From an uncultured virus (IMG/VR IMGVR_UViG_3300036852_000709) (Duplodnaviria; Heunggongvirae; Uroviricota; Caudoviricetes), in IMG/VR virus record IMGVR_UViG_3300036852_000709: a stretch of 60,521 nucleotides of DNA; one strand, 5' to 3'. The notes beneath the pieces are model-generated. The model saw nothing but the letters and a program-made list of their open reading frames with translations, ran no database searches and was not told the origin of the DNA. Shown here piece by piece: positions 1 to 60,521 of the stretch (positions within the stretch are counted from its first letter, which is position 1; each line of letters begins with the position of its first letter). The translations under genes and the position numbers were made by a program.

Positions 1-43
1 AAGACATGGTCCTACTTATTTTCGTCGCGCCTGCTTGCCACAG

Positions 44-72
44 TTGACTAGCGCGGTAGGCGCGTCTAGGTT
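44..72 (+). promoter_or_regulatory. sigma70-type promoter (leaderless)
   Basis: TTGACT(44-49)-N17-TAGGTT(67-72), 7 nt before ATG at 80. Confidence 0.7.
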
Positions 73-79
73 GGGTGGC

Positions 80-304
80 ATGCGGCGGGACAATCCGATG
101 AACGATGCGGTGCTCGCGTGGCGCGCGGACATCATCCGGCGCCTGGCAACCATGCTTGATGGCCGAGTCGAGATCGTGGCCGACGATGACGACGCCACCG
201 TGATCACAATCACCGACGTCGGCCCTGGCCGGTTCGCCGAGATGGCCGTGTGGGTCGATGGTGACGCCGAGGATTTAATGTACGCGGAACTCGATAGGAG
301 ATGA
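80..304 (+). CDS. hypothetical protein
   Basis: ORF; stop overlaps next ATG (ATGA). Confidence 0.6.
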   Translation: MRRDNPMNDAVLAWRADIIRRLATMLDGRVEIVADDDDATVITITDVGPGRFAEMAVWVDGDAEDLMYAELDRR

Positions 305-1125
305 CCATGAGCGAAGAGAAAAGAGATCCGAAGGTGCTGCGTGTTGGCGCAGAAAAACGTGGGAATGCGTTTACCTTCGACCCTGCGAAATTGATCCTGC
401 GCTCCGAGCCTGGGCACGACGACTACGATCCACGCTCCGCGATCGACGAGTCGGATCCGCGATTTCAGCGGCTGCTGAAACAGATTCGTCGCGTCGGCTA
501 CGTGATCGAAAACATCGTCGTACGCCCGATTCCTGGCGACACGATCTGCGCCAAGGTGATTGAGGGGCAGCAGCGGGTGCGATGCCTGCGGATTATCAAC
601 GACGAGTTGATCGCGAAGGGGATGAAGCCGATCCTGATTGTGGGAACTCCTGAGCGCGTTGAGAGCGAGGGCGCAAGCGCTGAGATGGGCGTCATGCTCA
701 ACAACACCCGTGTTGTGAGCACGTGGGCCGAAAACGCCGCGCAGGTGCGCCTGTTCCAAAAGCAGGGTCGTTCGACCGAGGAGATCGCCGAGATGTTCGG
801 CCAAACGCCGAATACGATCCGAGTCTGGCTCCGAAAGGCGGATGCAGCCGAGGCTGTGGCGGCAGGGGCGAAGCCCGTCGAGCCCAAGAAGTACGAGAAG
901 CGTCTTCCCCCCCGCCGCGACGCCATCCGCCTGCAAACGGCGATGGCCGAGCAAGGGGTCAATGGCGAAGCGCGCGCGCTAATGAACTACCTCCTGACGG
1001 GCGAGATCGATGCCCTCGCGTCGTGTCCAAACCTCGAGGCGGCGGCGAGGCAGGCAACAGGAGATGCATCCGGCGCCGAGGGCGGCATTGGCGCGAACGG
1101 CGCAGTGGAGTCGGCTGCGTCATGA
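301..1125 (+). CDS. ParB/Srx-like N-terminal domain protein with HTH
   Basis: IENIVVRP...VIEGQQRVRCL ParB-like motif; EEIAEMFGQTPNTIRVWL HTH. Confidence 0.75.
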   Translation: MTMSEEKRDPKVLRVGAEKRGNAFTFDPAKLILRSEPGHDDYDPRSAIDESDPRFQRLLKQIRRVGYVIENIVVRPIPGDTICAKVIEGQQRVRCLRIINDELIAKGMKPILIVGTPERVESEGASAEMGVMLNNTRVVSTWAENAAQVRLFQKQGRSTEEIAEMFGQTPNTIRVWLRKADAAEAVAAGAKPVEPKKYEKRLPPRRDAIRLQTAMAEQGVNGEARALMNYLLTGEIDALASCPNLEAAARQATGDASGAEGGIGANGAVESAAS

Positions 1126-3881
1126 GTACGAGCGGCGCGGCAACGCTCGGCTCCATCCGGCGGGTGCTGCGGGTTGGCGGCATCCCTTGCACGGGCGACC
1201 CGCGGCAGTGCGGTGTGATGGTCGTCGAAAGCGGATTGCGCGCAACGGTGGAACCGATCGTTTCGGTGGAAGATCCGATGGGCGAGATGAAGCCTGAGGA
1301 CGTCGCCGCGATGCTCGCGTGGGCAACTGTGGTGCTTAGGCGTGCGGGGTATAAGGCACACAACCACGGTTGGAAGATCACAGTTATGGAGCGGCGCACG
1401 ATCGCCGCGTGAGGAACGATGGACATCAACCAATGGTATTGGACCAAGCGACGTGAGGACGAAAAGCGTCCGCACAACAACCGCAAGCCCACGCGGAAAG
1501 AACTCGCAGCAAAACTGGCGTCCACGTGGATCGTGGTTCCGCCGCCGATGCGCGGGCATCGATCGAGGCACAACAAAGTGACCATCGCATCGATGCGGAG
1601 AAGGGCATGAAAGCGCGGCGAGTGTCGGACATCCTAGCCGACCTGACAGGCGAGCAGGTTGACCGCGTGACCAGCGGGCTCGAGGCGTTCGTTCGATTCG
1701 CCGCGCGAGGATCAGCGCCTGTGCCTCGGCTCAAACCGGAGGAGTGGGATATCGTCGAGCGGTTGGTTGATGCCCCCGATGACATGACCTGTGACGACGT
1801 GCTGCACTCGCTCGCGATGCGAGGCTCGCGGGAGATGAGGGCGTGAAACAGGCAAAGGACGTGGCCGCCGAAATGCTCGACGCCGAGCACGTGTACGACA
1901 AGCATGGCGATGGATGGCGCGTTCACATCAGCGATGATGTCGATTACATCGGGCTCGAGGTCCAACTAAGCGAGTGCCTCGGTGAGCAGATACGAGGCGA
2001 CGCGGTTGGCATCCTTACTAGACTCATCGAGCAATCGCGACGGGAGGGCGCGTTGGCGATGCGCGACGAGTGCGCCAGAGTCGGGTACGAAGTCGCCGCA
2101 CGGCATCCGGCCAAGTGGAATGAGTCCGCGCCAGAGGCAAGGCCTTTGTGTTCTGCGATCGCCGAAGAGCTGCGCGCGATCGATTTGGAGTCCGTATGCT
2201 CGACCTCCGAATGATGTTGCTCGCGGCGCGCCTTGGATTGTCAGCGAGTGACCTGGCCGCGCACATTGATTTAGCGCTCCTGGACACGCCCGTCGCGCCG
2301 ATGGGCGCTCTTATGGGGACCGTTGATGCTGCTCGTGCGCACATCATCGCGCGTGGGCTTGACGCCGCGGAGGGATTCACGAGGTTGCCCGCGGTGATGG
2401 ATGTGAGGCGGGGTTGATTTTCGGTCCCGATTCCGACGATTGCGACCCTGCATACGAACGTGACGACGGGTGGGTGTACCGCGTGGCCGAGATTGAATGG
2501 TGCCGTAGAATACGCCGAATGAATGAGCGGAGCCACGCGGATAGCAGCGACGTGGACATTGCGTCACAGCGCGAAATGGTTAGGTTAGTGCCGTGAGCGG
2601 AGGACCCTACCGAACAATGGCGACCATTAAAGTGTATCTCACGGCCGACGAAGTGCGTCAGGCATGCGCGCAGTTCGTTAATGAAAACGGGCACATAAAC
2701 GGCGATGTGTCATCCAGCGACGTGGAGCTGCTTCGCCTGTCAGACGAGCCAAGCGACGATAATGCCGCTGTTGTCACGTGGACTCCGTGTTGACCACCGC
2801 CGAAAAGCTCGCTGTGTTGGCCGCAGAGGCTCGAACTAAGGGGCTTGAGTCGGTCACGCGTTCGATCGAGATGTTGGCCCTGCACGCCACCGTTCACGGA
2901 ATCTTGCCACCGACGCTCTCCGTCCTCGCCGAGCACGAAAAGCGTTGCCTGGACGAGGCTGACATATGGCGACGGGCGGGCGAGATTGTGAGCGGACAAT
3001 GAGGCGTGACGACTGGACAGTCGGCGATGAAGGCATCCGGACTGCTGGGAAGCCTGACGAATGCTTCTACTGCCACGCCAAGCGCGGCGCGCAGCACAGC
3101 GCCGACTGCGTGATTCGGTCACGGACTGTGGTTGTAAGCATGGAACTTGAGTACGTGATCCACGTGCCCGAGCACTGGACGCCTGACAGCATCGAGTCTC
3201 ATCGCGAGAATAGTTCGTGGTGCGCGAATAATGCCCTCACGGAACTCGCGGCGCTCGCGGAGCACACAAGCCGCGACGGCTCGCCTTGCCTCTGCAACAG
3301 GGCCACGTTTCGCTACGTTGGTGAAGCGACGGCAGATGACGAAAACGAGTGCGGCGTGCGCGCAGAGGATCTGCCATCATGAAATTCGACGGATCGACCG
3401 GAAGGAGACCCGGCGCGGAGGCGCGCAGATACGTCTACAACATCCTTGCGACCATGATCGATAACGATCTTGGCGACAACGGCGGCTGGCTATTCGGCGG
3501 CATGGAGGACGAGTTCGATCGTCGTCGCGTCCGGAAGGCCGCGAAACTGGTGATGGCCGAGATGTCTCGAAAGGGAAAGGCGTGACGATGGACATCACGG
3601 AAGCAAAACGGCTGTTCGAACTATGGCTGACGAAGGCTGGACCAACGACGGTCGTGCTCGTGGTTGGCGACGAGACGATCACCAAACGCGAAGCGCAGCT
3701 AGCGGCGTTGCTTCTGAATGCCATCGCAGACCGCGACGGATGGGTGACTGCTGGACAACGATTGGCAGGTGAGTTGGACGACGCGAGGAAGGAGGCAGAG
3801 TCGCTGCGTGCCGAGAACGCTGCGCTTCGCGGAGATCGCCTTCGGTATCACGCCGAGCGCTTCGCTCGAGCGACTGACTGA
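1122..3881 (+). other. cluster of 11 small translationally coupled hypothetical phage genes
   Basis: 1122-1412, 1419-1610, 1607-1846, 1843-2214, 2211-2417, 2414-2596, 2593-2793, 2778-3002, 2999-3382, 3379-3585, 3582-3881; mostly 4-nt start/stop overlaps. Confidence 0.7.
2559..2586 (+). promoter_or_regulatory. internal promoter, TGGT-TANNNT class
   Basis: TTGCGT-N16-TAGGTT preceded by TGGT; GTG of 2593 ORF 6 nt downstream. Confidence 0.55.
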
Positions 3882-4801
3882 TGGGGCTCACGGCAGCGCA
3901 ACTAGAGATTCGGCGAACGGGCATTACGTCCACGGACGTCGCCAAGATCGTCGGCGTGCACCCGTGGGGCTCGAGGCACACGGTCTACCTCGACAAACTT
4001 GGGCTGTCGCAGCCGACCGCGGAGACGTTGCCACAGCGGATCGGCAACACCGTCGAGCGGCTCATCGTGGAGCTGTACGAGAGCGAAACGGGCAACGTTG
4101 CCAGGTCCGCTGGTACGCAGTGTCATCCAACCGAGGACTGGATGCTCGGCACGCCTGACCGGCTTCTAACGGGGGATGTAGGCCTCCTCGAGATTAAGTG
4201 GGTTGGCTGGCGACTGGCGCACCGATTCGCCGAGCGCGCAGACGACTCGCGGGCCTGCGCGATGTGCGGAAAGCTCGCGGGATCTCATTGGGGACATGAC
4301 ACGGATGCCGTGCCTGATTACGTGCGCGTCCAATGCGAGTGGCTGATGATGGTAACGGGGACGACGGCCTGCCACGTGGCCGCGTTGCTCGGGGGAGAGG
4401 ACTTTCGCATCTATCACATCGAACGGAGCGACGTGCTTGGCGAGCGGCTTGTTGAGGTGTGCGGCGAGTTCTGGCGTGGCAACGTACTCGCTCGCGAGGC
4501 CCCGTCGTTGGATGGCAGTGCGCACGCCGCGGCAATGTCGGCCATGCTTCACACTGAGGAGCGCCAGCCACTCAAGGCAGCGCCGCCAGAGGCTCGCCGA
4601 TGGGTGCATCGGCTCGAGCGGGCAAAACGCGTCGAACAGGCGATAGAGCGCGACCGTAGGCTTGCGGAAAGCCATCTTCGCGCAATCATCGGGGACTCGG
4701 CTGGCATCGTGGGGGACTTCGGCAAGGTCACGTGCAAGCGGCGCAAAGGCGCGAACATCAGAACGTTGCGGCTATGGCCGCGGAGAAAAGAGAATGGCTG
4801 A
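3881..4801 (+). CDS. YqaJ-like viral recombinase exonuclease
   Basis: GITSTDVAKIVG, GNTVE, GTPDR, LLEIKW motifs; adjacent to RecT. Confidence 0.9.
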   Translation: MGLTAAQLEIRRTGITSTDVAKIVGVHPWGSRHTVYLDKLGLSQPTAETLPQRIGNTVERLIVELYESETGNVARSAGTQCHPTEDWMLGTPDRLLTGDVGLLEIKWVGWRLAHRFAERADDSRACAMCGKLAGSHWGHDTDAVPDYVRVQCEWLMMVTGTTACHVAALLGGEDFRIYHIERSDVLGERLVEVCGEFWRGNVLAREAPSLDGSAHAAAMSAMLHTEERQPLKAAPPEARRWVHRLERAKRVEQAIERDRRLAESHLRAIIGDSAGIVGDFGKVTCKRRKGANIRTLRLWPRRKENG

Positions 4802-5654
4802 GCAGACAACACCGAACGGCAACGGACAGCAATCAAAGGCGATGGTTGTGGGACCGCAGGCGCGGCTGAACACATTGCGTGGCCTATTCGATAAAAGCAA
4901 GGCGTCGATCGCGGCGGTGTTGCCGAAGCACCTCACGCCGGAGAGGCTCATCAAGATCGCGACAAGCGCTGCAAGCCGCAATCCAGATCTGCTCGACTGC
5001 ACGCCGGAATCCGTGCTCCTCGCTGTCGTGCAGGCGGGCACACTCGGACTCGAGCCAAACACGCCGCTCCGTCACTGCCACCTCGTGCCGTTCAACAACA
5101 CGCGGACGAGCAAAAAAGAAGCGCAGTTGATCATCGGATACGCCGGGCTGTGTCAGCTCGCGTACCAGAGCGGTGAGGTGCTCTCCATCTTCGGCGACGT
5201 GATCCACGCCAACGACCTGTGGGACGTGGAGAAGGGTACGAACAAGCGCTTGTTCCACAAGCCGTGCGTGGACGGCAAAGATCCTGGCGCGCCGATCGCA
5301 TATTATGCCGTGGTGGAGTTCAAGCACGGCGGCAAGGATTTCGTGTTCATGACCGCGGCCGAGGTGAACGCCATCCGCGCGAGTTCGCAAGGGCGTGATG
5401 GGGACGGGTGGGTGAAACATCCAGAGGAGATGGGGAAGAAGACGGCGATTCGACGCCTGTCAAAAACAATGCCTATGTCGCCAGACAAGAGCATGAACTT
5501 CGCGCGTGGGGTGGCCATCGATGGCCGAGCTGCGAAAGGGGAGGCGCCTGACTACGAGGACGTGATCAACGTTCTAGGCGAGCCTGTCGTCGCTTCTGAG
5601 GAGCCCAAGGATCGCGGGGAGGCGCTGGCTGCGTCAATTGGCGGCAAGCCGTGA
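4794..5654 (+). CDS. recT: RecT family single-strand annealing protein
   Basis: LPKHLTPERL, LGLEPN, AQLIIGYAGL, EMGKKTAIRRL. Confidence 0.92.
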   Translation: MAEQTTPNGNGQQSKAMVVGPQARLNTLRGLFDKSKASIAAVLPKHLTPERLIKIATSAASRNPDLLDCTPESVLLAVVQAGTLGLEPNTPLRHCHLVPFNNTRTSKKEAQLIIGYAGLCQLAYQSGEVLSIFGDVIHANDLWDVEKGTNKRLFHKPCVDGKDPGAPIAYYAVVEFKHGGKDFVFMTAAEVNAIRASSQGRDGDGWVKHPEEMGKKTAIRRLSKTMPMSPDKSMNFARGVAIDGRAAKGEAPDYEDVINVLGEPVVASEEPKDRGEALAASIGGKP

Positions 5655-6190
5655 CTCCAGAGGAATGCAATGGGCTTGTGCTCAAGGAGCTGATGGCCAT
5701 CCGTCAGAACACCGAGGCCATCCTAGGGATGTTGCGAGCGTCTGGCGTGTCCGGATCGCCAACGGCAAACGGGCGGACCGAAAGCGGAGGAGCGATCGCT
5801 GACGCACGCGACCTCGACGGGCAGTACGGCAACCCAACAATCAAGTTCGATCCAAAGCCGAAGTATTGGACCGGTCCGTCATTCGTTGGATACAGGTACT
5901 CTGAATGCAGCGCGGAGTACCTCGATGCAGTGGCCAAGTACCTTGATGCCTGCGCGTACATGAAACGCAAGGACGGCGGGCCTGACGCGGCAAAGCAAGC
6001 TGGCTACAAGGAAAAGGACGCGGCGCGAGCAAGGGGATGGGCGGCGCGGGCTAGGACGAGTCAGCCGCAGTCGAAATCGATTGCAGAATCAAACGGCGGC
6101 GATTGGCCGGCACAGGTCGAGCGCAACGACGGCCAAGCGCCTCCTGACGCGTACGGCGGCGACGCGAACGAGCAAGATATTCCGTTCTGA
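5651..6190 (+). CDS. putative SSB-like protein with acidic DIPF tail
   Basis: C-terminus EQDIPF; follows recT. Confidence 0.55.
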   Translation: MTPEECNGLVLKELMAIRQNTEAILGMLRASGVSGSPTANGRTESGGAIADARDLDGQYGNPTIKFDPKPKYWTGPSFVGYRYSECSAEYLDAVAKYLDACAYMKRKDGGPDAAKQAGYKEKDAARARGWAARARTSQPQSKSIAESNGGDWPAQVERNDGQAPPDAYGGDANEQDIPF

Positions 6191-6197
6191 GCAATTT

Positions 6198-6968
6198 ATG
6201 AACTGCCTCGTCCTCGATCTCGAAGCGGTCACTGACAGTCTGCTCCCGCCGTTCGAACCTCGGAACGGAGCCACAGACCAATTTGCACCTCCGCCGTACT
6301 GGCAGATCGTGTGCGTCGGCGTGGCGCTGGTCGAGGCAGACGGCGCGCTTGCGAAGTGGGCTATCATCGAAGATGGCGCAACGGACGAGCCGACGATCCT
6401 GCGGTCAACGGTGAGCGCCATCACTGGTCGATGCGCGCGCGGAGGATGCGCGATCACGGGTTGGAATACGCGGGGGTACGACATGCCCGTGATCGCTGCG
6501 CGTTGTCTCCGTCACGGCATTCCGTTCCATTGGTACTACGGCGACAATAACGCCAGGCGTCGCCATAAGCACAATGACCACCTCGATCTGAAGGATTACC
6601 TCTCGGACTACGGCGGGGCTTGGTCATACGGGCTTAACATCGCAGCGAAGATGATCGGCATGCCTGGAAAGATGGAGACGAGCGGCAACGACGTCGCCGG
6701 TCTTTTCGATGCGGGCAAACTCGACGTGGTTCGCGCCTACTGCCTGACGGACGTCATCCAAACGGTGGCGGTCTTGCAGCGCGTGTTGTATATCCGCGGC
6801 ACGATCAGCCATGACCAATACGCTTGCGCCGCGCACTCGACACTCGACGTAATCCGTCGAGATGAGCGCCTCGCGCACATGCTCCCGCTCATCGACGTCG
6901 ACCGGTTCACGCTCGGCGTCGCGGAGCCACCAGATCTGACATCGCGCGATCCGGTTCAAGCCGCATGA
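6198..6968 (+). CDS. PolB-related 3'-5' exonuclease (DEDD)
   Basis: VLDLE, GWNTRGYDMP, HLDL, YCLTDV motifs. Confidence 0.85.
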   Translation: MNCLVLDLEAVTDSLLPPFEPRNGATDQFAPPPYWQIVCVGVALVEADGALAKWAIIEDGATDEPTILRSTVSAITGRCARGGCAITGWNTRGYDMPVIAARCLRHGIPFHWYYGDNNARRRHKHNDHLDLKDYLSDYGGAWSYGLNIAAKMIGMPGKMETSGNDVAGLFDAGKLDVVRAYCLTDVIQTVAVLQRVLYIRGTISHDQYACAAHSTLDVIRRDERLAHMLPLIDVDRFTLGVAEPPDLTSRDPVQAA

Positions 6969-7177
6969 CCGCCGAGTCGAGGATCATGATGTTGCTCCTC
7001 GACGGGCCAAAGACGTGTGCACAGATCGCGCGTCGTCTCCACCGAACCACGCCCAGCGTGTCTATCGCTCTTTCCAACCTACGCCACGCTGGCAAGGTCG
7101 CCCAATTCGACGGGCTTCGCTGGCGTCGGACCGACTCTGACCTAGGACCTCTTTTCTCCGATGTTAAACCGAAGTGA
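6965..7177 (+). CDS. winged HTH protein
   Basis: GPKTCAQIARRLHRTTPSVSIALSNLRHAGKV. Confidence 0.7.
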   Translation: MTAESRIMMLLLDGPKTCAQIARRLHRTTPSVSIALSNLRHAGKVAQFDGLRWRRTDSDLGPLFSDVKPK

Positions 7178-7868
7178 CGAAGGCGCGCTCATAGCGCGAG
7201 CGCAGGCAGGCGATCGTGCCGCGATGAATGAAGCGATCCGGGCCAACATTGGCCTCGTGAAGACGATCGCAAAGCGCTACTGTTTTGCTGGCGACGAAGC
7301 CGACGACTACGTGTCCGCGGGGCTTGAGGCGGTGTGGCGTGGCATCCAAGCGTACGATCCGCATCGTGGGGCAAAACTCAGCTCCTACGCCGGTCGCAAG
7401 ATTCGCGCAGCGATGCAAGACGTCGGCGAAGACCGCGGTATTGTGTGGGTTCCGAGCGACGTGCAGCAAAAGATGCGCGGATGGAATCCTCGCGACTACC
7501 ACGGGCGCACGCTGGCCGACGGAATTGCCGCGTCGGGCGGGTCTGTTCCAATCCACAGCGACAAATACAAGCACGGCGACGGGTACCGCACGGACTTACC
7601 CCCTGCAGAGGCTCCAGACGTCGAGTGGCACGACCTCGCGATGAAGCGGTGGTTCGCCGTCATGGGAGCGAAAGCGACGCTCGACGCGCGAGAGCAGGAT
7701 GTTCTATGGAGGCGGTATTCCTCCGACCCATCAGAGACGCTCGCCGAAGTTGCCGACCGATACGGTCTGACACGCGAGCGCGTCCGCCAGATCGAGGCAC
7801 GCGCGCTTCGAAAGATCCGTGCCGCTATCCGTCAGAACGAAGCGCACGCAATCGATCTATGGGGGTGA
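7161..7868 (+). CDS. sigma-70 family RNA polymerase sigma factor
   Basis: region 2 ANIGLVKTIAKRY...YDPHRGAKLSSYA; region 4 TLAEVADRYGLTRERVRQIE. Confidence 0.92.
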   Translation: MLNRSDEGALIARAQAGDRAAMNEAIRANIGLVKTIAKRYCFAGDEADDYVSAGLEAVWRGIQAYDPHRGAKLSSYAGRKIRAAMQDVGEDRGIVWVPSDVQQKMRGWNPRDYHGRTLADGIAASGGSVPIHSDKYKHGDGYRTDLPPAEAPDVEWHDLAMKRWFAVMGAKATLDAREQDVLWRRYSSDPSETLAEVADRYGLTRERVRQIEARALRKIRAAIRQNEAHAIDLWG

Positions 7869-7893
7869 CGCGGCGCTCACAGATGGCTATAAT
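7865..7893 (+). promoter_or_regulatory. sigma70 promoter for the radical SAM operon
   Basis: GTGACG-N17-TATAAT, then AGGAG RBS and ATG 7913. Confidence 0.7.
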
Positions 7894-7912
7894 TGCACCA
7901 GGAGAACAACCA

Positions 7913-8920
7913 ATGGTTTGGCAGAATGTGGAGATCGTACGAAGCACCAACGAAAACGTCGCGAAGTACGTGTTCACCAACACGGACGCCGTTGCCGAGG
8001 CGGTGCTCTATCGGTATCCGAGTTACGCGGATCGCACTGTTATTTGCTGCTCGACGCAAAGCGGCTGTCCTGTTGGTTGCCGATTTTGTGGCGCTGGCGA
8101 TGCCTTCATGCGGTCGTTGACGGCCGATGAGATCGTCGCTCAGCCGACGAGACTTATAGCCGACACTGGCATCGAGTCAGCGGCGATGAGGCGCCTGCAA
8201 ATCATGTTTATGTCAATGGGCGAGCCACTGCTCAACATGCGGGCGCTCGTACCGGCGCTACGCCGTCTACATTCGGCCCATCCAAACGCCGCGCTGTTGA
8301 TCTCGACATCGGCGCCGCGGATCGACTGGGGCCACGTTAACGACATCTCCAAGGAGATACAGACCATCGGCCTGCAATTCTCCATTCACGAGTCCACGGA
8401 CGAAGCGCGCGACAGGCTCATTCCGTTCAAGGCCAAGGAGACGCTGGCGGAGATCGCGCTCGCGGGCGAGGAGTGGGCGTTGGCGACTGGACGGCAACCG
8501 TTCTTCAATTACTGCGTCCACGAGCGCAACAATACCGTGGAGGACGCCGAGCGGCTTGCCGCGCTGTTCTCGCCTGACCTATGGCAAGCCACGATATCGG
8601 TGATCTGCGAGCGAGACGAGCACGTCGCTGCCGCGAATGAAAGACAACGCTCCTTGGCCAGCGACTTCCGCGATCTGCTCGCAGAGCGCGGCTACTCGAC
8701 GCGCGTGTTCGATCCAGCGGGACAGGACGACATCGGCGGTGGCTGCGGACAGCTTTGGTACGTCCAGAATTGGATGCAACGCAATGCGCACCGCGCGCGG
8801 GGCAGCGTGGGCGCAGGCCGACCGGCAGTACACGCGCCGCGAACGTTGGCGGTCGTGCCATGGGTCGTGGCCCCATTTGAAATCAGTGGCCCGAATCGAC
8901 TATCGAGTTGGCGCGCCTAA
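7913..8920 (+). CDS. RlmN/Cfr-like radical SAM methyltransferase; last 19 aa derive from IS end
   Basis: CCSTQSGCPVGCRFC, MSMGEP, DIGGGCGQL motifs. Confidence 0.85.
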   Translation: MVWQNVEIVRSTNENVAKYVFTNTDAVAEAVLYRYPSYADRTVICCSTQSGCPVGCRFCGAGDAFMRSLTADEIVAQPTRLIADTGIESAAMRRLQIMFMSMGEPLLNMRALVPALRRLHSAHPNAALLISTSAPRIDWGHVNDISKEIQTIGLQFSIHESTDEARDRLIPFKAKETLAEIALAGEEWALATGRQPFFNYCVHERNNTVEDAERLAALFSPDLWQATISVICERDEHVAAANERQRSLASDFRDLLAERGYSTRVFDPAGQDDIGGGCGQLWYVQNWMQRNAHRARGSVGAGRPAVHAPRTLAVVPWVVAPFEISGPNRLSSWRA

Positions 8921-9074
8921 TTTTCTTTTGGTGTGGGAGAGCACCCTCATAAGAGTTGGTATCGGTCGGCGCGGTGGCCCATGCTCGGGGCGTTGTAACA
9001 GGCGAGCCCGCCGAGGTGGCTAGACCGCGACGGGCTCTAAACCGAGTCACCTGGTTGCACAGGAGCCCGATCTA

Positions 9075-9536
9075 ATGAGCAACGTACACAAGCCCGCCGA
9101 CGCGGGCAAAGACACCGATCCTTCCATCACCACGCATGACGATGACGTCCTCGACTTCCTCGAGGACTTCAAGCTCTACCTCGAAGAGAACCTCCCTAAG
9201 GTGCGCGCGGCGTGCGCCCGCTTTGATGCGAGGATCAAGGCTGAGCGCGAGGCAACGGACGAGGACGACGCGCCCGACACGGACGAAGAGCCCCACGTCC
9301 CCGGCCTCGCGCTCCTGAGCGACGGTCGCGCCGCGCTGTCCCTCGTGAATCTCGACGGCGCGGATCTCACGGGTCGCACGCTGTGGACCGGCATCATCCT
9401 CACCGAAGCGGAGACCAGCGACGCGCTTGAATTCATCACGGACGCCGCGGACGAGGCAGCGGGGCGCGTCGCGCATCGCATCCTTTTTGGCGCGAGGAAG
9501 GACGAGGACGAGGGCGGCGAAGGGAGCGCGCTGTGA
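9075..9536 (+). CDS. acidic hypothetical protein (IS cargo)
   Basis: AGGAG RBS; D/E-rich ORF. Confidence 0.7.
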   Translation: MSNVHKPADAGKDTDPSITTHDDDVLDFLEDFKLYLEENLPKVRAACARFDARIKAEREATDEDDAPDTDEEPHVPGLALLSDGRAALSLVNLDGADLTGRTLWTGIILTEAETSDALEFITDAADEAAGRVAHRILFGARKDEDEGGEGSAL

Positions 9537-9865
9537 GCCTCAAGCTCGAGCGCGACGAGCCTACGAAGCCGAAGCGCAGAAAAGGCGAGCGTAAGCCCGT
9601 TCTCTCGCCCGAAGAGGAGCGGCAGTTCCTTCAATCCTTGAGGAATATCCGCGACGCATTCGGTTCGTCGGGCGCCCTCTGCAAGGCGATGGACGCGGGT
9701 CCAAACGCCGTCAACTACGTGCTGAGTGGCCGTGGGCGCGTCTCTGGCGCCATGATCGTCAGGGTCATGCGCGCCAGCGGACTTACGCTCGCGGAGCTTC
9801 TTGGCGGTCCCGTTCCCGCGGATCGATGCCGCGCATGCGGGCAGATCAAGCGGAGGGCAGCATGA
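9533..9865 (+). CDS. XRE-like HTH protein with C-terminal CxxC (IS cargo)
   Basis: GSSGALCKAMDAGPNAVNYVLSG; CRACG. Confidence 0.65.
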   Translation: MSLKLERDEPTKPKRRKGERKPVLSPEEERQFLQSLRNIRDAFGSSGALCKAMDAGPNAVNYVLSGRGRVSGAMIVRVMRASGLTLAELLGGPVPADRCRACGQIKRRAA

Positions 9866-10125
9866 GCCTCCGTGAGCTGAGCTTAAAGGAAGCTGGGCGC
9901 GTGCGTCGCCGTCTGCGGGACGTGCTCAAGGCCTACCCGTCGCAGAAGGCGCTGGCCTCAAAGCTCGGCGTGTCGCAGCAAGCCGTCTCGGGTGTGCTGT
10001 CCGGTGAGCATTTCGCCGGATGGCGCTTTTGCCGCGCGCTCGCCAAGCTCACCGGCCATCCGTCCGCAGAAGCTCTCGTATCGGAGAGCTACCCGCCGCA
10101 CGAGCCCACCCGAGACGCGCTCTAA
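9862..10125 (+). CDS. XRE family HTH regulator (IS cargo)
   Basis: SQKALASKLGVSQQAVSGVLSG; ATGA overlap. Confidence 0.8.
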   Translation: MSLRELSLKEAGRVRRRLRDVLKAYPSQKALASKLGVSQQAVSGVLSGEHFAGWRFCRALAKLTGHPSAEALVSESYPPHEPTRDAL

Positions 10126-10134
10126 GCTCCCGCC

Positions 10135-10419
10135 CGCCTCCGCCGCCGCCTCCGCTGCCGCTCCCGAACTGAACTCAGGCCAGGAGCTTAGACTTCACCC
10201 GCCGAACTGGCGCGACGTTTCGGGATGCGCCGTCACACGATCGCCGCGATCCTCTCTGGGCGCATGCTATTAGGCAGGCACTTCGCGGCAGGTGTCGAGA
10301 AGCTCGCGCGTAGCAGCACTGGACATCATTCGACCAATCCGCTCCCCATCGCATCGCACTCCAAGTCAGCTTGCGCTCGCTTGGAAACACTCAAAGTTGC
10401 CTGGAGGACGACGGTGTGA
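10135..10419 (+). pseudogene. degenerate XRE HTH paralogue
   Basis: frame reads TSPAELARRFGMRRHTIAAILSG directly after an in-frame TAG; no intact start. Confidence 0.55.
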
Positions 10420-11102
10420 TTTATTCCGACGGTCCGATGCCTACCTCGAGCGAGCCCAAGTTGAGCGAACTCCGAAAGTTGGATCTTATGTTCGCGCTCG
10501 ACGACACATCTCGGCTGGCCGCCGTCATCCATGACCTCGCCGCCGCACTTTCGCACAAAAAGCCTAGTGGCCATTGCCTTGTCCACGGCGAGCTTCTGCC
10601 GGAACGTGACACCGACAAGTTCCTGTTTTGGTTTCATATCGACCAAAACGAAGAAGACCAGCGAGAGAAGTTGTTCTTCTGCCACTTCACATTCGTGCGT
10701 CAGCCAACCACGCCACCTCCCGAGATGCTCGCCAAGCGTCGTGCGGAAGGAATAACGGTGGAATCACTATTCAGTAGTCTATCAAAAGGAACCGGCAAGA
10801 AGAAAGTGCTCGCTCTATTCGACGCAGAACTTCGGCTATCGCGGAAGCGACGTTCCAAAAAAAGCATCGAGTCAACAATATCAGCAACGCCTATAGAATT
10901 CGGTTCCAACACGCTCGAAATCTGCGGAGCAGAGTATCGAGTCAAGGGCGAGGTCAGCGACGGCGTGAGCGAATTGCGGTGGTCTGACAAGGCGAAGGGG
11001 CACCGAAAAGTGTGGCTTCATTATAGCGCACATTGGGCGTGGGAATTTGCGTGGGATGAGGAGAAACAGCGGTGTCTCACGTACATAAAAGACCTGTTCT
11101 AG
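10416..11102 (+). CDS. hypothetical protein (IS cargo)
   Basis: GGAGGA RBS, GTG start, lower GC. Confidence 0.65.
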   Translation: MIYSDGPMPTSSEPKLSELRKLDLMFALDDTSRLAAVIHDLAAALSHKKPSGHCLVHGELLPERDTDKFLFWFHIDQNEEDQREKLFFCHFTFVRQPTTPPPEMLAKRRAEGITVESLFSSLSKGTGKKKVLALFDAELRLSRKRRSKKSIESTISATPIEFGSNTLEICGAEYRVKGEVSDGVSELRWSDKAKGHRKVWLHYSAHWAWEFAWDEEKQRCLTYIKDLF

Positions 11103-11182
11103 AGAACGACACCGAATGTCGGGGTGCTGCATGGGCCATGCATCGAAAGTTGCAGGGTGAGCCACATCCGCGGCGCCACGAA

Positions 11183-11596
11183 ATGGAGAGAGCAATCCGC
11201 GCAGCGGAGGAGCTGGAGACCGAGCGTCGAAAACAGCTTCTCGCGATGCGTAACATCGAGACTGCCGAGGCGGAGCAGGAGAGTACAGATCCCGCTGTAC
11301 TTCATGCCGTCACCGCGCAATTGGCCGTGTTTCCAGACTTCCTAAAGCTGAAGCACGGCCCGCTTCTTGTTGTGCTTGAAACCTGGTCCGACGGGTTAAC
11401 TGTCGCCAGATGGCCCGAAGGCAGGTTTCATGGCGAAGGTTCCTGCGACGCAGACGCCATCCGCGATTTGGCAGAGAATATCGAGGAATTCGTAAAAGAT
11501 ATTAACGAGATCCGCAAGACACATAAGCTTGCCGGTGCCGCACTCGAACAGTGGCGTGCGATCACGGCGATGTTTGATATCCGCGATGGCGACTGA
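11183..11596 (+). CDS. HicB-like antitoxin
   Basis: ETWSDGLTVARWPE...HGEGSCDADAIRDLAENI resembles the HicB N-domain. Confidence 0.6.
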   Translation: MERAIRAAEELETERRKQLLAMRNIETAEAEQESTDPAVLHAVTAQLAVFPDFLKLKHGPLLVVLETWSDGLTVARWPEGRFHGEGSCDADAIRDLAENIEEFVKDINEIRKTHKLAGAALEQWRAITAMFDIRDGD

Positions 11597-11608
11597 GCGG
11601 TCAGAGCA

Positions 11609-11872
11609 GTGAACTGGACAGATATTCGCAGGATGCTGCGCGGAAAACTTGGCTCCGAGCCTAGAAACGGACGCAAGCACGATACGTGGGACGTGTACTG
11701 CGGCGAATTTTATGTGGGACGAGTATTGGACTCGCATGGGAAAGGCGAGTTGACGAGTCGTGAAATCGGACACATCGCTCGCGATCTGAGATTGAACGAA
11801 TTTAAGCTCAAGGAACTTGAGCGATGTACGATGAGCAAAGAAGAGTTTTGTACATTTGTGACAGCTAAGTAG
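11609..11872 (+). CDS. HicA-like toxin
   Basis: 87 aa; KLGSEPRNGRKHD...SHGKGEL...IARDLRL pattern. Confidence 0.65.
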   Translation: MNWTDIRRMLRGKLGSEPRNGRKHDTWDVYCGEFYVGRVLDSHGKGELTSREIGHIARDLRLNEFKLKELERCTMSKEEFCTFVTAK

Positions 11873-11895
11873 GTCTGCACGCATCACGAGAAATG

Positions 11896-13008
11896 TTAAG
11901 CATCGAACAGTGATAGCTGTGTGCCATGGGGTGGAATCGGCTTCGGCGGCTCTGCCAGTCGCGCAGGCGCCGCCGCGAATAGGTCGAGCTGCCCTCGTGA
12001 CGCGGCGGGCACAGCGGGCTTTGCTGGCGCCGGAGCGGGCTTTGCAGGCCTTGTCGCGGGGCGTACGAGCGTGAGCGTGCGTCCAGTCGTGGTGATGCGC
12101 GTCGGCGCCTGGACATCGGCGCGCCGGACGAGCGCGCCAGGGCTCGGCGGGTCGCACGGCTCTGCCGCGAGGCACGCCTCGACAAACTCGATCGTCGTCC
12201 ACCGATGATCCGCGATCCCGGTCGCCTGCGCGGGCGTCTTGCCCTTGAGCGCGGAGTTAGGGCGGCAGAAGTTCGCCCACGTCGCGAACGCGCCTACGGC
12301 GGCCGTGTGGTGCTCAAGGCTCTTGGAGTGCCCGCTGCCGCGCCGCACGAGGCGACGCAGGTTCGTACGGAGGGCGAGCATCTCGCGCTTGGTAATCGAC
12401 GTCGAGATCTCGCCCGCGTCGGGCGCGCCGCAGATCACGCGCTTGCTCACACGAGGCGGCCCATGCGCCGGAGCAACCTTGTCGTAGTCGCGGCGGTTGC
12501 CGGAGAAGTTCTTCACAACCTGTCCGAAGTGCACCGCGCCGGGCGGCAGGTCGGGATTGAAGAACGCCTCGCCAACGGCTGAGAGATAGGCCTGCAAGCC
12601 ATCGGTCGAGAGGATCGGCACGGTCACGAGGCGCGCCCGCATGTCGAGCATGAAGGCCTTCGCGTTCACGTCGTCGCGCTTGCCCACGCGCCACGACACG
12701 ATGAGCTTCGAGGCTCGCGCAAAGGCGATCCACACCCATTGCTCGCCGATCTCTGGCGGGTCCGCGGGCGTGATGTTCTTGACGCGCTTCTTCACGAAGC
12801 TGTGCAGCTCGTCGGCTTCGATGTGCACCACGTCGAGATCGCGCACGAGCCGGTTGTGGAGCGCTTCCGCGCCGCGCGCGACGTCGAGTAGCAGCGCGGC
12901 GACCGTCTTGCGGTTGACGCCGCAGAGCCGCGACGTTGGGCGCATCCCGTTGCCCTCCATGAGGTGCTCGATCACCTCGGCGCGCTTCGCCAACGGCAGC
13001 ACGTGCAT
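11896..13008 (-). CDS. IS1-family transposase (third catalytic residue appears E>K)
   Basis: N-terminal HTH, EADELHSFV, LSTDGL, ISTSITKRE, NFCRPNSALKGKTPAQATG. Confidence 0.9.
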   Translation of the reverse strand: MHVLPLAKRAEVIEHLMEGNGMRPTSRLCGVNRKTVAALLLDVARGAEALHNRLVRDLDVVHIEADELHSFVKKRVKNITPADPPEIGEQWVWIAFARASKLIVSWRVGKRDDVNAKAFMLDMRARLVTVPILSTDGLQAYLSAVGEAFFNPDLPPGAVHFGQVVKNFSGNRRDYDKVAPAHGPPRVSKRVICGAPDAGEISTSITKREMLALRTNLRRLVRRGSGHSKSLEHHTAAVGAFATWANFCRPNSALKGKTPAQATGIADHRWTTIEFVEACLAAEPCDPPSPGALVRRADVQAPTRITTTGRTLTLVRPATRPAKPAPAPAKPAVPAASRGQLDLFAAAPARLAEPPKPIPPHGTQLSLFDA

Positions 13009-13083
13009 GAGCCTCTTGCCTCCGACGGTGGCCTGGCCCATGCTCATCGTGCGGGCGTCGCGTGGGCCTACCACCGATGTCCA

Positions 13084-13115
13084 GCCCCGCGCCGAGCACC
13101 ACCTCGGCGCGGGGC
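13084..13115. terminator. perfect 13-bp hairpin upstream of transposase
   Basis: GCCCCGCGCCGAG-N6-CTCGGCGCGGGGC. Confidence 0.5.
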
Positions 13116-13204
13116 ATTTCATTAGGTAGACGTCACAATAAGCCTATGTATCAAGGCTTTCGAGAGAACAGTTGGTCACATAGGACAGCGAATGTCCTAG
13201 CAAC

Positions 13205-13537
13205 ATGCAGCAGAGGTCAGCGGGTTGGAGGTCGACCGTGAAGGCATCCACGCGGAAAGCTCGCATCGTGGCGATTGGGGTGGGTATCGCCATGCTTATT
13301 GCGCTCCAAGGCAGCCTGTTCGCTGTTGGAGGATCGCGGCTGGCCGCCCAGGTAATGCACGTCCTGGCAGTTGTATCCACTTGCGTCTTCTTTTTAATCC
13401 GGCGCAAGCTGAGAGAGGAGTACCGCCGAAACGGCGAGACGGAGCCATTCGAGTTGCGCGTCGTACCGTGGCTCTTGGTTACCTGTGTTGTTCTATTAAT
13501 GCTGAGCGCTGCCCTCGGGCTCGGTCCATGGTCATGA
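13205..13537 (+). CDS. small membrane protein (IS cargo)
   Basis: three hydrophobic segments. Confidence 0.55.
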   Translation: MQQRSAGWRSTVKASTRKARIVAIGVGIAMLIALQGSLFAVGGSRLAAQVMHVLAVVSTCVFFLIRRKLREEYRRNGETEPFELRVVPWLLVTCVVLLMLSAALGLGPWS

Positions 13538-13656
13538 CTGGTGTCAAGCAAATAAAAATCGACGGGGATGTGCGGCCAACTCGGTAGCGTGTCGAGTGGC
13601 TTAAATTGAACGGTGCGAGTGGCCCGAATAGGGTCTATTTAAGCCACCGCCGTGCC

Positions 13657-13899
13657 ATGACCGCTGTCGTCGAACGAGCAAAGCGAACCGTGCGCTGTAC
13701 GTGTATGGCACTCCTCGAATACACGAAGGACGATGTGCGCAATGGATCGCCAAACGGGCGGCTTGCAACGAGCCATGCTGTGATCCACGGAGGCTGGCCG
13801 TGGATCGTATGTCCTGAGTGCGAGCGGGCGGTACTCGTGTCAGGTGTACGCATACATCTGTCAGACCCGAGCACGCAGATCGCCCAGCCGTCGCCGTAA
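13657..13899 (+). CDS. small Zn-ribbon-like protein
   Basis: ATG lies within the TSD; RCTC...CPEC. Confidence 0.65.
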   Translation: MTAVVERAKRTVRCTCMALLEYTKDDVRNGSPNGRLATSHAVIHGGWPWIVCPECERAVLVSGVRIHLSDPSTQIAQPSP

Positions 13900-14055
13900 T
13901 TGCCGAAGGCCGAGAGCGATGAGACGGAGTACTTCGCCGACGACTGGTACGAGTACGCCTCACGGTCGTATCCCGGCGATGTCCAGCAGTTCTGCAAGGT
14001 AATCCTGCCTAGACTGTGGGAGCTGATGCGCGCGGACGTGGAGGCTATGGCATGA
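13900..14055 (+). CDS. hypothetical protein
   Basis: 51-aa frame from TTG; stop overlaps ATG 14052. Confidence 0.45.
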   Translation: MPKAESDETEYFADDWYEYASRSYPGDVQQFCKVILPRLWELMRADVEAMA

Positions 14056-14468
14056 GCGATCTGGTTGTGACGGTGCCGAAGAATCTGTGGATCGATTGGG
14101 TGACAGAGGGCGATGCCGCTGGGCAGCCAGACAGCGGTGAGGAGTGGGGTTTCTACCTGGGCGGCGCTCGTCCAGACATAGAGCCTGGCGAGCATCTTTA
14201 CATCGTGGCATGGGGCCGCGTCCGCGGATATTCGCCTGTCACTCGAGTCGTCCAGGCGGAAGGACGATGGGTGATCTGTCGCCGGGGCGGGGCGGTTGCA
14301 TGCGCGATCCCCAAAGCGGTGTCAGGCTTTCGGGGGTGGAGACGACGCTGGTGGGATCGATCCGTCGAGACGCCGTTCGCGTTCCCAAACTGGATCACGG
14401 ACGGAGTGCCTGCTGGCGAGTTTGCCAATAGTCCGCGGAGCTTTCGCGAGTCGATTGGCCTGCTATGA
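14052..14468 (+). CDS. ASCH/PUA-like protein
   Basis: Trp-rich; PDIEPGEHLYIVAWGRVRG pattern. Confidence 0.5.
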   Translation: MSDLVVTVPKNLWIDWVTEGDAAGQPDSGEEWGFYLGGARPDIEPGEHLYIVAWGRVRGYSPVTRVVQAEGRWVICRRGGAVACAIPKAVSGFRGWRRRWWDRSVETPFAFPNWITDGVPAGEFANSPRSFRESIGLL

Positions 14469-14481
14469 GAATCGTAACTCC

Positions 14482-15441
14482 ATGCGCATCGCCGTAACAG
14501 GAGCACGTAGCCCCGATCGCCGAGGACGCACGGCGACGCATCGAGAGCGTCATCTATACGCACGCGCTGTGCACCTCGCGAAGTATGCAGCACGGTCGAC
14601 CCCGATGGATGCCGTGATCGTTCACGGTGCATGCTCGAATAGCCTCGAGGCCGTGTTCGTGGAGGCGTGCAAAGCCGCTGGCATTGAGGACGAGCCTCAT
14701 CCCGCCGATTGGAATGGCCCTCTCGGCAAAGCCGCTGGCAAGGCGCGCAACGTCTACGTGCAGACCTGCGATCGTGTCGAGGCGTTCCAAATGCCGTGGG
14801 GGACCGGTACTCAGCACGCGATCGGACTGGCGAACGCAAAGGGCGTCGAGGTGGTTGAGCACGTCGTGGAGCCGCTCAAGATCTGGACGTCGCGCGTCAA
14901 GACGAGGCCCGACGCGCTGAACATCACGCGAGCAATGGCGGACATCTATCAGCGGTCAGGGGAGTGTCACCCGGGAGCAGCGTTCGCGCCGTCGTGGGAT
15001 ATTCTTAGACCTGCCATCGCCGGGCGAAAGTTGATCGAGGCAGGGCTTGGCAACGCCGACACAGAGATGAACCTGTGGGCGACGTACTGGCCTGCGTTTC
15101 GCGACGAAATGCGCGAGTCGTACGTCGTTAATCGCAACGCGTGGGACTGGGTGCTTATTGGTGCGGAAGGAGAACCGCCGCGCGAGTCGGTCTGTCTGCA
15201 ATGCGTGTGCAACCTTGAGCGCTACCCAGGTCATTGCCATAGGCTGCTCGTTGCGGAGTATATGGCGAAGGCTGGCGCGGAATATATGTGGGGATTCAAT
15301 GAGCGCAGTGCGGGCCGAGGACCTGGAGGCCGTTTTGGGTCCTATGCTGAACGAACGCATTCGTGCGTTCAAGTTCATCAGCGGCGAAGCGGAGCCTGGA
15401 ATGAAAGCGATCGCCAATACGCTGTATCCATCGCTGCTTAG
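14482..15441 (+). CDS. SLOG/YspA-like domain fused to DUF488-like domain
   Basis: RIAVTGAR, VIVHGAC, HPADW...KAAGKARN, GTGTQHAI; then FAPSWDIL...CHRLLVAE. Confidence 0.7.
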   Translation: MRIAVTGARSPDRRGRTATHRERHLYARAVHLAKYAARSTPMDAVIVHGACSNSLEAVFVEACKAAGIEDEPHPADWNGPLGKAAGKARNVYVQTCDRVEAFQMPWGTGTQHAIGLANAKGVEVVEHVVEPLKIWTSRVKTRPDALNITRAMADIYQRSGECHPGAAFAPSWDILRPAIAGRKLIEAGLGNADTEMNLWATYWPAFRDEMRESYVVNRNAWDWVLIGAEGEPPRESVCLQCVCNLERYPGHCHRLLVAEYMAKAGAEYMWGFNERSAGRGPGGRFGSYAERTHSCVQVHQRRSGAWNESDRQYAVSIAA

Positions 15442-16267
15442 GGCGTTAGTTGTTCAGGCGATCTTGTCCGCCACTGGACGCATCCCTGTGATGATGGTGC
15501 GCCATGCGGCGGAGTTGGCGCACAAGTTCGCGCACATTGACGGCAACACGGCCACGGTCGACCTGCACGGCATGGCAAACTGGTGCAACGCGCGCGGGTC
15601 GCACCTGTAAGGAACCATATGGCCAATGACGAACAAGTATCGTTAACGGAGTGGCAACAAGCGCTGCTCGATTATGTGTGGGCGGAGGTCGAGCGGGTAT
15701 ACTGGAACAACACGCAGACCCACTTCGATGCGAAGTACGGCGAGCCGGACCACGGGATCGCCGGACTTGTCATCAGGCGATATTGGTGGGGCGACGAGGA
15801 CGAGCCCGCCGCTGAACTTCCACACATCGAATTGTGTGGGCTTCAATTCCGCTGGTACAAGTACTATGGCCGGAGCATGACAGTCTCGCGCGAGATGTCG
15901 TTCGACGAGTGGCTCGATTGGTTCGATGCGGCGCTTGGCACGGTGCGGGCAAGCGATGTCGATTAAACTGCCAGACGACCTCGCGGAGCTGGCCAACCTC
16001 TGTCGAAGGATCGAGGCCAAGGCGCGCAAGATGGCAACCGCGTTGGATCGGACGACGTTCACGCAACGGCCGGAGTCAGTCCAGGCGGCCGTCGAGAAGA
16101 ACCTGTTCGCGACGTACATTTATGGCCCGCACGATCACGGCACGAACGGCTGTCTGTTTGGAATCGTCGATGCGCTGGCACCAGAGATCGCGCGCGTCAT
16201 TGAGGAGCACGACGTACGGACGGCGTACAGCGTTGTCCATCCAGACACGGAAGGCGAGGGCGAATGA
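15299..16267 (+). other. three hypothetical genes
   Basis: 15299-15610, 15619-15966, 15956-16267. Confidence 0.6.
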
Positions 16268-16578
16268 GCGATGTAATCGAAGTTGTATCGGCGGCGATCA
16301 TTTACGACGGGCGTCTCCTGTTGGCGCAACGCAAGCCTACGGGATCGCACGGATGGTGCTGGGTAACACCCGGCGGGAAGGTCGAGCCTGGCGAATCGTG
16401 GGCAGACGCGCTGCATCGAGAATTGCGCGAGGAAGTCGCGCTCTATCCACACGCCTACCTCGACGACCGAAATTGGCTGGCGGCGCTTCGCTCGTCCGGT
16501 CGATTGCACAGGCGCGCAGGGGAAGGGCTTGGCGAAGGCATTCCGCGAGAGGCATCTGGCGGCATGCGCAGACTATAA
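16264..16578 (+). CDS. NUDIX hydrolase, C-terminus apparently truncated
   Basis: Nudix box PGGKVEPGESWADALHRELREEV. Confidence 0.75.
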   Translation: MSDVIEVVSAAIIYDGRLLLAQRKPTGSHGWCWVTPGGKVEPGESWADALHRELREEVALYPHAYLDDRNWLAALRSSGRLHRRAGEGLGEGIPREASGGMRRL

Positions 16579-16876
16579 GCGGATGTGCGCGCGTGGCGCG
16601 ATCCGGCCTGGGCACATCTGGCACACGCGGTCTGGCTCGCGCATCGTTCTGTTCGCCGCGACGAAGAACCATTGGTCGAAGCCGTCCGAACTGGAGTGGA
16701 TTCGGATGTGCCTCGAGCGCATCAACGAGTTCATCAGCGAAGGAGGAGTACCGTCGATCGCTGTGCCAGCGCTCGGGTGTGGACTCGGCGGGCTGGCATG
16801 GTCCGACGTTCGGCCGCTGACAGAGCGCATCCTAATAATCACCGACTGCGACGTGCGCGTGTACGAGCCTCATTGA
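16496..16876 (+). pseudogene. macro domain (DarG/TARG1-like), N-terminus missing or reached by frameshift
   Basis: PVDCTGAQGKGLAKAF, ATKNHW, SIAVPALGCGLGGLAW. Confidence 0.75.
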
Positions 16877-17139
16877 TGACGTATTGCAAGTTCTGCGGCT
16901 CAACCGAGCACATCGCCGGCATTGACTGTCCACTCGTCAAAAAGAAGCACGGCTCGGTGGACGTCGCGAGCGGGAGCGGGCCGTGGACATGGCACATCGT
17001 GCCGCCGTATCACGAGTGGCATTCGACAATCGCGGCAAGGACGGCCGATGCAAAAATGTTAGGCACGATCGCACACGGCTGGAACCCAGTGTTCGTGGCG
17101 ACGCCAAGCGATGACACGACCAAGCGACCAACACGATAG
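16876..17139 (+). CDS. hypothetical protein with zinc-knuckle-like N-terminus
   Basis: YCKFCGSTEHIAGIDC. Confidence 0.55.
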   Translation: MTYCKFCGSTEHIAGIDCPLVKKKHGSVDVASGSGPWTWHIVPPYHEWHSTIAARTADAKMLGTIAHGWNPVFVATPSDDTTKRPTR

Positions 17140-17157
17140 CTGCCTTCCAAGAGCCGG

Positions 17158-17511
17158 ATGGACCTTGAGCCCGCGTCACACGTGACGATGATAGCCATGA
17201 TGCCGCGCGACCCATACGAGGACGCATTCCGCCCGTTGGTGGAGCGTCTCGTGCTTCAGGTCCTCCGCGAGCACAGCCGCGGTAGTCCCTGGATCTCACA
17301 CCGTGACTCCCCGCTTGGGCCAGAGGTCACCCGTCGGTTGTGCGCACGTGGGCTCATCCCGGCGCGCAAGGTTGGCGCTGTGTGGGTGATCGCGGTGGCG
17401 GACCTGGACAGGTACATCGAAGAGCATCAAGCGCGTCCTGAGCCCGCAGAGGACCGCGACGGGGATCTGGGCGCGAAGCTCCAGGCGAGAGGGGCGAAGA
17501 TACGCGGATGA
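17158..17511 (+). CDS. excisionase-like HTH protein
   Basis: RRLCARGLIPARKVGAVWVIAVADLDRYI; near att site. Confidence 0.75.
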   Translation: MDLEPASHVTMIAMMPRDPYEDAFRPLVERLVLQVLREHSRGSPWISHRDSPLGPEVTRRLCARGLIPARKVGAVWVIAVADLDRYIEEHQARPEPAEDRDGDLGAKLQARGAKIRG

Positions 17512-17514
17512 TCC

Positions 17515-17543
17515 TTGTCACTGCGCGCCGCTCGACTTATGGT
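17515..17543 (+). promoter_or_regulatory. sigma70 promoter
   Basis: TTGTCA-N17-TATGGT. Confidence 0.7.
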
Positions 17544-17549
17544 CATCTC

Positions 17550-17630
17550 GGTCTGTGCGGCGCTTGAGGTAAGTCAAGCATCCGAGCAGAAAGCAGCCCG
17601 GCGGGAGCTGAACCCCGCTGGGCTTTTTTT
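17550..17630 (+). ncRNA. candidate ~80-nt small RNA
   Basis: own promoter, hairpin GCTTGA-GGTAAG-TCAAGC, terminator hairpin plus T run, no ORF. Confidence 0.55.
17596..17630 (+). terminator. rho-independent terminator
   Basis: AGCCCGGCGGG-loop-CCCGCTGGGCT followed by T run. Confidence 0.8.
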
Positions 17631-17961
17631 ATGCGCATGCCAGATATCGAAACGGCACGGCGACGAGCGTCCGTGATCGACGCGCTGAGCACATGTCGCC
17701 GAGCCGACCATCGTGCCGATGGATCCGACACCTAAGATTCCCGCGAAGAATGGCCTCGGTGGTCGTTCCAAGCGCGCGGGCAAGTCGGTAAACAAATTTG
17801 ATGCCTGGGCCAAACTTTGACGCGAGGGTGGCCGATACGGTTTGCTGCCTCATCCCAAGGCGGCGAGCGAGTTCGGCCTGCGTCGTGTGCTTGAGTTCCT
17901 CGCGGAGCACGTTGCGTACGCGGTTGCATTCGTCGCGCGTGAGATGCTTGCCTGCGCCCAT
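17629..17961 (-). CDS. XRE family repressor-like HTH protein
   Basis: TTQAELARRLGMRQQTVSATLAS...LARALGTT. Confidence 0.8.
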   Translation of the reverse strand: MGAGKHLTRDECNRVRNVLREELKHTTQAELARRLGMRQQTVSATLASKFGPGIKFVYRLARALGTTTEAILRGNLRCRIHRHDGRLGDMCSARRSRTLVAVPFRYLACA

Positions 17962-18167
17962 GATGTCCACCATCGTGTCCAGAACCGTGAGCCAACTGCA
18001 ACGATCTGTCGGTGGGCCATGAAGGACTTGAACCTTCAGCCAATGGATTAAGAGTCCACTGCTCTACCTGCGCACACCCGCAGATTGCGGCAATTGCGCT
18101 GCGGATGGCAGTGATCCGCAGATGTGGACATCTCGCCGGACACGTTCACGGGCACGTTGGACACGTT
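17962..18167. repeat. putative integrase arm-type sites flanking att core
   Basis: GTGGACATC 18124, GGACACGTT 18138 and 18159, GGGCACGTT 18150; inverted GATGTCCAC 17962, CGTGTCCA 17974. Confidence 0.6.
18011..18068 (-). other. attP-like core: 3' 58 nt of tRNA-Lys(CTT)
   Basis: minus strand GGTAGAGCA-GTGGA-CTCTTAA-TCCAT...GAAGGTTCAAGTCCTTC-ATGGCCCACC; 5' acceptor strand absent. Confidence 0.85.
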
Positions 18168-18193
18168 GCCCACGGCGGGCTGATGGTTAGGTT
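18166..18193 (+). promoter_or_regulatory. promoter, TGGT-TANNNT class, with leaderless mini-ORF 18201-18230
   Basis: TTGCCC-N16-TAGGTT-N7-ATG. Confidence 0.6.
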
Positions 18194-18226
18194 GGGCTCT
18201 ATGAACGATAGCGGATGGGAGGCACT

Positions 18227-18799
18227 GTGACCCAGGTGGCCGAGTCGTGCGACGCGGCTCAGGCGGCTCAGGCGGTTCATCTCAGCGCCTTGGCCGCCAT
18301 GTGGGCGGCGAAGAGACGCGGACTCGGGATCGTCGCGGCATCTGCAAGGCCCCAGGAGCCGCAACGCCGAACGGCGCGCCCGGTCGCCACATCAAGGATC
18401 CACCCAGCGCTGACCCCGGCTCGGGAACTCGAACTCATTGAAGCCTATCGGCATGGATCGAGGACCGCGGGGGACGCAGTGCTCCGAGCGTATGAGCCGC
18501 TCATAACGCACTACGCCTGCCGATTCGCGAGGAGAGGTGCGGAAAAATCGGAGGCGGCACAGGTGGGGCGCATCGGACTCCTGCGTGCAATGGATAAGCA
18601 CGACCGCGCGAAAGGGGCCTTCATTAAATACGCATGGCATTTTATCTACTTTGCCATGGTGAAGGCCGCGCGCCGCTCAGACATCGACAGTCTGGACGAA
18701 CCGATATTCGATGATGGAGATCCGCTCGTGGAGCGGTTGCCCGCCCTATGTGGCAACCCAGAAGAGATACTCATTCTTGCGGAGGAACTAGGTCTGTGA
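18227..18799 (+). CDS. sigma-70 region 2 protein lacking region 4
   Basis: LTPARELELI...AYEPLITHYA...QVGRIGLLRAMDKHD...FIKYAWHFI. Confidence 0.75.
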   Translation: MTQVAESCDAAQAAQAVHLSALAAMWAAKRRGLGIVAASARPQEPQRRTARPVATSRIHPALTPARELELIEAYRHGSRTAGDAVLRAYEPLITHYACRFARRGAEKSEAAQVGRIGLLRAMDKHDRAKGAFIKYAWHFIYFAMVKAARRSDIDSLDEPIFDDGDPLVERLPALCGNPEEILILAEELGL

Positions 18800-20226
18800 T
18801 CCCGCGTCCATATCAAGAACGAGCGCTTGCGTCTATTATCAACTACGCAGTTGCGAACCCGACCGGGCGCCTCCTCGTTCAGGGTCCTCAGGGATGCGGC
18901 AAGACATATATTGCGGCCATGGCGCTCTTGCTACTCGCACAGGAGCAGGGCCTTCGGAGTATCTCGTGGGCACATCGGCGCGAATTGGCGTTCCAAAAAT
19001 ACGATCACCTAATCGAGTGCGGCATACCCCGCGAGATGATTGGAATCGTCGTATCAGGCGATGCCGGCCATGAGCTTGACGATGAAGATCGGCCATCACG
19101 TCGGCGGTGTCTTCAAGCCCAGATCCAGGTGGCTACCGTTGGGATGCTGGGCAGGATCGAGATCCCCGCCGACGTGGTGGACTCTGACGAAGCGCACATG
19201 GACGCCGCCGATGGTCGTCGTAAACTGCGGGCGCGCTACCCCAATGCTCTCCACCTCGGATGGACGGCGACCCCGTGCCGCCTCGACGGGCGAGGACTCT
19301 CAAAGGAGTACGACGACATCGTGGTCGTAGCGTCGCCTTCTGACCTCATCGCGCTTGGCCACATTGTCGAGCCCCGTGTTTTTACGGTGCCAAAGGAGAT
19401 CTTGCCAGACCTCGCGAACGTCAAGCGGATTAGTGGCGACTTCGAGCACGCGGAACTGTCCAAGCGAGTTCGGCGACGGGCGATCGTTGGCGGCATCGTG
19501 GACAATTGGCAGCGCCTTGCAGATGGGCGTAGCACCGTAGCCTTCTCGGTCACACGCGAGCACAGCAAGCAGATCGTGCGATCGTTCCGGGACGCAAAGA
19601 TTGAAGCTGTGCACATCGACGGAGAGAATGCTCCCGCCGAACGTCGGGCTATTCTAGCCGCGTACGAACGAGGCGATATACAGATTCTGTCGTGCTGTGA
19701 ATTGCTGTCGACCGGATGGAACTCGCCGCGCACCAAATGTGTGATTCAAGCCAGGCCAACTCTCAGCTTGCCGCTTCATCTACAGCAGACCGGGCGGTCG
19801 ATGCGTCCGTGGGGAAACGTCGGCGCGTTGATACTGGACCATGCAGGGAACGCGATGCGGCGTGGGCTAGGGCTGCCGACCGAGGAACGAGATTGGCAAG
19901 GAATTTTCCGAACGGAGACCAGGCCCACGCCGGCAAAATCGAGCACAAGAGAATGTTCTGGGTGCCATATGGTAGTCGCTGCACGAACTGACGCGTGCAG
20001 CCATTGTGGTGTTGTGCATGAAAGAACACCGCCTGCGGTTGGTCCAGAACTGACTAGCATTCTCGAGGAGGTAGGAGCATCGGGCAAGGTAGACAATTCT
20101 GCGGAGGAAAGGCGCGCGGCATGGAGCGCAATCCAACAAGTGGCAAGCGATATCGGCGCCGATATGACGTGGGCAACACGAATATTTGACGCTCGTTTCA
20201 ATGAGAGCCAAGCATGTATCAACTAA
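18796..20226 (+). CDS. SF2 DEAD/DEAH helicase with C-terminal Zn finger
   Basis: RPYQ, GCGKT, DEAH, TATP, QTGRSMR, CxxC-CxxC. Confidence 0.9.
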   Translation: MIPRPYQERALASIINYAVANPTGRLLVQGPQGCGKTYIAAMALLLLAQEQGLRSISWAHRRELAFQKYDHLIECGIPREMIGIVVSGDAGHELDDEDRPSRRRCLQAQIQVATVGMLGRIEIPADVVDSDEAHMDAADGRRKLRARYPNALHLGWTATPCRLDGRGLSKEYDDIVVVASPSDLIALGHIVEPRVFTVPKEILPDLANVKRISGDFEHAELSKRVRRRAIVGGIVDNWQRLADGRSTVAFSVTREHSKQIVRSFRDAKIEAVHIDGENAPAERRAILAAYERGDIQILSCCELLSTGWNSPRTKCVIQARPTLSLPLHLQQTGRSMRPWGNVGALILDHAGNAMRRGLGLPTEERDWQGIFRTETRPTPAKSSTRECSGCHMVVAARTDACSHCGVVHERTPPAVGPELTSILEEVGASGKVDNSAEERRAAWSAIQQVASDIGADMTWATRIFDARFNESQACIN

Positions 20227-21239
20227 GCATTGACGAACGAGCAAGGATTGTCGCAGAGGCCATAAGAACAGGATCTGGGAGGTCCGCCAGAGGCATTCAT
20301 GCTGCCCCGACAGTTGTTGCGCTGTTGACTAACGTGTCGAACGGGTTGGCTGGGTGGAGGTTGGGCCTATTTGATTCAAACCTTGGCACGGCTCGATGTT
20401 ACGTAGACACGATGCGAGCTGGTGGAGGCAGACGCGTTGCGCTGTGCACGGAAGACAAAACGCGTCTGGTGTTGGGCTTTGGCATAGGAATCAGCCGAGA
20501 TGAGGCAGAAACCAAGGCTGAGGCGATGGCGGCGCTTGTGTCGTCGCCGCTGCGGTTACAGGGCTTTGCACCAGATGGCCACCATTGCCCACGCAATCTA
20601 GGATCCTACAAGACTGAGGACGCCCTGTTGCGCGGACTTATTTTTAAGCTCACGACGTGGAACCTGTGTGTAATCATTGACGGCGCTACTCCTGCGATGC
20701 GGGCGGGCATCCAGAGCGCGCCATGGTCTCCGCGGCGCATCATCTCCACGGCCCTCGATGTTGTTCATTCGCCAGTTCTTCCAGAGCGCAAGGGCAGCAA
20801 ACCTAAATTCGAAGTAGCAGAGGAAACGGCAGAGCCCGCGGCGCTGGAACTGGCGCAGGCGACCGAGGCGGAGCGCGACGCCGTGGTAATGGCTACGCCG
20901 TACGGCCTGTTTCGAGTGGAAGAAATCATCCATCGGACAGATCAGAAGAACCACCGAAAAATTCGTGCCATCATAGATTGCGTCGTTCGGTGTGAATGCG
21001 GCGTGGTGAAGCGTGTGTCCTGGAAACATCTGAGCCGTGGAGCTATTCGAAGCTGTGGCTGCCTTGCCTTGGCGACGGTCGCCAAGGAATCATCTAGCCT
21101 TCGTGTTCGGGCCATGGGCGCCGAGATGACGATCGGACAGCTCGCGGTGATATCTGGCAGGCGTCCCATTCAGTTGCTGTCCAGGATGCGCGCGGGGATG
21201 TCCGCGGAGGAGGCGGCGTTCGCGAAAGCATCTAAATGA
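20214..21239 (+). CDS. degenerate IS1-transposase-like domain fused to HNH-associated DNA-binding modules
   Basis: TVVALLTNVSNG and WNLC...TPAMRAGI...W match the transposase; CECG...SCGC plus terminal HTH. Confidence 0.65.
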   Translation: MYQLSIDERARIVAEAIRTGSGRSARGIHAAPTVVALLTNVSNGLAGWRLGLFDSNLGTARCYVDTMRAGGGRRVALCTEDKTRLVLGFGIGISRDEAETKAEAMAALVSSPLRLQGFAPDGHHCPRNLGSYKTEDALLRGLIFKLTTWNLCVIIDGATPAMRAGIQSAPWSPRRIISTALDVVHSPVLPERKGSKPKFEVAEETAEPAALELAQATEAERDAVVMATPYGLFRVEEIIHRTDQKNHRKIRAIIDCVVRCECGVVKRVSWKHLSRGAIRSCGCLALATVAKESSSLRVRAMGAEMTIGQLAVISGRRPIQLLSRMRAGMSAEEAAFAKASK

Positions 21240-24200
21240 AGTTCGTCGGGCATCACGAAGCGTCGACCTTGCCGATCAAGCAAGGCGATATTGTGACAAT
21301 CCGCAAGGGCACGGTCTGCCGCTGCCGAGGCGCTGAGCGGGTGGCCGGCCGCACCTACAAGATCAAGGTGTGGAGCATAGGCATCGGCGGCGAATGGGAT
21401 AGCCTCAAGCCTGGACACAAGGGCGCCAACGCTGATGGCGTGGTCCACACTGTCATCAATCCAACCATCACATGGGTCGGCGCTGGCGGTTATTGGTGCG
21501 ACGTCGATAGCAACCTACTGCCGGAAGTAAATAGATGAGCGCGACCGAGGGCCCGTCTATCCCCCTGTCCGCGCCTGATGGTCGCGTGTACGCCTATGCG
21601 TGTCCACGGTGCCATCAGGCCGCGTCCTCGATGTCCAGGTCGGACCAAGGCGATGGGCCAGACGGCTTTCTCGTCGGAGAATCGAAGCGAGGCGCCGATT
21701 CTTGCTGTCGATGCACAAGGTGTCGAGCGCCGCTCAGTGAGCGGCTGTTCGGCCCATGCGCGGCGTGCAAGCCCATCGTCGCCGCTGAGCAGGCCGAACG
21801 GGAACGAGCGTGGAAGGATGCAGAAGATCAACGGTCGAGAGCGGTCGTCGTTTCGCTTGGTTCGGCGAAGAGCGCCGACGCAGCCATAGACCTGCTCCGC
21901 TTGATGCGCGAGATGTCGGAAGACAAATGGTGCGCCGGGTGGCTTGGCGGGCTCGAGCGAGTGCTGTGGACAGCCGTCATCCGCGGAGAGAGCAGTGACC
22001 TCACCGAAGCGGAGGCGCGTAAATTGGCGCGCATGGCCAACGCTGCAGGTGGTTGGTGGTTCTGGGACGATGCGCTATGCGGCGAGAACTTCGTTGCGAT
22101 GGACGCGTGGTTGAAGATGTTCGGCACCGATGATCCGGTTGTGCGGACAGTGTTGGCGGTCCTGAGCGTGCTGATTGGCGGCTTGGCGACGGGCGCGACG
22201 TTCACGTCGACCGAATACGCGGCCGGCTATGCAGCGCACGGATGTGTCGATAAAGTGATGGGAAGATGAAGGAATGAGCGTCTATCGCGATCCGCCGCGG
22301 CGCGCTGAGAAACTTGAGACGTGGTTGACCAGTTGGTCCAGAAGGACGATACAAATGGCGAAACTCGGTGTGGTGAAGGGCTTAAAGGCAGCAAAGGAGG
22401 TCGGCTTGGTTACCTTTGGAGCACTGGCCGGCGCGGTTATCGGGGAAGGGTACCGGACTGGGATCGCGGCGCTGGCAGTGTGCATCGCGGCCGGCTGTGT
22501 CATCACCTGGATCGCCGGAACAATCGCGGAGGACTGATGAAAAGCGAGGCTGCATGTAGGAAGGACGAGTATCCCGATATCACTCACGCTGATGTCAAGA
22601 TGGGGCTTCACGTTGTGCGCTGGCGACGATGCAAGCAGACGGATGCGTGGCGCTTCCAGATTGCTAAGGTTACCAATCTCGGGCAGTTGAATAACACATC
22701 TGGCCAGGAGGCAGAACTTCAGGACCTCGTGACGGGGCGAAAGACAACCGTTAGCATTGCCACGCTGTGCGCGAAGTTCTCGCGCTATGTCGAGCCGAAG
22801 AGCAAGGCGGTGGCTGCGCCACCTGCGCTCGAGCCAAGCGCTGGCTTTCAGGAGGCGACGTTCGCGACCGCATCAGCGGGAGCGCGGCCAGCGGATCCCG
22901 ATGCTGACGACCCGCTGGTAGGCGGGCGTGGACTGAATATCGGCGGTGTGCGCTTGCGATATGTGACGGATGGAAGCAACGGCAACGGCGCCAATGGGAC
23001 GCACAGCGGGCCAGGTGTGGAGTATGCGCGTCCACACGACGGGCAGCTCAGTCTCGAGGATGCCTATGAGCGCCGTGTAGTAGCGGCGGCAGAGAAGGCT
23101 GCCGAGACGAAGTTTAGAAAGCTGATGGCCGAATTCATGGGCGGTGCAGGACAGAAATGTGGGTGGTAGCGTTGTTCGCGGTTCTGGGCGTGGTTGGATG
23201 TGCGACGACAGAACCGGTTGCGGTTGAGCATGACGCGTCAACGGCAGTCGTTCAGGCTCCACCGTGCATCCACGAGGTGTGCGCGGAGCGTCCAGTGGCG
23301 CTGGTGGGAGTGGGGTCCTCCAGCTATAGTGGTTTTAGCCGATACAGCATCAAATACGAGCACCATTGCACGTGTGATCGGTGGGGCGTTCCAAGCGCAG
23401 ATGATGCCGGAGTAGAGGGCAAGTGAAGGCGGCGAGTTTCGCGCAGGCGCCGCTATTCGCTGCCGGCGCAACCACAGCCTGTTCTAGGTGCGGCGAGCCA
23501 TGCAAGGTCGCCGATGCGAAGAATCCAGACGCCCGTCTGCTCCGTCATGCGGCCGTGCCCGTCGGACAGTGCGCCAACTGCGCGACGGCAGAGGTTTTCT
23601 TCGTGCTCGGCCTTCGAGGCTTGGTCAAAGACGTCAAGACGCTGCTGCTCCCGCACGTTCAGGCGCAATTCGTCGCAGTGATGAAGTCTGGAGGTGCGGA
23701 CGCTAACCCGTCTGAACTAGATTGGGCCAAGATCGCCAGGTGGTGGGATCTGCCATTCGCTGGACCACGCGGGAGACCGGTCATCCCGTCGCCCGCTAGC
23801 AAGGCGAGTGGCAACATGGACCCACCGGATCTGCGACGAATGGCGAGGGCGAGATGAGCGGACTAGCCTTCGAACTTTATCAATCCCACGTGCGAGGGTT
23901 CTCGGACGGTGCGGGGCGCAAGTTGGTCCGTAGGGAGTACGAGAACCACCAAACGCGGCCAGACTTGAAGAAGGCCTATCTCGACGCTTATGTGCTCGGC
24001 CAGAAGGCGCTGAACGATAGCGCGAAAGCGTACGCCGCCGCGGTCGGTTATGAGCCAACGATTCTCCGAACGCAGGAAGGGGGCCACGATAAAAAGCCCG
24101 GCAACGCGGGCGGGGATGTTCCGCGTGCCGGGCAAAGCGGTCGGAAGGAGAAACCGAGCGCGGGCACCATGTATCGCGACGATCCAAGATCGTCAAGGAG

Positions 24201-24255
24201 TTTGAATGCCTGCGATGAAACTGAGCCCGGATGCGAGGCAGCGCAACGCGGATAG
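21236..24255 (+). other. cluster of hypothetical genes including one lipoprotein
   Basis: 21236-21538, 21535-22269 (Cys-rich), 22274-22537 (TM), 22537-23169, 23157-23426 (lipobox VVGC), 23423-23857, 23854-24255. Confidence 0.7.
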
Positions 24256-24928
24256 CCTGCGCGAATACTTCACCACGGACGGCGAATGTGGGGCACTTCG
24301 GAGCATCCACGGTCCGCTCGTCGACATGGCCGCATCGGGTGGCGGAGGTGGTGGCTACCGAGATCCAGAGAGCCTGGTGACTGGCCGGCGGTTCGGTAAG
24401 AATGGGCTCGTTGGGCGCCACGCGGATGTGCGCCGAGCGCTCAAGGCCATGGTCGCCGCTGGCCCCATCGGCGGGCTCCACGTGGGTGTCCTCCGGCAGG
24501 CTTATGGCGTCTGCCGGCGATGGACCACGACGCAGGTGATGACGTCGCTCAAGCCCCTCGTGCACAAGACATGCGGCGACGAGCGCAACGTTGCCGTGCT
24601 GACCAACCGCGTGCAGTGCGGCATCTTGAACGACGAGATCGCAGAGGAGCGTGTCCAGGACCTGACCGACGAGGGCCGCAAGCCAAAGCGCAAGCGGCAG
24701 CGTAGTACGGGCGTGATCGTTTGGCAGCCCCCGAGCGCAGTCTACAACGACGGCACGATGGAAGTGATCATCAGCGAGGCAAAGATGCTCCTCGAGCAGG
24801 CGCACGCCGCTTACGCGCTTGCATCCGGTGAGTTCGATCCTGAGCACGTCGAGCCCAAGAAGCGACGACCCAAGCGGCCAACCTCGACCGCATGGCACGC
24901 GCCCATGCCCGACCTCGGAGGGCTGTGA
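24206..24928 (+). CDS. hypothetical protein, positioned like a late regulator
   Basis: AAGGAG RBS; precedes packaging genes. Confidence 0.6.
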   Translation: MPAMKLSPDARQRNADSLREYFTTDGECGALRSIHGPLVDMAASGGGGGGYRDPESLVTGRRFGKNGLVGRHADVRRALKAMVAAGPIGGLHVGVLRQAYGVCRRWTTTQVMTSLKPLVHKTCGDERNVAVLTNRVQCGILNDEIAEERVQDLTDEGRKPKRKRQRSTGVIVWQPPSAVYNDGTMEVIISEAKMLLEQAHAAYALASGEFDPEHVEPKKRRPKRPTSTAWHAPMPDLGGL

Positions 24929-25476
24929 TGGAGCCCGTCAAACCGCTCGTCATCCTCGAGGACATCGACGCCAAGATTCGCGTTCTCCGCTACCCTCACA
25001 AGAGCAAGGCCACAGGGAGCGGGGTCGCTGAGCACGTTCGGATCAGCGACCTCGAGAAGGAGCATAGCTATCGCTACCAGGTTGAGATCCTTGACGGCAG
25101 CGATTTCATGGGCTGCCCGCGATGGGTGGCAGCGTCGATCACCCCCGACCGGTTCGGCGATGGCCTCAAGGTCCTCGAAGGGTGGAAGACGATCGCGTCC
25201 TCACTCGGCGTGTCGGTCACCACCGCTAAGGAGTACGCGCTCCGTCAGCCATTCCCGCTCCCCGTGCGGTACGACCATGCTCGCAAGCCATGGGTGCATG
25301 ACGTCATCGTGAGAGCTTGGCGATCGATGCACTCACGGCCCGTCGTAGATGTTCCGCAGCCTGTCGAACATCGAGGGCGTCGTAGGGCACTCAAGACTGC
25401 GGTTCTTCTGAACGTCAAACCATCCAACAGGAAGTCCAGAAGTGCGCGCGCGAGACAGATACACCAACGGTCATGA
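24928..25476 (+). CDS. HTH DNA-binding protein
   Basis: LEGWKTIASSLGVSVTTAKEYA. Confidence 0.6.
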   Translation: MEPVKPLVILEDIDAKIRVLRYPHKSKATGSGVAEHVRISDLEKEHSYRYQVEILDGSDFMGCPRWVAASITPDRFGDGLKVLEGWKTIASSLGVSVTTAKEYALRQPFPLPVRYDHARKPWVHDVIVRAWRSMHSRPVVDVPQPVEHRGRRRALKTAVLLNVKPSNRKSRSARARQIHQRS

Positions 25477-25635
25477 TGTTGTCCAACCCCTCAAGTGCCG
25501 CTTTTGGCAAGACTGTGAACGCGGTCATGCACTGCTCAATTCGGCGCCGGATCAAGAGCGTAATTTACGGCAATCCGACGAACGCCGTTAAGGACAACGC
25601 CCGCCAAAGAAGTACGTTGTGGCTATCCTCGGCAC

Positions 25636-25663
25636 GTGACGCGCGTACGCCCGTGGCTATAGT
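25636..25663 (+). promoter_or_regulatory. candidate promoter upstream of terS
   Basis: GTGACG-N16-TATAGT preceded by TGGC. Confidence 0.5.
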
Positions 25664-25695
25664 TGGATGCTCAACGCGCGTAGGCGTGTTGTAAA

Positions 25696-26112
25696 GTGTC
25701 TGCAGTAGGGGCGAGCCCAAGCCCGGTAGTCGAAGAGAAGATCGTCCACATCATGGAGTTGATCTCGCGCCGGGAGTGGCGAACGGGCTACACCCCGCGG
25801 GAACTGGCGCAGGAGTGGGGCATAGGCGTTCAGCGGGTGTACATCTACATCACGGAGGCGAATCGCCGGCTTCAAAGTGAGTTCGCCGCACGTAGCGCAG
25901 ATGCCGTGTTTCGGACGCTCCGCACGGTTGCCAAGAAGGGCAAGGCGGGCATGATGCCTGGTGATCTGAGCGCAGCGGTGCAGGCTGCCAAGGTGCTTGC
26001 GGACATCAGCGGGTTTGCCGAGAACGCTAAGTCGTTCGGCCCTCAGCAAGAGAAGACCGAGGACGGCAAGCCTACGATCAACATCCACTATCACAACACG
26101 AAGGCGGAGTGA
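25696..26112 (+). CDS. putative terminase small subunit
   Basis: N-terminal HTH, C-terminal TINIHY strand, upstream of TerL. Confidence 0.65.
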   Translation: MSAVGASPSPVVEEKIVHIMELISRREWRTGYTPRELAQEWGIGVQRVYIYITEANRRLQSEFAARSADAVFRTLRTVAKKGKAGMMPGDLSAAVQAAKVLADISGFAENAKSFGPQQEKTEDGKPTINIHYHNTKAE

Positions 26113-26517
26113 GTGACGGAAACAGAGGACAGGCGGCAGGCAACGTTCGCGGCTGCGGGGCTTACCGATGGTAAGGTTGCATTGACGAGAGATGCTCTCA
26201 TCATGGCGACCGCCAAAGGAGCGAACATAGCATTTAGCCTTCTCGGCGATGGCGAGTTTGACGAAGGGCGCTCTCAAATGATCCACATTCCAGTTGGGTT
26301 TGACGTTGCAACTGGGTCGTGTGGCGAGCGGATCGTCAGAGAGGCGTGGGCACTCGGGCTCACCGTTCAGGCAGAAGAGCGTGACCGTGCGACAGTAAAG
26401 GCGATTGATGTGCTCAGAGAGTCTCGCCCCCAGATCGCGGACAACGCCGGTTTTCTCCAGCGCACGGCAGACCTGATGCAGAAGTGGGCGCGTCCGTCTG
26501 GACATCTACCTAAATAA
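26113..26517 (+). CDS. hypothetical protein
   Basis: ORF between terS and terL. Confidence 0.6.
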   Translation: MTETEDRRQATFAAAGLTDGKVALTRDALIMATAKGANIAFSLLGDGEFDEGRSQMIHIPVGFDVATGSCGERIVREAWALGLTVQAEERDRATVKAIDVLRESRPQIADNAGFLQRTADLMQKWARPSGHLPK

Positions 26518-27901
26518 ACCGCAGTCCCTCGCACACGCAGCGTATCAGCCTGGTAACACGACGACGATCCCATGGGGCCGTGGTGTAGGCAAAACGTGGT
26601 TCATTGAGCAGTCGTGGTACGAGCAGATCGCTCGCTACGACGGCACGGTACGCGAGGGCACGAACGACGGCCTTCGGTACAGGCAGCGTGGCGTGCGCAT
26701 CGTGCACCTCATGCCGACGTTCAAGGCGTGTAGGGACATTTATCAATCTCGTGTTGAGAGCAACCTGCTCAACCCGCCAACAGACGACCTGCACCCGAAC
26801 TGGCACTGGCTCGGCGCATCGGTCGACCGCACGCGGTGGAAGTTTTCGTTCCCAGGCGGGTCGTGGCTGCATTGGTTTGGCGCCAGAGAGGCGGACGCGT
26901 CGCGTGGCCTTCGCGTCGATATCGTCACTCTCGATGAGGCCGACGGGATCGACACACACACACTCGACGGGATCATCAAGCCGTGGTTCTCAGAGCCGTG
27001 GTCGCTGCGCATGCTTCTCATCGGCGGCACTCCCCTCCACGGACGATACGGTCTCCTGTACCGCTCGCACAAGGAAGGCCTCGACGGGGCTCGTTTGCGC
27101 GAGGCGGGCGACACGGAAAACAAGCTAGCGCGGAAGTACTCCTTTCACGCGAGCTACGAAGACGCGCCGGAAACGGTTGACCAAGCGTACGTAGCGGCGG
27201 TCAAAGCCGACACCCCGGCCGAAGTCTTTGACCGCGAGTGGCGATGCTCGTTCGACTCAGGCGAGGGGCTGGTCTATCCGATGTTCCGCGAAGATTTCCA
27301 CGTGCGCGAGCCGCATTGGAACACGGCGTGGAGCGAGATCGGTGTGGGCGTTGACTTCGGGTGGAGCGACGCTGGGGTGTATCTGATCTTCGGCGTGCTT
27401 GGCCACGGGCGCGACGCAACGGCGTGGGCGCTCGATGAGGTGTACGAAACGCAGAAGGCGCCGTCGTGGTGGCAGGATCAAGCAAGGCGCATCCAGGTGC
27501 AGCCACGCTACGCCAACGCTCGGTGGTTCGCCGATCCGTCTCGACCTGAAGCGATCGCGGACCTACGGCGGCTATGCAACGTTCGCATCGAGGCGTCGGT
27601 CAAGCATGAGATCGAAGATGGCGTGATGGCCGTCGCGGACAGGCTCATCATTCGCCAGTCCGATCCGGACGACGACAAGACGAAGTACTCTCGGTTATAC
27701 GTCTCGCCGAAGTGCAAGAACTTCATCCGCGAGATGGGGTTGTACCGACGCAAGCGAGATTCGAAGAACAAGGATCTTGTACTCGATGAGATTGAGGACA
27801 AGCACAATCATTGCGTAGATTCTGCACGTTATTGGCTCTTCTCCCGCTTCGGAGGCCCGCCGCGAACGGTGACTGGGAGCGGGGCGGGGTACGAGCGCTG
27901 A
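26498..27901 (+). CDS. terL: terminase large subunit; start uncertain (CTG 26498?)
   Basis: in-frame Walker A WGRGVGKT upstream of 26693, VTLDEA, GGTP, GVDFGW, NHCVDSARY. Confidence 0.9.
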   Translation: MDIYLNKPQSLAHAAYQPGNTTTIPWGRGVGKTWFIEQSWYEQIARYDGTVREGTNDGLRYRQRGVRIVHLMPTFKACRDIYQSRVESNLLNPPTDDLHPNWHWLGASVDRTRWKFSFPGGSWLHWFGAREADASRGLRVDIVTLDEADGIDTHTLDGIIKPWFSEPWSLRMLLIGGTPLHGRYGLLYRSHKEGLDGARLREAGDTENKLARKYSFHASYEDAPETVDQAYVAAVKADTPAEVFDREWRCSFDSGEGLVYPMFREDFHVREPHWNTAWSEIGVGVDFGWSDAGVYLIFGVLGHGRDATAWALDEVYETQKAPSWWQDQARRIQVQPRYANARWFADPSRPEAIADLRRLCNVRIEASVKHEIEDGVMAVADRLIIRQSDPDDDKTKYSRLYVSPKCKNFIREMGLYRRKRDSKNKDLVLDEIEDKHNHCVDSARYWLFSRFGGPPRTVTGSGAGYER

Positions 27902-28065
27902 ACTTACCTCGTCCTACCGCGAAGGATGATTTCTAGCCTGCTTTCTGCGCGCAGATCCCCCGCGTCGCGCGCGATCGAGATCCTCCAGTTCTTCACCAGA
28001 ACTCACGCCCTTCGCTCGCCATTCCCCACCACACAGCGACGAGCTTATCATGCCCGCCCATCGTG

Positions 28066-29250
28066 CTAAACGTCCCGCCCGTTCACGCGGACAAGCGAGG
28101 ACTGACCCACCTCGTTGGAGTGCTCTCGTTCGGCCCCGCATTTAGAGCATCGTGAGGATGTTATGGTTGTGACCAATGTGGTCGCGTAGACACGATCTTC
28201 GGTGACATCGTGGCGCCTCCCAGCGGAGTCGTACCAGTCGTCTACCTTCACGGTGACCAAAGATTGGCCGCCATTTCGTTCTGTGGTGCGCCTGTCACCC
28301 AATATCCAAGCGTGTTGGCCTGAGGGGCACATCGACGATACGAACTTGACCGCATGCCCAAGACAAAGGTCAATGGGCCCCATCTCGGAGATGGTTGTTG
28401 ATCCGTAGCCTGGATGGTCCGCGCTCGGTGGACATAGCGGGAATGGATTATTCACCAATCACCTCCATCGTTCGGAATGTCGACCGTCGCAAGCAAGTAG
28501 TCTAGGTTGACCCCGCCGTCTGCGATGGTTCCGTGGTCCATCACGCGCTCACCGTTTTCGCCAGTTTGCATCACATGTAGGTTGCCGCTCGCCGAGAACA
28601 GCCAGAGCGACTTCGGCCAGCGCTTGGCAAGGCGCTTCAGCGCGCGGATGGCGCTCAGCTCCTCAGGCGTTGGGATAAGGCTCGCGGTCATAGCGAGATC
28701 TTGGTGATAGTCCTAAGCGCGTGCTCAATGGCGTGTTGCTGTGCCGTGTGCCAGCGCCTGTCATCCGCGCAGGTGGCCAATTCTACCTGCAAGCGCGAGT
28801 TGACCAGTTCCGCCCGCAGCGCCTCGAGGCACTCTTCCTTCATCGCGCGGCGACCATCGAATTTCTTGTACATAGCCCGCCCCTCGTTAGCCGGTCGCGT
28901 CACGGCATCACCTTGCCCGCAAGAACGTCGGCCAGTGCTTCGACGAGCCCATCATCTGCGTCTTGCGTTCCCATGGCGCGAAGGACGCGACACGCATGCT
29001 CGGACCACGACAGTGCAATGATCGTGGCGCAACCATAATCCGGCCACATCTCGCGCAGTCGGCCGGCTCCCATGAGCTTGTTCACAACCTCGAGGATCGG
29101 CTCCTGATGTGAGCCATCTTCTTCCTCGATACCAATCTCTCGCGCGAGGATGTCAGGCCAGTTGTCGGCCATGTCGTCATCTTGATCGAGATCAAACCCG
29201 TCCGGAAAACGTTTCGCAATGGCGTTGGTCACAGCGTCGTCGGTCAGCAT
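28066..29250 (-). other. antisense block A (4 small genes)
   Basis: 28066-28458, 28452-28691, 28688-28903, 28900-29250. Confidence 0.7.
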
Positions 29251-29256
29251 TTATCA

Positions 29257-29285
29257 ACCATAAGCATCGCGAACGCCACATTCAA
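29257..29285 (-). promoter_or_regulatory. block A promoter
   Basis: TTGAAT-N17-TATGGT-N6-ATG; TGCT before -10. Confidence 0.75.
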
Positions 29286-29800
29286 TGCCCGACTACGCCG
29301 CCGCGCTTCTTTCCGGACGCACGGAGACACCTCGCGCGATCGAAGCCCGCACAGAGGTCGAGACCATCATCTCCGAGATGTGCGCTGCTGTCTCGAAAGA
29401 ACTGGGCCGCGCTGTGATGGTCATGCTCACCGGCTCGGAACTTCGCGCGAGATTCGGATTTGCCTCGCTTGCGGAAGACCAGGGGCGCGTCTACATCCTG
29501 CGCTCGGACTGGGAGCGCGCACGCGACATGCCCCACGTGCACGGCGTCGAGGTGCTCACGTACCACCGCACCGACGTGGGCTACCCCGTGCATCTGTCAT
29601 GGCTCGACGGGGTTGAAGACGCGTGCAGGGGCAGGCGTGACCCACCCGCTGCGCCACCAGACGGGCGCGCGCTCTCATCGATGGAGTCCATGGATCGTGG
29701 GCTCGAGGCCTCGCTCGCTCGTGGGCTTCGTCGCCACCAGGTCAACGCTCGCATCTGGCGCACGGTCAAGGAGTTCGCGGCAGAAAGACCGCGGTCATGA
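29285..29800 (+). CDS. hypothetical protein between terL and portal
   Basis: 171-aa ORF. Confidence 0.65.
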   Translation: MPDYAAALLSGRTETPRAIEARTEVETIISEMCAAVSKELGRAVMVMLTGSELRARFGFASLAEDQGRVYILRSDWERARDMPHVHGVEVLTYHRTDVGYPVHLSWLDGVEDACRGRRDPPAAPPDGRALSSMESMDRGLEASLARGLRRHQVNARIWRTVKEFAAERPRS

Positions 29801-31711
29801 CTTGGTAGCCTCGTAATAGCATCTGGCGTACTCTTCCTCGCCGTGACGTTTTCGGAAGGCCGCGATTCGTTCGGCTGGCCAACTGTCGCCATAGCGAGGC
29901 TCCGCCCAAGTTCGGCCTAGCAGGTACTTGATCCAATTTACACGGCCGATCGCACGGGCGTTATCCGATCGACGGAGCCGCCTAGCACGTTGCGCGCCAG
30001 TATCCACTGTCCGTGTATCGGATGGATCCGAGGTCATAGCTGCCATGTTATGCAGATGCGTATCGATGACGCGCTGCTCAGAAAGCACAACCCCGCATTG
30101 CCATAGGTCGGCATCTTCCGGCGGAATCTCGTAGGCGATCACAGGTCGTGCTCCACGGCATACACGAAACCTCCGATCCGCTCCTTGCGGCACGTTGGAC
30201 AGCCGCACGCGACCACCTTTAAAGGCCAAACAGATCGACGGTGCGACGCGGCGATCAGTCTGAGCAGGAACACCGTCACGTACTCAGCGGGTGTCATGGC
30301 GTCACCGGAGCCGCAAGGCCTTCAAGCGGGTCGCCAAGCCCCTGAGCAATGCACCGCCGCCGAAGTTCTTCCGCCTTGAGTAGGTACGGCGCAGACACCC
30401 GTGCTGCCTCTTCGTCATTAGGCCTGAACGCCACCTCACCGATCGCGCGCCTCTGGACGGCCAGATATCGAAGAGACGCGTCCTTGTCGATCTCCTGGCC
30501 TTGGCGATACTCTCGCCAGATCGCATCCCGCATTGGTTTGCGCAGGCTGAACCAGCATGGGCGACACATAAACATGGCTGGCGGAACGCGTGCTCTGCAG
30601 CCGTGGGCGTGGCACGTGTGACTCATGATTCCTCCTTGCTACGCGGTACACCACCAGGACATTTCGTCGGGAAGCGAAGCGCGGTCACGCCCATAGCCTC
30701 CGCGATGTCGACCAATTCCGCGTCATCGATGTCCACAAGGTTCACCACATGCCATCCATCAGGCGCGTTGTGTGGCATCACAGAGCCGTCGTCGAATAGC
30801 AAAAGGTCTGTCTGGTGGCAGACGGAGCACGTTCCATGTGGGAACTCGGAGACGGGATCGAACCCAGGTGATGGTGGCGGACAAGGAACAGATTTAACGT
30901 TCTTCACCATGCCCCCATGTCTGTGAATTGAGGATAGGCGCCACGTAAACGCAGGACGATAGCTGCTTGCCGATCGCGTATGCCATTCTTCATCCAACCT
31001 GGATGGTCCCGCCACGACAATGCTCGCGAGTTGGTCGGTGCTGCGCCAGCAGCAATACTTCACCTTCTTGGCGTCCGTCACTTCCGAACCTCCACGGCAC
31101 ACGCATCAAGCGTGAAGTCGAAGTCGACCGTGAACCGTCGCTCTGGTTTTGATGGGTTGTCTGGCTCGCGCACGTTGATATCGATTTCGTCGAATTGCCC
31201 ATCGGACCACCACCTGTCCTTGCCGAACCGCTCGGCTGCCTTGCCCGCATACGGCGCCTCTACTTTGGCGCCCACCCCGCCATCGACCCAACAGAAGAAC
31301 CTCACCCCGCGTGGTAGCGCAATCACTTAACAGCTCTCAGGCGACCTCGGTTTGGACGAGCCATAGCCGAGGCGTGCCGAAAACAAACCCACGCTTCGCC
31401 GCCCACGGACGGAACGTTGCCCATGCCGCGCGTGCTCGTTGGTGGGCCTCGCGATACTCTGGCACATCAAGGAATCCATCAAGCTGGAAGCCTGTGTCGA
31501 GGTCGGGCACGCCGTCCTTCCCACTGGCCCCGACCGCAACCCAGAAACCGATCACGTCGTAATTCTTCGTGTCGCCGTGCGGATGATCTGGTCGAGGCCC
31601 GCGTCCTGCCTTGTATTTGTCGAGGAGGTCGTACAATCCGCCATCTCCCAGGCTTGCTGCATGGCCGCTCGCGTCCACGCCAAGAATCACCGCATGCGTC
31701 ATCTGTCCCAT
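29795..31711 (-). other. antisense block B (5 genes)
   Basis: 29795-30229, 30294-30626, 30623-31102, 31078-31326, 31337-31711. Confidence 0.7.
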
Positions 31712-31735
31712 AGCGTTCTCCGCACCTCCGCATAT

Positions 31736-31763
31736 AACTTAACCACGGCTGGCGCTTGAGCAA
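31736..31763 (-). promoter_or_regulatory. block B promoter
   Basis: TTGCTC-N16-(TGGT)TAAGTT, then GGAGG. Confidence 0.7.
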
Positions 31764-33606
31764 CAACGGCATCGACCAAGCCGCGTACGAGCGCGCGCAA
31801 CGGATCCTCGCGGCGAACCTGTCGCCCAGGTACACGGAACTTGGCCGGCTCAAGTCCTACGTCATCGGGAATCAGTACAACGGTCGCCCGTCGTGGTGGA
31901 AAGACGATGTGCCGCTGCTGGAGCGCGCCCCATGCGTGCAGTACCCGATTGCCGCGCGCGCGGTGGACAGCAACGTTGACCTCGTGCTCGGCGATGGGCG
32001 CTGGCCAACGATCACGTCTCACCCGGGCGAGGACGACACAGCGTTCGACGACGCCTTCGGCCTGAGCGAGGATGAGTCGAAAGATCTTGACCGGTTCGTA
32101 AAGGGGCTCGTCGAGCACGCGCGGCTTCAATCCGCATGCGATGAACTGCTCACCGAGGGGCAATCGTCACGGACGGCGGTGGCGATCTGCTACGTGCGCG
32201 ACGGCTGCATCAAGGTCGAGAGCATCGAGGCGAAAACAGCAACGCCCGCGTTCTCGGAGACGAACCCTGGTGAGGTGCTCAGCCTCGAGATCAAGTACCC
32301 GTACCTCGATCGGTTCTACGACGACGAGCGGCGTTGCTGGTCGTTCCGCGTGCTCATGTACCGCCGGGTGATCGATGCGGACAAGGACGTTGTGTTCGAG
32401 CCTGTCCTCGCGAACGAGCATGGGCAGGACATCACTCCGTCGATGTGGCGCCCGAAAAAGAACGGCACCGTCGAGCACAACCTAGGTTTTTGCCCCGTCA
32501 TCTGGCATCGTTTCCGCCCTCGCACTGGCGACGTATCGAGCATCGACGGACGCGCCATTCACGAGCAGGTGCTCAATGAAATCGATGCTGTCAACCGGTC
32601 ATGGTCGCAGCATCACCGAGCGGCGTTGTACGCTGGCGATCCACAGATCATCGAGATAGGCGTTGAGGATGGCGACGTTACCGCACCGACCGGACGTCAG
32701 CCAAACCCACAAGCGTTTCAGCACGGCGACCCAGAAGCGAACCTAGCCTATGGCGGCGGCAATGTCCGCGGTGTTGCATACAGCGAGGTAGCTCGCAAGC
32801 GAGGCGCTGGGACCATTTGGCGCTACGCCAATCCGAACAGCAAGGTCGAGTACCTGGTGCTTCCAGAAGGCGCGCTCGCGACGCTGAAGGACGACGGTGA
32901 ACGTGTCCTCGAACTTCTGAAGGAGGCGCTTGCGGTCGTGTTCATCGACCCAGCGAACACGAAGATCAGCGGAGACATCTCTGGGCGTGCGCTTGAGATC
33001 CTGCACAAAAAGCAGATCGAGCGGTGTGACAAGATCCGCGGCGACTTCGGGGACAACTGTCTCCTCCCGCTCGTACACATGCTCCTGCGCATGGTGTACG
33101 TCGTCGCGAAGCGGGGGGACATGCTCTACATCCCAGGCATCAAGACCATCATGCCCGTGCTCACGAAGTTCGCCGCGATGGTCAAGGGGGACGCGGGCAA
33201 CGACAACGCGCGGTGGTTCAAGCCGTACATCAAACTGATGTGGGGGCCGTACTTCCGCGCGACGTCAACGGACGCGAAGCTCGACCACGAGATGGTGACC
33301 CTGGGAATCGACAAGATGTTGATCACCAAGGAGTCCGCGGTTCGAAAACTCGCGCCGCATTACCCGGATATCAGCGACGTCCCGCAGTACCTCGAGACGC
33401 TAGAGGCCGAGGAAGAGGAGCGCACGGCGAAGATGCACGACGCTCAGGTGGCATTGATGGGCGGCGAAGCGCCGGGCGATGCTGTCGAGCCGGAGGACAG
33501 TGCGCAGGTTGCTCAGGAGCCTGGCGCTTCGAAGCGCCACACGGCACAGCGCGGCAAGCCCAAACCCGTAGCGCCAGGGTTCCGCAAGCGATTCAAGGCG
33601 GCGTAG
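31756..33606 (+). CDS. portal protein
   Basis: 616 aa after TerL; EHNLGFCPVIW, ISGRALEIL SPP1-like motifs. Confidence 0.85.
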   Translation: MSNNGIDQAAYERAQRILAANLSPRYTELGRLKSYVIGNQYNGRPSWWKDDVPLLERAPCVQYPIAARAVDSNVDLVLGDGRWPTITSHPGEDDTAFDDAFGLSEDESKDLDRFVKGLVEHARLQSACDELLTEGQSSRTAVAICYVRDGCIKVESIEAKTATPAFSETNPGEVLSLEIKYPYLDRFYDDERRCWSFRVLMYRRVIDADKDVVFEPVLANEHGQDITPSMWRPKKNGTVEHNLGFCPVIWHRFRPRTGDVSSIDGRAIHEQVLNEIDAVNRSWSQHHRAALYAGDPQIIEIGVEDGDVTAPTGRQPNPQAFQHGDPEANLAYGGGNVRGVAYSEVARKRGAGTIWRYANPNSKVEYLVLPEGALATLKDDGERVLELLKEALAVVFIDPANTKISGDISGRALEILHKKQIERCDKIRGDFGDNCLLPLVHMLLRMVYVVAKRGDMLYIPGIKTIMPVLTKFAAMVKGDAGNDNARWFKPYIKLMWGPYFRATSTDAKLDHEMVTLGIDKMLITKESAVRKLAPHYPDISDVPQYLETLEAEEEERTAKMHDAQVALMGGEAPGDAVEPEDSAQVAQEPGASKRHTAQRGKPKPVAPGFRKRFKAA

Positions 33607-33771
33607 GCACGGTTCGCCAGTCGACTACCAGGACATCGGATACCGACGTAAGAAACGGCACCGCGAGCCGGTGTGAACGTCACGAAGTAATGACTGTCGT
33701 CACCTCGTGCCACACGAGCACCATCACAAGCAACAAACATTCAAGAGGGCTCTGCGCCTCAGACAAGACGC

Positions 33772-34865
33772 TCATCCGCGAGGCTCCCAGGTTGTAGGCT
33801 CTTTGCCTGTCAGCTCCACAATCTCACCGTAGGAGAATCCTCCGCGTTCCGCGATCCGATCTGCCGTTTGGCCGCTTGAATACTTGAGATCGTATCTACC
33901 CCACACCATTAGGTGCTCGGTCCATGAAATGGTGCCAGGCCCTTTGCCACAGCGCTCGCTTCGTTGAACAGGAGCGCGTCTGCCGCAAATGCACGTGGGA
34001 CAATGGATCTCGCTCATCCTGCCTCCTTCAGCACGGCGCGGAGCCGGGCAACAGCCGCGCTGGCCTTTGCGGACATAGGCGCCTGGTTCGTCCACCAATC
34101 AAGCGCTTCCTCCAAGGCGTCGGCGAGTCTTCTGGCTTGCAGCATGGTCGACCATTCCAATTCGTTCGGCAGAGGACCAAGCCGATCCGCGGTGTCTCTC
34201 AGGCGCTTCTCCCTCGGTCCCATCATTCATTGCCCTTCAAGACACCACGAAGCCGATCAATCACGAGCGAGGCAGATGGCGGATCGAATGGCTCGTCGAA
34301 GCAAAGCGACCACTCGGCGAGCGCTTCCTCAAGAGCGTCGGCGAGCCGCGCTGCTCGGAGTTCGGCGCGCAACTCGCGGGCACGGCCCTCAGCGCCATTA
34401 AGCAGATTCTCCCTCGGCCCCATCACTTCTCCCTGAATTCGCCAGGAATTGACTCGCCGCAAGCCTTGTACTCCATGCCCATCTGATGATGGTGCGCCCC
34501 CAGGAGACGATCCAGTCCAGCCACCCGTTCTCTAATGCCGATCATGGCCGCAACGTGCTCGTCAGACCAGTGGCGCTGCACCGACTCGGCAAGTATAAAT
34601 AAGCATTCGAACACGGTTGTGCTCAGAATCGTCAGTTCCGACAATAGTTCATCACGGGCTTTGTTGGTCGGTTCCGCCATCATTTCTCCTTTGGCCATGT
34701 GGCGTCCATCAATTCGTTGAGCATTTGGATGATCTCCTCGACGTTCTCGCGGGTAGAACCGAGCATGATCTGTTTGTTATACGGCAAGGCCTCCAACTTT
34801 GCGGAGTCATTGCCTGCCACGAACACCCGAATAATTCCGTCCTTAGTCGTCGCGTCATACGCCAT
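33772..34865 (-). other. antisense block C (5 genes)
   Basis: 33772-34017, 34014-34226, 34223-34423, 34423-34683, 34680-34865. Confidence 0.7.
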
Positions 34866-34871
34866 CTTCGT

Positions 34872-34900
34872 ACCATAACCACGCATGCCAGCATTCGCAA
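34872..34900 (-). promoter_or_regulatory. block C promoter
   Basis: TTGCGA-N17-(TGGT)TATGGT-N6-ATG. Confidence 0.8.
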
Positions 34901-35385
34901 CAGCCTCCCCGCTTACACCTGCTAGCCTCGATGCGATCATCGCTGATCTGCAGCTACGCACGGTGGAAGCGATCGACCTGTACAACGCGGCCAGGGTTGC
35001 ACACTGGAACGTGCGCGGCATGTCGTTCGGCCCATTGCATGACCTGTTTGGCAAGGTGGCCAACGGGTTATCCGATCACGCCGACACGCTCGCCGAAAGG
35101 GCCGTCGCGCTTGGCGGAATTGTCGATGCCGATAGCCGTGCCATCGCCGAGGGCTCGACGCTGACGGAGTATCCCAAGGACCTGAGCAATGGCGAGGATC
35201 ACTGCCGAGCGCTGTTCGCGATGATGCGCGAGTACGTGGCCAACCTGTACGCCTCGGCGAAGGACATCGACGACGCGGGCGATCCGATGACGTTCGACGT
35301 CATCACGGGAGTCGTTCTAGACGTCGAGAAACTCGCGTGGATGATCGGCGCACATGTGGATGACAAGACGCCAGAGCGTGGTTAG
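34885..35385 (+). CDS. dps: Dps family ferritin-like protein
   Basis: HWNVRGMSFGPLHDLF, DTLAERAVALGG. Confidence 0.88.
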   Translation: MPAFATASPLTPASLDAIIADLQLRTVEAIDLYNAARVAHWNVRGMSFGPLHDLFGKVANGLSDHADTLAERAVALGGIVDADSRAIAEGSTLTEYPKDLSNGEDHCRALFAMMREYVANLYASAKDIDDAGDPMTFDVITGVVLDVEKLAWMIGAHVDDKTPERG

Positions 35386-35388
35386 CCT
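35360..35388 (+). promoter_or_regulatory. promoter, TGGT-TANNNT class
   Basis: ATGACA-N17-TAGCCT-N6-ATG 35395. Confidence 0.6.
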
Positions 35389-35394
35389 GCTTGT

Positions 35395-35936
35395 ATGGGA
35401 CGAGCGCCATTCGACACGACGCGGCTGGACGAGGAATGCGAGCGCGTTGCTCATGAGTTATCGGGGCCAGAAATGGCGTGGGGCCGGTGGTCAGGCGAGG
35501 TGGTCAACGCGAATCCGACTGAAGCCATAAAACGCTTGCCCATCCCGCGGTTCGAGGACGTGCATCGCGGCGCAGCGGTTGAGGCTCTAGAATGCGCGAC
35601 GGTGGAGCCGCCGTGCCTTCATCGAAGCCTGCGCGAGGCTGAGTTTAGGCCAGTGTGCGAGCAGTGCGAAGCCGAGCGGAGTCAAGGATGAATAACCGGT
35701 CTCGCGTTATCTGGGGCGTCGACGCAGCGAAAACTCAAGATATCAACGAGAAGCGTTTCGCGGACATGTGGGCGTCGCTCGAGACCTTCTACGAGAAGAC
35801 TCACACCTCTGGCGTTGTAACTCGATTCTCGTCCCGTCGAGATCTGTCGCCTGCCGATGTCACAACGGCACATGAGCGACTAGGGCGAGCGAGAACAGAG
35901 CATTCTCTCGTTTGGAGAACGCATCTCCTCGTGTGA
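35395..35936 (+). other. two hypothetical genes
   Basis: 35395-35691 and 35688-35936. Confidence 0.55.
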
Positions 35937-35942
35937 CCGACC

Positions 35943-36662
35943 TTGCCTGACGTCCACGAAGCCACAGCCGCCGCGCTGCTCGACGTAGAGCGCCGTGCCA
36001 TATTCGCGATTCGTTCGGTAATCCAAACGACACCGAAGTCCGGGCCGATGATTGCTGTGTCGCGCGATCTTGGGGCGGTCGTTGCGGATGTGCTCCACCG
36101 TGCGCGAGGTGCTGCACGGCAGACGTCAACCGAGCGGCTACGTGCCGAATGGGACGCGGCGCTTGCAGACGCTTCAAGGCTTGGCTTTGCGGTCGACGGG
36201 GGCCCCGTGCCTGCCAAGATGCCGGCGGATGCCGACAGGCTCGCCTCTGAGCGCACAGCAAGGCTCTATACGGACAGTCTGCTCAAGGACCTCGAGCGCG
36301 CGGTGGACAACGAAGAACGCGTGACCATGGCCGAGTTGGCCTCGAGGCAGGAGCGCGCAGTCGAGACCGCCGCCGCATGGGAGGTCGCGAGCGCGTTCAA
36401 TGACCAACGGCTGCGCAATGAGAAGGTCACGCGCCAGCAATACGAGGGCCGCAACTGGCTGCCCGTCATGGTCGCCACGTGGGACGCGCGGCTCGACGTG
36501 CGAACATGCCCGCGATGCCGCAAACTAGACGGCGAGACTCGCCCACTCGGGCTGGATTTCGAAGGCGGCGTTGCACCTGGTAAGATTCACGCGAAGTGTC
36601 GCTGCGTCCGCGGGCTCATCGCGTCGCTCATCTACATAGGCAGGAAAGAGAAGGTTGCGTGA
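35943..36662 (+). CDS. head morphogenesis protein (Mu gpF/SPP1 gp7-like)
   Basis: WDARLDVRTCPRCRKLDG...HAKCRC. Confidence 0.8.
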   Translation: MPDVHEATAAALLDVERRAIFAIRSVIQTTPKSGPMIAVSRDLGAVVADVLHRARGAARQTSTERLRAEWDAALADASRLGFAVDGGPVPAKMPADADRLASERTARLYTDSLLKDLERAVDNEERVTMAELASRQERAVETAAAWEVASAFNDQRLRNEKVTRQQYEGRNWLPVMVATWDARLDVRTCPRCRKLDGETRPLGLDFEGGVAPGKIHAKCRCVRGLIASLIYIGRKEKVA

Positions 36663-36991
36663 GTTTTGGGGAGGTTAGCAAAGGCGTATCGATCGTCGAT
36701 TGGTACCGCAACCTCGAAGACCACGATCGGCAAACGATGACGTGCCTTGTCGACAGCAACTACATGGCCGCGCTCGAGTTTGCCGCTTGGTGCGTTGAGC
36801 ACGGGACGCCGATGTTTTCGGTGGATGTGGGGCGGTGTTGACCGTGGGTCTCTTTAATGACTGCATGCATTCGACCGAGCGAGAGCACGCGATGGTCGAC
36901 TGCGCTTGGTGCGGGGCTGTGAAGTCCGTGAACAGTCGATCATGCGCTGGCGGTTGGGCTACGATCCTGTGCATGGAGTGTCGCGAGACGA

Positions 36992-37914
36992 TCACCCACG
37001 ATACGGACTGCCAGTCGTCGGCGCGTTCCGCTTGTCATACTCGGCGCACATCGCGTCAGCAATCTCCGCTGCGGTGATGGCAAACCTAATACGTGCGTCC
37101 TTGGGCTCTTCCCCCGGCATGCACAGCAGTTGTCCCCAATCTCGTGCCGTCATGCACGAGATATAAAACGTCGCCCACATTGCGTGAATCATTGGTTCAT
37201 CGGTCCTCGTTCAACGCGGCACAGGTAGGAGTCAGACCGTTGCGCGCTAGCAGTCTCGTAGAACGTCTCAGCCTCAGCATGGTTATCAAACACAGCGAAC
37301 GTTGTGAGGCCCTGTCCATCGTCGCGAAGGATGAACACCAGCCACTGGTTTGCATGCTGGTCAGGCGTTAGCCGAACCAGCGACTCCGCTGCCTCCATCA
37401 TTGTGTCGACCGCATGATCATAGATGTGAGCGGTGGCGAGCACCTTCTTTGCCCACTCCAACTCGTCAGGCTCGATGCCCAGATATGCGAGGATGCTTTC
37501 CTCACTCATTGGTTCCTCGGTCATTCGAGGCGGAAAGAAGATCGTCCGCCAGGCGTAAGACCGCGCCAGGTGCAGCGCGATACGCCCGTGCTGCGCTCAA
37601 CACGCGCTTCGCCCACGGGATCTCGTCGGCGGTGATGCCAAGGTAGGAGAGCGCTAGGTTAAAGCCGAACGCAGGGTCGCACACGTGGATACCACTGTCG
37701 CTCATGGCCGCACCCGCGCCAAAAGATCGGCAACGATCTTCCGCGCCGCGTCGTTGACAGCGGGGCGAAACTCGTCAGACGCGAGCAGTTCCTTTATGGC
37801 CTGAAGGACGGCCAGGGCACTCGCGCAAGAGTCCACTTGCTCCTTCAAGTACTCGATCTCCGAGTCGGCTATGTGCGCTGCGCGAGCCATCGCATTCATC
37901 AATTCGCTATCCAT
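36992..37914 (-). other. antisense block D (4 genes)
   Basis: 36992-37192, 37189-37524, 37502-37705, 37702-37914. Confidence 0.7.
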
Positions 37915-37920
37915 CAACCA

Positions 37921-37949
37921 AAGGTAACCACCAACATGATGCCCATCAA
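37921..37949 (-). promoter_or_regulatory. block D promoter
   Basis: TTGATG-N17-(TGGT)TACCTT-N6-ATG. Confidence 0.75.
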
Positions 37950-38052
37950 GCCCTCCGCGAAGTCACCCCCGAAGATGCCCAAGCAAATGCCGCCCGTGAA
38001 GGCTAAGCCCGTCCAGCCGAAGCCTGTCGTCAAGGGCAAGAAGGGCAAGTGA
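37936..38052 (+). CDS. 38-aa Lys/Pro-rich basic peptide
   Basis: MMPIKPSAKSPPKMPKQMPPVKAKPVQPKPVVKGKKGK; stop 1 nt before next start. Confidence 0.65.
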   Translation: MMPIKPSAKSPPKMPKQMPPVKAKPVQPKPVVKGKKGK

Positions 38053-38053
38053 C

Positions 38054-38962
38054 GTGGCTACCACAATCGTAATTCCGGCTGACGCTACACTCGGCGCGTA
38101 TAGCGATGAGGTCTCCACAGACCTGTTCAACAAGGGCAATCCTGACCCGCGCGTGGCGAACGCGCTGATTGACCTGGCTACCACCGCCTCCACGGACATC
38201 AACGCGCTGCAGGCTGGCACGTCGATTACGGGTGTCAACGGCACAACGATCGCCGCTGGCGGTTCGCTAACGACGGGGCAGGTTCTACGCGCAACTGGCG
38301 CTGCCGCTGCGGGATGGGGCGCAGTCAACCTCGCCGCCGCGGCGGCCGTGACGGGCGTGCTCCCGACCGCCAACATCGCGACGGCGACGTCGGGCGCGAC
38401 AGGAGCAGTCCAACTCGCTGGCGATCTCGCGGGCACCGGCTCGGCTGCGGCGACTCCGCGAGTAAGCGGCATCAATAGCGCGACGGTCCCTGCCGGCGGT
38501 GCTTTGACCACGGGCAATGTGCTCCAAGTCACGGGCGCATCTGCCCTTGGGTATGCAGCACTAAATCTCGGTGGTGGCGCAGGCTTCGTCACGGGCACGC
38601 TCCCAGGCGCGAGCGTCGCCGCTGCTGTCGCTGGGGTGTCCGCGGGCGTGGTCACCGCGGCGGACCAGACCCACATCAATTCGACGCCGACATTCCAGAG
38701 CGCAGCGAACACGTTGGCCTCAGGGACGAGGACCATCGCCACAGGCATCATCGTTGCCGCCGATAGCGAAGTCATAGCCTATCCAGACGGCGCGATCACA
38801 GGATCAACGAACTTCGGTTGCTTGCAGGAACTCCGGGCGTCGCGCGTGAACGGCGGACTTGGGGTCGGCCAGGTTGTCATTCAGGCTGTTGGGAATGACG
38901 GGCTCATCGACGCGGACGCCGCTGGCGCGTTCCACGTCGTCATCCTCACGCCGCACGCGTAA
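38054..38962 (+). CDS. Ala/Gly/Thr-rich structural (fibre/decoration-like) protein with internal repeat
   Basis: two copies of GxN..T..AGG.LTTG.VL..TGA. Confidence 0.65.
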   Translation: MATTIVIPADATLGAYSDEVSTDLFNKGNPDPRVANALIDLATTASTDINALQAGTSITGVNGTTIAAGGSLTTGQVLRATGAAAAGWGAVNLAAAAAVTGVLPTANIATATSGATGAVQLAGDLAGTGSAAATPRVSGINSATVPAGGALTTGNVLQVTGASALGYAALNLGGGAGFVTGTLPGASVAAAVAGVSAGVVTAADQTHINSTPTFQSAANTLASGTRTIATGIIVAADSEVIAYPDGAITGSTNFGCLQELRASRVNGGLGVGQVVIQAVGNDGLIDADAAGAFHVVILTPHA

Positions 38963-39627
38963 TGATCTGCTCAGCATGCGGGCATAATGGACATCCGACG
39001 CGGAAGGGGCGCAACGTCCCCGCGTGCATGGGGTGCGGCGAGCGCGTGCTCGGCGTCGAGCATATCGAGCGCAGGCACTCATGTCCATGCGGGCACACTG
39101 GGCATCTAAAGTCCGTTCTGACGTTCATGACGGTGTGTGCTCAATGCGGCGGTGGGCTGCCAGATGATGCGGATGAGCGGCCCGACTTCGTTGAGAGCGA
39201 CGAGTCGGCAGCGGCACTACCTATCGTTCAGCCCAAGCGCCTACCTGCAGCACCAGGCCTATTGGATGCGATCGGCGCAGTGCGGGAGCGCCTTGCTTAT
39301 GTCCACGGACGCATAACCGAGCTGCGCGTGTTCGAATCCGAGGCGCGTAAGCTCGAAGCGATGATCGCCGCCGTCGAATCAATCGACATGGCGGCGGAGT
39401 AAACTATGAAACAATGCATACCTTGCGGTAACCGAGTGGCCGATACAGAGGCCACGTGCCCGGCGTGCGGGGAGGCTTCCTGGCTACATTTGGAGCCATC
39501 GGTCACGTCGTATCGAACGCCTGCTCAGCCGATCGCGTTCGAGGCCAATGACCACGCCGTCCTGCCCGAAGCACCGGAACCGGCGCACCCGCAGGCTCAC
39601 GCCCATACCAGAAGCCGAAGGCGATGA
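38962..39627 (+). other. two Zn-ribbon proteins
   Basis: 38962-39402 (multiple CxxC), 39406-39627 (CIPC...CPAC). Confidence 0.6.
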
Positions 39628-40070
39628 GCGAGCAGCGGCTTATAACCGCGACGTCGCCAGCCGAGGCAAGCACGGTGGTCGGTGCCATTGCGGCACGCCT
39701 CGATCAATTCGAGTCGATTCGTGTCGAGGCAACGCTGCTTGGTGCGATCGGCGGCGTGCTCGACGTGTATCTGCAATCGTGCTCCGACAAGGACGGCACG
39801 GTGTGGACGGACTACGCCCACTATCCGCAGATCTCGGCCGCAGCCGCTGCGGCAACCTACGTGTTCACCGCGGCGAGGTCGGGCCAGCAGTTGACCATGA
39901 CGGCCGCTGGAACCGGTGCCGCATTAACAGCAACGCCATCGCTTGCGGCGAACACCGTAATCGGCGGGGAGTTCGGCGATCGGCTGCGTGTCGTATTCGT
40001 GGCAGGCGTCGGAACAAGCGCTGGGGCACTTCAAACTATTCGCGTCGTGGGGACACTCGGGCGCGTGTAA
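39624..40070 (+). CDS. putative virion structural protein
   Basis: beta-rich ORF in head module. Confidence 0.6.
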   Translation: MSEQRLITATSPAEASTVVGAIAARLDQFESIRVEATLLGAIGGVLDVYLQSCSDKDGTVWTDYAHYPQISAAAAAATYVFTAARSGQQLTMTAAGTGAALTATPSLAANTVIGGEFGDRLRVVFVAGVGTSAGALQTIRVVGTLGRV

Positions 40071-40106
40071 ACACCGCGCGACCACGCGCGGCGGAGGTTC
40101 GATTAA

Positions 40107-40505
40107 ATGGCTCTTCTCGAAGCAACGCGGCTGTCGGTGTACAACCACTCGGCGCCCTACGGAATCCGCATGGACTCCGGCGACAAGAAACACTTCACGT
40201 GCCTCGTGTCGGGATACTTTTCCGGTACGTACGTACAGAACGACAACGCGCGGTTCACGGCGGTCACCACGGCCATCGCGGACAGCCTGCGTAATGGCGC
40301 AACGATCGCGCTTCTCGGCGCATGCTTTGCCGAGCAAGGTGATGAGGCCGGCACGGCAATCGGAGCTAAGACCGTAGCTGTCTCCGGCGCCAATATCACC
40401 ATGGAACTGACCGGTGCGGATATGAGCACCGAGCACGCTGGCGCGGCGCTGGGCACGATGAACGAGCCGATCGCGCTCTGCGTGACTTACTCGTCCACGC
40501 TGTAA
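40107..40505 (+). CDS. putative virion structural protein
   Basis: ORF upstream of scaffold. Confidence 0.6.
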   Translation: MALLEATRLSVYNHSAPYGIRMDSGDKKHFTCLVSGYFSGTYVQNDNARFTAVTTAIADSLRNGATIALLGACFAEQGDEAGTAIGAKTVAVSGANITMELTGADMSTEHAGAALGTMNEPIALCVTYSSTL

Positions 40506-40542
40506 CACCATCGCGCTCGCTCCGCGGCGACGAGCGATTATC

Positions 40543-40570
40543 ACCATAGCCGCACCTCCAAACGGGTCAC
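40543..40570 (-). promoter_or_regulatory. candidate antisense promoter with no cargo gene
   Basis: GTGACC-N16-(CGGC)TATGGT in intergenic gap. Confidence 0.4.
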
Positions 40571-40597
40571 GCGCCCGAAATCGCGTGTAGGAGACAC

Positions 40598-41344
40598 ATG
40601 TCGACCGAAGTACAGCCGGCCACGCCGGAAGCGCCGAGCACCGTCCAGACCACGCCCGTCATTCCACCCGCTGCGGCAACGAACGCAGCACCGCAAGCGG
40701 CAGCGATAGCGCCGAAGGTGGAGTCCGAGTTGATGATGCCAAAGCGCGCGTTCGATGAGCGCGTTGCGGAGGAGCGAACCAAGGCTGAGCAGCGCGCGCG
40801 CGAAGCCGTGCTCAAAGAGATCGGCGCGGACAACCTCGACGTCGCCAAAGCGGCAATCGCTGATCGCAAGCGGCTCGAGGAGGAGCGCAAGTCCGAATTG
40901 GACAAGCGCGACGACAAGATCAAGGCGCTCGAGCCGTACAAAACCAAGGCGGAGTCTCACGAGGTCGTGCTCAAGGACTACGCCGCGAAGGAATTGGCTG
41001 CGCTCGACGAGGAGAAGCGGGGGGCAGTCGTTGAGATCGCGGGCGACGATCCGGCCAAGCAACTCAAGGCGATTACCACGCTCAAGCCGACGTGGGCAAC
41101 GCGAGCACAAGAGACGGTGCCGCCTGTCGTTGCTGCACCTCCCGCCGCAGCGCCCGCCCCGACGATCCAAGCCGGGGCAACCACCGCCTCAGCGCCGCCG
41201 GCACCTCCGCCTCCACCGGCACCTCCACCGACCGACGTACTCGCTCATTACGAGTGGGCCAAAGAAACCAATCCGTTTTACGCGGCTCGATACAGAGCCG
41301 AAAACGCCGCCGCGCTCACCGCGGCCAAGGACGCCCGACGTTAA
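40598..41344 (+). CDS. capsid scaffolding protein
   Basis: coiled-coil, Pro/Ala-rich, directly upstream of MCP. Confidence 0.8.
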   Translation: MSTEVQPATPEAPSTVQTTPVIPPAAATNAAPQAAAIAPKVESELMMPKRAFDERVAEERTKAEQRAREAVLKEIGADNLDVAKAAIADRKRLEEERKSELDKRDDKIKALEPYKTKAESHEVVLKDYAAKELAALDEEKRGAVVEIAGDDPAKQLKAITTLKPTWATRAQETVPPVVAAPPAAAPAPTIQAGATTASAPPAPPPPPAPPPTDVLAHYEWAKETNPFYAARYRAENAAALTAAKDARR

Positions 41345-41374
41345 TCAAACCGCGCTCGGGCACGGTAATCTCAC

Positions 41375-42469
41375 ATGGGTAATATCGATCGAGCAACGCT
41401 CGGCCAAGAGTTCTACGACATCACGTCGGATCAGCTCCTTCTCGCGCCTGAGCCCCAGTATCTTCACGGACTTCTCTTCAAGGGCGCGATGGAGGCGTCC
41501 ATGACCATGGGCTCTGGCATGGGCCTGCCGATCCCCGGTCGCGACATCGCCACCAGCGGACCTGGTTATGCCAACCTTTTGGACGCTCGCCTCACGCTGA
41601 GCGACCCGCTGCTCTCTCCGGCGATCAAGTTCATCAACCAACTCGGCAAGCCGAACATCGGCCACACGATTCGGATCAATCGACCGAAGTACACCGATAG
41701 CACCTACACCCGCGCATCGCGCGCCTCCCCGGTCGGTACCACGTTCTCGAAAACCCCGATGAACGTCGAAAGCGAGCAGGCGAAGATCACCATCGAGCGG
41801 TTTGCCGGCCCGTATGATTCGACGAGCGGCGAGGTGCGCCCGTACGGCGTCGAGGCCTTCGATGCGTCGCGCTCCGTGCACGACATGGAGGCGATCCGTA
41901 ATCATCACTTCCAGCGCGACTTCGACAAGTGGCTCGATACGGTCGGTGTGACGCTATTTGACTCGGGCGCTGTCATCTATCCCACCGGCATGACGGCCGA
42001 CAACGACTCCACGACTGTCGGTGATTATCCGTTCTCGGTGGACCAGATCTTCCGCACGAGGACGAGCCTCGTGACGGCATCGATTCCGCCGTTCGCGGAC
42101 GGGCGATACATCATGATCTTGACGCCATTGCAGGTCGAGCAACTCCACAATGACCCGCAGTACGGACGTCTCGCTCGGTATGACCCGAAGTTCAATCCGC
42201 TCTACCTCTCGAATCACGTGGCGACCATTAGCAAGTTCCACATCTTCGAGTCGCAGACGCTGCGCACCGTAGCAAACTCCTCGTCTGTGCCCATTCAATA
42301 TGGACAGGCGTTTGGCCGAGAAGCCGTCGGCGCAGGGTCGCAGGGAATGCCGAGGGTAGTTCCGTCCACGGACGATAATTACGGCGAAACTTCAATCGCG
42401 ATCTGGCTCTGGTATTCCGGATTTGAGATACTCGACAACCGCTTTATGCGCTCTTTGCGCTCGAGCTGA
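41375..42469 (+). CDS. major capsid protein
   Basis: 364 aa after scaffold; IPPFADGRYIMILTP, FGREAVG, DDNYG. Confidence 0.85.
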   Translation: MGNIDRATLGQEFYDITSDQLLLAPEPQYLHGLLFKGAMEASMTMGSGMGLPIPGRDIATSGPGYANLLDARLTLSDPLLSPAIKFINQLGKPNIGHTIRINRPKYTDSTYTRASRASPVGTTFSKTPMNVESEQAKITIERFAGPYDSTSGEVRPYGVEAFDASRSVHDMEAIRNHHFQRDFDKWLDTVGVTLFDSGAVIYPTGMTADNDSTTVGDYPFSVDQIFRTRTSLVTASIPPFADGRYIMILTPLQVEQLHNDPQYGRLARYDPKFNPLYLSNHVATISKFHIFESQTLRTVANSSSVPIQYGQAFGREAVGAGSQGMPRVVPSTDDNYGETSIAIWLWYSGFEILDNRFMRSLRSS

Positions 42470-42481
42470 GGGGATAACGCA

Positions 42482-42910
42482 ATGGGACTGAATACCCTCA
42501 TCAAGCAAAACCAGAAGACGCTCGCGGTCACCGGATTCACCGGGGCTGCGCCGCAAGCGGTCAACGGCACGTCGATCTCAATGGTGGCGGAGCGCGTGGC
42601 CATCGGCAGCATGTCGGCGAACGTGTACGCGCTCGCCACGACGGACACGCTGACGGCTACGGCCAAATGGCAGGTATCGACCGATGCCACCACGTGGCGC
42701 GACGCGAAGGGGCCGAACAACCCAGCGAACGTCGCCATCGTAACGGGCACGGGCTCGGCGGTCACGGACACGGTGTGCATTGCCGCGCCAGACTGTGTTT
42801 ACGGTAAACCGTATGCGCGGTGCATCGTCGTGTCCGGCGTGGGCGTAGGCGCTGGCGCAGGTGTCGACGAGGCCAGCGTCTCCTACAACTGGCGCCTCGC
42901 CGATAGCTGA
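42482..42910 (+). CDS. putative capsid decoration/structural protein
   Basis: follows MCP; beta-rich. Confidence 0.6.
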   Translation: MGLNTLIKQNQKTLAVTGFTGAAPQAVNGTSISMVAERVAIGSMSANVYALATTDTLTATAKWQVSTDATTWRDAKGPNNPANVAIVTGTGSAVTDTVCIAAPDCVYGKPYARCIVVSGVGVGAGAGVDEASVSYNWRLADS

Positions 42911-42916
42911 TCGCAC

Positions 42917-43546
42917 GTGGCGCTTCTGGATTCAGAGATGGTCGAGCTTCGCGCGGCGCTTGGGTACAATGTGCTCGGCGTCAACGCGGAGCCGTATATC
43001 GAGTACCATGGCGTCTTTGACGTTGTGGTTGCGCGATACCTGAATGCAGGAGCGACCACGACGAGCAGCACGACCGTCGTCGCAGCATCAACACCAACAC
43101 CCGTGGCGCTGACATTAGCGCTTATCACAGGGTTCGCTGCATTCGCGCGCGTCATTATCGACGTCGACACGCGACAGGAGGAGGCCACCGTCCAGAGCGT
43201 CATCGGGAGCACGATAACCGTGCTGCTCACGAAAGCTCACACGGGCACGTATCCTGTCACGGCCGAGGGAGGGGAAACGATGGTGCGGCGGTACCTGCGT
43301 CGCATCCGAGCGATCCAGGATCAACTCGGCGACGGGACGGTCATTGGCGCGGCGGGGGCGGGCGGGCTAAAGCGCGTGGACGAGATAGAATTCTGGAATT
43401 CGTCAACGTACGGGTACGGCTCGACAGCTATTGGTTCTCTTGCCCGCGAGTTGACGCGGCTAAGAGACGAATTGGCTGCATTGTTGGGCGTGACAAACCT
43501 ATTTCGTTTGCGAATGAACCAGGGGCTTTCCATCTCCGCGTACTAA
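42917..43546 (+). CDS. putative head-tail adaptor
   Basis: position; [10 protein letters not shown] motif. Confidence 0.55.
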
Positions 43547-44160
43547 TGCAGAAACTTTGTCGAAAGTGCGGCGCCTTCAAAGAGCTTCATTGCTTCCACC
43601 ACCGCTCGTCGTCGCCGGACGGACACGTCTCTTACTGCAAAACATGCAAAGCCGCAGCGGACAAGGCATCGTATCCGAGCAGATCTGCCATCAAGTTGGC
43701 GTACGCAAAGACGTATCGCGAGACACATCACGAAGAGTGCAAGGCTGCTATTCGAGAGCACTACAAGAAGAATAAAGAGCGATACATCGAGCAAGGACGC
43801 CTGTGGCGCATGGCGCACCCAGAGAGGGACGCTTTGATGAAGCGCGCCTGGGTGGACAGAAATCCGGAACGAAGAAAGGCGGTCTCGCGCATGGCGTCTC
43901 ATCGACGAAGGGCGTTGATGCGCAAGACACAGGTGGCCGCATTCACGATCGACGATGTAGCGGCCAGGTGTTCTGTTTTTGGCGACCTGTGCGCGTATTG
44001 CGGCGGAGGAGAAAGAATGACGATAGATCACGTCATCCCCATCTCCCGCGGAGGGCCGCACATTCTGGCTAATCTGCGCCCCGCGTGCCAGAGATGCAAC
44101 TTTTCTAAGCATAAAAAGAAACTTGGCGAGTGGACTCCCCCAGTACGGAGGGCCGGCTAA
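43546..44160 (+). CDS. HNH endonuclease
   Basis: CAYCG...[12 protein letters not shown]...[10 protein letters not shown]. Confidence 0.92.
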
Positions 44161-44585
44161 TGTCCCGCGAGGCCTTCCTTCAACTCTGCCACAAGATCCG
44201 AGCGATCCCGTCGAGCCCAGCGTTCGACATCCTGACCACCAAGGTCGAGATCGTCACGCACACGTGGACGTCGGTGTCGGGCAACAACGTGCGAAGCGGC
44301 GTGCCCGTTGAGACGCGCGTCGAGATCATCCCACGCCCTCGCATCATTGAGCAAGGCGACACGTCCGTGCTCATCCGCATCGTACAGCCGAGCAGCGCGC
44401 TTGGTGGCTATGGCCCGACAACGCTCGTGCCGCAGCCGTCATCCACATCGAACGTCGAGACGCTATTCGCGCTCACGTTTCCAGACGGCGTGGAGCGCCT
44501 GTACACCCAGGCGAGGCTCGTGACGGACAAAGCGTTTCATTACGAGGTGGAACTGTCGGGGCTTGATCGGAAGTATCCGCATTAG
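44160..44585 (+). CDS. putative head closure protein
   Basis: position and size. Confidence 0.5.
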   Translation: MSREAFLQLCHKIRAIPSSPAFDILTTKVEIVTHTWTSVSGNNVRSGVPVETRVEIIPRPRIIEQGDTSVLIRIVQPSSALGGYGPTTLVPQPSSTSNVETLFALTFPDGVERLYTQARLVTDKAFHYEVELSGLDRKYPH

Positions 44586-45244
44586 AAGTTCTGCGGGAAC
44601 GACAGGTGTAGATGCGATATCCAGGTGGCATTCGTCGCTGAGCCTCGAGCGCGATTAACGCCGCATTGCACTCGTCAACCGCAGCGTTTGCTCGTCTCAT
44701 CGCGTCCTCGCACATGGCTATCCACCGAGCGGACCGTCCTTTATGGCACGCTCCACGCTTCGGGCACTTACGGTTATGGGCCCGCGTCTTCCGGCCATTG
44801 CACTTCAGGCACGTCACGGGTAGGCGTATCCCATCACACGACGTTTGATCAGCCGTACAACGCCAATCCCAAGGCGCCGCTGAGCCGCTGGCGACCATAG
44901 CCGCTTAAGACGCCGCGCCTCATCCTTCGTCACTCGCAGCGCACGGCTTCGCCTAGTGGTCCACTCCACGCATCCGTTATATTCTCTGAATATGTATTCG
45001 ACGGACGCACGTAGATAACCCCAGCACTTCACAACGTAGTTCTTCTCACTCATTGTCGCCGCCTCGCTTTATCAGACGGATAACGCGAATGCCGAGCCGT
45101 TTACGGAACCAAGGCGGCCATCGGCCTATCAAATCGATCGCCTCGGCGCGAGTCATCCGTCGCACTGCTCAAATAATCGGCTCCGGTGATAGCGGCATCG
45201 GCGCTTGGCGTTGACTTGACAGTGTAATTCTTCTCATCGCTCAT
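44473..45244 (-). other. antisense block E (2 genes plus a frameshifted paralogue)
   Basis: 44473-44817, 44814-45053, split gene ~45046-45244. Confidence 0.65.
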
Positions 45245-45251
45245 TCGCCTA

Positions 45252-45280
45252 ACCATAACCATCCATGCCATCCATCGCAA
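45252..45280 (-). promoter_or_regulatory. block E promoter
   Basis: TTGCGA-N17-(TGGT)TATGGT-N7-ATG. Confidence 0.8.
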
Positions 45281-46095
45281 CCCAAGTCGGCGGCACGCCG
45301 ATACCCGTCGCAGCGGGCGTTGCGGACTCGCGGATCGCGGACCCGTTCATCGACGCACTGAACGCGTACTACGGGCATTGGATCAAATGGGGCCACGACG
45401 CGAAACTGTCGAACATGGGCGGGCCTGACAAGACGTTCCTGATCACAGACGCGTGCCCTGTCGCGAACCGGTTTCCATTCGATCCTGGTGGCTGGTGGGT
45501 GCGCAAAGTGCAGGACAGCAAACTCCCTGTTCTGTGCATCTGGCACCGCGGCTCCAAGCGCGAGAAGCAGACCATGGTGTACGACGTCAGGCAGCGCAAC
45601 CTGGGGCTGTTCTACGCGTTTCCGGAGGTGCTCAGTCCGCGTGGGTTCGCCGTGCGCTCAGGGCTCATGGACAGCATTGACGCCACCATTTATCGCGCGA
45701 CGGAGCGAGGGTCACACCCAACGTTTGCGCATAACGGATCGGCATTGGGCGCGCTGCTCACCGCCACCGTCGGGGCAACGCCCAACACGCTTGGCTGGAC
45801 GTACGACAGCGCGACCATCCAGTTCGAGGCGCCAAGGCCAGAGATCGGATCGGGAGCCGGCGGAGCAACCGACTACGGGCTCGAGCAATACGGTTTCATG
45901 ACACTACGCGGGACGGTCACGACAACCGAGCGCATCATGCAGGACACGCTCGAGGATCCGAACGACGTGTTCGCTGGCGGCATCCTCGCGGGCATCAAGG
46001 TCACGGGTCTCGGCGACGTCAACGACGCGCTGCCATACATGGATCGCGTGCTGTCACATCCGGACGGCAGCGAGGACGGGGACGAAGTTATCTAG
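45265..46095 (+). CDS. putative tail completion/terminator protein
   Basis: position; KLPVLCIW motif. Confidence 0.55.
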   Translation: MPSIATQVGGTPIPVAAGVADSRIADPFIDALNAYYGHWIKWGHDAKLSNMGGPDKTFLITDACPVANRFPFDPGGWWVRKVQDSKLPVLCIWHRGSKREKQTMVYDVRQRNLGLFYAFPEVLSPRGFAVRSGLMDSIDATIYRATERGSHPTFAHNGSALGALLTATVGATPNTLGWTYDSATIQFEAPRPEIGSGAGGATDYGLEQYGFMTLRGTVTTTERIMQDTLEDPNDVFAGGILAGIKVTGLGDVNDALPYMDRVLSHPDGSEDGDEVI

Positions 46096-48088
46096 GCGTA
46101 CACGGCGATGGCTCCAACACGCGGCCCATCTCAGCACACAACTCTATCGCCTCGTCCACGCTGATGTCTATGGCGTCCGACACGCCGCCCATTCTCGCGG
46201 CCGATAGAATCGCAGACGCCAGCAATCCGAGTTGATAGAGCGCATTTGACAGCGCGTGCTGCTCATCGGCCAAGTTGGATTGAGCCGCGCCTTCTGCGGC
46301 TGCCTCGCTGGCGATGGCCGCCTCGACGCTCGCCTTAGTCCAGCCCGCGCCGAAGCACATGGGACACTTGGCGCGCATCCAGTCTTCTTTATTTATGCAC
46401 AGCCCACACGGGGCCACCAGCCGTAGCGCCTCATGATGCGCACGTTCGGTCGGTGTCCACATTCCCTCTGTCACGTCAGGGACGAGTCCTACGGTAAGCG
46501 CACGCGCCATGGCTGCATATAGTTCAGCGGTCATATCAGCCTTCCAGGCTCGACTTGCACTGCTTGCATAGTGGATTAAAGACTCCTACTCGAACAAGGC
46601 CACAACCGTTGCACATGAGACTTGGCCCGCCTTCAGTTGCTGGCACCTCGTGCGCTGGCTCCGGCGGTGGGGCATGCTTGGCGTAGAAGGCGTCAATCTC
46701 TGCGCGGGTCGCATCGGGAGGCGGGAAGTCAGGCATCGGTCACTCCGTTTGATTGGTAGCCACAAATCTGCTAACGACGGTGCGATCCGCGAATTCTTCG
46801 CGCGTGGCGATCGTGTCGCTGTACCACATAGCGTATTCGAGGACGGTGGTAGTTCGGTCCAGGTCGCCACGAACAAGCCGTCTGCCAAGGACGCTTGCCG
46901 CGAGTAATTCGCTCAGCGAACATGGGCACAATGCGATTATCGTGTCATCCGTGTGGCGAATTTCGACCTGCCCATCGTCGTTGACACATATAGTCGCCCT
47001 CATCGCGGCATTCCATTCGTGATGTTGATTGGCGTTGGCAGCTCGAAGGCGAGGACTTCACCGTCATCCTCGGATATGAGCGCTCGCGATTTACGCAGGC
47101 TCGTCGCCGCACCAAGCGCAACCTTCTCGTCGCGGCACGCGAGGGCCATGCTGTGTTCGATGAACGATGCGTGGTCAAAGCCGGGGCCAGGTTTTGTTTC
47201 AGGCATGGCCCACGACAGGTAATAGACGTAGCCGATTCTGAGGCTCATCCCAACTCCTTGGTCGCGTGAATGGCGTCGAGAACAAGGTTGTTTGCACGAA
47301 CGATCTTGATGTGCTCTGCAAGATCATCGTGCGCACGGATGAGAGCGCGCTCATCGGCGCTTCGCTCGCGCACGCAAAGCGCGACGCAGCGGGACAGGTA
47401 CTCGAATAGCGTCAGATCTCGCTCTTTGATGATGCGGGTTACGTTGGTGCTCATTCTGACAGGCCATCCTTCGCCTCTTGCAGCATCGCGATGATCTCAT
47501 CGATCTCTTCGCGCGTGGATCCAAACCCAACGGTTTCGCAGTCGTGCACGTATTCAACGATCACGTACATGTCGCCATCGTGACCGCGCCGATGAAAGAT
47601 GCGAACATCGCCATCTTTGGTGGTCTTGTCGTAGGCCATTACTGCGGCTCCTCTACGGTTTGCTGCGGAGTGCCTCGCGCCGCTTCATTGGCTCGACGTC
47701 TCTGCCATGTCAGAATTGCACCGCGGCAGCGCATCGTCGCCCCATCGCATCGTTCGTGTCGACACGAACTCGGGCTACATTCACACCCGTCCGGAAGAAC
47801 GGCGGACGGCGCCGTAGGAATGACGACAGGTGCCATGTGCTCCACGGAACATCCACCCGCGCGTCCTTCCAGACTCACAACAACCTCGCCGTGCCCCAAT
47901 GTCCACGCGGCGGATCGTGTCGCCCGTCGCTCATACTCGCCATGTCCAAGCGCGGGCTCGAATAGAACCACCGTCCCGACTGGATAGTACGCATTCCACA
48001 GTTCAGCGGTCATCTTCAACATCTATTTGCTCCCGTCTTCCACCGGACGTTTGAAGTAGAGGACCGCGGTCGGCGATGTATCGCTCAT
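46088..48088 (-). other. antisense block F (7 genes plus mini-ORF)
   Basis: 46088-46534, 46536-46736, 46740-47003, 47000-47248, 47245-47454, 47451-47639, 47639-48022, 48023-48088. Confidence 0.7.
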
Positions 48089-48116
48089 ACTCCCATTTCG
48101 TTCTCACTATCAGTTC

Positions 48117-48145
48117 ACCATAACCATGCCCATCGCTAACGTCCA
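48117..48145 (-). promoter_or_regulatory. block F promoter
   Basis: TGGACG-N17-(TGGT)TATGGT. Confidence 0.75.
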
Positions 48146-48675
48146 TGGCTGACCCTCGCAGATCACCAACCATCGTTCCAGGCGTCGCCAACATGCAAGG
48201 CGGGCGCGGCCCACAGGTTATTGACTACCTGATACCACTCGACCGTCCGCGCATGTACCGGTGGTCAGATGTGAGCGACGACGTGGACAACGCCATCACC
48301 GCGATTCGCCCACAGGGTGGCGCGGCTGGGGCGTGGCTCGACGTGCCCGAGTACGACCGCGGGACAGACCTCACGGATGCGAGCGTGACCATCAGGCCAT
48401 CTGGCAACCGATGGCGCGTGCTGCCCGCTGCGACGCTGACGACTGACCGCGTGCTCACATTGGGCGCACCGACCGCAACGGAGACCTTCCGTGCGGGGCA
48501 TTGCATCCTCATCACCAACCAGGGACAGGCGCGTGTCCTCACGATCGTGAATGGTGGTCCTGCCGCGGGCAACGTGGCCGTTATGCCGGTGACTTCCAGG
48601 TCCTGGTGCCTCGCGATGTGGGACGGGACCGACTGGATTCATAGGGCGTCTGGGTTGGCGCTGGCGGCCACGTAG
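48145..48675 (+). CDS. putative virion structural protein
   Basis: ends WDGTDW; fibre-like. Confidence 0.6.
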   Translation: MADPRRSPTIVPGVANMQGGRGPQVIDYLIPLDRPRMYRWSDVSDDVDNAITAIRPQGGAAGAWLDVPEYDRGTDLTDASVTIRPSGNRWRVLPAATLTTDRVLTLGAPTATETFRAGHCILITNQGQARVLTIVNGGPAAGNVAVMPVTSRSWCLAMWDGTDWIHRASGLALAAT

Positions 48676-49677
48676 CCCAGGTGCAAACGAATCGCGACGC
48701 GTTCAGCGCTAGAAAACCCAGCTAGCTTCGGCACTACCATAGCCGACACATCCGCTTCCGCATTTGCGGTCAGACCGCTCAAACCACGGACCAACAACCT
48801 CCAGCATCGCCGCCAGGCATTGTCATTCTTTCGGCGAGTGTGATAGGCGCGCCTGTGGATCTTTGCCAATGTGTGGGCCGCAAGACGAAGGTTGTGCGCC
48901 GCCGCGTAGTTGGCTAAGTCCGCACAGGCCCTTTTCATGTCTGCCATCATCTCATAATGGCTAGACAGAGCCATAGTTATGCCGATCATGGATCATCGCC
49001 ATGGCCGATGGCGCGGCGGACATCGTCGAGGGCGACGGTTGCATCGCACATCCCATAAAATTGCCTGTATCGACTGCGCTCATCCTCGATGATTCTGAGG
49101 CAGCGCTCTCGCTCCTCCCGTTTGGCCTCCGCGATCACAGCCAGCAATTCAGCGATTTGCTCGTCGGCGTCCGGGTTCTCGTAAACCGATGAAAAGAGAG
49201 TCGTTCCGTTGTCCGTCGTGAGATAGAAGTTGTGGTTGTCGCGCGAGGCTCTCACAACATCCTCCACAGACCGACTGACCAATACGCCGCACAGGCACCC
49301 AACCCGAGCGCCCCAAGTGCCTGAAACACCGCGGTCGGGATCGTGTCTGTGTCCCCATTTCGCGCGCGCCACGCATCGAACGCGTCACGGCTGCATAGCA
49401 ATGCAGCGAGAAGAGCGCCTACGACGGCCATGCCACGAAGAAACGGGCGCTGCTCAGGCGCCCAACAGATCTCATGAACGATTGCGCCAACTGCCAACGC
49501 CGCGAGGACCGACAGCGCAACGACCAGGCCGACCCCACGGCGAAAAAGCTTCGCTATCCAGACGTCATCGAATTGACGAAGCCTCCAGATCTTGACAGTC
49601 GCCCGAGATACCAGCCCGGCCGCGGCGACGAGCGTTAGCAAGACGAATACCTCAATCATCAGCATCTCTAGGTTCAT
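48639..49677 (-). other. antisense block G (3 genes, one membrane protein)
   Basis: 48639-48989, 48986-49372, 49252-49677. Confidence 0.65.
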
Positions 49678-49692
49678 AGTCCTCCACTTCGC

Positions 49693-49720
49693 ACCATAAC
49701 CATCGGCGCCCGCGCCGCAA
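49693..49720 (-). promoter_or_regulatory. block G promoter
   Basis: TTGCGG-N16-(TGGT)TATGGT, then GGAGGA RBS. Confidence 0.75.
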
Positions 49721-49731
49721 GGTCCTTGACA

Positions 49732-50094
49732 ATGCAACGTTACCTGCTCGTGCGGGGCAAACTAAGCTCCGATGGACGGCCGATCCCGGTCTCCAACCCA
49801 CACCACCTGGATTTCCGCCCTCAGCGATTCGCCGGGATGAAGTCCAGAGCAACCCCGCCGGAGCATGTCCGCGCCCCGCTCGATCTGTACGAGCCGTGTG
49901 AGGAGGCGATCCTTGACGATCCGCTTCTCCGAAAGGCGATTCGCAAGGGCGAGCTTGATTTGATCGCGAAGGTGCCAGCGCGCGACGTCGTGCACGCCAG
50001 GACGTTATTCGAGGCAATGCCGCGGCAACCGACGCCACCGCAAACGACGAGTGCACCGTCGACCAAGAAGCAGAGGGAGGCCACCAATGGCTGA
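49732..50094 (+). CDS. small protein upstream of sheath
   Basis: LRKAIRKGEL motif; overlaps sheath start. Confidence 0.6.
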   Translation: MQRYLLVRGKLSSDGRPIPVSNPHHLDFRPQRFAGMKSRATPPEHVRAPLDLYEPCEEAILDDPLLRKAIRKGELDLIAKVPARDVVHARTLFEAMPRQPTPPQTTSAPSTKKQREATNG

Positions 50095-51649
50095 AGGGTT
50101 CCCGCTCATCGGGATTGATCCGGCATCGCCGCTCGCCGAGACGCTGCGTGAGATCGCGTTCGCGCAGGACATCGGCGGCACGGGCGTGGCCGAGCGCGCG
50201 ATGGTGATCGTTGCAAACGCGACGAGCGACGGCAGCGCGTATCCATCACCAGGTGCATCGTCGGTATCGATAAGCGACGTCATCGTGGATGCCGCGGACC
50301 TCGAGGCTCGCTACGGAAAGCGCTCCGAGATCCGTTGGGCGCATTGGGCGATCCGCGCGGTCAATCAAAACATCCCCATCTTCGTCGTGCCATCCGTCGA
50401 GGGCAGTGGCGCCGCCGCGGCCACGAAGGACTTCGTGTTCGCCGTCACCTCGACCGGCGCCACCACGTGCGTGGTCGAATGGGGTGGTGAGTCGATCGAA
50501 GTATCTGTCGCGACGGGCGACCTCCCGGCGACGATTGCCGCCGCTGTCAATGCGCGCATCAACCAACAGGTTTATTGGCCGTTCACGTCTGGCGTGTCCA
50601 CCGCGACGGTCACGCTCACGGCGGCGAACCTTGGGCCTCGCGGCGACCTCGTTATCGATCGCGTCCGGATGTTCTTCCGGAATAGCATCGCGACGACGAT
50701 CACTCCAGGAGCGATCACGTCAGGCACGACCGCCGATGACATTACGCCCGCGCTGACCGCGCTCGCTACGGAGAACATTTATTACCACGTCTGCTCTGCG
50801 CACGTGGTCACCGCGCCGACCGCAACCGACAACGGCATGGGCGAGTACGCGACATTCATCAAGACGCAGGCGCTCCCCGCAAATGGCAAAGAACAAATCG
50901 TCGGCTTCGGGTTCGTGGGCACGCAGGCGCAGGCCACGACCGTTGCGACCGACTCCGATATGAACACGGCGCGAGCGGTTATCTTCCACGCGGAAGATAA
51001 CGACTGGACGCCGATCATGATCGGCGCGCATTGCATGGCGGCGAAGGCATTGCTCGAGTCACAACACCCGGGCGCGAACCTGAGCGGGTACACCAACACG
51101 GACTCAACGCCGTTCATTATCCCCGACCCGTACGACAAGACCGATAGGCCGACGCGCGCGGAACTCGTTGCTGACCTCAACAACGGGGTCACGCCGATTG
51201 AGTTCGACTCGTCGGGACGGGCGAGGATCCACCGACAGATCACGACATACAGCGTCGGAGCCGCCGCCAACACGAAAGACTATCGCGCGCGCGAGGGGCA
51301 CATCCCCAGTGTCGCCGATTATTTCTGGGCGCAACTCAAGAGCCGGTACGCGGCGCAGAAAGCGAACCTGCCTTTCGTGGCCGACGATCCTCCGCAGGGG
51401 GCAAAGCCGCTCGCGCTCACCGCTACGCCGTCGCTCGTGCGCGCCATCATCACGAAGCTCATCACGGACATGTGCGGGCCATTCATTCAGAACTCGGCGG
51501 TCCTCGATTCGGGCCGCCTGAACGAGATGATCAACGCCGTGCAGGTCGTGCGCCTGGCAGACGGGTTCTCCGTTCAGCTCGCGGTGGCCGCGGTGCTTCA
51601 CAACAACAAGGCGTTGTTCAAGATCAACGAGATCTCGCCCGCCGTCTGA
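50087..51649 (+). CDS. contractile tail sheath protein (Mu gpL-like)
   Basis: ARYGKRSE, TVTLTAANLGPRG, DLNNGVTPI, RQITTY. Confidence 0.88.
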   Translation: MAEGFPLIGIDPASPLAETLREIAFAQDIGGTGVAERAMVIVANATSDGSAYPSPGASSVSISDVIVDAADLEARYGKRSEIRWAHWAIRAVNQNIPIFVVPSVEGSGAAAATKDFVFAVTSTGATTCVVEWGGESIEVSVATGDLPATIAAAVNARINQQVYWPFTSGVSTATVTLTAANLGPRGDLVIDRVRMFFRNSIATTITPGAITSGTTADDITPALTALATENIYYHVCSAHVVTAPTATDNGMGEYATFIKTQALPANGKEQIVGFGFVGTQAQATTVATDSDMNTARAVIFHAEDNDWTPIMIGAHCMAAKALLESQHPGANLSGYTNTDSTPFIIPDPYDKTDRPTRAELVADLNNGVTPIEFDSSGRARIHRQITTYSVGAAANTKDYRAREGHIPSVADYFWAQLKSRYAAQKANLPFVADDPPQGAKPLALTATPSLVRAIITKLITDMCGPFIQNSAVLDSGRLNEMINAVQVVRLADGFSVQLAVAAVLHNNKALFKINEISPAV

Positions 51650-51661
51650 GACGAGGACATA

Positions 51662-52039
51662 ATGGCTGTCACAATATACGATCAAGTCTTCGCTTTCATC
51701 GACGGCAAGCTGCTCACCGAGAGCACGTCTGTCGCTGTCGAATTGCAGGGGGACGATCAAGACGTAATGACCATCGTCAAAGGATGGTCCGGTGTATCAC
51801 CGTCCCCCAAAAAGATCATGGTCTCGTTCGAGAACGTCGTGCCAGTCACGGGGTTTGAGTTCGATCCTATGACGTCGTTCAATTCGACGACCATTCACGA
51901 GTTGCTCCTTGTGCTTGGCGCCGCGGGCAAGCAACTCAAGTCGACCGGTCTGGTGCGTGCGCCAAAGGTCAACGCGGGAGTTGGGCAGACGACCACGCTT
52001 TCGTTCGAGTTCCACGGAACGCCGGACACGTTCAAGTGA
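51662..52039 (+). CDS. tail tube protein
   Basis: 125 aa after sheath; LSFEFHG. Confidence 0.8.
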   Translation: MAVTIYDQVFAFIDGKLLTESTSVAVELQGDDQDVMTIVKGWSGVSPSPKKIMVSFENVVPVTGFEFDPMTSFNSTTIHELLLVLGAAGKQLKSTGLVRAPKVNAGVGQTTTLSFEFHGTPDTFK

Positions 52040-52308
52040 GCGCATCGAAGACAGAGTGCTTATCGCCAGACGACGTTAAGAACGCCATCGTGCAGGCCAT
52101 CGCAACCGGCAACACGGAATACGCGCTCCGTGGCCCACGGTGCATTTCGTGCGACAAATGGCGTGACGAGGTAGACCACATGGTCATACTTCGCAAAGAT
52201 CACCGGTCGCTCTATCGTGCTACATCCATCTGCTCTGAGTGCATCGAGGTGTGTGCCAGCGTTGTAGCCCACCGCCCGTGCGCATGCCAAGCCGCAATAA
52301 GTAGCTAG
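52036..52308 (+). CDS. stand-alone ClpX-type C4 zinc-finger protein
   Basis: CISCDKWRDEVDHMV...ICSECIEVC. Confidence 0.65.
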   Translation: MSASKTECLSPDDVKNAIVQAIATGNTEYALRGPRCISCDKWRDEVDHMVILRKDHRSLYRATSICSECIEVCASVVAHRPCACQAAISS

Positions 52309-52311
52309 CCA

Positions 52312-52908
52312 ATGAGGGGACCGCCCCCGCATATCAAACCAGCTCGCCTGTGGCGTATGCTCATCCAACGGCCACGGCCAACATGGGCGCTGACGTACAG
52401 GCTCCCGGATGCGCCGGGCACACCCCTCCGCGCACGCGCGCTGACGGCGCCAGAAGAGGCCAACGCACTGTCTGACGTGCCTGAGGGTCTACCAAACGAC
52501 GTAACGCGGTCACAGGGCATGCTGGCGCTAACAGCAGCATGTCTGTGGACCACGGCGGGCAAGGCCTTCAGGAGCGCGAGCGAGATCGCAGGCTGCCTCG
52601 ACGACCGAACGGTGCTCGACCTGACGATGGCAACGATGGCCGCGCTCGACGTGTGCTCACCGTCCTACACGCGCTCTGACTGGAAGGCGTGGGAGTTGGC
52701 CTTGGTCAACGGCGCATCCGATCGGTCCAACATCACACACGCTATGCACATGACGATGTGCGCCGACGTAACCATCGGCTTCGGTGGCTCGTGCACCATT
52801 GGGAGGCCGGACAGATATTTCGGCCTGCCAGTAGCTGAACTCACGGACGGCCACCTGATGGCATTCGAAGCGGCTAGGACCGCTGCAGAAAAACTACGAT
52901 CCAAATGA
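52312..52908 (+). CDS. putative tail assembly chaperone
   Basis: between tube and tape measure. Confidence 0.5.
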   Translation: MRGPPPHIKPARLWRMLIQRPRPTWALTYRLPDAPGTPLRARALTAPEEANALSDVPEGLPNDVTRSQGMLALTAACLWTTAGKAFRSASEIAGCLDDRTVLDLTMATMAALDVCSPSYTRSDWKAWELALVNGASDRSNITHAMHMTMCADVTIGFGGSCTIGRPDRYFGLPVAELTDGHLMAFEAARTAAEKLRSK

Positions 52909-53624
52909 ATCCAGCTCTCAAAAATCTCCAGCCGCAGCCCAAGGTCGAGACGGAGGACAAGAGCGACCTAGCGAAAGCAATCGAGGCGTGTGGCCGCGTT
53001 GGCAAGTCATTCCCGGTGGTTGGCCTTACCGGCATGACCGAGACGGGCATTCGAGATATCCAGACCATATATTTTCAGCGTGCCGTCAAAGCCGAGGAAG
53101 ACGATGCTGTTATCGCCGCGCACAAGTACGCGGCCACGCGAGCGGCGGAGGCTGGCCCCGGCGCTGAGGCGGCGCGCCAGGACATGGACATCCTGCTCGA
53201 CACGAAGCAGTTGGAGATCCTATCCCGCGTGTGCAGGCGCGACGACGACAGGAAGTACCCAGCATTTCCAGGTCCCGAATGGATGCGGAAGAACCTCGCC
53301 ACGGACCAGATCGGGATGCTCATTCACCTCTACAACGAGATGAAGAAAGCGGTTGGGCCGACGCCGGAAATCCTGACCGACGACAACGTTGATGCGCTGA
53401 TGGCAACCGTAATGGCGGCGAGCGATCCAGCGGGCTCCGTCATTCAGCGCGTCCTCGCGAGCCTGCAGCGCGACGTGCTCACCGAGGCGTTTGTCAAGAT
53501 CTGCGTCAAGTACGATGTCCTCAAGAATGAACTGACGGAAGCGATGCTCGCACTCGATGCTCAGCGAGAAGAACTTCAAGGACTACGCGGCGAACCACCG
53601 ATGATTGTGGCAGCCGATGCCTGA
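52905..53624 (+). CDS. putative tail assembly chaperone
   Basis: between tube and tape measure. Confidence 0.5.
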   Translation: MNPALKNLQPQPKVETEDKSDLAKAIEACGRVGKSFPVVGLTGMTETGIRDIQTIYFQRAVKAEEDDAVIAAHKYAATRAAEAGPGAEAARQDMDILLDTKQLEILSRVCRRDDDRKYPAFPGPEWMRKNLATDQIGMLIHLYNEMKKAVGPTPEILTDDNVDALMATVMAASDPAGSVIQRVLASLQRDVLTEAFVKICVKYDVLKNELTEAMLALDAQREELQGLRGEPPMIVAADA

Positions 53625-53964
53625 TAGCGTCGACATCTCGGAGGTCCTTGCCCTCACGCAGGCCGCGCGCGAGTCATTTGCAGGTCACCCGCGCGAGATG
53701 TTGCGCGTCGTCGCCGACGTAGCCGAGGTCGAGCGACGGACGCACGAGTGGCGGAACATCACTGGCCTGCTCGAAAAGAACACGCGTGCAGAGGTGGAAG
53801 GCCACGACAGCGACCCGTATACGGTCGCGTTGGTCATGGCGCGGCACTACGCGTCCAACGTTCGGAAACGCGGGCGCACGGACATCGACAAGCGGCGGGA
53901 CGAGGCGAGCGCAGAGATTGACTTCTACTTTGATGGGGAGGCTGAGCGGCTGAGCCGCATGTAA
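53617..53964 (+). CDS. HK97 gp10-like neck/tail protein
   Basis: WRNITGLLE...HYASNV motif. Confidence 0.5.
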   Translation: MPDSVDISEVLALTQAARESFAGHPREMLRVVADVAEVERRTHEWRNITGLLEKNTRAEVEGHDSDPYTVALVMARHYASNVRKRGRTDIDKRRDEASAEIDFYFDGEAERLSRM

Positions 53965-53967
53965 TCA

Positions 53968-56247
53968 ATGGCCGAGATCCGGTATCAGTTTACCGCCGCT
54001 GGGTGGGATGGCGTCGAGCGCACATTTGAGAAAGCGGAAGACGCCGCCATTAGCTACCAGAGAACCGTCCAGCGAGCGGCGCGTGAGACGACATCGACCA
54101 CGCGGAAAGCAGCGACGGAATCGGCGGGCATTGGGCGCGCTCACGCGAATAGAACAGTCACGCTCGCCCGGCAAATCGAGCGCGACCAGATGCAGGCAAC
54201 GGAGCGTGACAAGGCAAGGCTGCGCGGCCGGCTGACTGCGGAGATCCGTGCTGGAGAGGCGTCTGGTAAGGCACAAGCTCGCACGGCCGAACAAGGCAGG
54301 CGCATTCGCGAACGCCACTTCGCGATGGAGAAAAAGCTACACGATCGGCGTGTTGCATTGGCGAAGCAAGCCGCAGAGCGTGAAGGCAAGGTCCGCGGCA
54401 AAGCGGATGCGGATCTCCTTGCACGTCGGCGCAAGTCGTCGATGTTTTCTGGCATCTCTGGCTACGACGTGGCCAACTCGGTCATTGGCGGTGCAGCCAA
54501 GGGCGCGATCGGTCTTGCGGCAGCAGGAGCAAGCGTCTTTGCAGGCGTCACGGGCGCAGCGGCGAAAGACGCGATGCGCCTTCAAGAGACGGCTAATCGT
54601 CTGTCTATCAACTCTCGGTCGAGCGGCAAAGGCTTCGTTGACGCGACCACGCTGCGCAAAGAGTTTGAGGCCACGGCTATTGCGACGCCAGGCGTTGGAA
54701 GCCAGGACATCGCCGAAGCCGTCCAAGCATTCGTCACCAAAACAGGCCGACTCGACGTCGCTCGGAAGATGTCGGGCACGTTCGCGACGGTCGCGAGCGC
54801 GACAGGCTCAGACGTTCAAGCCATATCTCGAGCGGCGTCGGATCTGTTTCAGAAGTTCGATATCACATCGATCGAACAGATGCAGGAGGCGCTCGCTGCG
54901 CTAACCTTCCAAGGCAAGGAGGGCGCGTTCGAGCTTGAAGCCGCGGCGGACAAGTTCGCTAAAATGGGCGCGGCTGCAGCGGCATTTGGTTTCGACAAGG
55001 GCGTCAAAGGCGTTCGTGCGCTAGGCGGGCTTTCGCAGATCGCTATGGCGTCCACGGGCGACAAGGACGTTGCGGCAACCGCGGTTGAGGCGATGCTGCG
55101 GCAGTTCGTCACGGAATCAGGGACGATCAAGCGGAAGACTGGCGTTAACGTCTTCGCCGACAAGACGAAAACAAAGACGCGCGACATCATCCATTTGCTC
55201 GCAGAGACGATCGCGGGCTCCGGTGGCGACCTCACCGTTCTTCAAGACATCTTCAAGGACGAGGGCGGCAAAGCGATCAAGCCGCTGATTGACACGTTCA
55301 ATCGCGCACAGAATGAACTTGGCCCGAAGGCCACAAAGGAGCAACGCGCCGCAGCCGGCAAGAAGGCAGTAGAGGCCCAACTTAACACGGCCATTAACGC
55401 GCCCGGCACGTTCGCCGATGTCCAGAAAGACGCAGCACAGGCACAGACCACCGCGAGCGCGAAGATGGACGCCGCGTGGGAAAAACTGCAGGCAGCGGTG
55501 GGCGAAAAGTTGGTTCCAATTCTGACTGAACTCGCAACCGCGGCTGCCGACAGCAAGCCGCTGATGGACGCGTTCACCGTGGCGCTTGGCGCGATGGTCG
55601 ACTTTCTTTACGCAACTGGCGTGATCACTCGCAAGGGAAAGACCACGGGCGAGATCGAGGAAGAGGCCAAGAAAGAAAAGGCCGACGCGATTGCGAAGCA
55701 GCAACAGATCGTTGATGAGGCACAGGCGCGGAAGAAGCGGTCGTACACCGATAAGGAGTTGCAAGAGATTGCCAAACTCCCGATCGATCAACAGCGCGCC
55801 GCGATGGGTCTGCTGACAGCGGCAGAGCAGAGCGATTACAACACGGCAGGCGCCAAAGCCACGCTAGCAGACCAGAAGATCTTCGACGCCAGACTTCTCG
55901 ACACGAAGACCAAACTCGCGGAAACACCGCAAGGGTTCGCCGAGTCATATGCAGCGCTGGGCAATCCGACGGACGACGCCGAGTTTGCAAAGACCGTTGC
56001 CGCGGGCATGTTTAAGAACAACAACTTCACTCCGCCGATCTTCTACGACAACGAGACCGAGGCACAGCGCACCCTCCGTCGTGGCGTGGCGACAAAGCAA
56101 GGCGGCGAGGCAGAAGCGGTCGGGGGCAAGGTCGACACTGCGGGGTTCGACGCCGCCATTCAGCGGATGATAGCCGCGTTCAACGCTGCCGCTGGCAACA
56201 TCGCGGGCGTGACGGGCAACAAGACTGCATCCGTGGTACCCGGGTAA
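53968..56247 (+). CDS. tail tape measure protein
   Basis: 759 aa, Ala-rich helical; QGKEGAFEL. Confidence 0.88.
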   Translation: MAEIRYQFTAAGWDGVERTFEKAEDAAISYQRTVQRAARETTSTTRKAATESAGIGRAHANRTVTLARQIERDQMQATERDKARLRGRLTAEIRAGEASGKAQARTAEQGRRIRERHFAMEKKLHDRRVALAKQAAEREGKVRGKADADLLARRRKSSMFSGISGYDVANSVIGGAAKGAIGLAAAGASVFAGVTGAAAKDAMRLQETANRLSINSRSSGKGFVDATTLRKEFEATAIATPGVGSQDIAEAVQAFVTKTGRLDVARKMSGTFATVASATGSDVQAISRAASDLFQKFDITSIEQMQEALAALTFQGKEGAFELEAAADKFAKMGAAAAAFGFDKGVKGVRALGGLSQIAMASTGDKDVAATAVEAMLRQFVTESGTIKRKTGVNVFADKTKTKTRDIIHLLAETIAGSGGDLTVLQDIFKDEGGKAIKPLIDTFNRAQNELGPKATKEQRAAAGKKAVEAQLNTAINAPGTFADVQKDAAQAQTTASAKMDAAWEKLQAAVGEKLVPILTELATAAADSKPLMDAFTVALGAMVDFLYATGVITRKGKTTGEIEEEAKKEKADAIAKQQQIVDEAQARKKRSYTDKELQEIAKLPIDQQRAAMGLLTAAEQSDYNTAGAKATLADQKIFDARLLDTKTKLAETPQGFAESYAALGNPTDDAEFAKTVAAGMFKNNNFTPPIFYDNETEAQRTLRRGVATKQGGEAEAVGGKVDTAGFDAAIQRMIAAFNAAAGNIAGVTGNKTASVVPG

Positions 56248-57200
56248 TGGCGACACCGGAGCGCATCATTCAGGGGCTACCTGAGTTTTCGTGGCGAGGC
56301 ATTACGGCTCCGTACGCCGCGGCGAACGCGTCAACCTCGTTCGATTTGGCCGAGCGAAAGTACTACGGCGTGGACGCCGCGGCGCACGACAACACCGGCA
56401 GGAACAGCGACACCTTTTCGATTCGTCTGCTTCTATTCAACACAATCGAGGAAGGGCTGTTCCCAGATCGATTCAACCGGCTTTTTGACGCGACGCACAC
56501 GGACAAGTCGCCGGGGGACCTCGTGCATCCTGTGCTTGGTCCACTGCGCGCGCGGGTGCAAAGTGTCGAGTACCAGCTTGCGGCAGAGGCGACGGCGGGC
56601 GCCGCGATGGACATTAACTTCGTCGAGACGCGCGAGGAGATCGACGTCGTGTTCGTCTCGCTTGGCGCCGATGTGTCCGCAGAGGCAGCGGCGGCTGCGA
56701 CAGATGCGGCCATCGCCCCGCTAGGCATCTCGTACCCCAAGGGGATCACCGCGACTCCGACAGCGGTGAGCACGCTGCCCACTGCGCCAGGCGGTGAGAT
56801 CGAGAACGCGTCGTCCTTCGAGGAGGCCTTCGCGCTCGCGAAGAGCCAACTGTTCTCAGCGTCGCTTTCGGCCACAGCCGCGTTGACGCAGATCGAAACC
56901 AAAGTGGCCGCGGTCGTCGATGCGATCCGCACCGTGCAAGACCATCAGCGTTGGCCAGCGCTAGCGAACTCGCTGCTTTTCTGGCGCGCGCTACAGCAAC
57001 TCAAGATCAACGCCGAGCGTCTCGTCGCTCGAGCGATAGCAACACGACTCATCCAAACGAACACCACGCTCGACGCGTTCGCGCTCGAGGTGGGCAACAC
57101 ATTGTCCGACGTCATCGGGCTCAATCTTCAATACGCCGGCAAGCCGAACGTATCGAAGGGGTCCACGCTGCGGTTCTACAGCGGCTCGACGCTCGGTTAG
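56247..57200 (+). CDS. DNA circularization protein (Mu gpN-like)
   Basis: FSWRGI, HDNTGR, PGDLVHPVLG, INFVE. Confidence 0.8.
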   Translation: MATPERIIQGLPEFSWRGITAPYAAANASTSFDLAERKYYGVDAAAHDNTGRNSDTFSIRLLLFNTIEEGLFPDRFNRLFDATHTDKSPGDLVHPVLGPLRARVQSVEYQLAAEATAGAAMDINFVETREEIDVVFVSLGADVSAEAAAAATDAAIAPLGISYPKGITATPTAVSTLPTAPGGEIENASSFEEAFALAKSQLFSASLSATAALTQIETKVAAVVDAIRTVQDHQRWPALANSLLFWRALQQLKINAERLVARAIATRLIQTNTTLDAFALEVGNTLSDVIGLNLQYAGKPNVSKGSTLRFYSGSTLG

Positions 57201-57211
57201 CCAAGGATTAG

Positions 57212-57979
57212 ATGGCTCTACCTACGTTTGCGCCGGAGACGGCTTCGATATCTGTCCTCAGCAGTTCCAAAATGAACACGCTGTATGCGGCGTTGCCTTT
57301 GGCGCTGGACCCCGTAGGGGGCGGGACATGGGTCACCGCCGCGCCATCCACGATCAACGGCGCCCACACCTTCACGTTCGGTTGTCCCGTGACGATATCG
57401 GGAGCCATCACACTCTCGGGCACCGTAGCGAACATTACGTGCGGTGGGACCGTCACAACAAATGCGCTGACGATCTCAAATGTCGCCAACTCGGTGGCGT
57501 TGGCGTCCAGGTCCGTGACAAGAGCGGAATGCGTCTGTCCTCAATTCGATCAAACCGAGTGGGATGCTCGAGCAGACGGCGTGGTGCAGTCGGTCGCGAT
57601 CACCGGCAAGGCGCTCGTGCAGCCGATCACGGCCCCGCACGGCTCAGTGCTTACGAACGTAACGGTGACGCTCCAGCCGGCAGGTGGTCACGGAGCCTTG
57701 CCGGCGGTGCTGCCAGTACTTGGGGTGTATAAACGCAGTCTAACAACTGGTCTCGACACGGCGTTGGCGGCTCCAGTGACGGATTCGAGCGCATCGGTGG
57801 CAGCGTTTCAAGCCCTTCACACCATCGACTCAGGCGTCCTCGCAGAGACAATCGATCGTACAACGTTTCGGTACTACGCCACGATGTCTAACGAGAGCGG
57901 AGCAAATGCCGCAGTGGGCCTAGTGTATTTTGGGGCAAGGCGCGCCACGACGATAACAAGACTCGACGAAGCGCCTTAG
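57212..57979 (+). CDS. putative tail fibre/structural protein
   Basis: Thr/Gly-rich beta repeats. Confidence 0.55.
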   Translation: MALPTFAPETASISVLSSSKMNTLYAALPLALDPVGGGTWVTAAPSTINGAHTFTFGCPVTISGAITLSGTVANITCGGTVTTNALTISNVANSVALASRSVTRAECVCPQFDQTEWDARADGVVQSVAITGKALVQPITAPHGSVLTNVTVTLQPAGGHGALPAVLPVLGVYKRSLTTGLDTALAAPVTDSSASVAAFQALHTIDSGVLAETIDRTTFRYYATMSNESGANAAVGLVYFGARRATTITRLDEAP

Positions 57980-58413
57980 TCGGCAACGCAGACGCCCGAC
58001 AGGCAATAGTTGTTGGTGTTACCGTTGGTATCTTGGCATTGCGCGTCCGCATAGCACGAGCACACCCCGCCAACGCACGCGCCTCCACCTGGAATGACAG
58101 GCGACTCGCACGGGTCGTATTGTTGCTTGCCCGCACAGGGTGACGTGGCCGAACACCAAGGCGACCTGCCGTCTACGTGGACCGGCGCGCCCCAATATCC
58201 GGCGGGCTCGAAGTCATCCTCGCACACGAGCACGTCGGCGTCGTCCGGGCACTGCGCATCCTTGGCGGTGACCACACCGCGAGTGCACGGCGCGCACTCA
58301 CCATCCAACATCACGCCCGCGCACGCCACTGCATTGGTTTCACCAACATAAGTAAGATCTCCGCCACACCCAAGCGCGAGGCATACGAGCCACGCCGCAG
58401 CAATACGTTTCAT
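57976..58413 (-). CDS. Cys-rich lipoprotein (antisense block H)
   Basis: signal peptide with LALGC; many Cys. Confidence 0.75.
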   Translation of the reverse strand: MKRIAAAWLVCLALGCGGDLTYVGETNAVACAGVMLDGECAPCTRGVVTAKDAQCPDDADVLVCEDDFEPAGYWGAPVHVDGRSPWCSATSPCAGKQQYDPCESPVIPGGGACVGGVCSCYADAQCQDTNGNTNNYCLSGVCVAD

Positions 58414-58442
58414 CTCGCACCTCTTCTCCTGGTTCGCTGGCT

Positions 58443-58470
58443 AACATAACCACATCGGCCGACCCGCGAA
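58443..58470 (-). promoter_or_regulatory. block H promoter
   Basis: (TGGT)TATGTT; weak -35 inside a hairpin. Confidence 0.55.
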
Positions 58471-58601
58471 AGGGACCGGCGATGTGGCGCAGTCGACGTG
58501 ACGGCGGAGGGGAGGCAAGCGACACGTGTGTAGGCACGCCGTACAGCACGGCAAGTCACATCTTGGGATTGCCTAGGATTGTGGTTGACGGCGTGGAGGA
58601 T

Positions 58602-58886
58602 TTATGCAGGCGGTCGCTCCAACCACGCATCAACAGCGTCGAGCATCTCGTCCGCGACGGGAGCGCCCTCAGGAACGTAGAGATAAAGGTTGCGTGTGCC
58701 CGATCGTAGCTTGTGTGCTTCGTAGTAAACGAAACGGAATGGCGTATCGAGCGGCATGCGCGGTGGGGCATCGGCGAGGATCATCCAATCCTCCACCGCT
58801 CGCCGTTCCCGCACGGCGTCGCGCACGAATGGCTCCGTCCAGTCAACGGGCACAACGCCAGAACCAGTCCATCGGAGAGCGATCAT
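58602..58886 (-). CDS. hypothetical protein (block I)
   Basis: ATGA-coupled to upstream gene. Confidence 0.6.
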   Translation of the reverse strand: MIALRWTGSGVVPVDWTEPFVRDAVRERRAVEDWMILADAPPRMPLDTPFRFVYYEAHKLRSGTRNLYLYVPEGAPVADEMLDAVDAWLERPPA

Positions 58887-59434
58887 GGCGCCATCGTGTG
58901 CACGATGAACGGTCGGCGCACACCGGTCGCGTGTTCTGCTGCAGCGTCGAGCGCGTGTCGTGCCCGGTCCTCAGGGTCTCCCCCATGATGCTTCGTGGCG
59001 TGGAGCGCGCCCATGGCGACCTGCCCGCCTGAACCGAGCGCCACATACCCATCGCGGAACCGAGTCGCGTTGTATGAGGAGTCGATCCAGTAGAGCGCCC
59101 CACGGATGGCAAACAGGACCGACCAGTTGTTGTCCTCGGTTGGCGTCTTTGCCGCTTCGGGACAGTGTTTCTCAAGGGCTTCGCGGAGCGTGGTCGCGAG
59201 GTTGAGCGCAATGTAGGCGTCGAGGTTCACACCGGACATGTCGTAGTTAATCTCGACGGCATGCCGAAGCACATCGCAGACCCGATTCAACCCTGCGACG
59301 GCGAACATGTGCTGTCGGCCGACGATCAACTTCGAATGTGCGTCGGGCAACGACAGCACAACGGACCCGCCACAGAAGCTGTCCGCGGCCATCGTGACGC
59401 CGCCAGCGTGTTCGATTCCAAGGATGCAGGTCAT
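58883..59434 (-). CDS. HslV/proteasome beta-like Ntn peptidase (block I)
   Basis: N-terminal MTCI...MAADS; ALGSGG. Confidence 0.8.
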   Translation of the reverse strand: MTCILGIEHAGGVTMAADSFCGGSVVLSLPDAHSKLIVGRQHMFAVAGLNRVCDVLRHAVEINYDMSGVNLDAYIALNLATTLREALEKHCPEAAKTPTEDNNWSVLFAIRGALYWIDSSYNATRFRDGYVALGSGGQVAMGALHATKHHGGDPEDRARHALDAAAEHATGVRRPFIVHTMAP

Positions 59435-59478
59435 TGGCGGCCAAACTGTATGAGTTCATCGATAATTCGCACCCAGCC

Positions 59479-59506
59479 ACGATAACCACGCACGTCCCAT
59501 AGTCAA
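59479..59506 (-). promoter_or_regulatory. block I promoter with leaderless mini-ORF 59431-59472
   Basis: TTGACT-N16-(TGGT)TATCGT-N6-GTG. Confidence 0.75.
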
Positions 59507-60521
59507 TGTCCGAACCTACCGCAGGCATCGTCGAACTACGCTTCGAGAACGGCGAACGAATCAATGCGTGGCTCTCGTTCACGATGCGCGACACGTACAG
59601 CGACCCGCTCGGCGAGCTGCAATTCGTCGCGCATCCGACGCGCGACAAGATCCAGGAATACCGAGCGCTTCTAACCAAGGGCAGCGTCGTCGCGGTCATG
59701 GTGAACAACGCTCCACAGGGGGTGTTCCTGATCACCTCGAGCAACCGGACCATCGGGCGGTCGGGAATGCTGTTCAACCTCACGTGCAAGTCACCGCTCG
59801 TGACCACGTACGAGGGGTGCATCGACCCTGACTTCTCGTTCAGCACGGACAACGACACGCCGGTTACGTCGGTCGTACTCGACGCGCTTTCCTCGTACGG
59901 CTTTGACCGCATCCAAGGCGATAGCGCAGCGAGCGTGAACGTCACCACGGGCAAGCCGATCGGCAAAACTGGCCGTCGCTCGCGCGTGAACGTGGACGCG
60001 CTCAAGACGCAGGATGCAAAGGCGCACGACGGTGAGCGTGGCTACAACTTCGTATCGAGGCTTGTCACCCGGCTCGGCGTCCAACTCAAGATGGACGTCT
60101 CGAGCGACAACCTCGGCGCGCTGCTTCTCCAAGCACCAGACTACGATCAGGAGATCGCCTACACGCTCGTCCACGACCCGCTGAACACCTCGCGCATCGC
60201 GGGCACAAGGTTCTTCGGCGACATCACGATCGAGGACACCAACGACGACCAATACAGCGAGTGCATGGTCCGCGGAGTGTCGGCAGACAAGGGAGGGGCG
60301 ACGAGCACATCGGAGCCGATCGCGCGAGTTACCGCGGCGGAGATGAATCCGGCGCGGCCAAACTACTTCTCGTTTGCGGCGGCATACAAACCCCTGTTCA
60401 TAAAAGACAAGAACGCCAGAGACGTCGTGCAAGCAACGTCTGTGGCGAAGCTCGCGCTCGGACTGCGCGGGGCGAAGGCGTTCAGCATATCCGGCGAGGT
60501 CGACGGCATCATCTCGCACAC
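59506..60521 (+). CDS. baseplate hub protein (Mu gpP-like), runs off window end
   Basis: open frame from ATG 59506 (MSEPTAGIVELRF...); position after gpN-like gene. Confidence 0.7.
   Translation, partial: MSEPTAGIVELRFENGERINAWLSFTMRDTYSDPLGELQFVAHPTRDKIQEYRALLTKGSVVAVMVNNAPQGVFLITSSNRTIGRSGMLFNLTCKSPLVTTYEGCIDPDFSFSTDNDTPVTSVVLDALSSYGFDRIQGDSAASVNVTTGKPIGKTGRRSRVNVDALKTQDAKAHDGERGYNFVSRLVTRLGVQLKMDVSSDNLGALLLQAPDYDQEIAYTLVHDPLNTSRIAGTRFFGDITIEDTNDDQYSECMVRGVSADKGGATSTSEPIARVTAAEMNPARPNYFSFAAAYKPLFIKDKNARDVVQATSVAKLALGLRGAKAFSISGEVDGIISH

Follow-up and report, generated by a model that had tools for sequence, protein, structure and literature searches.

A phage gene beside an SF2 helicase gene belongs to a small protein family descended from an IS1-family transposase

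The gene at 20214..21239 in a 60,521-nt DNA stretch from an uncultured virus of the Caudoviricetes (IMGVR_UViG_3300036852_000709; the whole stretch is called the window below) encodes a protein from a small phage family that has no annotation and descends from an IS1-family DDE transposase. Three parts of the transposase are retained in the N-terminal 185 residues, namely its helix-turn-helix (HTH), its RNase-H-like core in shortened form, and the conserved helix of its C-terminal tail. The family has lost the three catalytic carboxylates together with about 100 surrounding residues, and we infer that the protein is unable to cut or join DNA. A first-pass annotation of the window had described a domesticated IS1 transposase, largely without its catalytic segment, joined to DNA-binding modules, and the results supported this structural reading. 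We lean towards the view that this IS1-derived dead DNA binder marks a phage site for the co-expressed helicase and the early replication machinery.

The gene and all of its features described below lie on the plus strand. It encodes 341 aa from an ATG start, and its coordinates include the stop codon. The ORF list gave an intact ORF that overlaps both neighbouring genes. Its start overlaps the stop of the upstream helicase gene by 13 nt (20214..20226), in agreement with the overlap noted in the first-pass annotation. One public gene call begins the protein at M67 and omits its first 66 residues; the homologues align from residue 2–10, which shows that the long start is correct. An HMM search of the 981 six-frame ORFs found no second copy of the N-domain or of the C-terminal module elsewhere in the window.

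The first-pass annotation had reported collinear similarity to the window's own transposase, a full-length IS1-family protein encoded outside the operon of the gene (11896..13122, minus strand). All eight quoted peptides were in place. RARIV, TVVALLTNVSNG, TRLVLGFGIG, and TPAMRAGI in the protein follow the same order as their counterparts RAEVI, TVAALLLDVARG, SKLIVSWRVG, and ANFC/TPAQATGI in the transposase. The identity of the protein to IS1 transposases is about 20%, and pairwise BLASTP against the window's transposase was not significant (best E 0.11 in a single comparison). The N-domain profile of the family (nine members, alignment A1) was aligned by hhalign with a profile of 48 IS1 transposases. 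The match was collinear, from query 1–183 to template 39–320 (Prob 98.6, E 9.5e-16). Its score of 110.3 compares with at most 20.5 for 20 column shuffles and 13.0 for the reversed query.

The segments were also compared with IS1 separately by hhalign. The HTH segment (1–50) alone matched IS1 39–89 (Prob 97.0, P 9.6e-11), and the tail segment alone gave a similar result (Prob 96.9, P 1.6e-10); the match of the middle segment was weak (P 0.012). The hhalign result and the structure model place an IS1-type three-helix HTH at residues 1–48 (20214..20357). The conserved tail motif WNLC-x6-TPAMRAG-x5-W, defined by the family invariants and hhalign, occupies residues 149–171 (20658..20726). It is common to IS1 transposases (consensus YNFC...TPAM.AG...W), and N150, T159, P160, A161, and W171 align with IS1 N284, T296, P297, A298, and W308.

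Searches with plain profiles gave the same relationship. Among the 981 six-frame ORFs of the window, the N-domain HMM matched only the protein itself and the IS1 transposase (E 3.7e-11), and the next-best ORF had an E of 0.15. In a complete 198-kb phage (G001), the family profile found only the homologue P0004 and the IS1 transposase of that phage, in two collinear pieces. The reciprocal IS1 HMM detected five of the nine family members at E ≤ 1e-3 in a 990-sequence set (P0008 at 1.5e-17), and four of the nine were missed by the plain IS1 HMM at E ≤ 1 in the same set. The protein-language-model neighbours of the N-domain were all DDE transposase clusters (IS6/IS240-type), with scores of 0.75–0.78, which fall under the level at which such neighbours count as more than a lead. 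No family member (0/9) matched PF03400 at E ≤ 10, and the NCBIfam IS1 model was also without a match. PF03400 is confined to the catalytic region, and it is this region that the family has lost. The N-domain has no Pfam, NCBIfam, or annotated PHROG family.

The collinear likeness reported in the first-pass annotation thus stood by profile, but it was not specific to the window's copy. By identity, that copy (P0001) ranked 14th–38th of 49 IS1 members, and the co-resident transposase of the second phage ranked 26th–45th. What the protein resembles is the IS1 clade as a whole.

The AF2 model of the protein had a pLDDT of 76.9. The domain parse proposed in the first-pass annotation was run on it and showed the HTH and a shortened core resembling those of integrases and transposases. 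The helices of the N-terminal HTH lie at residues 6–19, 22–25, and 31–45, with Myb/SANT-like structural matches (Z 4.4–5.7). The shortened RNase-H-like core of DDE transposase/integrase type, without the catalytic triad, was placed at residues 54–168 (20373..20717) by the PDB structure search and the alignment. The 25 best PDB matches among 48,161 chains searched were all integrase or DDE-transposase cores (93–139 residues aligned, Z 8.9–5.8, the top value being barely over the range regarded as common for that search). Nearly all the top rows of the Foldseek search were likewise integrases or transposases. The first-pass annotation had described the central catalytic segment as largely deleted. 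This was too strong. The core is truncated and has lost the DDE residues, and the family lacks equivalents for 99 of the 282 IS1 residues aligned, but the model keeps the beta1-3/alpha1/beta4 sheet and the last helix. IS1 D104 is paired with Y63 in the alignment (family column YYYRD--YR); gaps take the places of D174 and E245. The only invariant family columns are P160, A161, G165, and P208, and no acidic column is conserved.

A flexible linker ties the transposase remnant to a four-Cys zinc ribbon and a terminal HTH. The linker (residues 185–215, 20766..20858) is predicted to be disordered, with pLDDT <50 over 185–215. Its length differs among the homologues, and it is gapped and Pro-rich in alignment A1. 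In the alignment and the model, residues 229–285 (20898..21068) form a zinc ribbon of beta-hairpin type in which four Cys are invariant (C260, C262, C281, C283), and residues 297–336 (21102..21221) form a small beta-hairpin and the terminal HTH (MTIGQLA..G..P......R...GMS.EEAA). The Cys string CECGVVKRVSWKHLSRGAIRSCGC was located in the C-terminus as the first-pass annotation had quoted it. The C-module model had a pLDDT of 92.1, and C45, C47, C66, G67, and C68 are invariant in an alignment of 28 sequences of the C-terminal fragment.

Elsewhere, phage endonuclease-like proteins of the HNH, AP2, or GIY-YIG type use this zinc ribbon and HTH to bind DNA. The module is missing from Pfam. A homologue search with the protein gave 211 hits at E ≤ 0.001, most of them over the zinc-ribbon part and often repeatedly; >200 proteins contain one or several tandem copies of the module, a CxC-x18-CxC ribbon with an HTH behind it. 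The likeness to phage HNH/AP2 proteins noted in the first-pass annotation was confirmed by BFVD and phrog_374 matches. The BFVD structure search gave 20 matches at E ≤ 1e-3; among the 50 matches listed, 15 carry the names HNH, AP2, or endonuclease, and some are named transcription factor or regulator. The match to phrog_374 ('HNH endonuclease') is limited to the ribbon (profile positions 223–257 of 617). One relative bears a T5orf172/MUG113 (GIY-YIG-like) domain, and other relatives are small stand-alone proteins or carry further HTHs. No clear solved relative was found in the PDB (best E 0.51 by sequence search, best Z 4.3 by structural search). The module can be compared with the zinc finger and HTH region of I-TevI, whose DNA-binding domain gave a weak structural match (Z 3.2).

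We considered whether the protein is still a nuclease, or a mobile homing-type gene product, with an active site that was not recognised. The typical homing-endonuclease-like C-module, the relative with a GIY-YIG-like domain, and the kept RNase-H-like fold fit such a role. It is nevertheless highly improbable. The DDE positions are lost, conserved acidic residues are absent, and Pfam at E ≤ 1 gave no nuclease, HNH, GIY-YIG, or DDE family in the protein, consistent with the absence of an HNH core in the first-pass annotation. The protein also lacks an AP2 domain. The conserved position beside the helicase gene, with a divergence similar to that of the helicase, argues for vertical descent over homing.

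In eight other homologue clusters, with 27–39% identity as aligned in A1, the ORFs are intact and full-length and their domains follow one another as in the phage protein. A second soil metagenome, produced by a different study, contains identical DNA, and its pieces show 0 deviating letters. The first-pass annotation had named the lack of a profile match to IS1 and neutral decay among homologues as findings that would count against it; the match was clear, and the homologues are intact, full-length, and syntenic. The remnant is probably retained under selection. A decaying IS remnant, a functionless chance ORF, or a chance likeness to IS1 would fit the non-significant BLASTP result, the public gene call with the truncated start, and the absence of the protein from Pfam, NCBIfam, and the annotated PHROG families. 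This explanation is extremely improbable in view of the eight clusters, the identical DNA in another study, the profile evidence by three independent routes with controls, and the confidence of both structure models.

The G001 homologue, at 32% identity, is saturated for dN/dS. The loci L003 and L004 come from one phage and show a single difference over 18,995 nt. A word-based homologue search returned the protein itself only, and tblastn against 50,697 phage records gave no significant match (best E 0.1, C-terminal part only). Single-query searches of viral contigs, started from the protein itself, P0003, P0261, or P0008, found nothing. The degenerate DNA pattern WNLC-x6-TPAM-x2-G gave one locus each in metagenome and genome contigs. 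These loci were rejected as chance because both lie inside or opposite an acyl-CoA-ligase-like gene.

The upstream partner gene (18748..20226, plus strand) encodes an SF2 (RadD-like) DNA helicase that carries a zinc ribbon at its C-terminus, as shown by Pfam (ResIII, Helicase_C, DEAD) and PHROGs (phrog_16, E 6.2e-68). Its closest homologues are from Sorangium. The first-pass annotation had suggested a search for the same architecture next to SF2 helicases, and it was found in the complete 198-kb phage. There (L004), the order of sigma factor, helicase, and IS1-derived gene recurs, and the homologue's start overlaps its helicase gene by 4 nt. The window's helicase is 50% identical to the one upstream of P0004, and the IS1-derived proteins of the two phages are 32% identical. 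P0003 and a helicase homologue both occur on one Logan contig of 4331 nt, a coincidence that is suggestive only; the synteny is based on one independent complete phage and this contig. The helicase gene and the IS1-derived gene are likely to be translationally coupled through the 13-nt overlap.

The protein would recognise specific DNA sequences through three DNA-reading modules, and its dead core probably serves as a multimerisation surface, by analogy with transposase cores in synaptic complexes. Its most likely role would be to flag a specific site on the phage DNA, such as an origin, a recombination site, or an early promoter region, for the helicase. We propose this role because the start of the gene overlaps the helicase stop in an early operon and the order is kept in a phage whose protein is only 32% identical. 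Helicases of this family are widespread in phages (1028 of 50,697 records) and the protein has no significant match there, so the helicase does not generally need such a partner. When the helicase (A5) and the IS1-derived protein (A1) were modelled as a complex, the scores were 0.28 and 0.08 against a mark of 0.32, which speaks neither for nor against contact. The related phage encodes a separate DnaC-like loader and DnaB-like helicase. No AAA+/P-loop family or loader motif was detected in the protein by Pfam and PHROGs, and a scan of 16500–23500 found no iterons, operator-like repeats, or striking repeats near the gene. The protein differs from DnaC-like AAA+ helicase loaders and replication initiators in its lack of a P-loop and of iterons.

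The protein could also act as a stand-alone transcription regulator of the early or middle phage programme, with the helicase adjacency reflecting operon packing. We regard this as unlikely, with an appreciable chance of being right. Three DNA-binding modules without an enzymatic motif would suit a regulator, as would the stand-alone or HTH-bearing relatives of the C-module and the BFVD matches named transcription factor or regulator. The operon opens with a sigma-factor-like gene, divergent from a cI-like repressor, which also fits this role. In both phages, however, the gene starts within the end of the helicase gene, which fits stoichiometric co-production, and the lack of operator-like repeats does not favour a regulator. 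Adjacency to the helicase is the sole feature that separates the regulator from the marking of a site for the helicase.

The window's transposase matched PF03400 with 29.5 bits (cutoff 24.1). Many of its homologues (n = 101) are named IS1 family transposase and many are from Sorangium; its DDE residues are invariant in alignment A2. The gene sits in a GC island (0.63–0.73) between flanks of 0.43–0.61. G001 likewise carries a full-length IS1-family transposase gene, and the two transposase genes are not syntenic. No inverted repeats bracketing 20214–21239 were found within 16500–23500, in line with the missing IS ends in the first-pass annotation. No IS ends were found around the window's transposase gene (best inverted alignment 16; shuffle mean 15.5, max 24) or around that of G001.

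These findings bear on whether the protein inhibits IS1 transposition, as an InsA-like or dominant-negative factor that competes for IS1 ends or poisons transposase multimers. Such an inhibitor would protect the phage genome in IS1-rich hosts or control a phage-borne IS1 copy. The protein keeps exactly the DNA-binding and subunit-contacting parts of the IS1 transposase with catalysis gone. Both carrier phages have a full-length IS1-family transposase, which was otherwise matched in 1 of 50,697 deposited phage records, and the closest homologues of the transposase and the helicase come from Sorangium, which is rich in IS1 copies. We still judge the inhibitor improbable. Other IS1 members are as close to the protein as the co-resident transposases are, and a shared specificity with the resident IS1 was unsupported by the identity ranks. 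Shared DNA specificity with IS1 is doubtful because the identity is only about 20%. The missing inverted-repeat ends at either phage-borne transposase gene leave no target defined, the two genes lack synteny, and the added zinc ribbon, HTH, and helicase linkage are left unexplained. There is a small chance that the family is a phage counter-measure to IS1 or its controller, a dominant-negative decoy with an end-binding HTH, multimerisation surfaces, and extra anchors, which would keep the IS1 copies of IS1-rich myxobacterial hosts, or the IS1 gene of the phage itself, from transposing into replicating phage DNA.

That DDE transposases have been domesticated as DNA-binding proteins is well established for eukaryotes, where catalytically inactive examples include CENP-B and the pogo-derived factors, and few prokaryotic cases are known. 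InsA of E. coli is the N-terminal DNA-binding product of IS1 and represses transposition. IS1-family transposases, single-ORF proteins common in Sorangium/Polyangiaceae and matched by PF03400, have the same HTH, core order, and tail motif in collinear arrangement. The phage protein differs from them in the loss of D, D, and E and of the 99 aligned residues, in the lack of IS ends, in the gain of a zinc ribbon and HTH, and in its fixed operon position. Like InsA, it is a non-catalytic protein bearing the DNA-binding part of a transposase. InsA, however, is short and encoded within an IS, whereas the phage protein lies in no IS, retains the tail and a dead core, has gained further modules for binding DNA, and shows no special relationship to the resident IS1. 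Phage homing-endonuclease-like proteins (phrog_374; BFVD HNH/AP2/HTH homing endonucleases) share the ribbon and HTH, and the phage protein differs from them in having no HNH, GIY-YIG, or AP2 domain. TnpA-REP is a prokaryotic case of transposase exaptation. CENP-B, the pogo-derived factors, and TnpA-REP resemble the phage protein in a reused transposase DNA-binding domain, the absence of transposition, and a non-mobile position; the phage case differs in the IS1 family, the phage genome, and the fused homing-endonuclease-type modules. No IS1-derived domesticated case, and no phage case, was found in the literature searched.

The gene offers a rare instance of a transposase domesticated by a bacterial virus. 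Its family is a clean example of a dead IS1 remnant that was recombined with homing-endonuclease-type modules and fixed beside a replication/repair helicase. Two protein modules outside the curated libraries are described by it, namely the IS1-derived N-domain and the CxC...SCGC ribbon with HTH of >200 protein clusters. If the targeting of the helicase or the restraint of IS1 is true, the family would represent a new phage route to organise replication, or to defend genomes against insertion sequences, in IS-rich soil bacteria.

The ORF at 20214..21239 (+) encodes a protein of 341 aa with an ATG start. The window is a phage-like genome (G+C ~60%) that also carries ParB-like, RecE/RecT-like, exonuclease, two sigma-factor-like, terminase, portal/head-morphogenesis, and major-head genes. 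The ATG is 13 nt ahead of the stop codon of an SF2 helicase gene (18748..20226, +), which has ResIII, Helicase_C, and DEAD domains in Pfam and matches phrog_16 (E 6.2e-68). The helicase homologues are named in their sources as DNA repair protein RadD or DEAD/DEAH helicase. The downstream ORFs starting at 21236 and 21535 each share 4 nt with the ORF before them, indicating that the gene is part of a tightly packed operon. This operon is divergent from a cI-like repressor gene (17629..17973, −). An alternative public gene call starts at M67 (275 aa), leaving out 20214-20411 and with it the IS1-type HTH. The alignment begins at residues 2-10 in six homologues, so the 341-aa form is correct, and a GAGAG ribosome-binding-like motif 5′ of 20214 further supports it over the 275-aa form.

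The two sigma-factor-like genes lie at 7161-7868 (+) and 18215-18799 (+). The latter matches region 2 only and shares 52 nt with the helicase ORF; in a related phage, the same place is taken by a sigma factor of 350 aa. A strong terminator-like hairpin (17595-17624; 11 pairs, 9 of them G-C, then a T run) separates the cI-like repressor gene from a convergent excisionase-like HTH gene (17158-17511, +). A tRNA-like element (18013-18079, −) at the head of the operon matched Rfam RF00005 over the whole model length (36.2 bits, gathering score 29), and ARAGORN called no tRNA across the entire window. Numerous unrelated contigs from the two soil runs matched the segment 18003-18068 with 3-7 differences, as expected of a tRNA or att-site fragment. 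The segment 18000-22300 was present in pieces, with 0 differences, in a second soil metagenome of a different study, which indicates that the phage is not restricted to one sample.

A HMMER scan of 1.84 billion representatives found 211 proteins at E ≤ 0.001, the majority of which match residues ~225-340 only. The N-terminal part was also matched in eight clusters (P0003-P0008, P0016, and P0045), with 27-39% identity as aligned with our protein. Among 50,697 phage records, this family of nine had no significant match (best E 0.1), and the helicase family, which is widespread in phages, was matched in 1028 at E ≤ 1e-20. P0004 was found on two IMG/VR contigs that come from one phage (a single difference in 18,995 nt); one of them is a complete genome, 198 kb long and with terminal repeats. 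At this locus, a sigma factor gene comes first, followed by an SF2 helicase gene (product 50% identical to that of the window) and P0004, which overlaps the helicase gene by 4 nt. Genes for a DnaC-like loader and a DnaB-like helicase follow 3-4 kb downstream; the genes that come after that of our protein have no recognisable counterparts there. The records of P0003 and of the helicase homologue P0266 both give a 4331-nt Logan contig, which hints at a third linked pair. The remaining clusters are located on short contigs.

The minus-strand ORF at 11896..13122 is an IS1-family transposase. It matched PF03400 with 29.5 bits (cutoff 24.1), and many of its 101 homologues bear the name IS1 family transposase, with Sorangium the source of many. 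Its D104, D174, and E245 are fully or almost fully conserved in an alignment of 48 IS1 sequences. The gene forms a G+C island (0.63-0.73, against 0.43-0.61 in the flanks) and has a GC3 of 0.85 (0.6-0.8 in phage genes), which suggests that it was acquired recently, from a high-GC host such as Sorangium/Polyangiaceae. The 198-kb phage (G001) also encodes a full-length IS1-family transposase (L005 1489-2811, −; G001:C1:167623-168780), 44-49% identical to that of the window.

The first-pass annotation proposed a domesticated IS1 transposase from peptides shared with the window's own copy. Every quoted peptide was found, in identical order in both ORFs. Pairwise BLASTP was not significant (best E 0.11, single comparison), and the by-eye match therefore required a stronger test. 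Comparison by hhalign of the family N-domain alignment with the IS1 alignment gave a collinear profile match (Prob 98.6, E 9.5e-16; query 1-183 on transposase 39-320). The HTH (1-50, at 39-89) and tail (136-184, at 273-320) segments had P values of 9.6e-11 and 1.6e-10; the middle segment (51-135) reached only 0.012 at a collinear position (125-162). The real score was 110.3, versus 9.6-20.5 for 20 column-shuffled queries and 13.0 for the reversed query. Searched against all 981 six-frame ORFs of the window (at least 40 aa), a plain N-domain HMM recovered, apart from our own protein, the transposase alone, in two collinear pieces at E 3.7e-11; the next best ORF had E 0.15. In G001, the family profile recovered P0004, the transposase, and nothing else, the E values for the two collinear pieces of the transposase being 2.2e-7 and 9.3e-5. 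Reciprocally, an HMM of 48 IS1 proteins matched five of the nine members among 990 sequences at E ≤ 1e-3 (P0008 1.5e-17, P0016 5.6e-7, P0005 2.5e-4, our protein 3.4e-4, and P0003 3.8e-4), the noise level being E 0.0025 from one unrelated 40-aa ORF; P0004, P0006, P0007, and P0045 were not found in this set at E ≤ 1. Together, the four comparisons show that the IS1 relationship is real. A functionless remnant or chance likeness is highly improbable.

The collinear likeness held, but it was not special to the window's transposase, which ranked 14 (HTH), 38 (tail), and 15 (all) among 49 IS1 proteins by identity. The transposase of G001 ranked no better for P0004. The protein is thus related to the IS1 family as such rather than to the window's own copy in particular. 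This bears on a role as an IS1 inhibitor, for which the live transposase in both phages speaks, its type being matched in 1 of 50,697 deposited phage records. Against it, neither homologue specially resembles its co-resident transposase, and the two transposase neighbourhoods are not syntenic. Recognisable IS ends were also not found, with no terminal inverted repeats around the window's transposase (flanks 11800-13260) and no obvious ones in G001. We consider an inhibitor unlikely.

In the hhalign mapping, the first catalytic Asp (D104) pairs with Y63, where the family column reads YYYRD--YR, and D174 and E245 are opposite gaps. Only P160, A161, G165, and P208 are invariant in the family, so the acidic triad is not conserved. 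N150, T159, P160, A161, and W171 pair with the nearly invariant N284, T296, P297, A298, and W308. P0008 (390 aa, from elsewhere) is the member nearest to IS1 transposases and the only one whose residue at the first catalytic position is Asp; possibly it represents an evolutionary intermediate.

The AlphaFold2 model from the 9-row alignment (mean pLDDT 76.9) has helices at 6-19, 22-25, 31-45, 95-107, and 135-151 (long), strands at 60-68, 74-80, 86-92, and 113-116, and disorder at 185-215. In a structural comparison with 48,161 PDB representatives, each of the top 25 rows was a retroviral integrase or DDE-transposase core (MMTV, RSV, Mu, TnsB, IstA, ISCth4, Ty3, and Hermes), with 93-139 residues aligned across model residues ~54-168. 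Their Z scores were 8.9-5.8; a Z near 9 is only slightly above the level regarded as common, and what counts is how uniform the list is and how well it fits the sequence profiles. Lower rows were mostly Myb/SANT-type HTHs matching residues 1-48. The best Foldseek rows were nearly all integrases/transposases (best E 0.016, none at 0.001). The central catalytic segment had been described as largely deleted. The triad and 99 of 282 aligned transposase residues are indeed gone, but an RNase-H-like core remains in the model; the core is shortened and inactivated rather than simply deleted.

In the C-terminal module, a zinc ribbon plus terminal HTH, C260, C262, G282, C281, and C283 are invariant in 28 aligned sequences. 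The module was modelled with pLDDT 92.1 as a helix, a long beta-hairpin ribbon, and a small hairpin with a three-helix HTH. It had no Pfam family and no solved relative in the PDB by sequence (best E 0.51) or structure (best Z 4.3; I-TevI DNA-binding domain Z 3.2). BFVD gave 20 matches at E ≤ 1e-3; the 50 rows listed included 7 named HNH, 4 AP2/ERF, and 4 other endonuclease (homing, intron, or plain), the rest being mostly unnamed. The 'HNH endonuclease' phrog_374 matches the ribbon only (E 7.7e-4; P0004 2.3e-6), sub-threshold AP2 matches occurred in 3 of 30 relatives, and one relative carries T5orf172/MUG113. Pfam found no nuclease motif in the protein. The noted resemblance to phage HNH/AP2 proteins, but without an HNH core, is borne out. 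A cryptic nuclease is very unlikely. The ribbon is absent from P0016, and P0008 has an extra HTH ahead of it; this variation indicates that the IS1-derived domain is the constant core of the family.

The results show a conserved protein that combines an IS1-type HTH and a dead RNase-H-like core with a zinc ribbon and another HTH, its gene keeping a fixed place behind that of a helicase. It can be compared with InsA, CENP-B-type proteins, and I-TevI. We infer that it binds specific DNA through several modules, that the dead core may be an oligomerisation surface, and that it is probably produced together with the helicase. It would then mark a site for the helicase and the early replication or recombination machinery. 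We regard this reading, derivation included, as somewhat better than evenly probable; a free-standing regulator is possible but doubtful.

TnpA-REP is described in one abstract as the first prokaryotic domesticated transposase, and the parts of the literature available contained no IS1-derived or phage case. Transposase domestication is known as such, and this protein is a further case. Its structural account, based on profiles and predicted models, is solid. With 9 clusters at 50% identity, this is a small family, and its role is a predicted one. The family adds two unannotated protein modules, the IS1-derived N-domain and the C-terminal module.

What the first reader, a model, noticed from the sequence alone, without database searches (positions are those of the whole stretch)
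27914..59506. Structural arm interleaved with nine antisense gene cassettes, each headed by the same promoter
Seen: + strand virion genes are separated by nine minus-strand blocks of small genes. Eight of nine block heads carry TGGT-TANNNT (-10 at 31736, 34872, 37921, 45252, 48117, 49693, 58443, 59479). The ninth (29257) has TGCT-TATGGT. Seven have a TTG-starting -35 at 16-17 nt. Most blocks end stop-to-stop with, or overlapping, the upstream + strand gene (29795/29800, 44473/44585, 46088/46095, 48639/48675, 57976/57979), with no terminator I could see. Known: morons in late operons are usually few and carry their own terminators. Inference: this is a distributed excludon-like system in which host-sigma transcription expresses accessory genes and runs antisense into successive virion genes, silencing the late arm until phage regulators take over.
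Basis: partly seen in the sequence, partly recalled or inferred. Interest (0 to 1): 0.85.

Follow-up and report, generated by a model that had tools for sequence, protein, structure and literature searches.

The report
Antisense cassettes inside phage virion operon
A soil phage carries blocks of small accessory genes, each behind the same promoter, inserted backwards between its conserved virion genes; this is an unusually dense version of layouts already known from other phages, and whether it controls the virion genes is untested.

Summary
TGGTTANNNT occurs 12 times against 1.3 expected. Eight copies plus the variant TGCTTATGGT head minus-strand operons of small genes lying between plus-strand terminase, portal, Dps, MuF, capsid, sheath, tape-measure and hub genes. 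Seven of nine have TTGnnn 16-17 nt upstream. In four, the head gene's ATG starts 6-7 nt after the -10 (leaderless). Corrections: there are eight intervals, not nine. One quoted overlap rests on a doubtful ORF. A tenth copy (35379) points in the sense direction, and two more lie in the left arm. In 96 related loci the plus genes keep their order, and 0 of 37 cassette ORFs has a homologue. So the cassettes are lineage-specific insertions. The eight convergent junctions show no terminator, although the left arm has a strong one. The best reading is an array of moron-like units arranged as noncontiguous operons. Closest known: phi80 tai/ati, 80alpha, T4-type PeSL regions and PAK_P3 early antisense RNAs. 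Silencing of late genes is plausible but untested. The opposite direction of control has experimental precedent. The sigma factor that reads the motif is unresolved, because the phage encodes two sigma-like proteins. New variant of a known kind.

The parts
29257..29289 (-). P1: TTGAAT-17-TGCTTATGGT; ATG 29250 lies 6 nt after the -10 (leaderless)
27914..29250 (-). Block B1. Credible genes are 28452-28691, 28688-28903 and 28900-29250. 28066-28458 is uncertain and 27914-28141 doubtful
31736..31767 (-). P2: TTGCTC-16-TGGTTAAGTT; GGAGG leader, ATG 31711
29795..31711 (-). Block B2, five genes. 30294-30626 matches phrog_18063 and Myxococcus phage Mx1. The tail overlaps the stop of plus gene 29285-29800 by 6 nt
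34872..34904 (-). P3: TTGCGA-17-TGGTTATGGT; ATG 34865 is leaderless. The Dps start codon (34885) lies inside the spacer
33772..34865 (-). Block B3, four to five genes including the paralogue pair 34014-34226 / 34223-34423
35356..35388 (+). Sense-oriented promoter of the same class: ATGACA-17-TGGTTAGCCT. The Dps stop TAG lies inside the -10, and ATG 35395 lies 6 nt after it
35395..35936 (+). Sense cassette of two small genes (35395-35691 and 35688-35936, ATGA overlap) upstream of MuF
37921..37953 (-). P4: TTGATG-17-TGGTTACCTT; ATG 37914 is leaderless
36675..37917 (-). Block B4. Four credible genes span 36992-37917, including the paralogue pair 37189-37524 / 37502-37705. 36675-36995 is doubtful
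45252..45284 (-). P5: TTGCGA-17-TGGTTATGGT; ATG 45244 is leaderless. Plus gene start 45265 lies inside the spacer
44473..45244 (-). Block B5: 45101-45244 and 44814-45053 are credible. 44473-44898 is doubtful
48117..48149 (-). P6: TGGTTATGGT with no TTG -35
46088..48107 (-). Block B6, eight tiled genes. 47639-48022 matches phrog_19503. 47451-47639 is a paralogue of the B3 head gene. The tail overlaps plus gene 45265-46095 by 8 nt
49693..49724 (-). P7: TTGCGG-16-TGGTTATGGT; short GGAGG leader, ATG 49677
48639..49677 (-). Block B7, three genes. 49252-49677 looks like a membrane protein by eye. The tail overlaps plus gene 48145-48675 by 37 nt
58443..58488 (-). P8: TTCGCG-16-TGGTTATGTT. It is overlapped by a terminator-like hairpin that ends block B9
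57976..58413 (-). Block B8: one Cys-rich gene with an N-terminal signal-like segment. The tail overlaps plus gene 57212-57979 by 4 nt
59479..59506 (-). P9: TTGACT-16-TGGTTATCGT. A GTG 6 nt after the -10 opens a 13-codon ORF whose stop overlaps the ATG at 59434
58602..59434 (-). Block B9: HslV/proteasome-like peptidase 58883-59434 and 58602-58886
2554..2586 (+). Left-arm promoter of the same class (TTGCGT-16-TGGTTAGGTT) upstream of 2617
18161..18193 (+). Left-arm promoter of the same class (TTGCCC-16-TGGTTAGGTT). It lies upstream of the sigma-like gene 18215 and the helicase, and is divergent from a CI-like HTH gene
25636..25663 (+). Candidate promoter GTGACG-16-GTGGCTATAGT at the head of the packaging and virion arm. 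It is the only plus-strand promoter candidate found for that arm
7161..7868 (+). Sigma-70-family protein (regions 2 and 4)
18215..18799 (+). Second sigma-like protein (region 2 only)
17595..17624 (+). Strong intrinsic terminator (11-bp stem, T7) at the left arm's convergent junction. It serves as an internal contrast to the arm

Best explanation
The window is part of a tailed phage with a contractile tail, assembled from a soil metagenome. In this lineage at least ten small transcription units have been added between conserved virion genes. Nine run antisense and one runs in the sense direction.

Each unit starts at one class of sigma-70-family promoter. The class has an optional TTGnnn -35, a 16-17 nt spacer and an extended -10, rTGGTTAnnnT. 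In about half of the units the first codon sits at the predicted transcription start, which would give a leaderless mRNA.

The same promoter class drives two left-arm operons. One of them holds a sigma-like gene and the replicative helicase. I therefore infer that the cassettes are expressed with the pre-late genes, or constitutively if the phage is temperate.

No plus-strand promoter can be found at the eight downstream plus block heads, and no terminator at the eight convergent junctions. I infer that virion genes are transcribed as long read-through RNAs, possibly from the candidate promoter at 25636-25663. Those RNAs would cross every cassette. This is the noncontiguous-operon layout, repeated eight times.

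If so, sense and antisense transcription must interfere with each other, through polymerase collision, promoter occlusion and double-stranded RNA. The net direction of control is not shown.

Shown: the motif, its enrichment and placement, the cassette gene structure, insertion relative to relatives, and the lack of terminators. Inferred: promoter activity, timing, read-through and interference.
For: Motif: 12 matches against 1.29 expected. The 11 placed sites score 19.8-25.6 on a matrix built from them, and the next best scores are 17.0 and 13.5 (circular, but the gap is clear).

Leaderless spacing: ATG lies 6-7 nt after the -10 at 5 of those 11 sites (29250, 34865, 37914, 45244, 18201), and also at the sense site 35395. 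The chance of 4 or more in 11 is 8e-5.

Cassette genes: they tile with 4-nt overlaps, and most show a coding codon pattern (GC3 > GC1 > GC2, G1 > C1). Three match phage protein families. There are three paralogue pairs.

Insertion: in 96 related loci, 19 of 34 plus ORFs of the arm have homologues in the same order. None of the 37 minus ORFs does. All 16 matches to G001 and all 10 to G003 are plus genes. Flanking plus genes abut in relatives at all seven junction types.

Composition: cassettes B1-B7 have GC 0.576-0.598, against 0.613-0.661 for plus blocks.

Terminators: no enrichment and no hairpin clustering at junctions. The left-arm convergent junction has an 11-bp stem plus T7. The one same-strand junction has a hairpin of -29.3 kcal/mol.

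Plus promoters: no shared plus-strand motif lies upstream of 9 plus heads beyond the reverse complement of the known one.

Relatives: G001 has the same -10 heading a leaderless, unrelated antisense gene (endonuclease VII) at the position of B7. L002 has TTGCGG-16-TGGTTATTGT at the Dps start with no cargo.

Precedent: noncontiguous operons in phages phi80 and 80alpha (PMC11364771 and PMC11087260, passages read).
Against: No transcript data of any kind exist, so promoter activity, start sites and read-through are unproven.

The candidate promoter at the head of the plus arm rests on two look-alike sites only (7865 and 25636).

A failure to find plus promoters is weak evidence. Late promoters can be short and degenerate.

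One promoter of the class points in the sense direction into MuF. It would converge with P4, so the layout is not a tidy two-strand timing scheme.

The classical moron definition (recalled) includes a terminator, which is missing here.

Four or five of the listed minus ORFs look non-coding.

My home-made gene caller put a known portal on the wrong strand in one higher-GC relative. Strand maps of relatives are therefore only indicative. The synteny argument rests on tblastn instead.
Confidence: 0.65

Rival explanations
1. The cassette promoters fire first. Their unterminated transcripts run antisense into the virion genes and keep the late arm silent until phage regulators take over. In this reading the antisense transcription is itself the selected function.
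For: No terminators lie at 8 of 8 convergent junctions, although the phage uses a strong one elsewhere. Four cassette tails overlap the 3' end of the upstream plus gene. L002 keeps the promoter at the Dps start, pointing into the portal gene, with no ORF behind it. Two phage sigma-like genes could provide the switch. PAK_P3 makes early antisense RNAs, 15 of 20 of them in its structural region, and its authors propose that these shut off late genes (PMC4933390, passages read).
Against: No RNA evidence exists. The cargo-less promoter is a single case and could be a deletion remnant. A bidirectional terminator at these junctions would also stop read-through of the virion operon, so its absence is explained without invoking silencing. 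Untranslated antisense tails are typical Rho substrates (my inference), which would limit their reach to the 3' end of one gene. The sense-oriented copy at 35379 would transcribe MuF at the same time. Relatives manage without any such brake.
Confidence: 0.2
2. Noncontiguous-operon logic in the other direction. The cassettes are accessory genes, for example exclusion, defence or host take-over functions, that must be switched off once virion genes are made. Late read-through transcription occludes their promoters and pairs with their mRNAs.
For: The same structural facts apply. In addition, every minus promoter overlaps or abuts the start codon of the downstream plus gene, so a plus-strand polymerase passes over it. 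Direct precedents exist. TaiEcA of phi80 lies antisense in the Q-controlled late operon and falls when Q is expressed (PMC11364771). 80alpha has four noncontiguous operons that switch with the life cycle (PMC11034616 abstract; PMC11087260 passages). The cargo includes a signal-peptide-like Cys-rich protein and a membrane-like protein (read by eye). A CI-like HTH gene and an excisionase-like HTH suggest a temperate habit. G001 carries a serine recombinase.
Against: No integrase lies in the window. No cassette protein matched a defence family: 0 of the 30 cassette ORFs of B1-B6 that I scanned matched, and B7-B9 were not scanned. Function is unknown for nearly all cargo. There are no RNA data.
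Confidence: 0.3
3. The motif is read by a phage-encoded sigma factor, not by the host housekeeping sigma. The cassettes would then be middle genes in a sigma cascade of the SPO1 kind.
For: The phage encodes a 235-aa sigma with regions 2 and 4 and a second protein with region 2. The second gene lies directly behind one copy of the motif. The motif is more uniform than ordinary host promoters, with four identical 10-mers. G001 shares the -10 and has a protein with sigma region 4 that is 54% identical over 37 residues. A more canonical pair, GTGACG-16/17-TATAAT and TATAGT, exists and could be the host-type class.
Against: The motif fits the general sigma-70 plan: TTGnnn, 16-17 nt, TAnnnT, with a start 7 nt downstream. 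Early promoters of phages such as T4 are also highly uniform (recalled). No full-length homologue of either window sigma was found in G001, but that record is only 72% complete. One copy sits where a lytic early promoter is expected, divergent from the CI-like gene.
Confidence: 0.3
4. Artefact. The minus ORFs are shadows of plus-strand genes, and the motif is a plus-strand signal or a chance repeat.
For: Some listed minus ORFs do look non-coding: 27914-28141, 36675-36995, 44473-44898 and 58556-58771. My gene caller erred on a relative.
Against: The minus ORFs tile with 4-nt overlaps. Three match phage families and there are three paralogue pairs. The N-terminal Thr of the HslV-like protein sits directly after the ATG. 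Codon patterns are coding-like. Start-codon spacing after the -10 is non-random. The motif is enriched. An identical contig is on record elsewhere.
Confidence: 0.03

Closest known systems
Noncontiguous operons in phages: phi80 taiEcA/atiEcA in the Q late operon, and 80alpha ith-1/tha-1 plus three further regions (PMC11364771, PMC11087260, PMC11034616)
   Same: One or more genes with their own promoter lie in the opposite orientation inside a long operon. The two sets of transcripts overlap, and the two expression states exclude each other. In phi80 the interrupted operon is the late one.
   Different: In those phages single genes are involved, at one to four places per genome, and transcripts were measured. 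Here there are nine units of 1-8 genes in eight places. They make up 34% of a 31.6-kb virion arm and all share one promoter class. Nothing has been measured.
Morons of lambdoid and other temperate phages (definition recalled, not read here)
   Same: Extra genes lie between genes that are adjacent in relatives, have their own promoter, and differ in composition.
   Different: The classical moron has its own terminator and is usually a single gene. Here no terminators are seen at the convergent ends, the cassettes hold several genes, and orientation is antisense in 9 of 10.
PeSL regulatory cassettes and hyperplastic regions of T4-type phages (PMC2839356 and PMC4122927, abstracts read)
   Same: Many copies of a strong sigma-70-like promoter are attached to small nonessential ORFs of unknown function. 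These are grouped in variable regions interspersed among conserved core gene blocks.
   Different: A PeSL is a promoter plus a stem-loop terminator. Here only 1 of the 11 promoter regions I folded has such a hairpin. The phage is unrelated and much smaller. Recombination between copies cannot be tested without close relatives.
Early antisense RNAs over structural genes in Pseudomonas phage PAK_P3 (PMC4933390, passages read)
   Same: Antisense transcription is concentrated in the structural region, and its authors propose that it damps late genes early in infection.
   Different: The PAK_P3 antisense RNAs are described as lying within genes, not as cassettes of coding genes. Here the antisense units are coding operons with a defined promoter class.
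Excludon (abstracts of PMC12288877 and PMC7154746 read)
   Same: Overlapping transcription between oppositely oriented neighbours gives mutually exclusive expression.
   Different: Excludons are defined from measured long UTR overlaps between two loci. Here only the DNA layout is known, and the nested layout fits the noncontiguous-operon subtype better.

Membership tests
Sigma-70-family promoter | -10 hexamer TAnnnT with a -35 TTGnnn at 16-18 nt | tested here: met
   The -10 is present at 9 of 9 arm sites. TTGnnn lies at 16-17 nt in 7 of 9. In G001 the same -10 occurs without a -35.
Sigma-70-family promoter | Transcription starts 5-9 nt downstream of the -10 | not testable with these tools
   No RNA run was listed. 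The indirect evidence is ATG at 6-7 nt after the -10 in 5 of 11 sites.
Moron | Lies between genes that are adjacent in related phages | tested here: met
   0 of 37 cassette ORFs is found in 96 loci, and the flanking plus genes abut in relatives.
Moron | Own promoter | tested here: met
   Met at sequence level only.
Moron | Own terminator | tested here: not met
   No terminator is seen at the 8 convergent ends. One hairpin lies at the same-strand junction.
Noncontiguous operon | Gene(s) in the opposite orientation, with their own promoter, nested between genes of one operon | tested here: inconclusive
   The layout fits. That the flanking plus genes form one operon is only inferred, from the lack of plus promoters and of terminators.
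Noncontiguous operon | The operon transcript overlaps the antisense gene, with mutual repression | not testable with these tools
   Needs stranded or long-read RNA data.
Excludon | A measured long antisense transcript covers the neighbouring, oppositely oriented locus | not testable with these tools
   Only 4-37 nt coding overlaps at 4 junctions can be read from the DNA.
PeSL cassette | A strong early sigma-70-like promoter, repeated many times, next to small nonessential ORFs | tested here: met
   12 placed copies, at sequence level.
PeSL cassette | A stem-loop terminator joined to the promoter | tested here: not met
   Only the 58443 site folds well (z -2.9). The 10 others folded give z -2.1 to +0.95.
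PeSL cassette | Recombination between copies explains insertions and deletions between close relatives | not testable with these tools
   The closest relative has only 53% portal identity.

The most novel reading that the evidence does not exclude
One promoter class, placed head-on at eight points along the virion-gene arm, acts as a genome-wide gate. While it fires, no polymerase can traverse the arm and virion mRNA is paired and destroyed. When a phage sigma factor replaces the factor that reads it, the whole arm opens at once. The cargo genes would be secondary passengers on a regulatory scaffold. The cargo-less copy in relative L002 and the same-position, different-cargo copy in G001 would support that.
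Probability: 0.15. Interest if true: 0.75.

Novelty: new variant of a known kind. Interest (0 to 1): 0.5.

Why it matters
Antisense genes nested in phage operons have only recently been shown to couple accessory functions to the phage life cycle. In the cases studied they occur one to four per genome.

This phage devotes a third of its virion arm to such units, all behind one promoter class. It would be a strong natural test case for two questions: how far convergent transcription can be tolerated or exploited in a late operon, and how promoter-bearing cassettes spread between conserved genes.

It also gives a clean, motif-defined set of about 30 phage ORFans that are probably co-expressed. 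That is a useful handle for finding host take-over or exclusion functions.

Its practical value is limited, because the host is unknown and the sequence comes from a metagenome.

Tried and rejected
- Whole genome of the window: none is held.
- Megablast of 20 kb against 50,697 phage records: no match.
- RNA evidence: no RNA holder was listed. The two holders are soil-metagenome DNA runs that may be the source. I did not lay reads.
- Portal protein alone against viral contigs: nothing. The sheath protein alone found only an identical fragment.
- Search for a shared plus-strand (late) motif upstream of 9 plus heads. The best 8-mers occur in 7 of 9, and random controls reach 7-9. A listing of AT-rich 8-mers showed no recurring element.
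- Survey of minus genes in relatives for a head motif: no pattern. My gene caller is unreliable at higher GC; it called a portal on the wrong strand.
- PADLOC on the 30 cassette ORFs of B1-B6: 0 hits. B7-B9 were not scanned.
- ESM Atlas on two cassette proteins: viral hypothetical clusters (0.92) for 31337-31711, and nothing usable for 46088-46534.
- Rfam: only a tRNA-like match, outside the arm.
- Literature: 'anti-late RNA' gave 0 papers, so my recollection of T4 anti-late RNA is uncited. A search for interleaved structural modules gave nothing relevant.
- Host. 7 of 16 related contigs sit in MAGs labelled Myxococcota, and one cassette protein's best phage match is Myxococcus phage Mx1. Phage contigs are often mis-binned, so I treat this as a lead only.
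- The idea that the motif works on the plus strand as a promoter for leaderless plus genes: rejected, because the plus-strand reading gives no TAnnnT at a workable distance (by eye).

Full report
WHAT THE WINDOW IS

The window is 60.5 kb at GC 0.61. It has no near match among 50,697 phage records, and no whole genome is held for it. Two soil-metagenome DNA runs hold the tested stretch.

The right half encodes, on the plus strand:
- a large terminase (26693-27901);
- a portal (31756-33606), with 191 homologues, some carrying the SPP1-type portal domain;
- a Dps/ferritin-like protein (34885-35385);
- a MuF-like protein (35943-36662);
- a major head protein (41375-42469);
- an HNH nuclease, a tail sheath (50051-51649), a tape-measure protein (53968-56247) and a baseplate hub (56247-57200).

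The last plus gene runs off the end, so the genome is incomplete.

The left half is almost entirely plus-stranded. It encodes ParB-like, RecE/RecT-like, helicase and HTH proteins, an IS1-like transposase, and two sigma-70-family proteins at 7161-7868 and 18215-18799.

CHECKING THE OBSERVATION

TGGTTANNNT occurs 12 times against 1.29 expected, and 0 of 100 shuffles reach 12. Eight copies are on the minus strand at exactly the coordinates given. The ninth site, 29257, is TGCTTATGGT.

Aligned on the -10, seven of the nine have TTGnnn at 16-17 nt. Sites 48117 and 58443 do not.

A matrix built from the eleven well-placed sites scores them 19.8-25.6. The next best scores in the window are 17.0 and 13.5. 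This is circular, but the gap is wide.

Each site lies just upstream of a run of minus-strand ORFs. These tile the interval, often with 4-nt overlaps. Most show the coding pattern of this genome (GC3 > GC1 > GC2, G1 > C1), with a lower GC3 than the core genes. Three match phage protein families, and three paralogue pairs exist.

Four or five listed ORFs look non-coding: 27914-28141, 36675-36995, 44473-44898, 58556-58771 and perhaps 33772-34016. So only four of the five quoted tail overlaps are firm.

Blocks 57976-58413 and 58602-59434 are neighbours on the same strand. That makes nine units in eight intervals. Together they take 10.7 of 31.6 kb, or 34%.

SUPPORT FOR REAL PROMOTERS

At 29257, 34872, 37921 and 45252 the ATG of the head gene begins 6-7 nt after the -10, which is where transcription should start. 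The same spacing is seen at 18184. The chance of 4 or more in 11 is 8e-5. The remaining sites have GGAGG-type leaders or a mini-ORF.

In relative G001 the same -10 is followed by ATG at 6-8 nt in three places.

The class is not confined to antisense heads. Copies at 2577 and 18184 drive plus-strand left-arm operons. The second of these starts with a sigma-like gene and the helicase.

Inside the arm, a copy at 35379-35388 points in the sense direction. It has ATGACA at 17 nt, the Dps stop codon lies within its -10, and the ATG at 35395 lies six nt downstream. It heads two small plus genes that run into MuF. The twelfth match, 22407, lies inside a gene and is probably chance.

RELATIVES

An alignment of 46 portals recovered 80 viral contigs, 16 contigs in MAGs and 80 metagenome contigs. 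The closest has 53% portal identity.

I ran tblastn of all window proteins against the 96 loci then in hand. Of 34 plus ORFs in the arm, 19 found homologues, always on the same strand and in the same order. None of the 37 minus ORFs did. DNA similarity is likewise confined to plus genes.

I also compared two whole relatives, G001 (59 kb) and G003 (65 kb, complete). All 16 and all 10 matches respectively are plus genes.

At each place where the window has a cassette, the flanking genes abut in relatives, or are separated only by small plus genes:
- terminase|portal: G003, L084, L048;
- portal|Dps: L084, L003, L045;
- MuF|38054: L002, L084;
- 44130|45265: G001, L045, L048;
- 45265|48145: L013, L045, L048;
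- hub|59506: G001.

The cassettes are also lower in GC: 0.576-0.598 for B1-B7 against 0.613-0.661. They are therefore lineage-specific additions.

Two relatives are informative.
- G001 has 8 copies of the motif, against 0 and 1 for the control pattern. One copy heads a single leaderless antisense gene, an endonuclease VII homologue. It lies exactly between the homologues of 48145-48675 and the sheath gene, which is where the window has block B7 with unrelated cargo. G001's second antisense block lacks the strict motif.
- L002 has TTGCGG-16-TGGTTATTGT on the minus strand across the start of its Dps gene, as in the window. Only 100 nt of non-coding DNA lies between it and the portal stop. It is the only one of the 10 loci with a Dps homologue to have this.

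TERMINATORS AND PLUS-STRAND PROMOTERS

Terminator-like sites are no commoner than in shuffles: 13 against 12.9, and 13 against 12.5. A sliding fold shows strong hairpins scattered through the genes and not gathered at the eight convergent junctions. The only ones near a junction are 27841-27890, inside the terminase 3' end, and 36866-36915.

This matters because the phage does use classical terminators. The one convergent junction of the left arm (17511/17629) carries an 11-bp GC-rich stem followed by seven T. The one same-strand junction in the arm, from B9 into B8, carries a hairpin of -29.3 kcal/mol (z -2.9) followed by UUAUGUU. That hairpin overlaps promoter P8. The ten other promoter regions I folded do not fold unusually.

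Upstream of nine plus block heads, no shared plus-strand motif appears beyond the reverse complement of the minus promoter. The start codons of the downstream plus genes lie inside or against the minus promoters.

The only plus-strand promoter candidate for the arm is GTGACG-16-GTGGCTATAGT at 25636-25663, ahead of the packaging genes. It has a near twin at 7865-7893.

MOST LIKELY MECHANISM

The layout is that of a noncontiguous operon, repeated eight times. A long plus-strand virion operon is read through from upstream. Antisense units with their own promoters are nested in it.

Terminators at the junctions would cut the virion operon too. That explains their absence without further assumptions.

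The cassettes share their promoter class with the helicase operon. I therefore infer that they are expressed before, or independently of, the virion genes.

Sense and antisense transcription must interfere. The sequence cannot tell which way the control runs.
The cargo-less promoter in L002 favours it.
- The opposite direction (virion read-through shuts the cassettes off) has been measured in phi80, and in a related form in 80alpha (PMC11364771, PMC11087260).
- The sense-oriented copy at 35379 converges on P4 across MuF. This argues against a finely tuned two-strand clock.

Which sigma reads the motif is open. It fits the general sigma-70 plan, and one copy sits where a lytic early promoter would be, opposite a CI-like gene. 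But the phage has its own sigma-like proteins, and G001 shares both the motif and a region-4 protein.

COMPARISON WITH WHAT IS KNOWN

Compared with morons, the cassettes meet the tests of insertion and own promoter but fail the terminator test.

Compared with PeSL cassettes of T4-type phages, they share the repeated strong promoter and the small unknown ORFs between core blocks. They lack the joined stem-loop in 10 of the 11 regions I folded.

Compared with published phage noncontiguous operons, they differ in number, in cassette size and in the single shared promoter class.

I found no paper describing a virion arm interrupted this often. That covers open-access text only.

VERDICT

The structural reading is well supported: accessory cassettes with a common promoter, inserted antisense, with no terminators. 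The regulatory reading is a reasonable hypothesis with a rival of at least equal weight. It is a new variant of a known kind, of moderate interest.

Noticed in passing
window 18013-18079 (-): Rfam finds a full-length tRNA match (36.2 bits, gathering score 29), while ARAGORN finds none. It lies between the CI-like HTH gene and the 18184 promoter. It could be a phage tRNA or part of an attachment site.
   Followed up: no
window 7161-7868 and 18215-18799 (+): Two sigma-70-family proteins. The first has regions 2 and 4, most like RpoH/RpoS/RpoD region 4. The second has region 2 only.
   Followed up: partly
window 7865-7893 and 25636-25663 (+); 40543-40570 (-): A second promoter-like class, GTGACGCG...rTGGCTATArT. 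It lies ahead of the radical-SAM gene and ahead of the packaging genes. A minus-strand look-alike (GTGACC-16-GGCTATGGT) lies in the intergenic gap before the 40598 gene and has no ORF behind it. GGCTATNNT occurs 10 times against 2.5 expected.
   Followed up: partly
L002 5446-5490 (-): A promoter of the window's class lies across the Dps start codon of a relative, pointing into the portal gene, with no gene behind it.
   Followed up: partly
window 34885-35385 (+) and 10 related loci: A Dps/ferritin-like gene is conserved between portal and MuF in this phage group (NCBIfam Dps 111 bits, cut-off 114). This is an unusual member of a head-gene module.
   Followed up: no
window 58883-59434 (-) and 59434-59472: An HslV/proteasome-like peptidase with Thr directly after the ATG. 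It is preceded by a 13-codon GTG ORF at the predicted transcript start, and that ORF's stop overlaps the peptidase ATG.
   Followed up: no
window 34680-34865 / 47451-47639; 34014-34226 / 34223-34423; 37189-37524 / 37502-37705 (-): Three paralogue pairs among cassette genes (44%, 43% and 39% identity). One pair is shared between blocks B3 and B6.
   Followed up: partly
window 11896-13074 (-), 13084-13115: An IS1-like DDE transposase, the main minus-strand gene of the left arm, lies next to a 13-bp GC-rich hairpin. A lower-GC stretch around 10-12 kb may mark an insertion.
   Followed up: no
window 18130-18175 (+): Three direct copies of CACGTT(G) lie just upstream of and over the -35 of the 18184 promoter. 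They are possible operator sites for the neighbouring CI-like protein. Several cassette promoters have GGAC 1-3 nt before the TTG.
   Followed up: no
L100 6361-6849 (-) = G001 46361-46849: The single antisense gene of relative G001 is an endonuclease VII homologue. It may be a free-standing mobile nuclease gene inserted before the sheath gene.
   Followed up: partly
window 37936-38052 (+): A 38-codon Lys/Pro-rich ORF starts 5 nt beyond the P4 motif, directly upstream of the 38054 gene.
   Followed up: no
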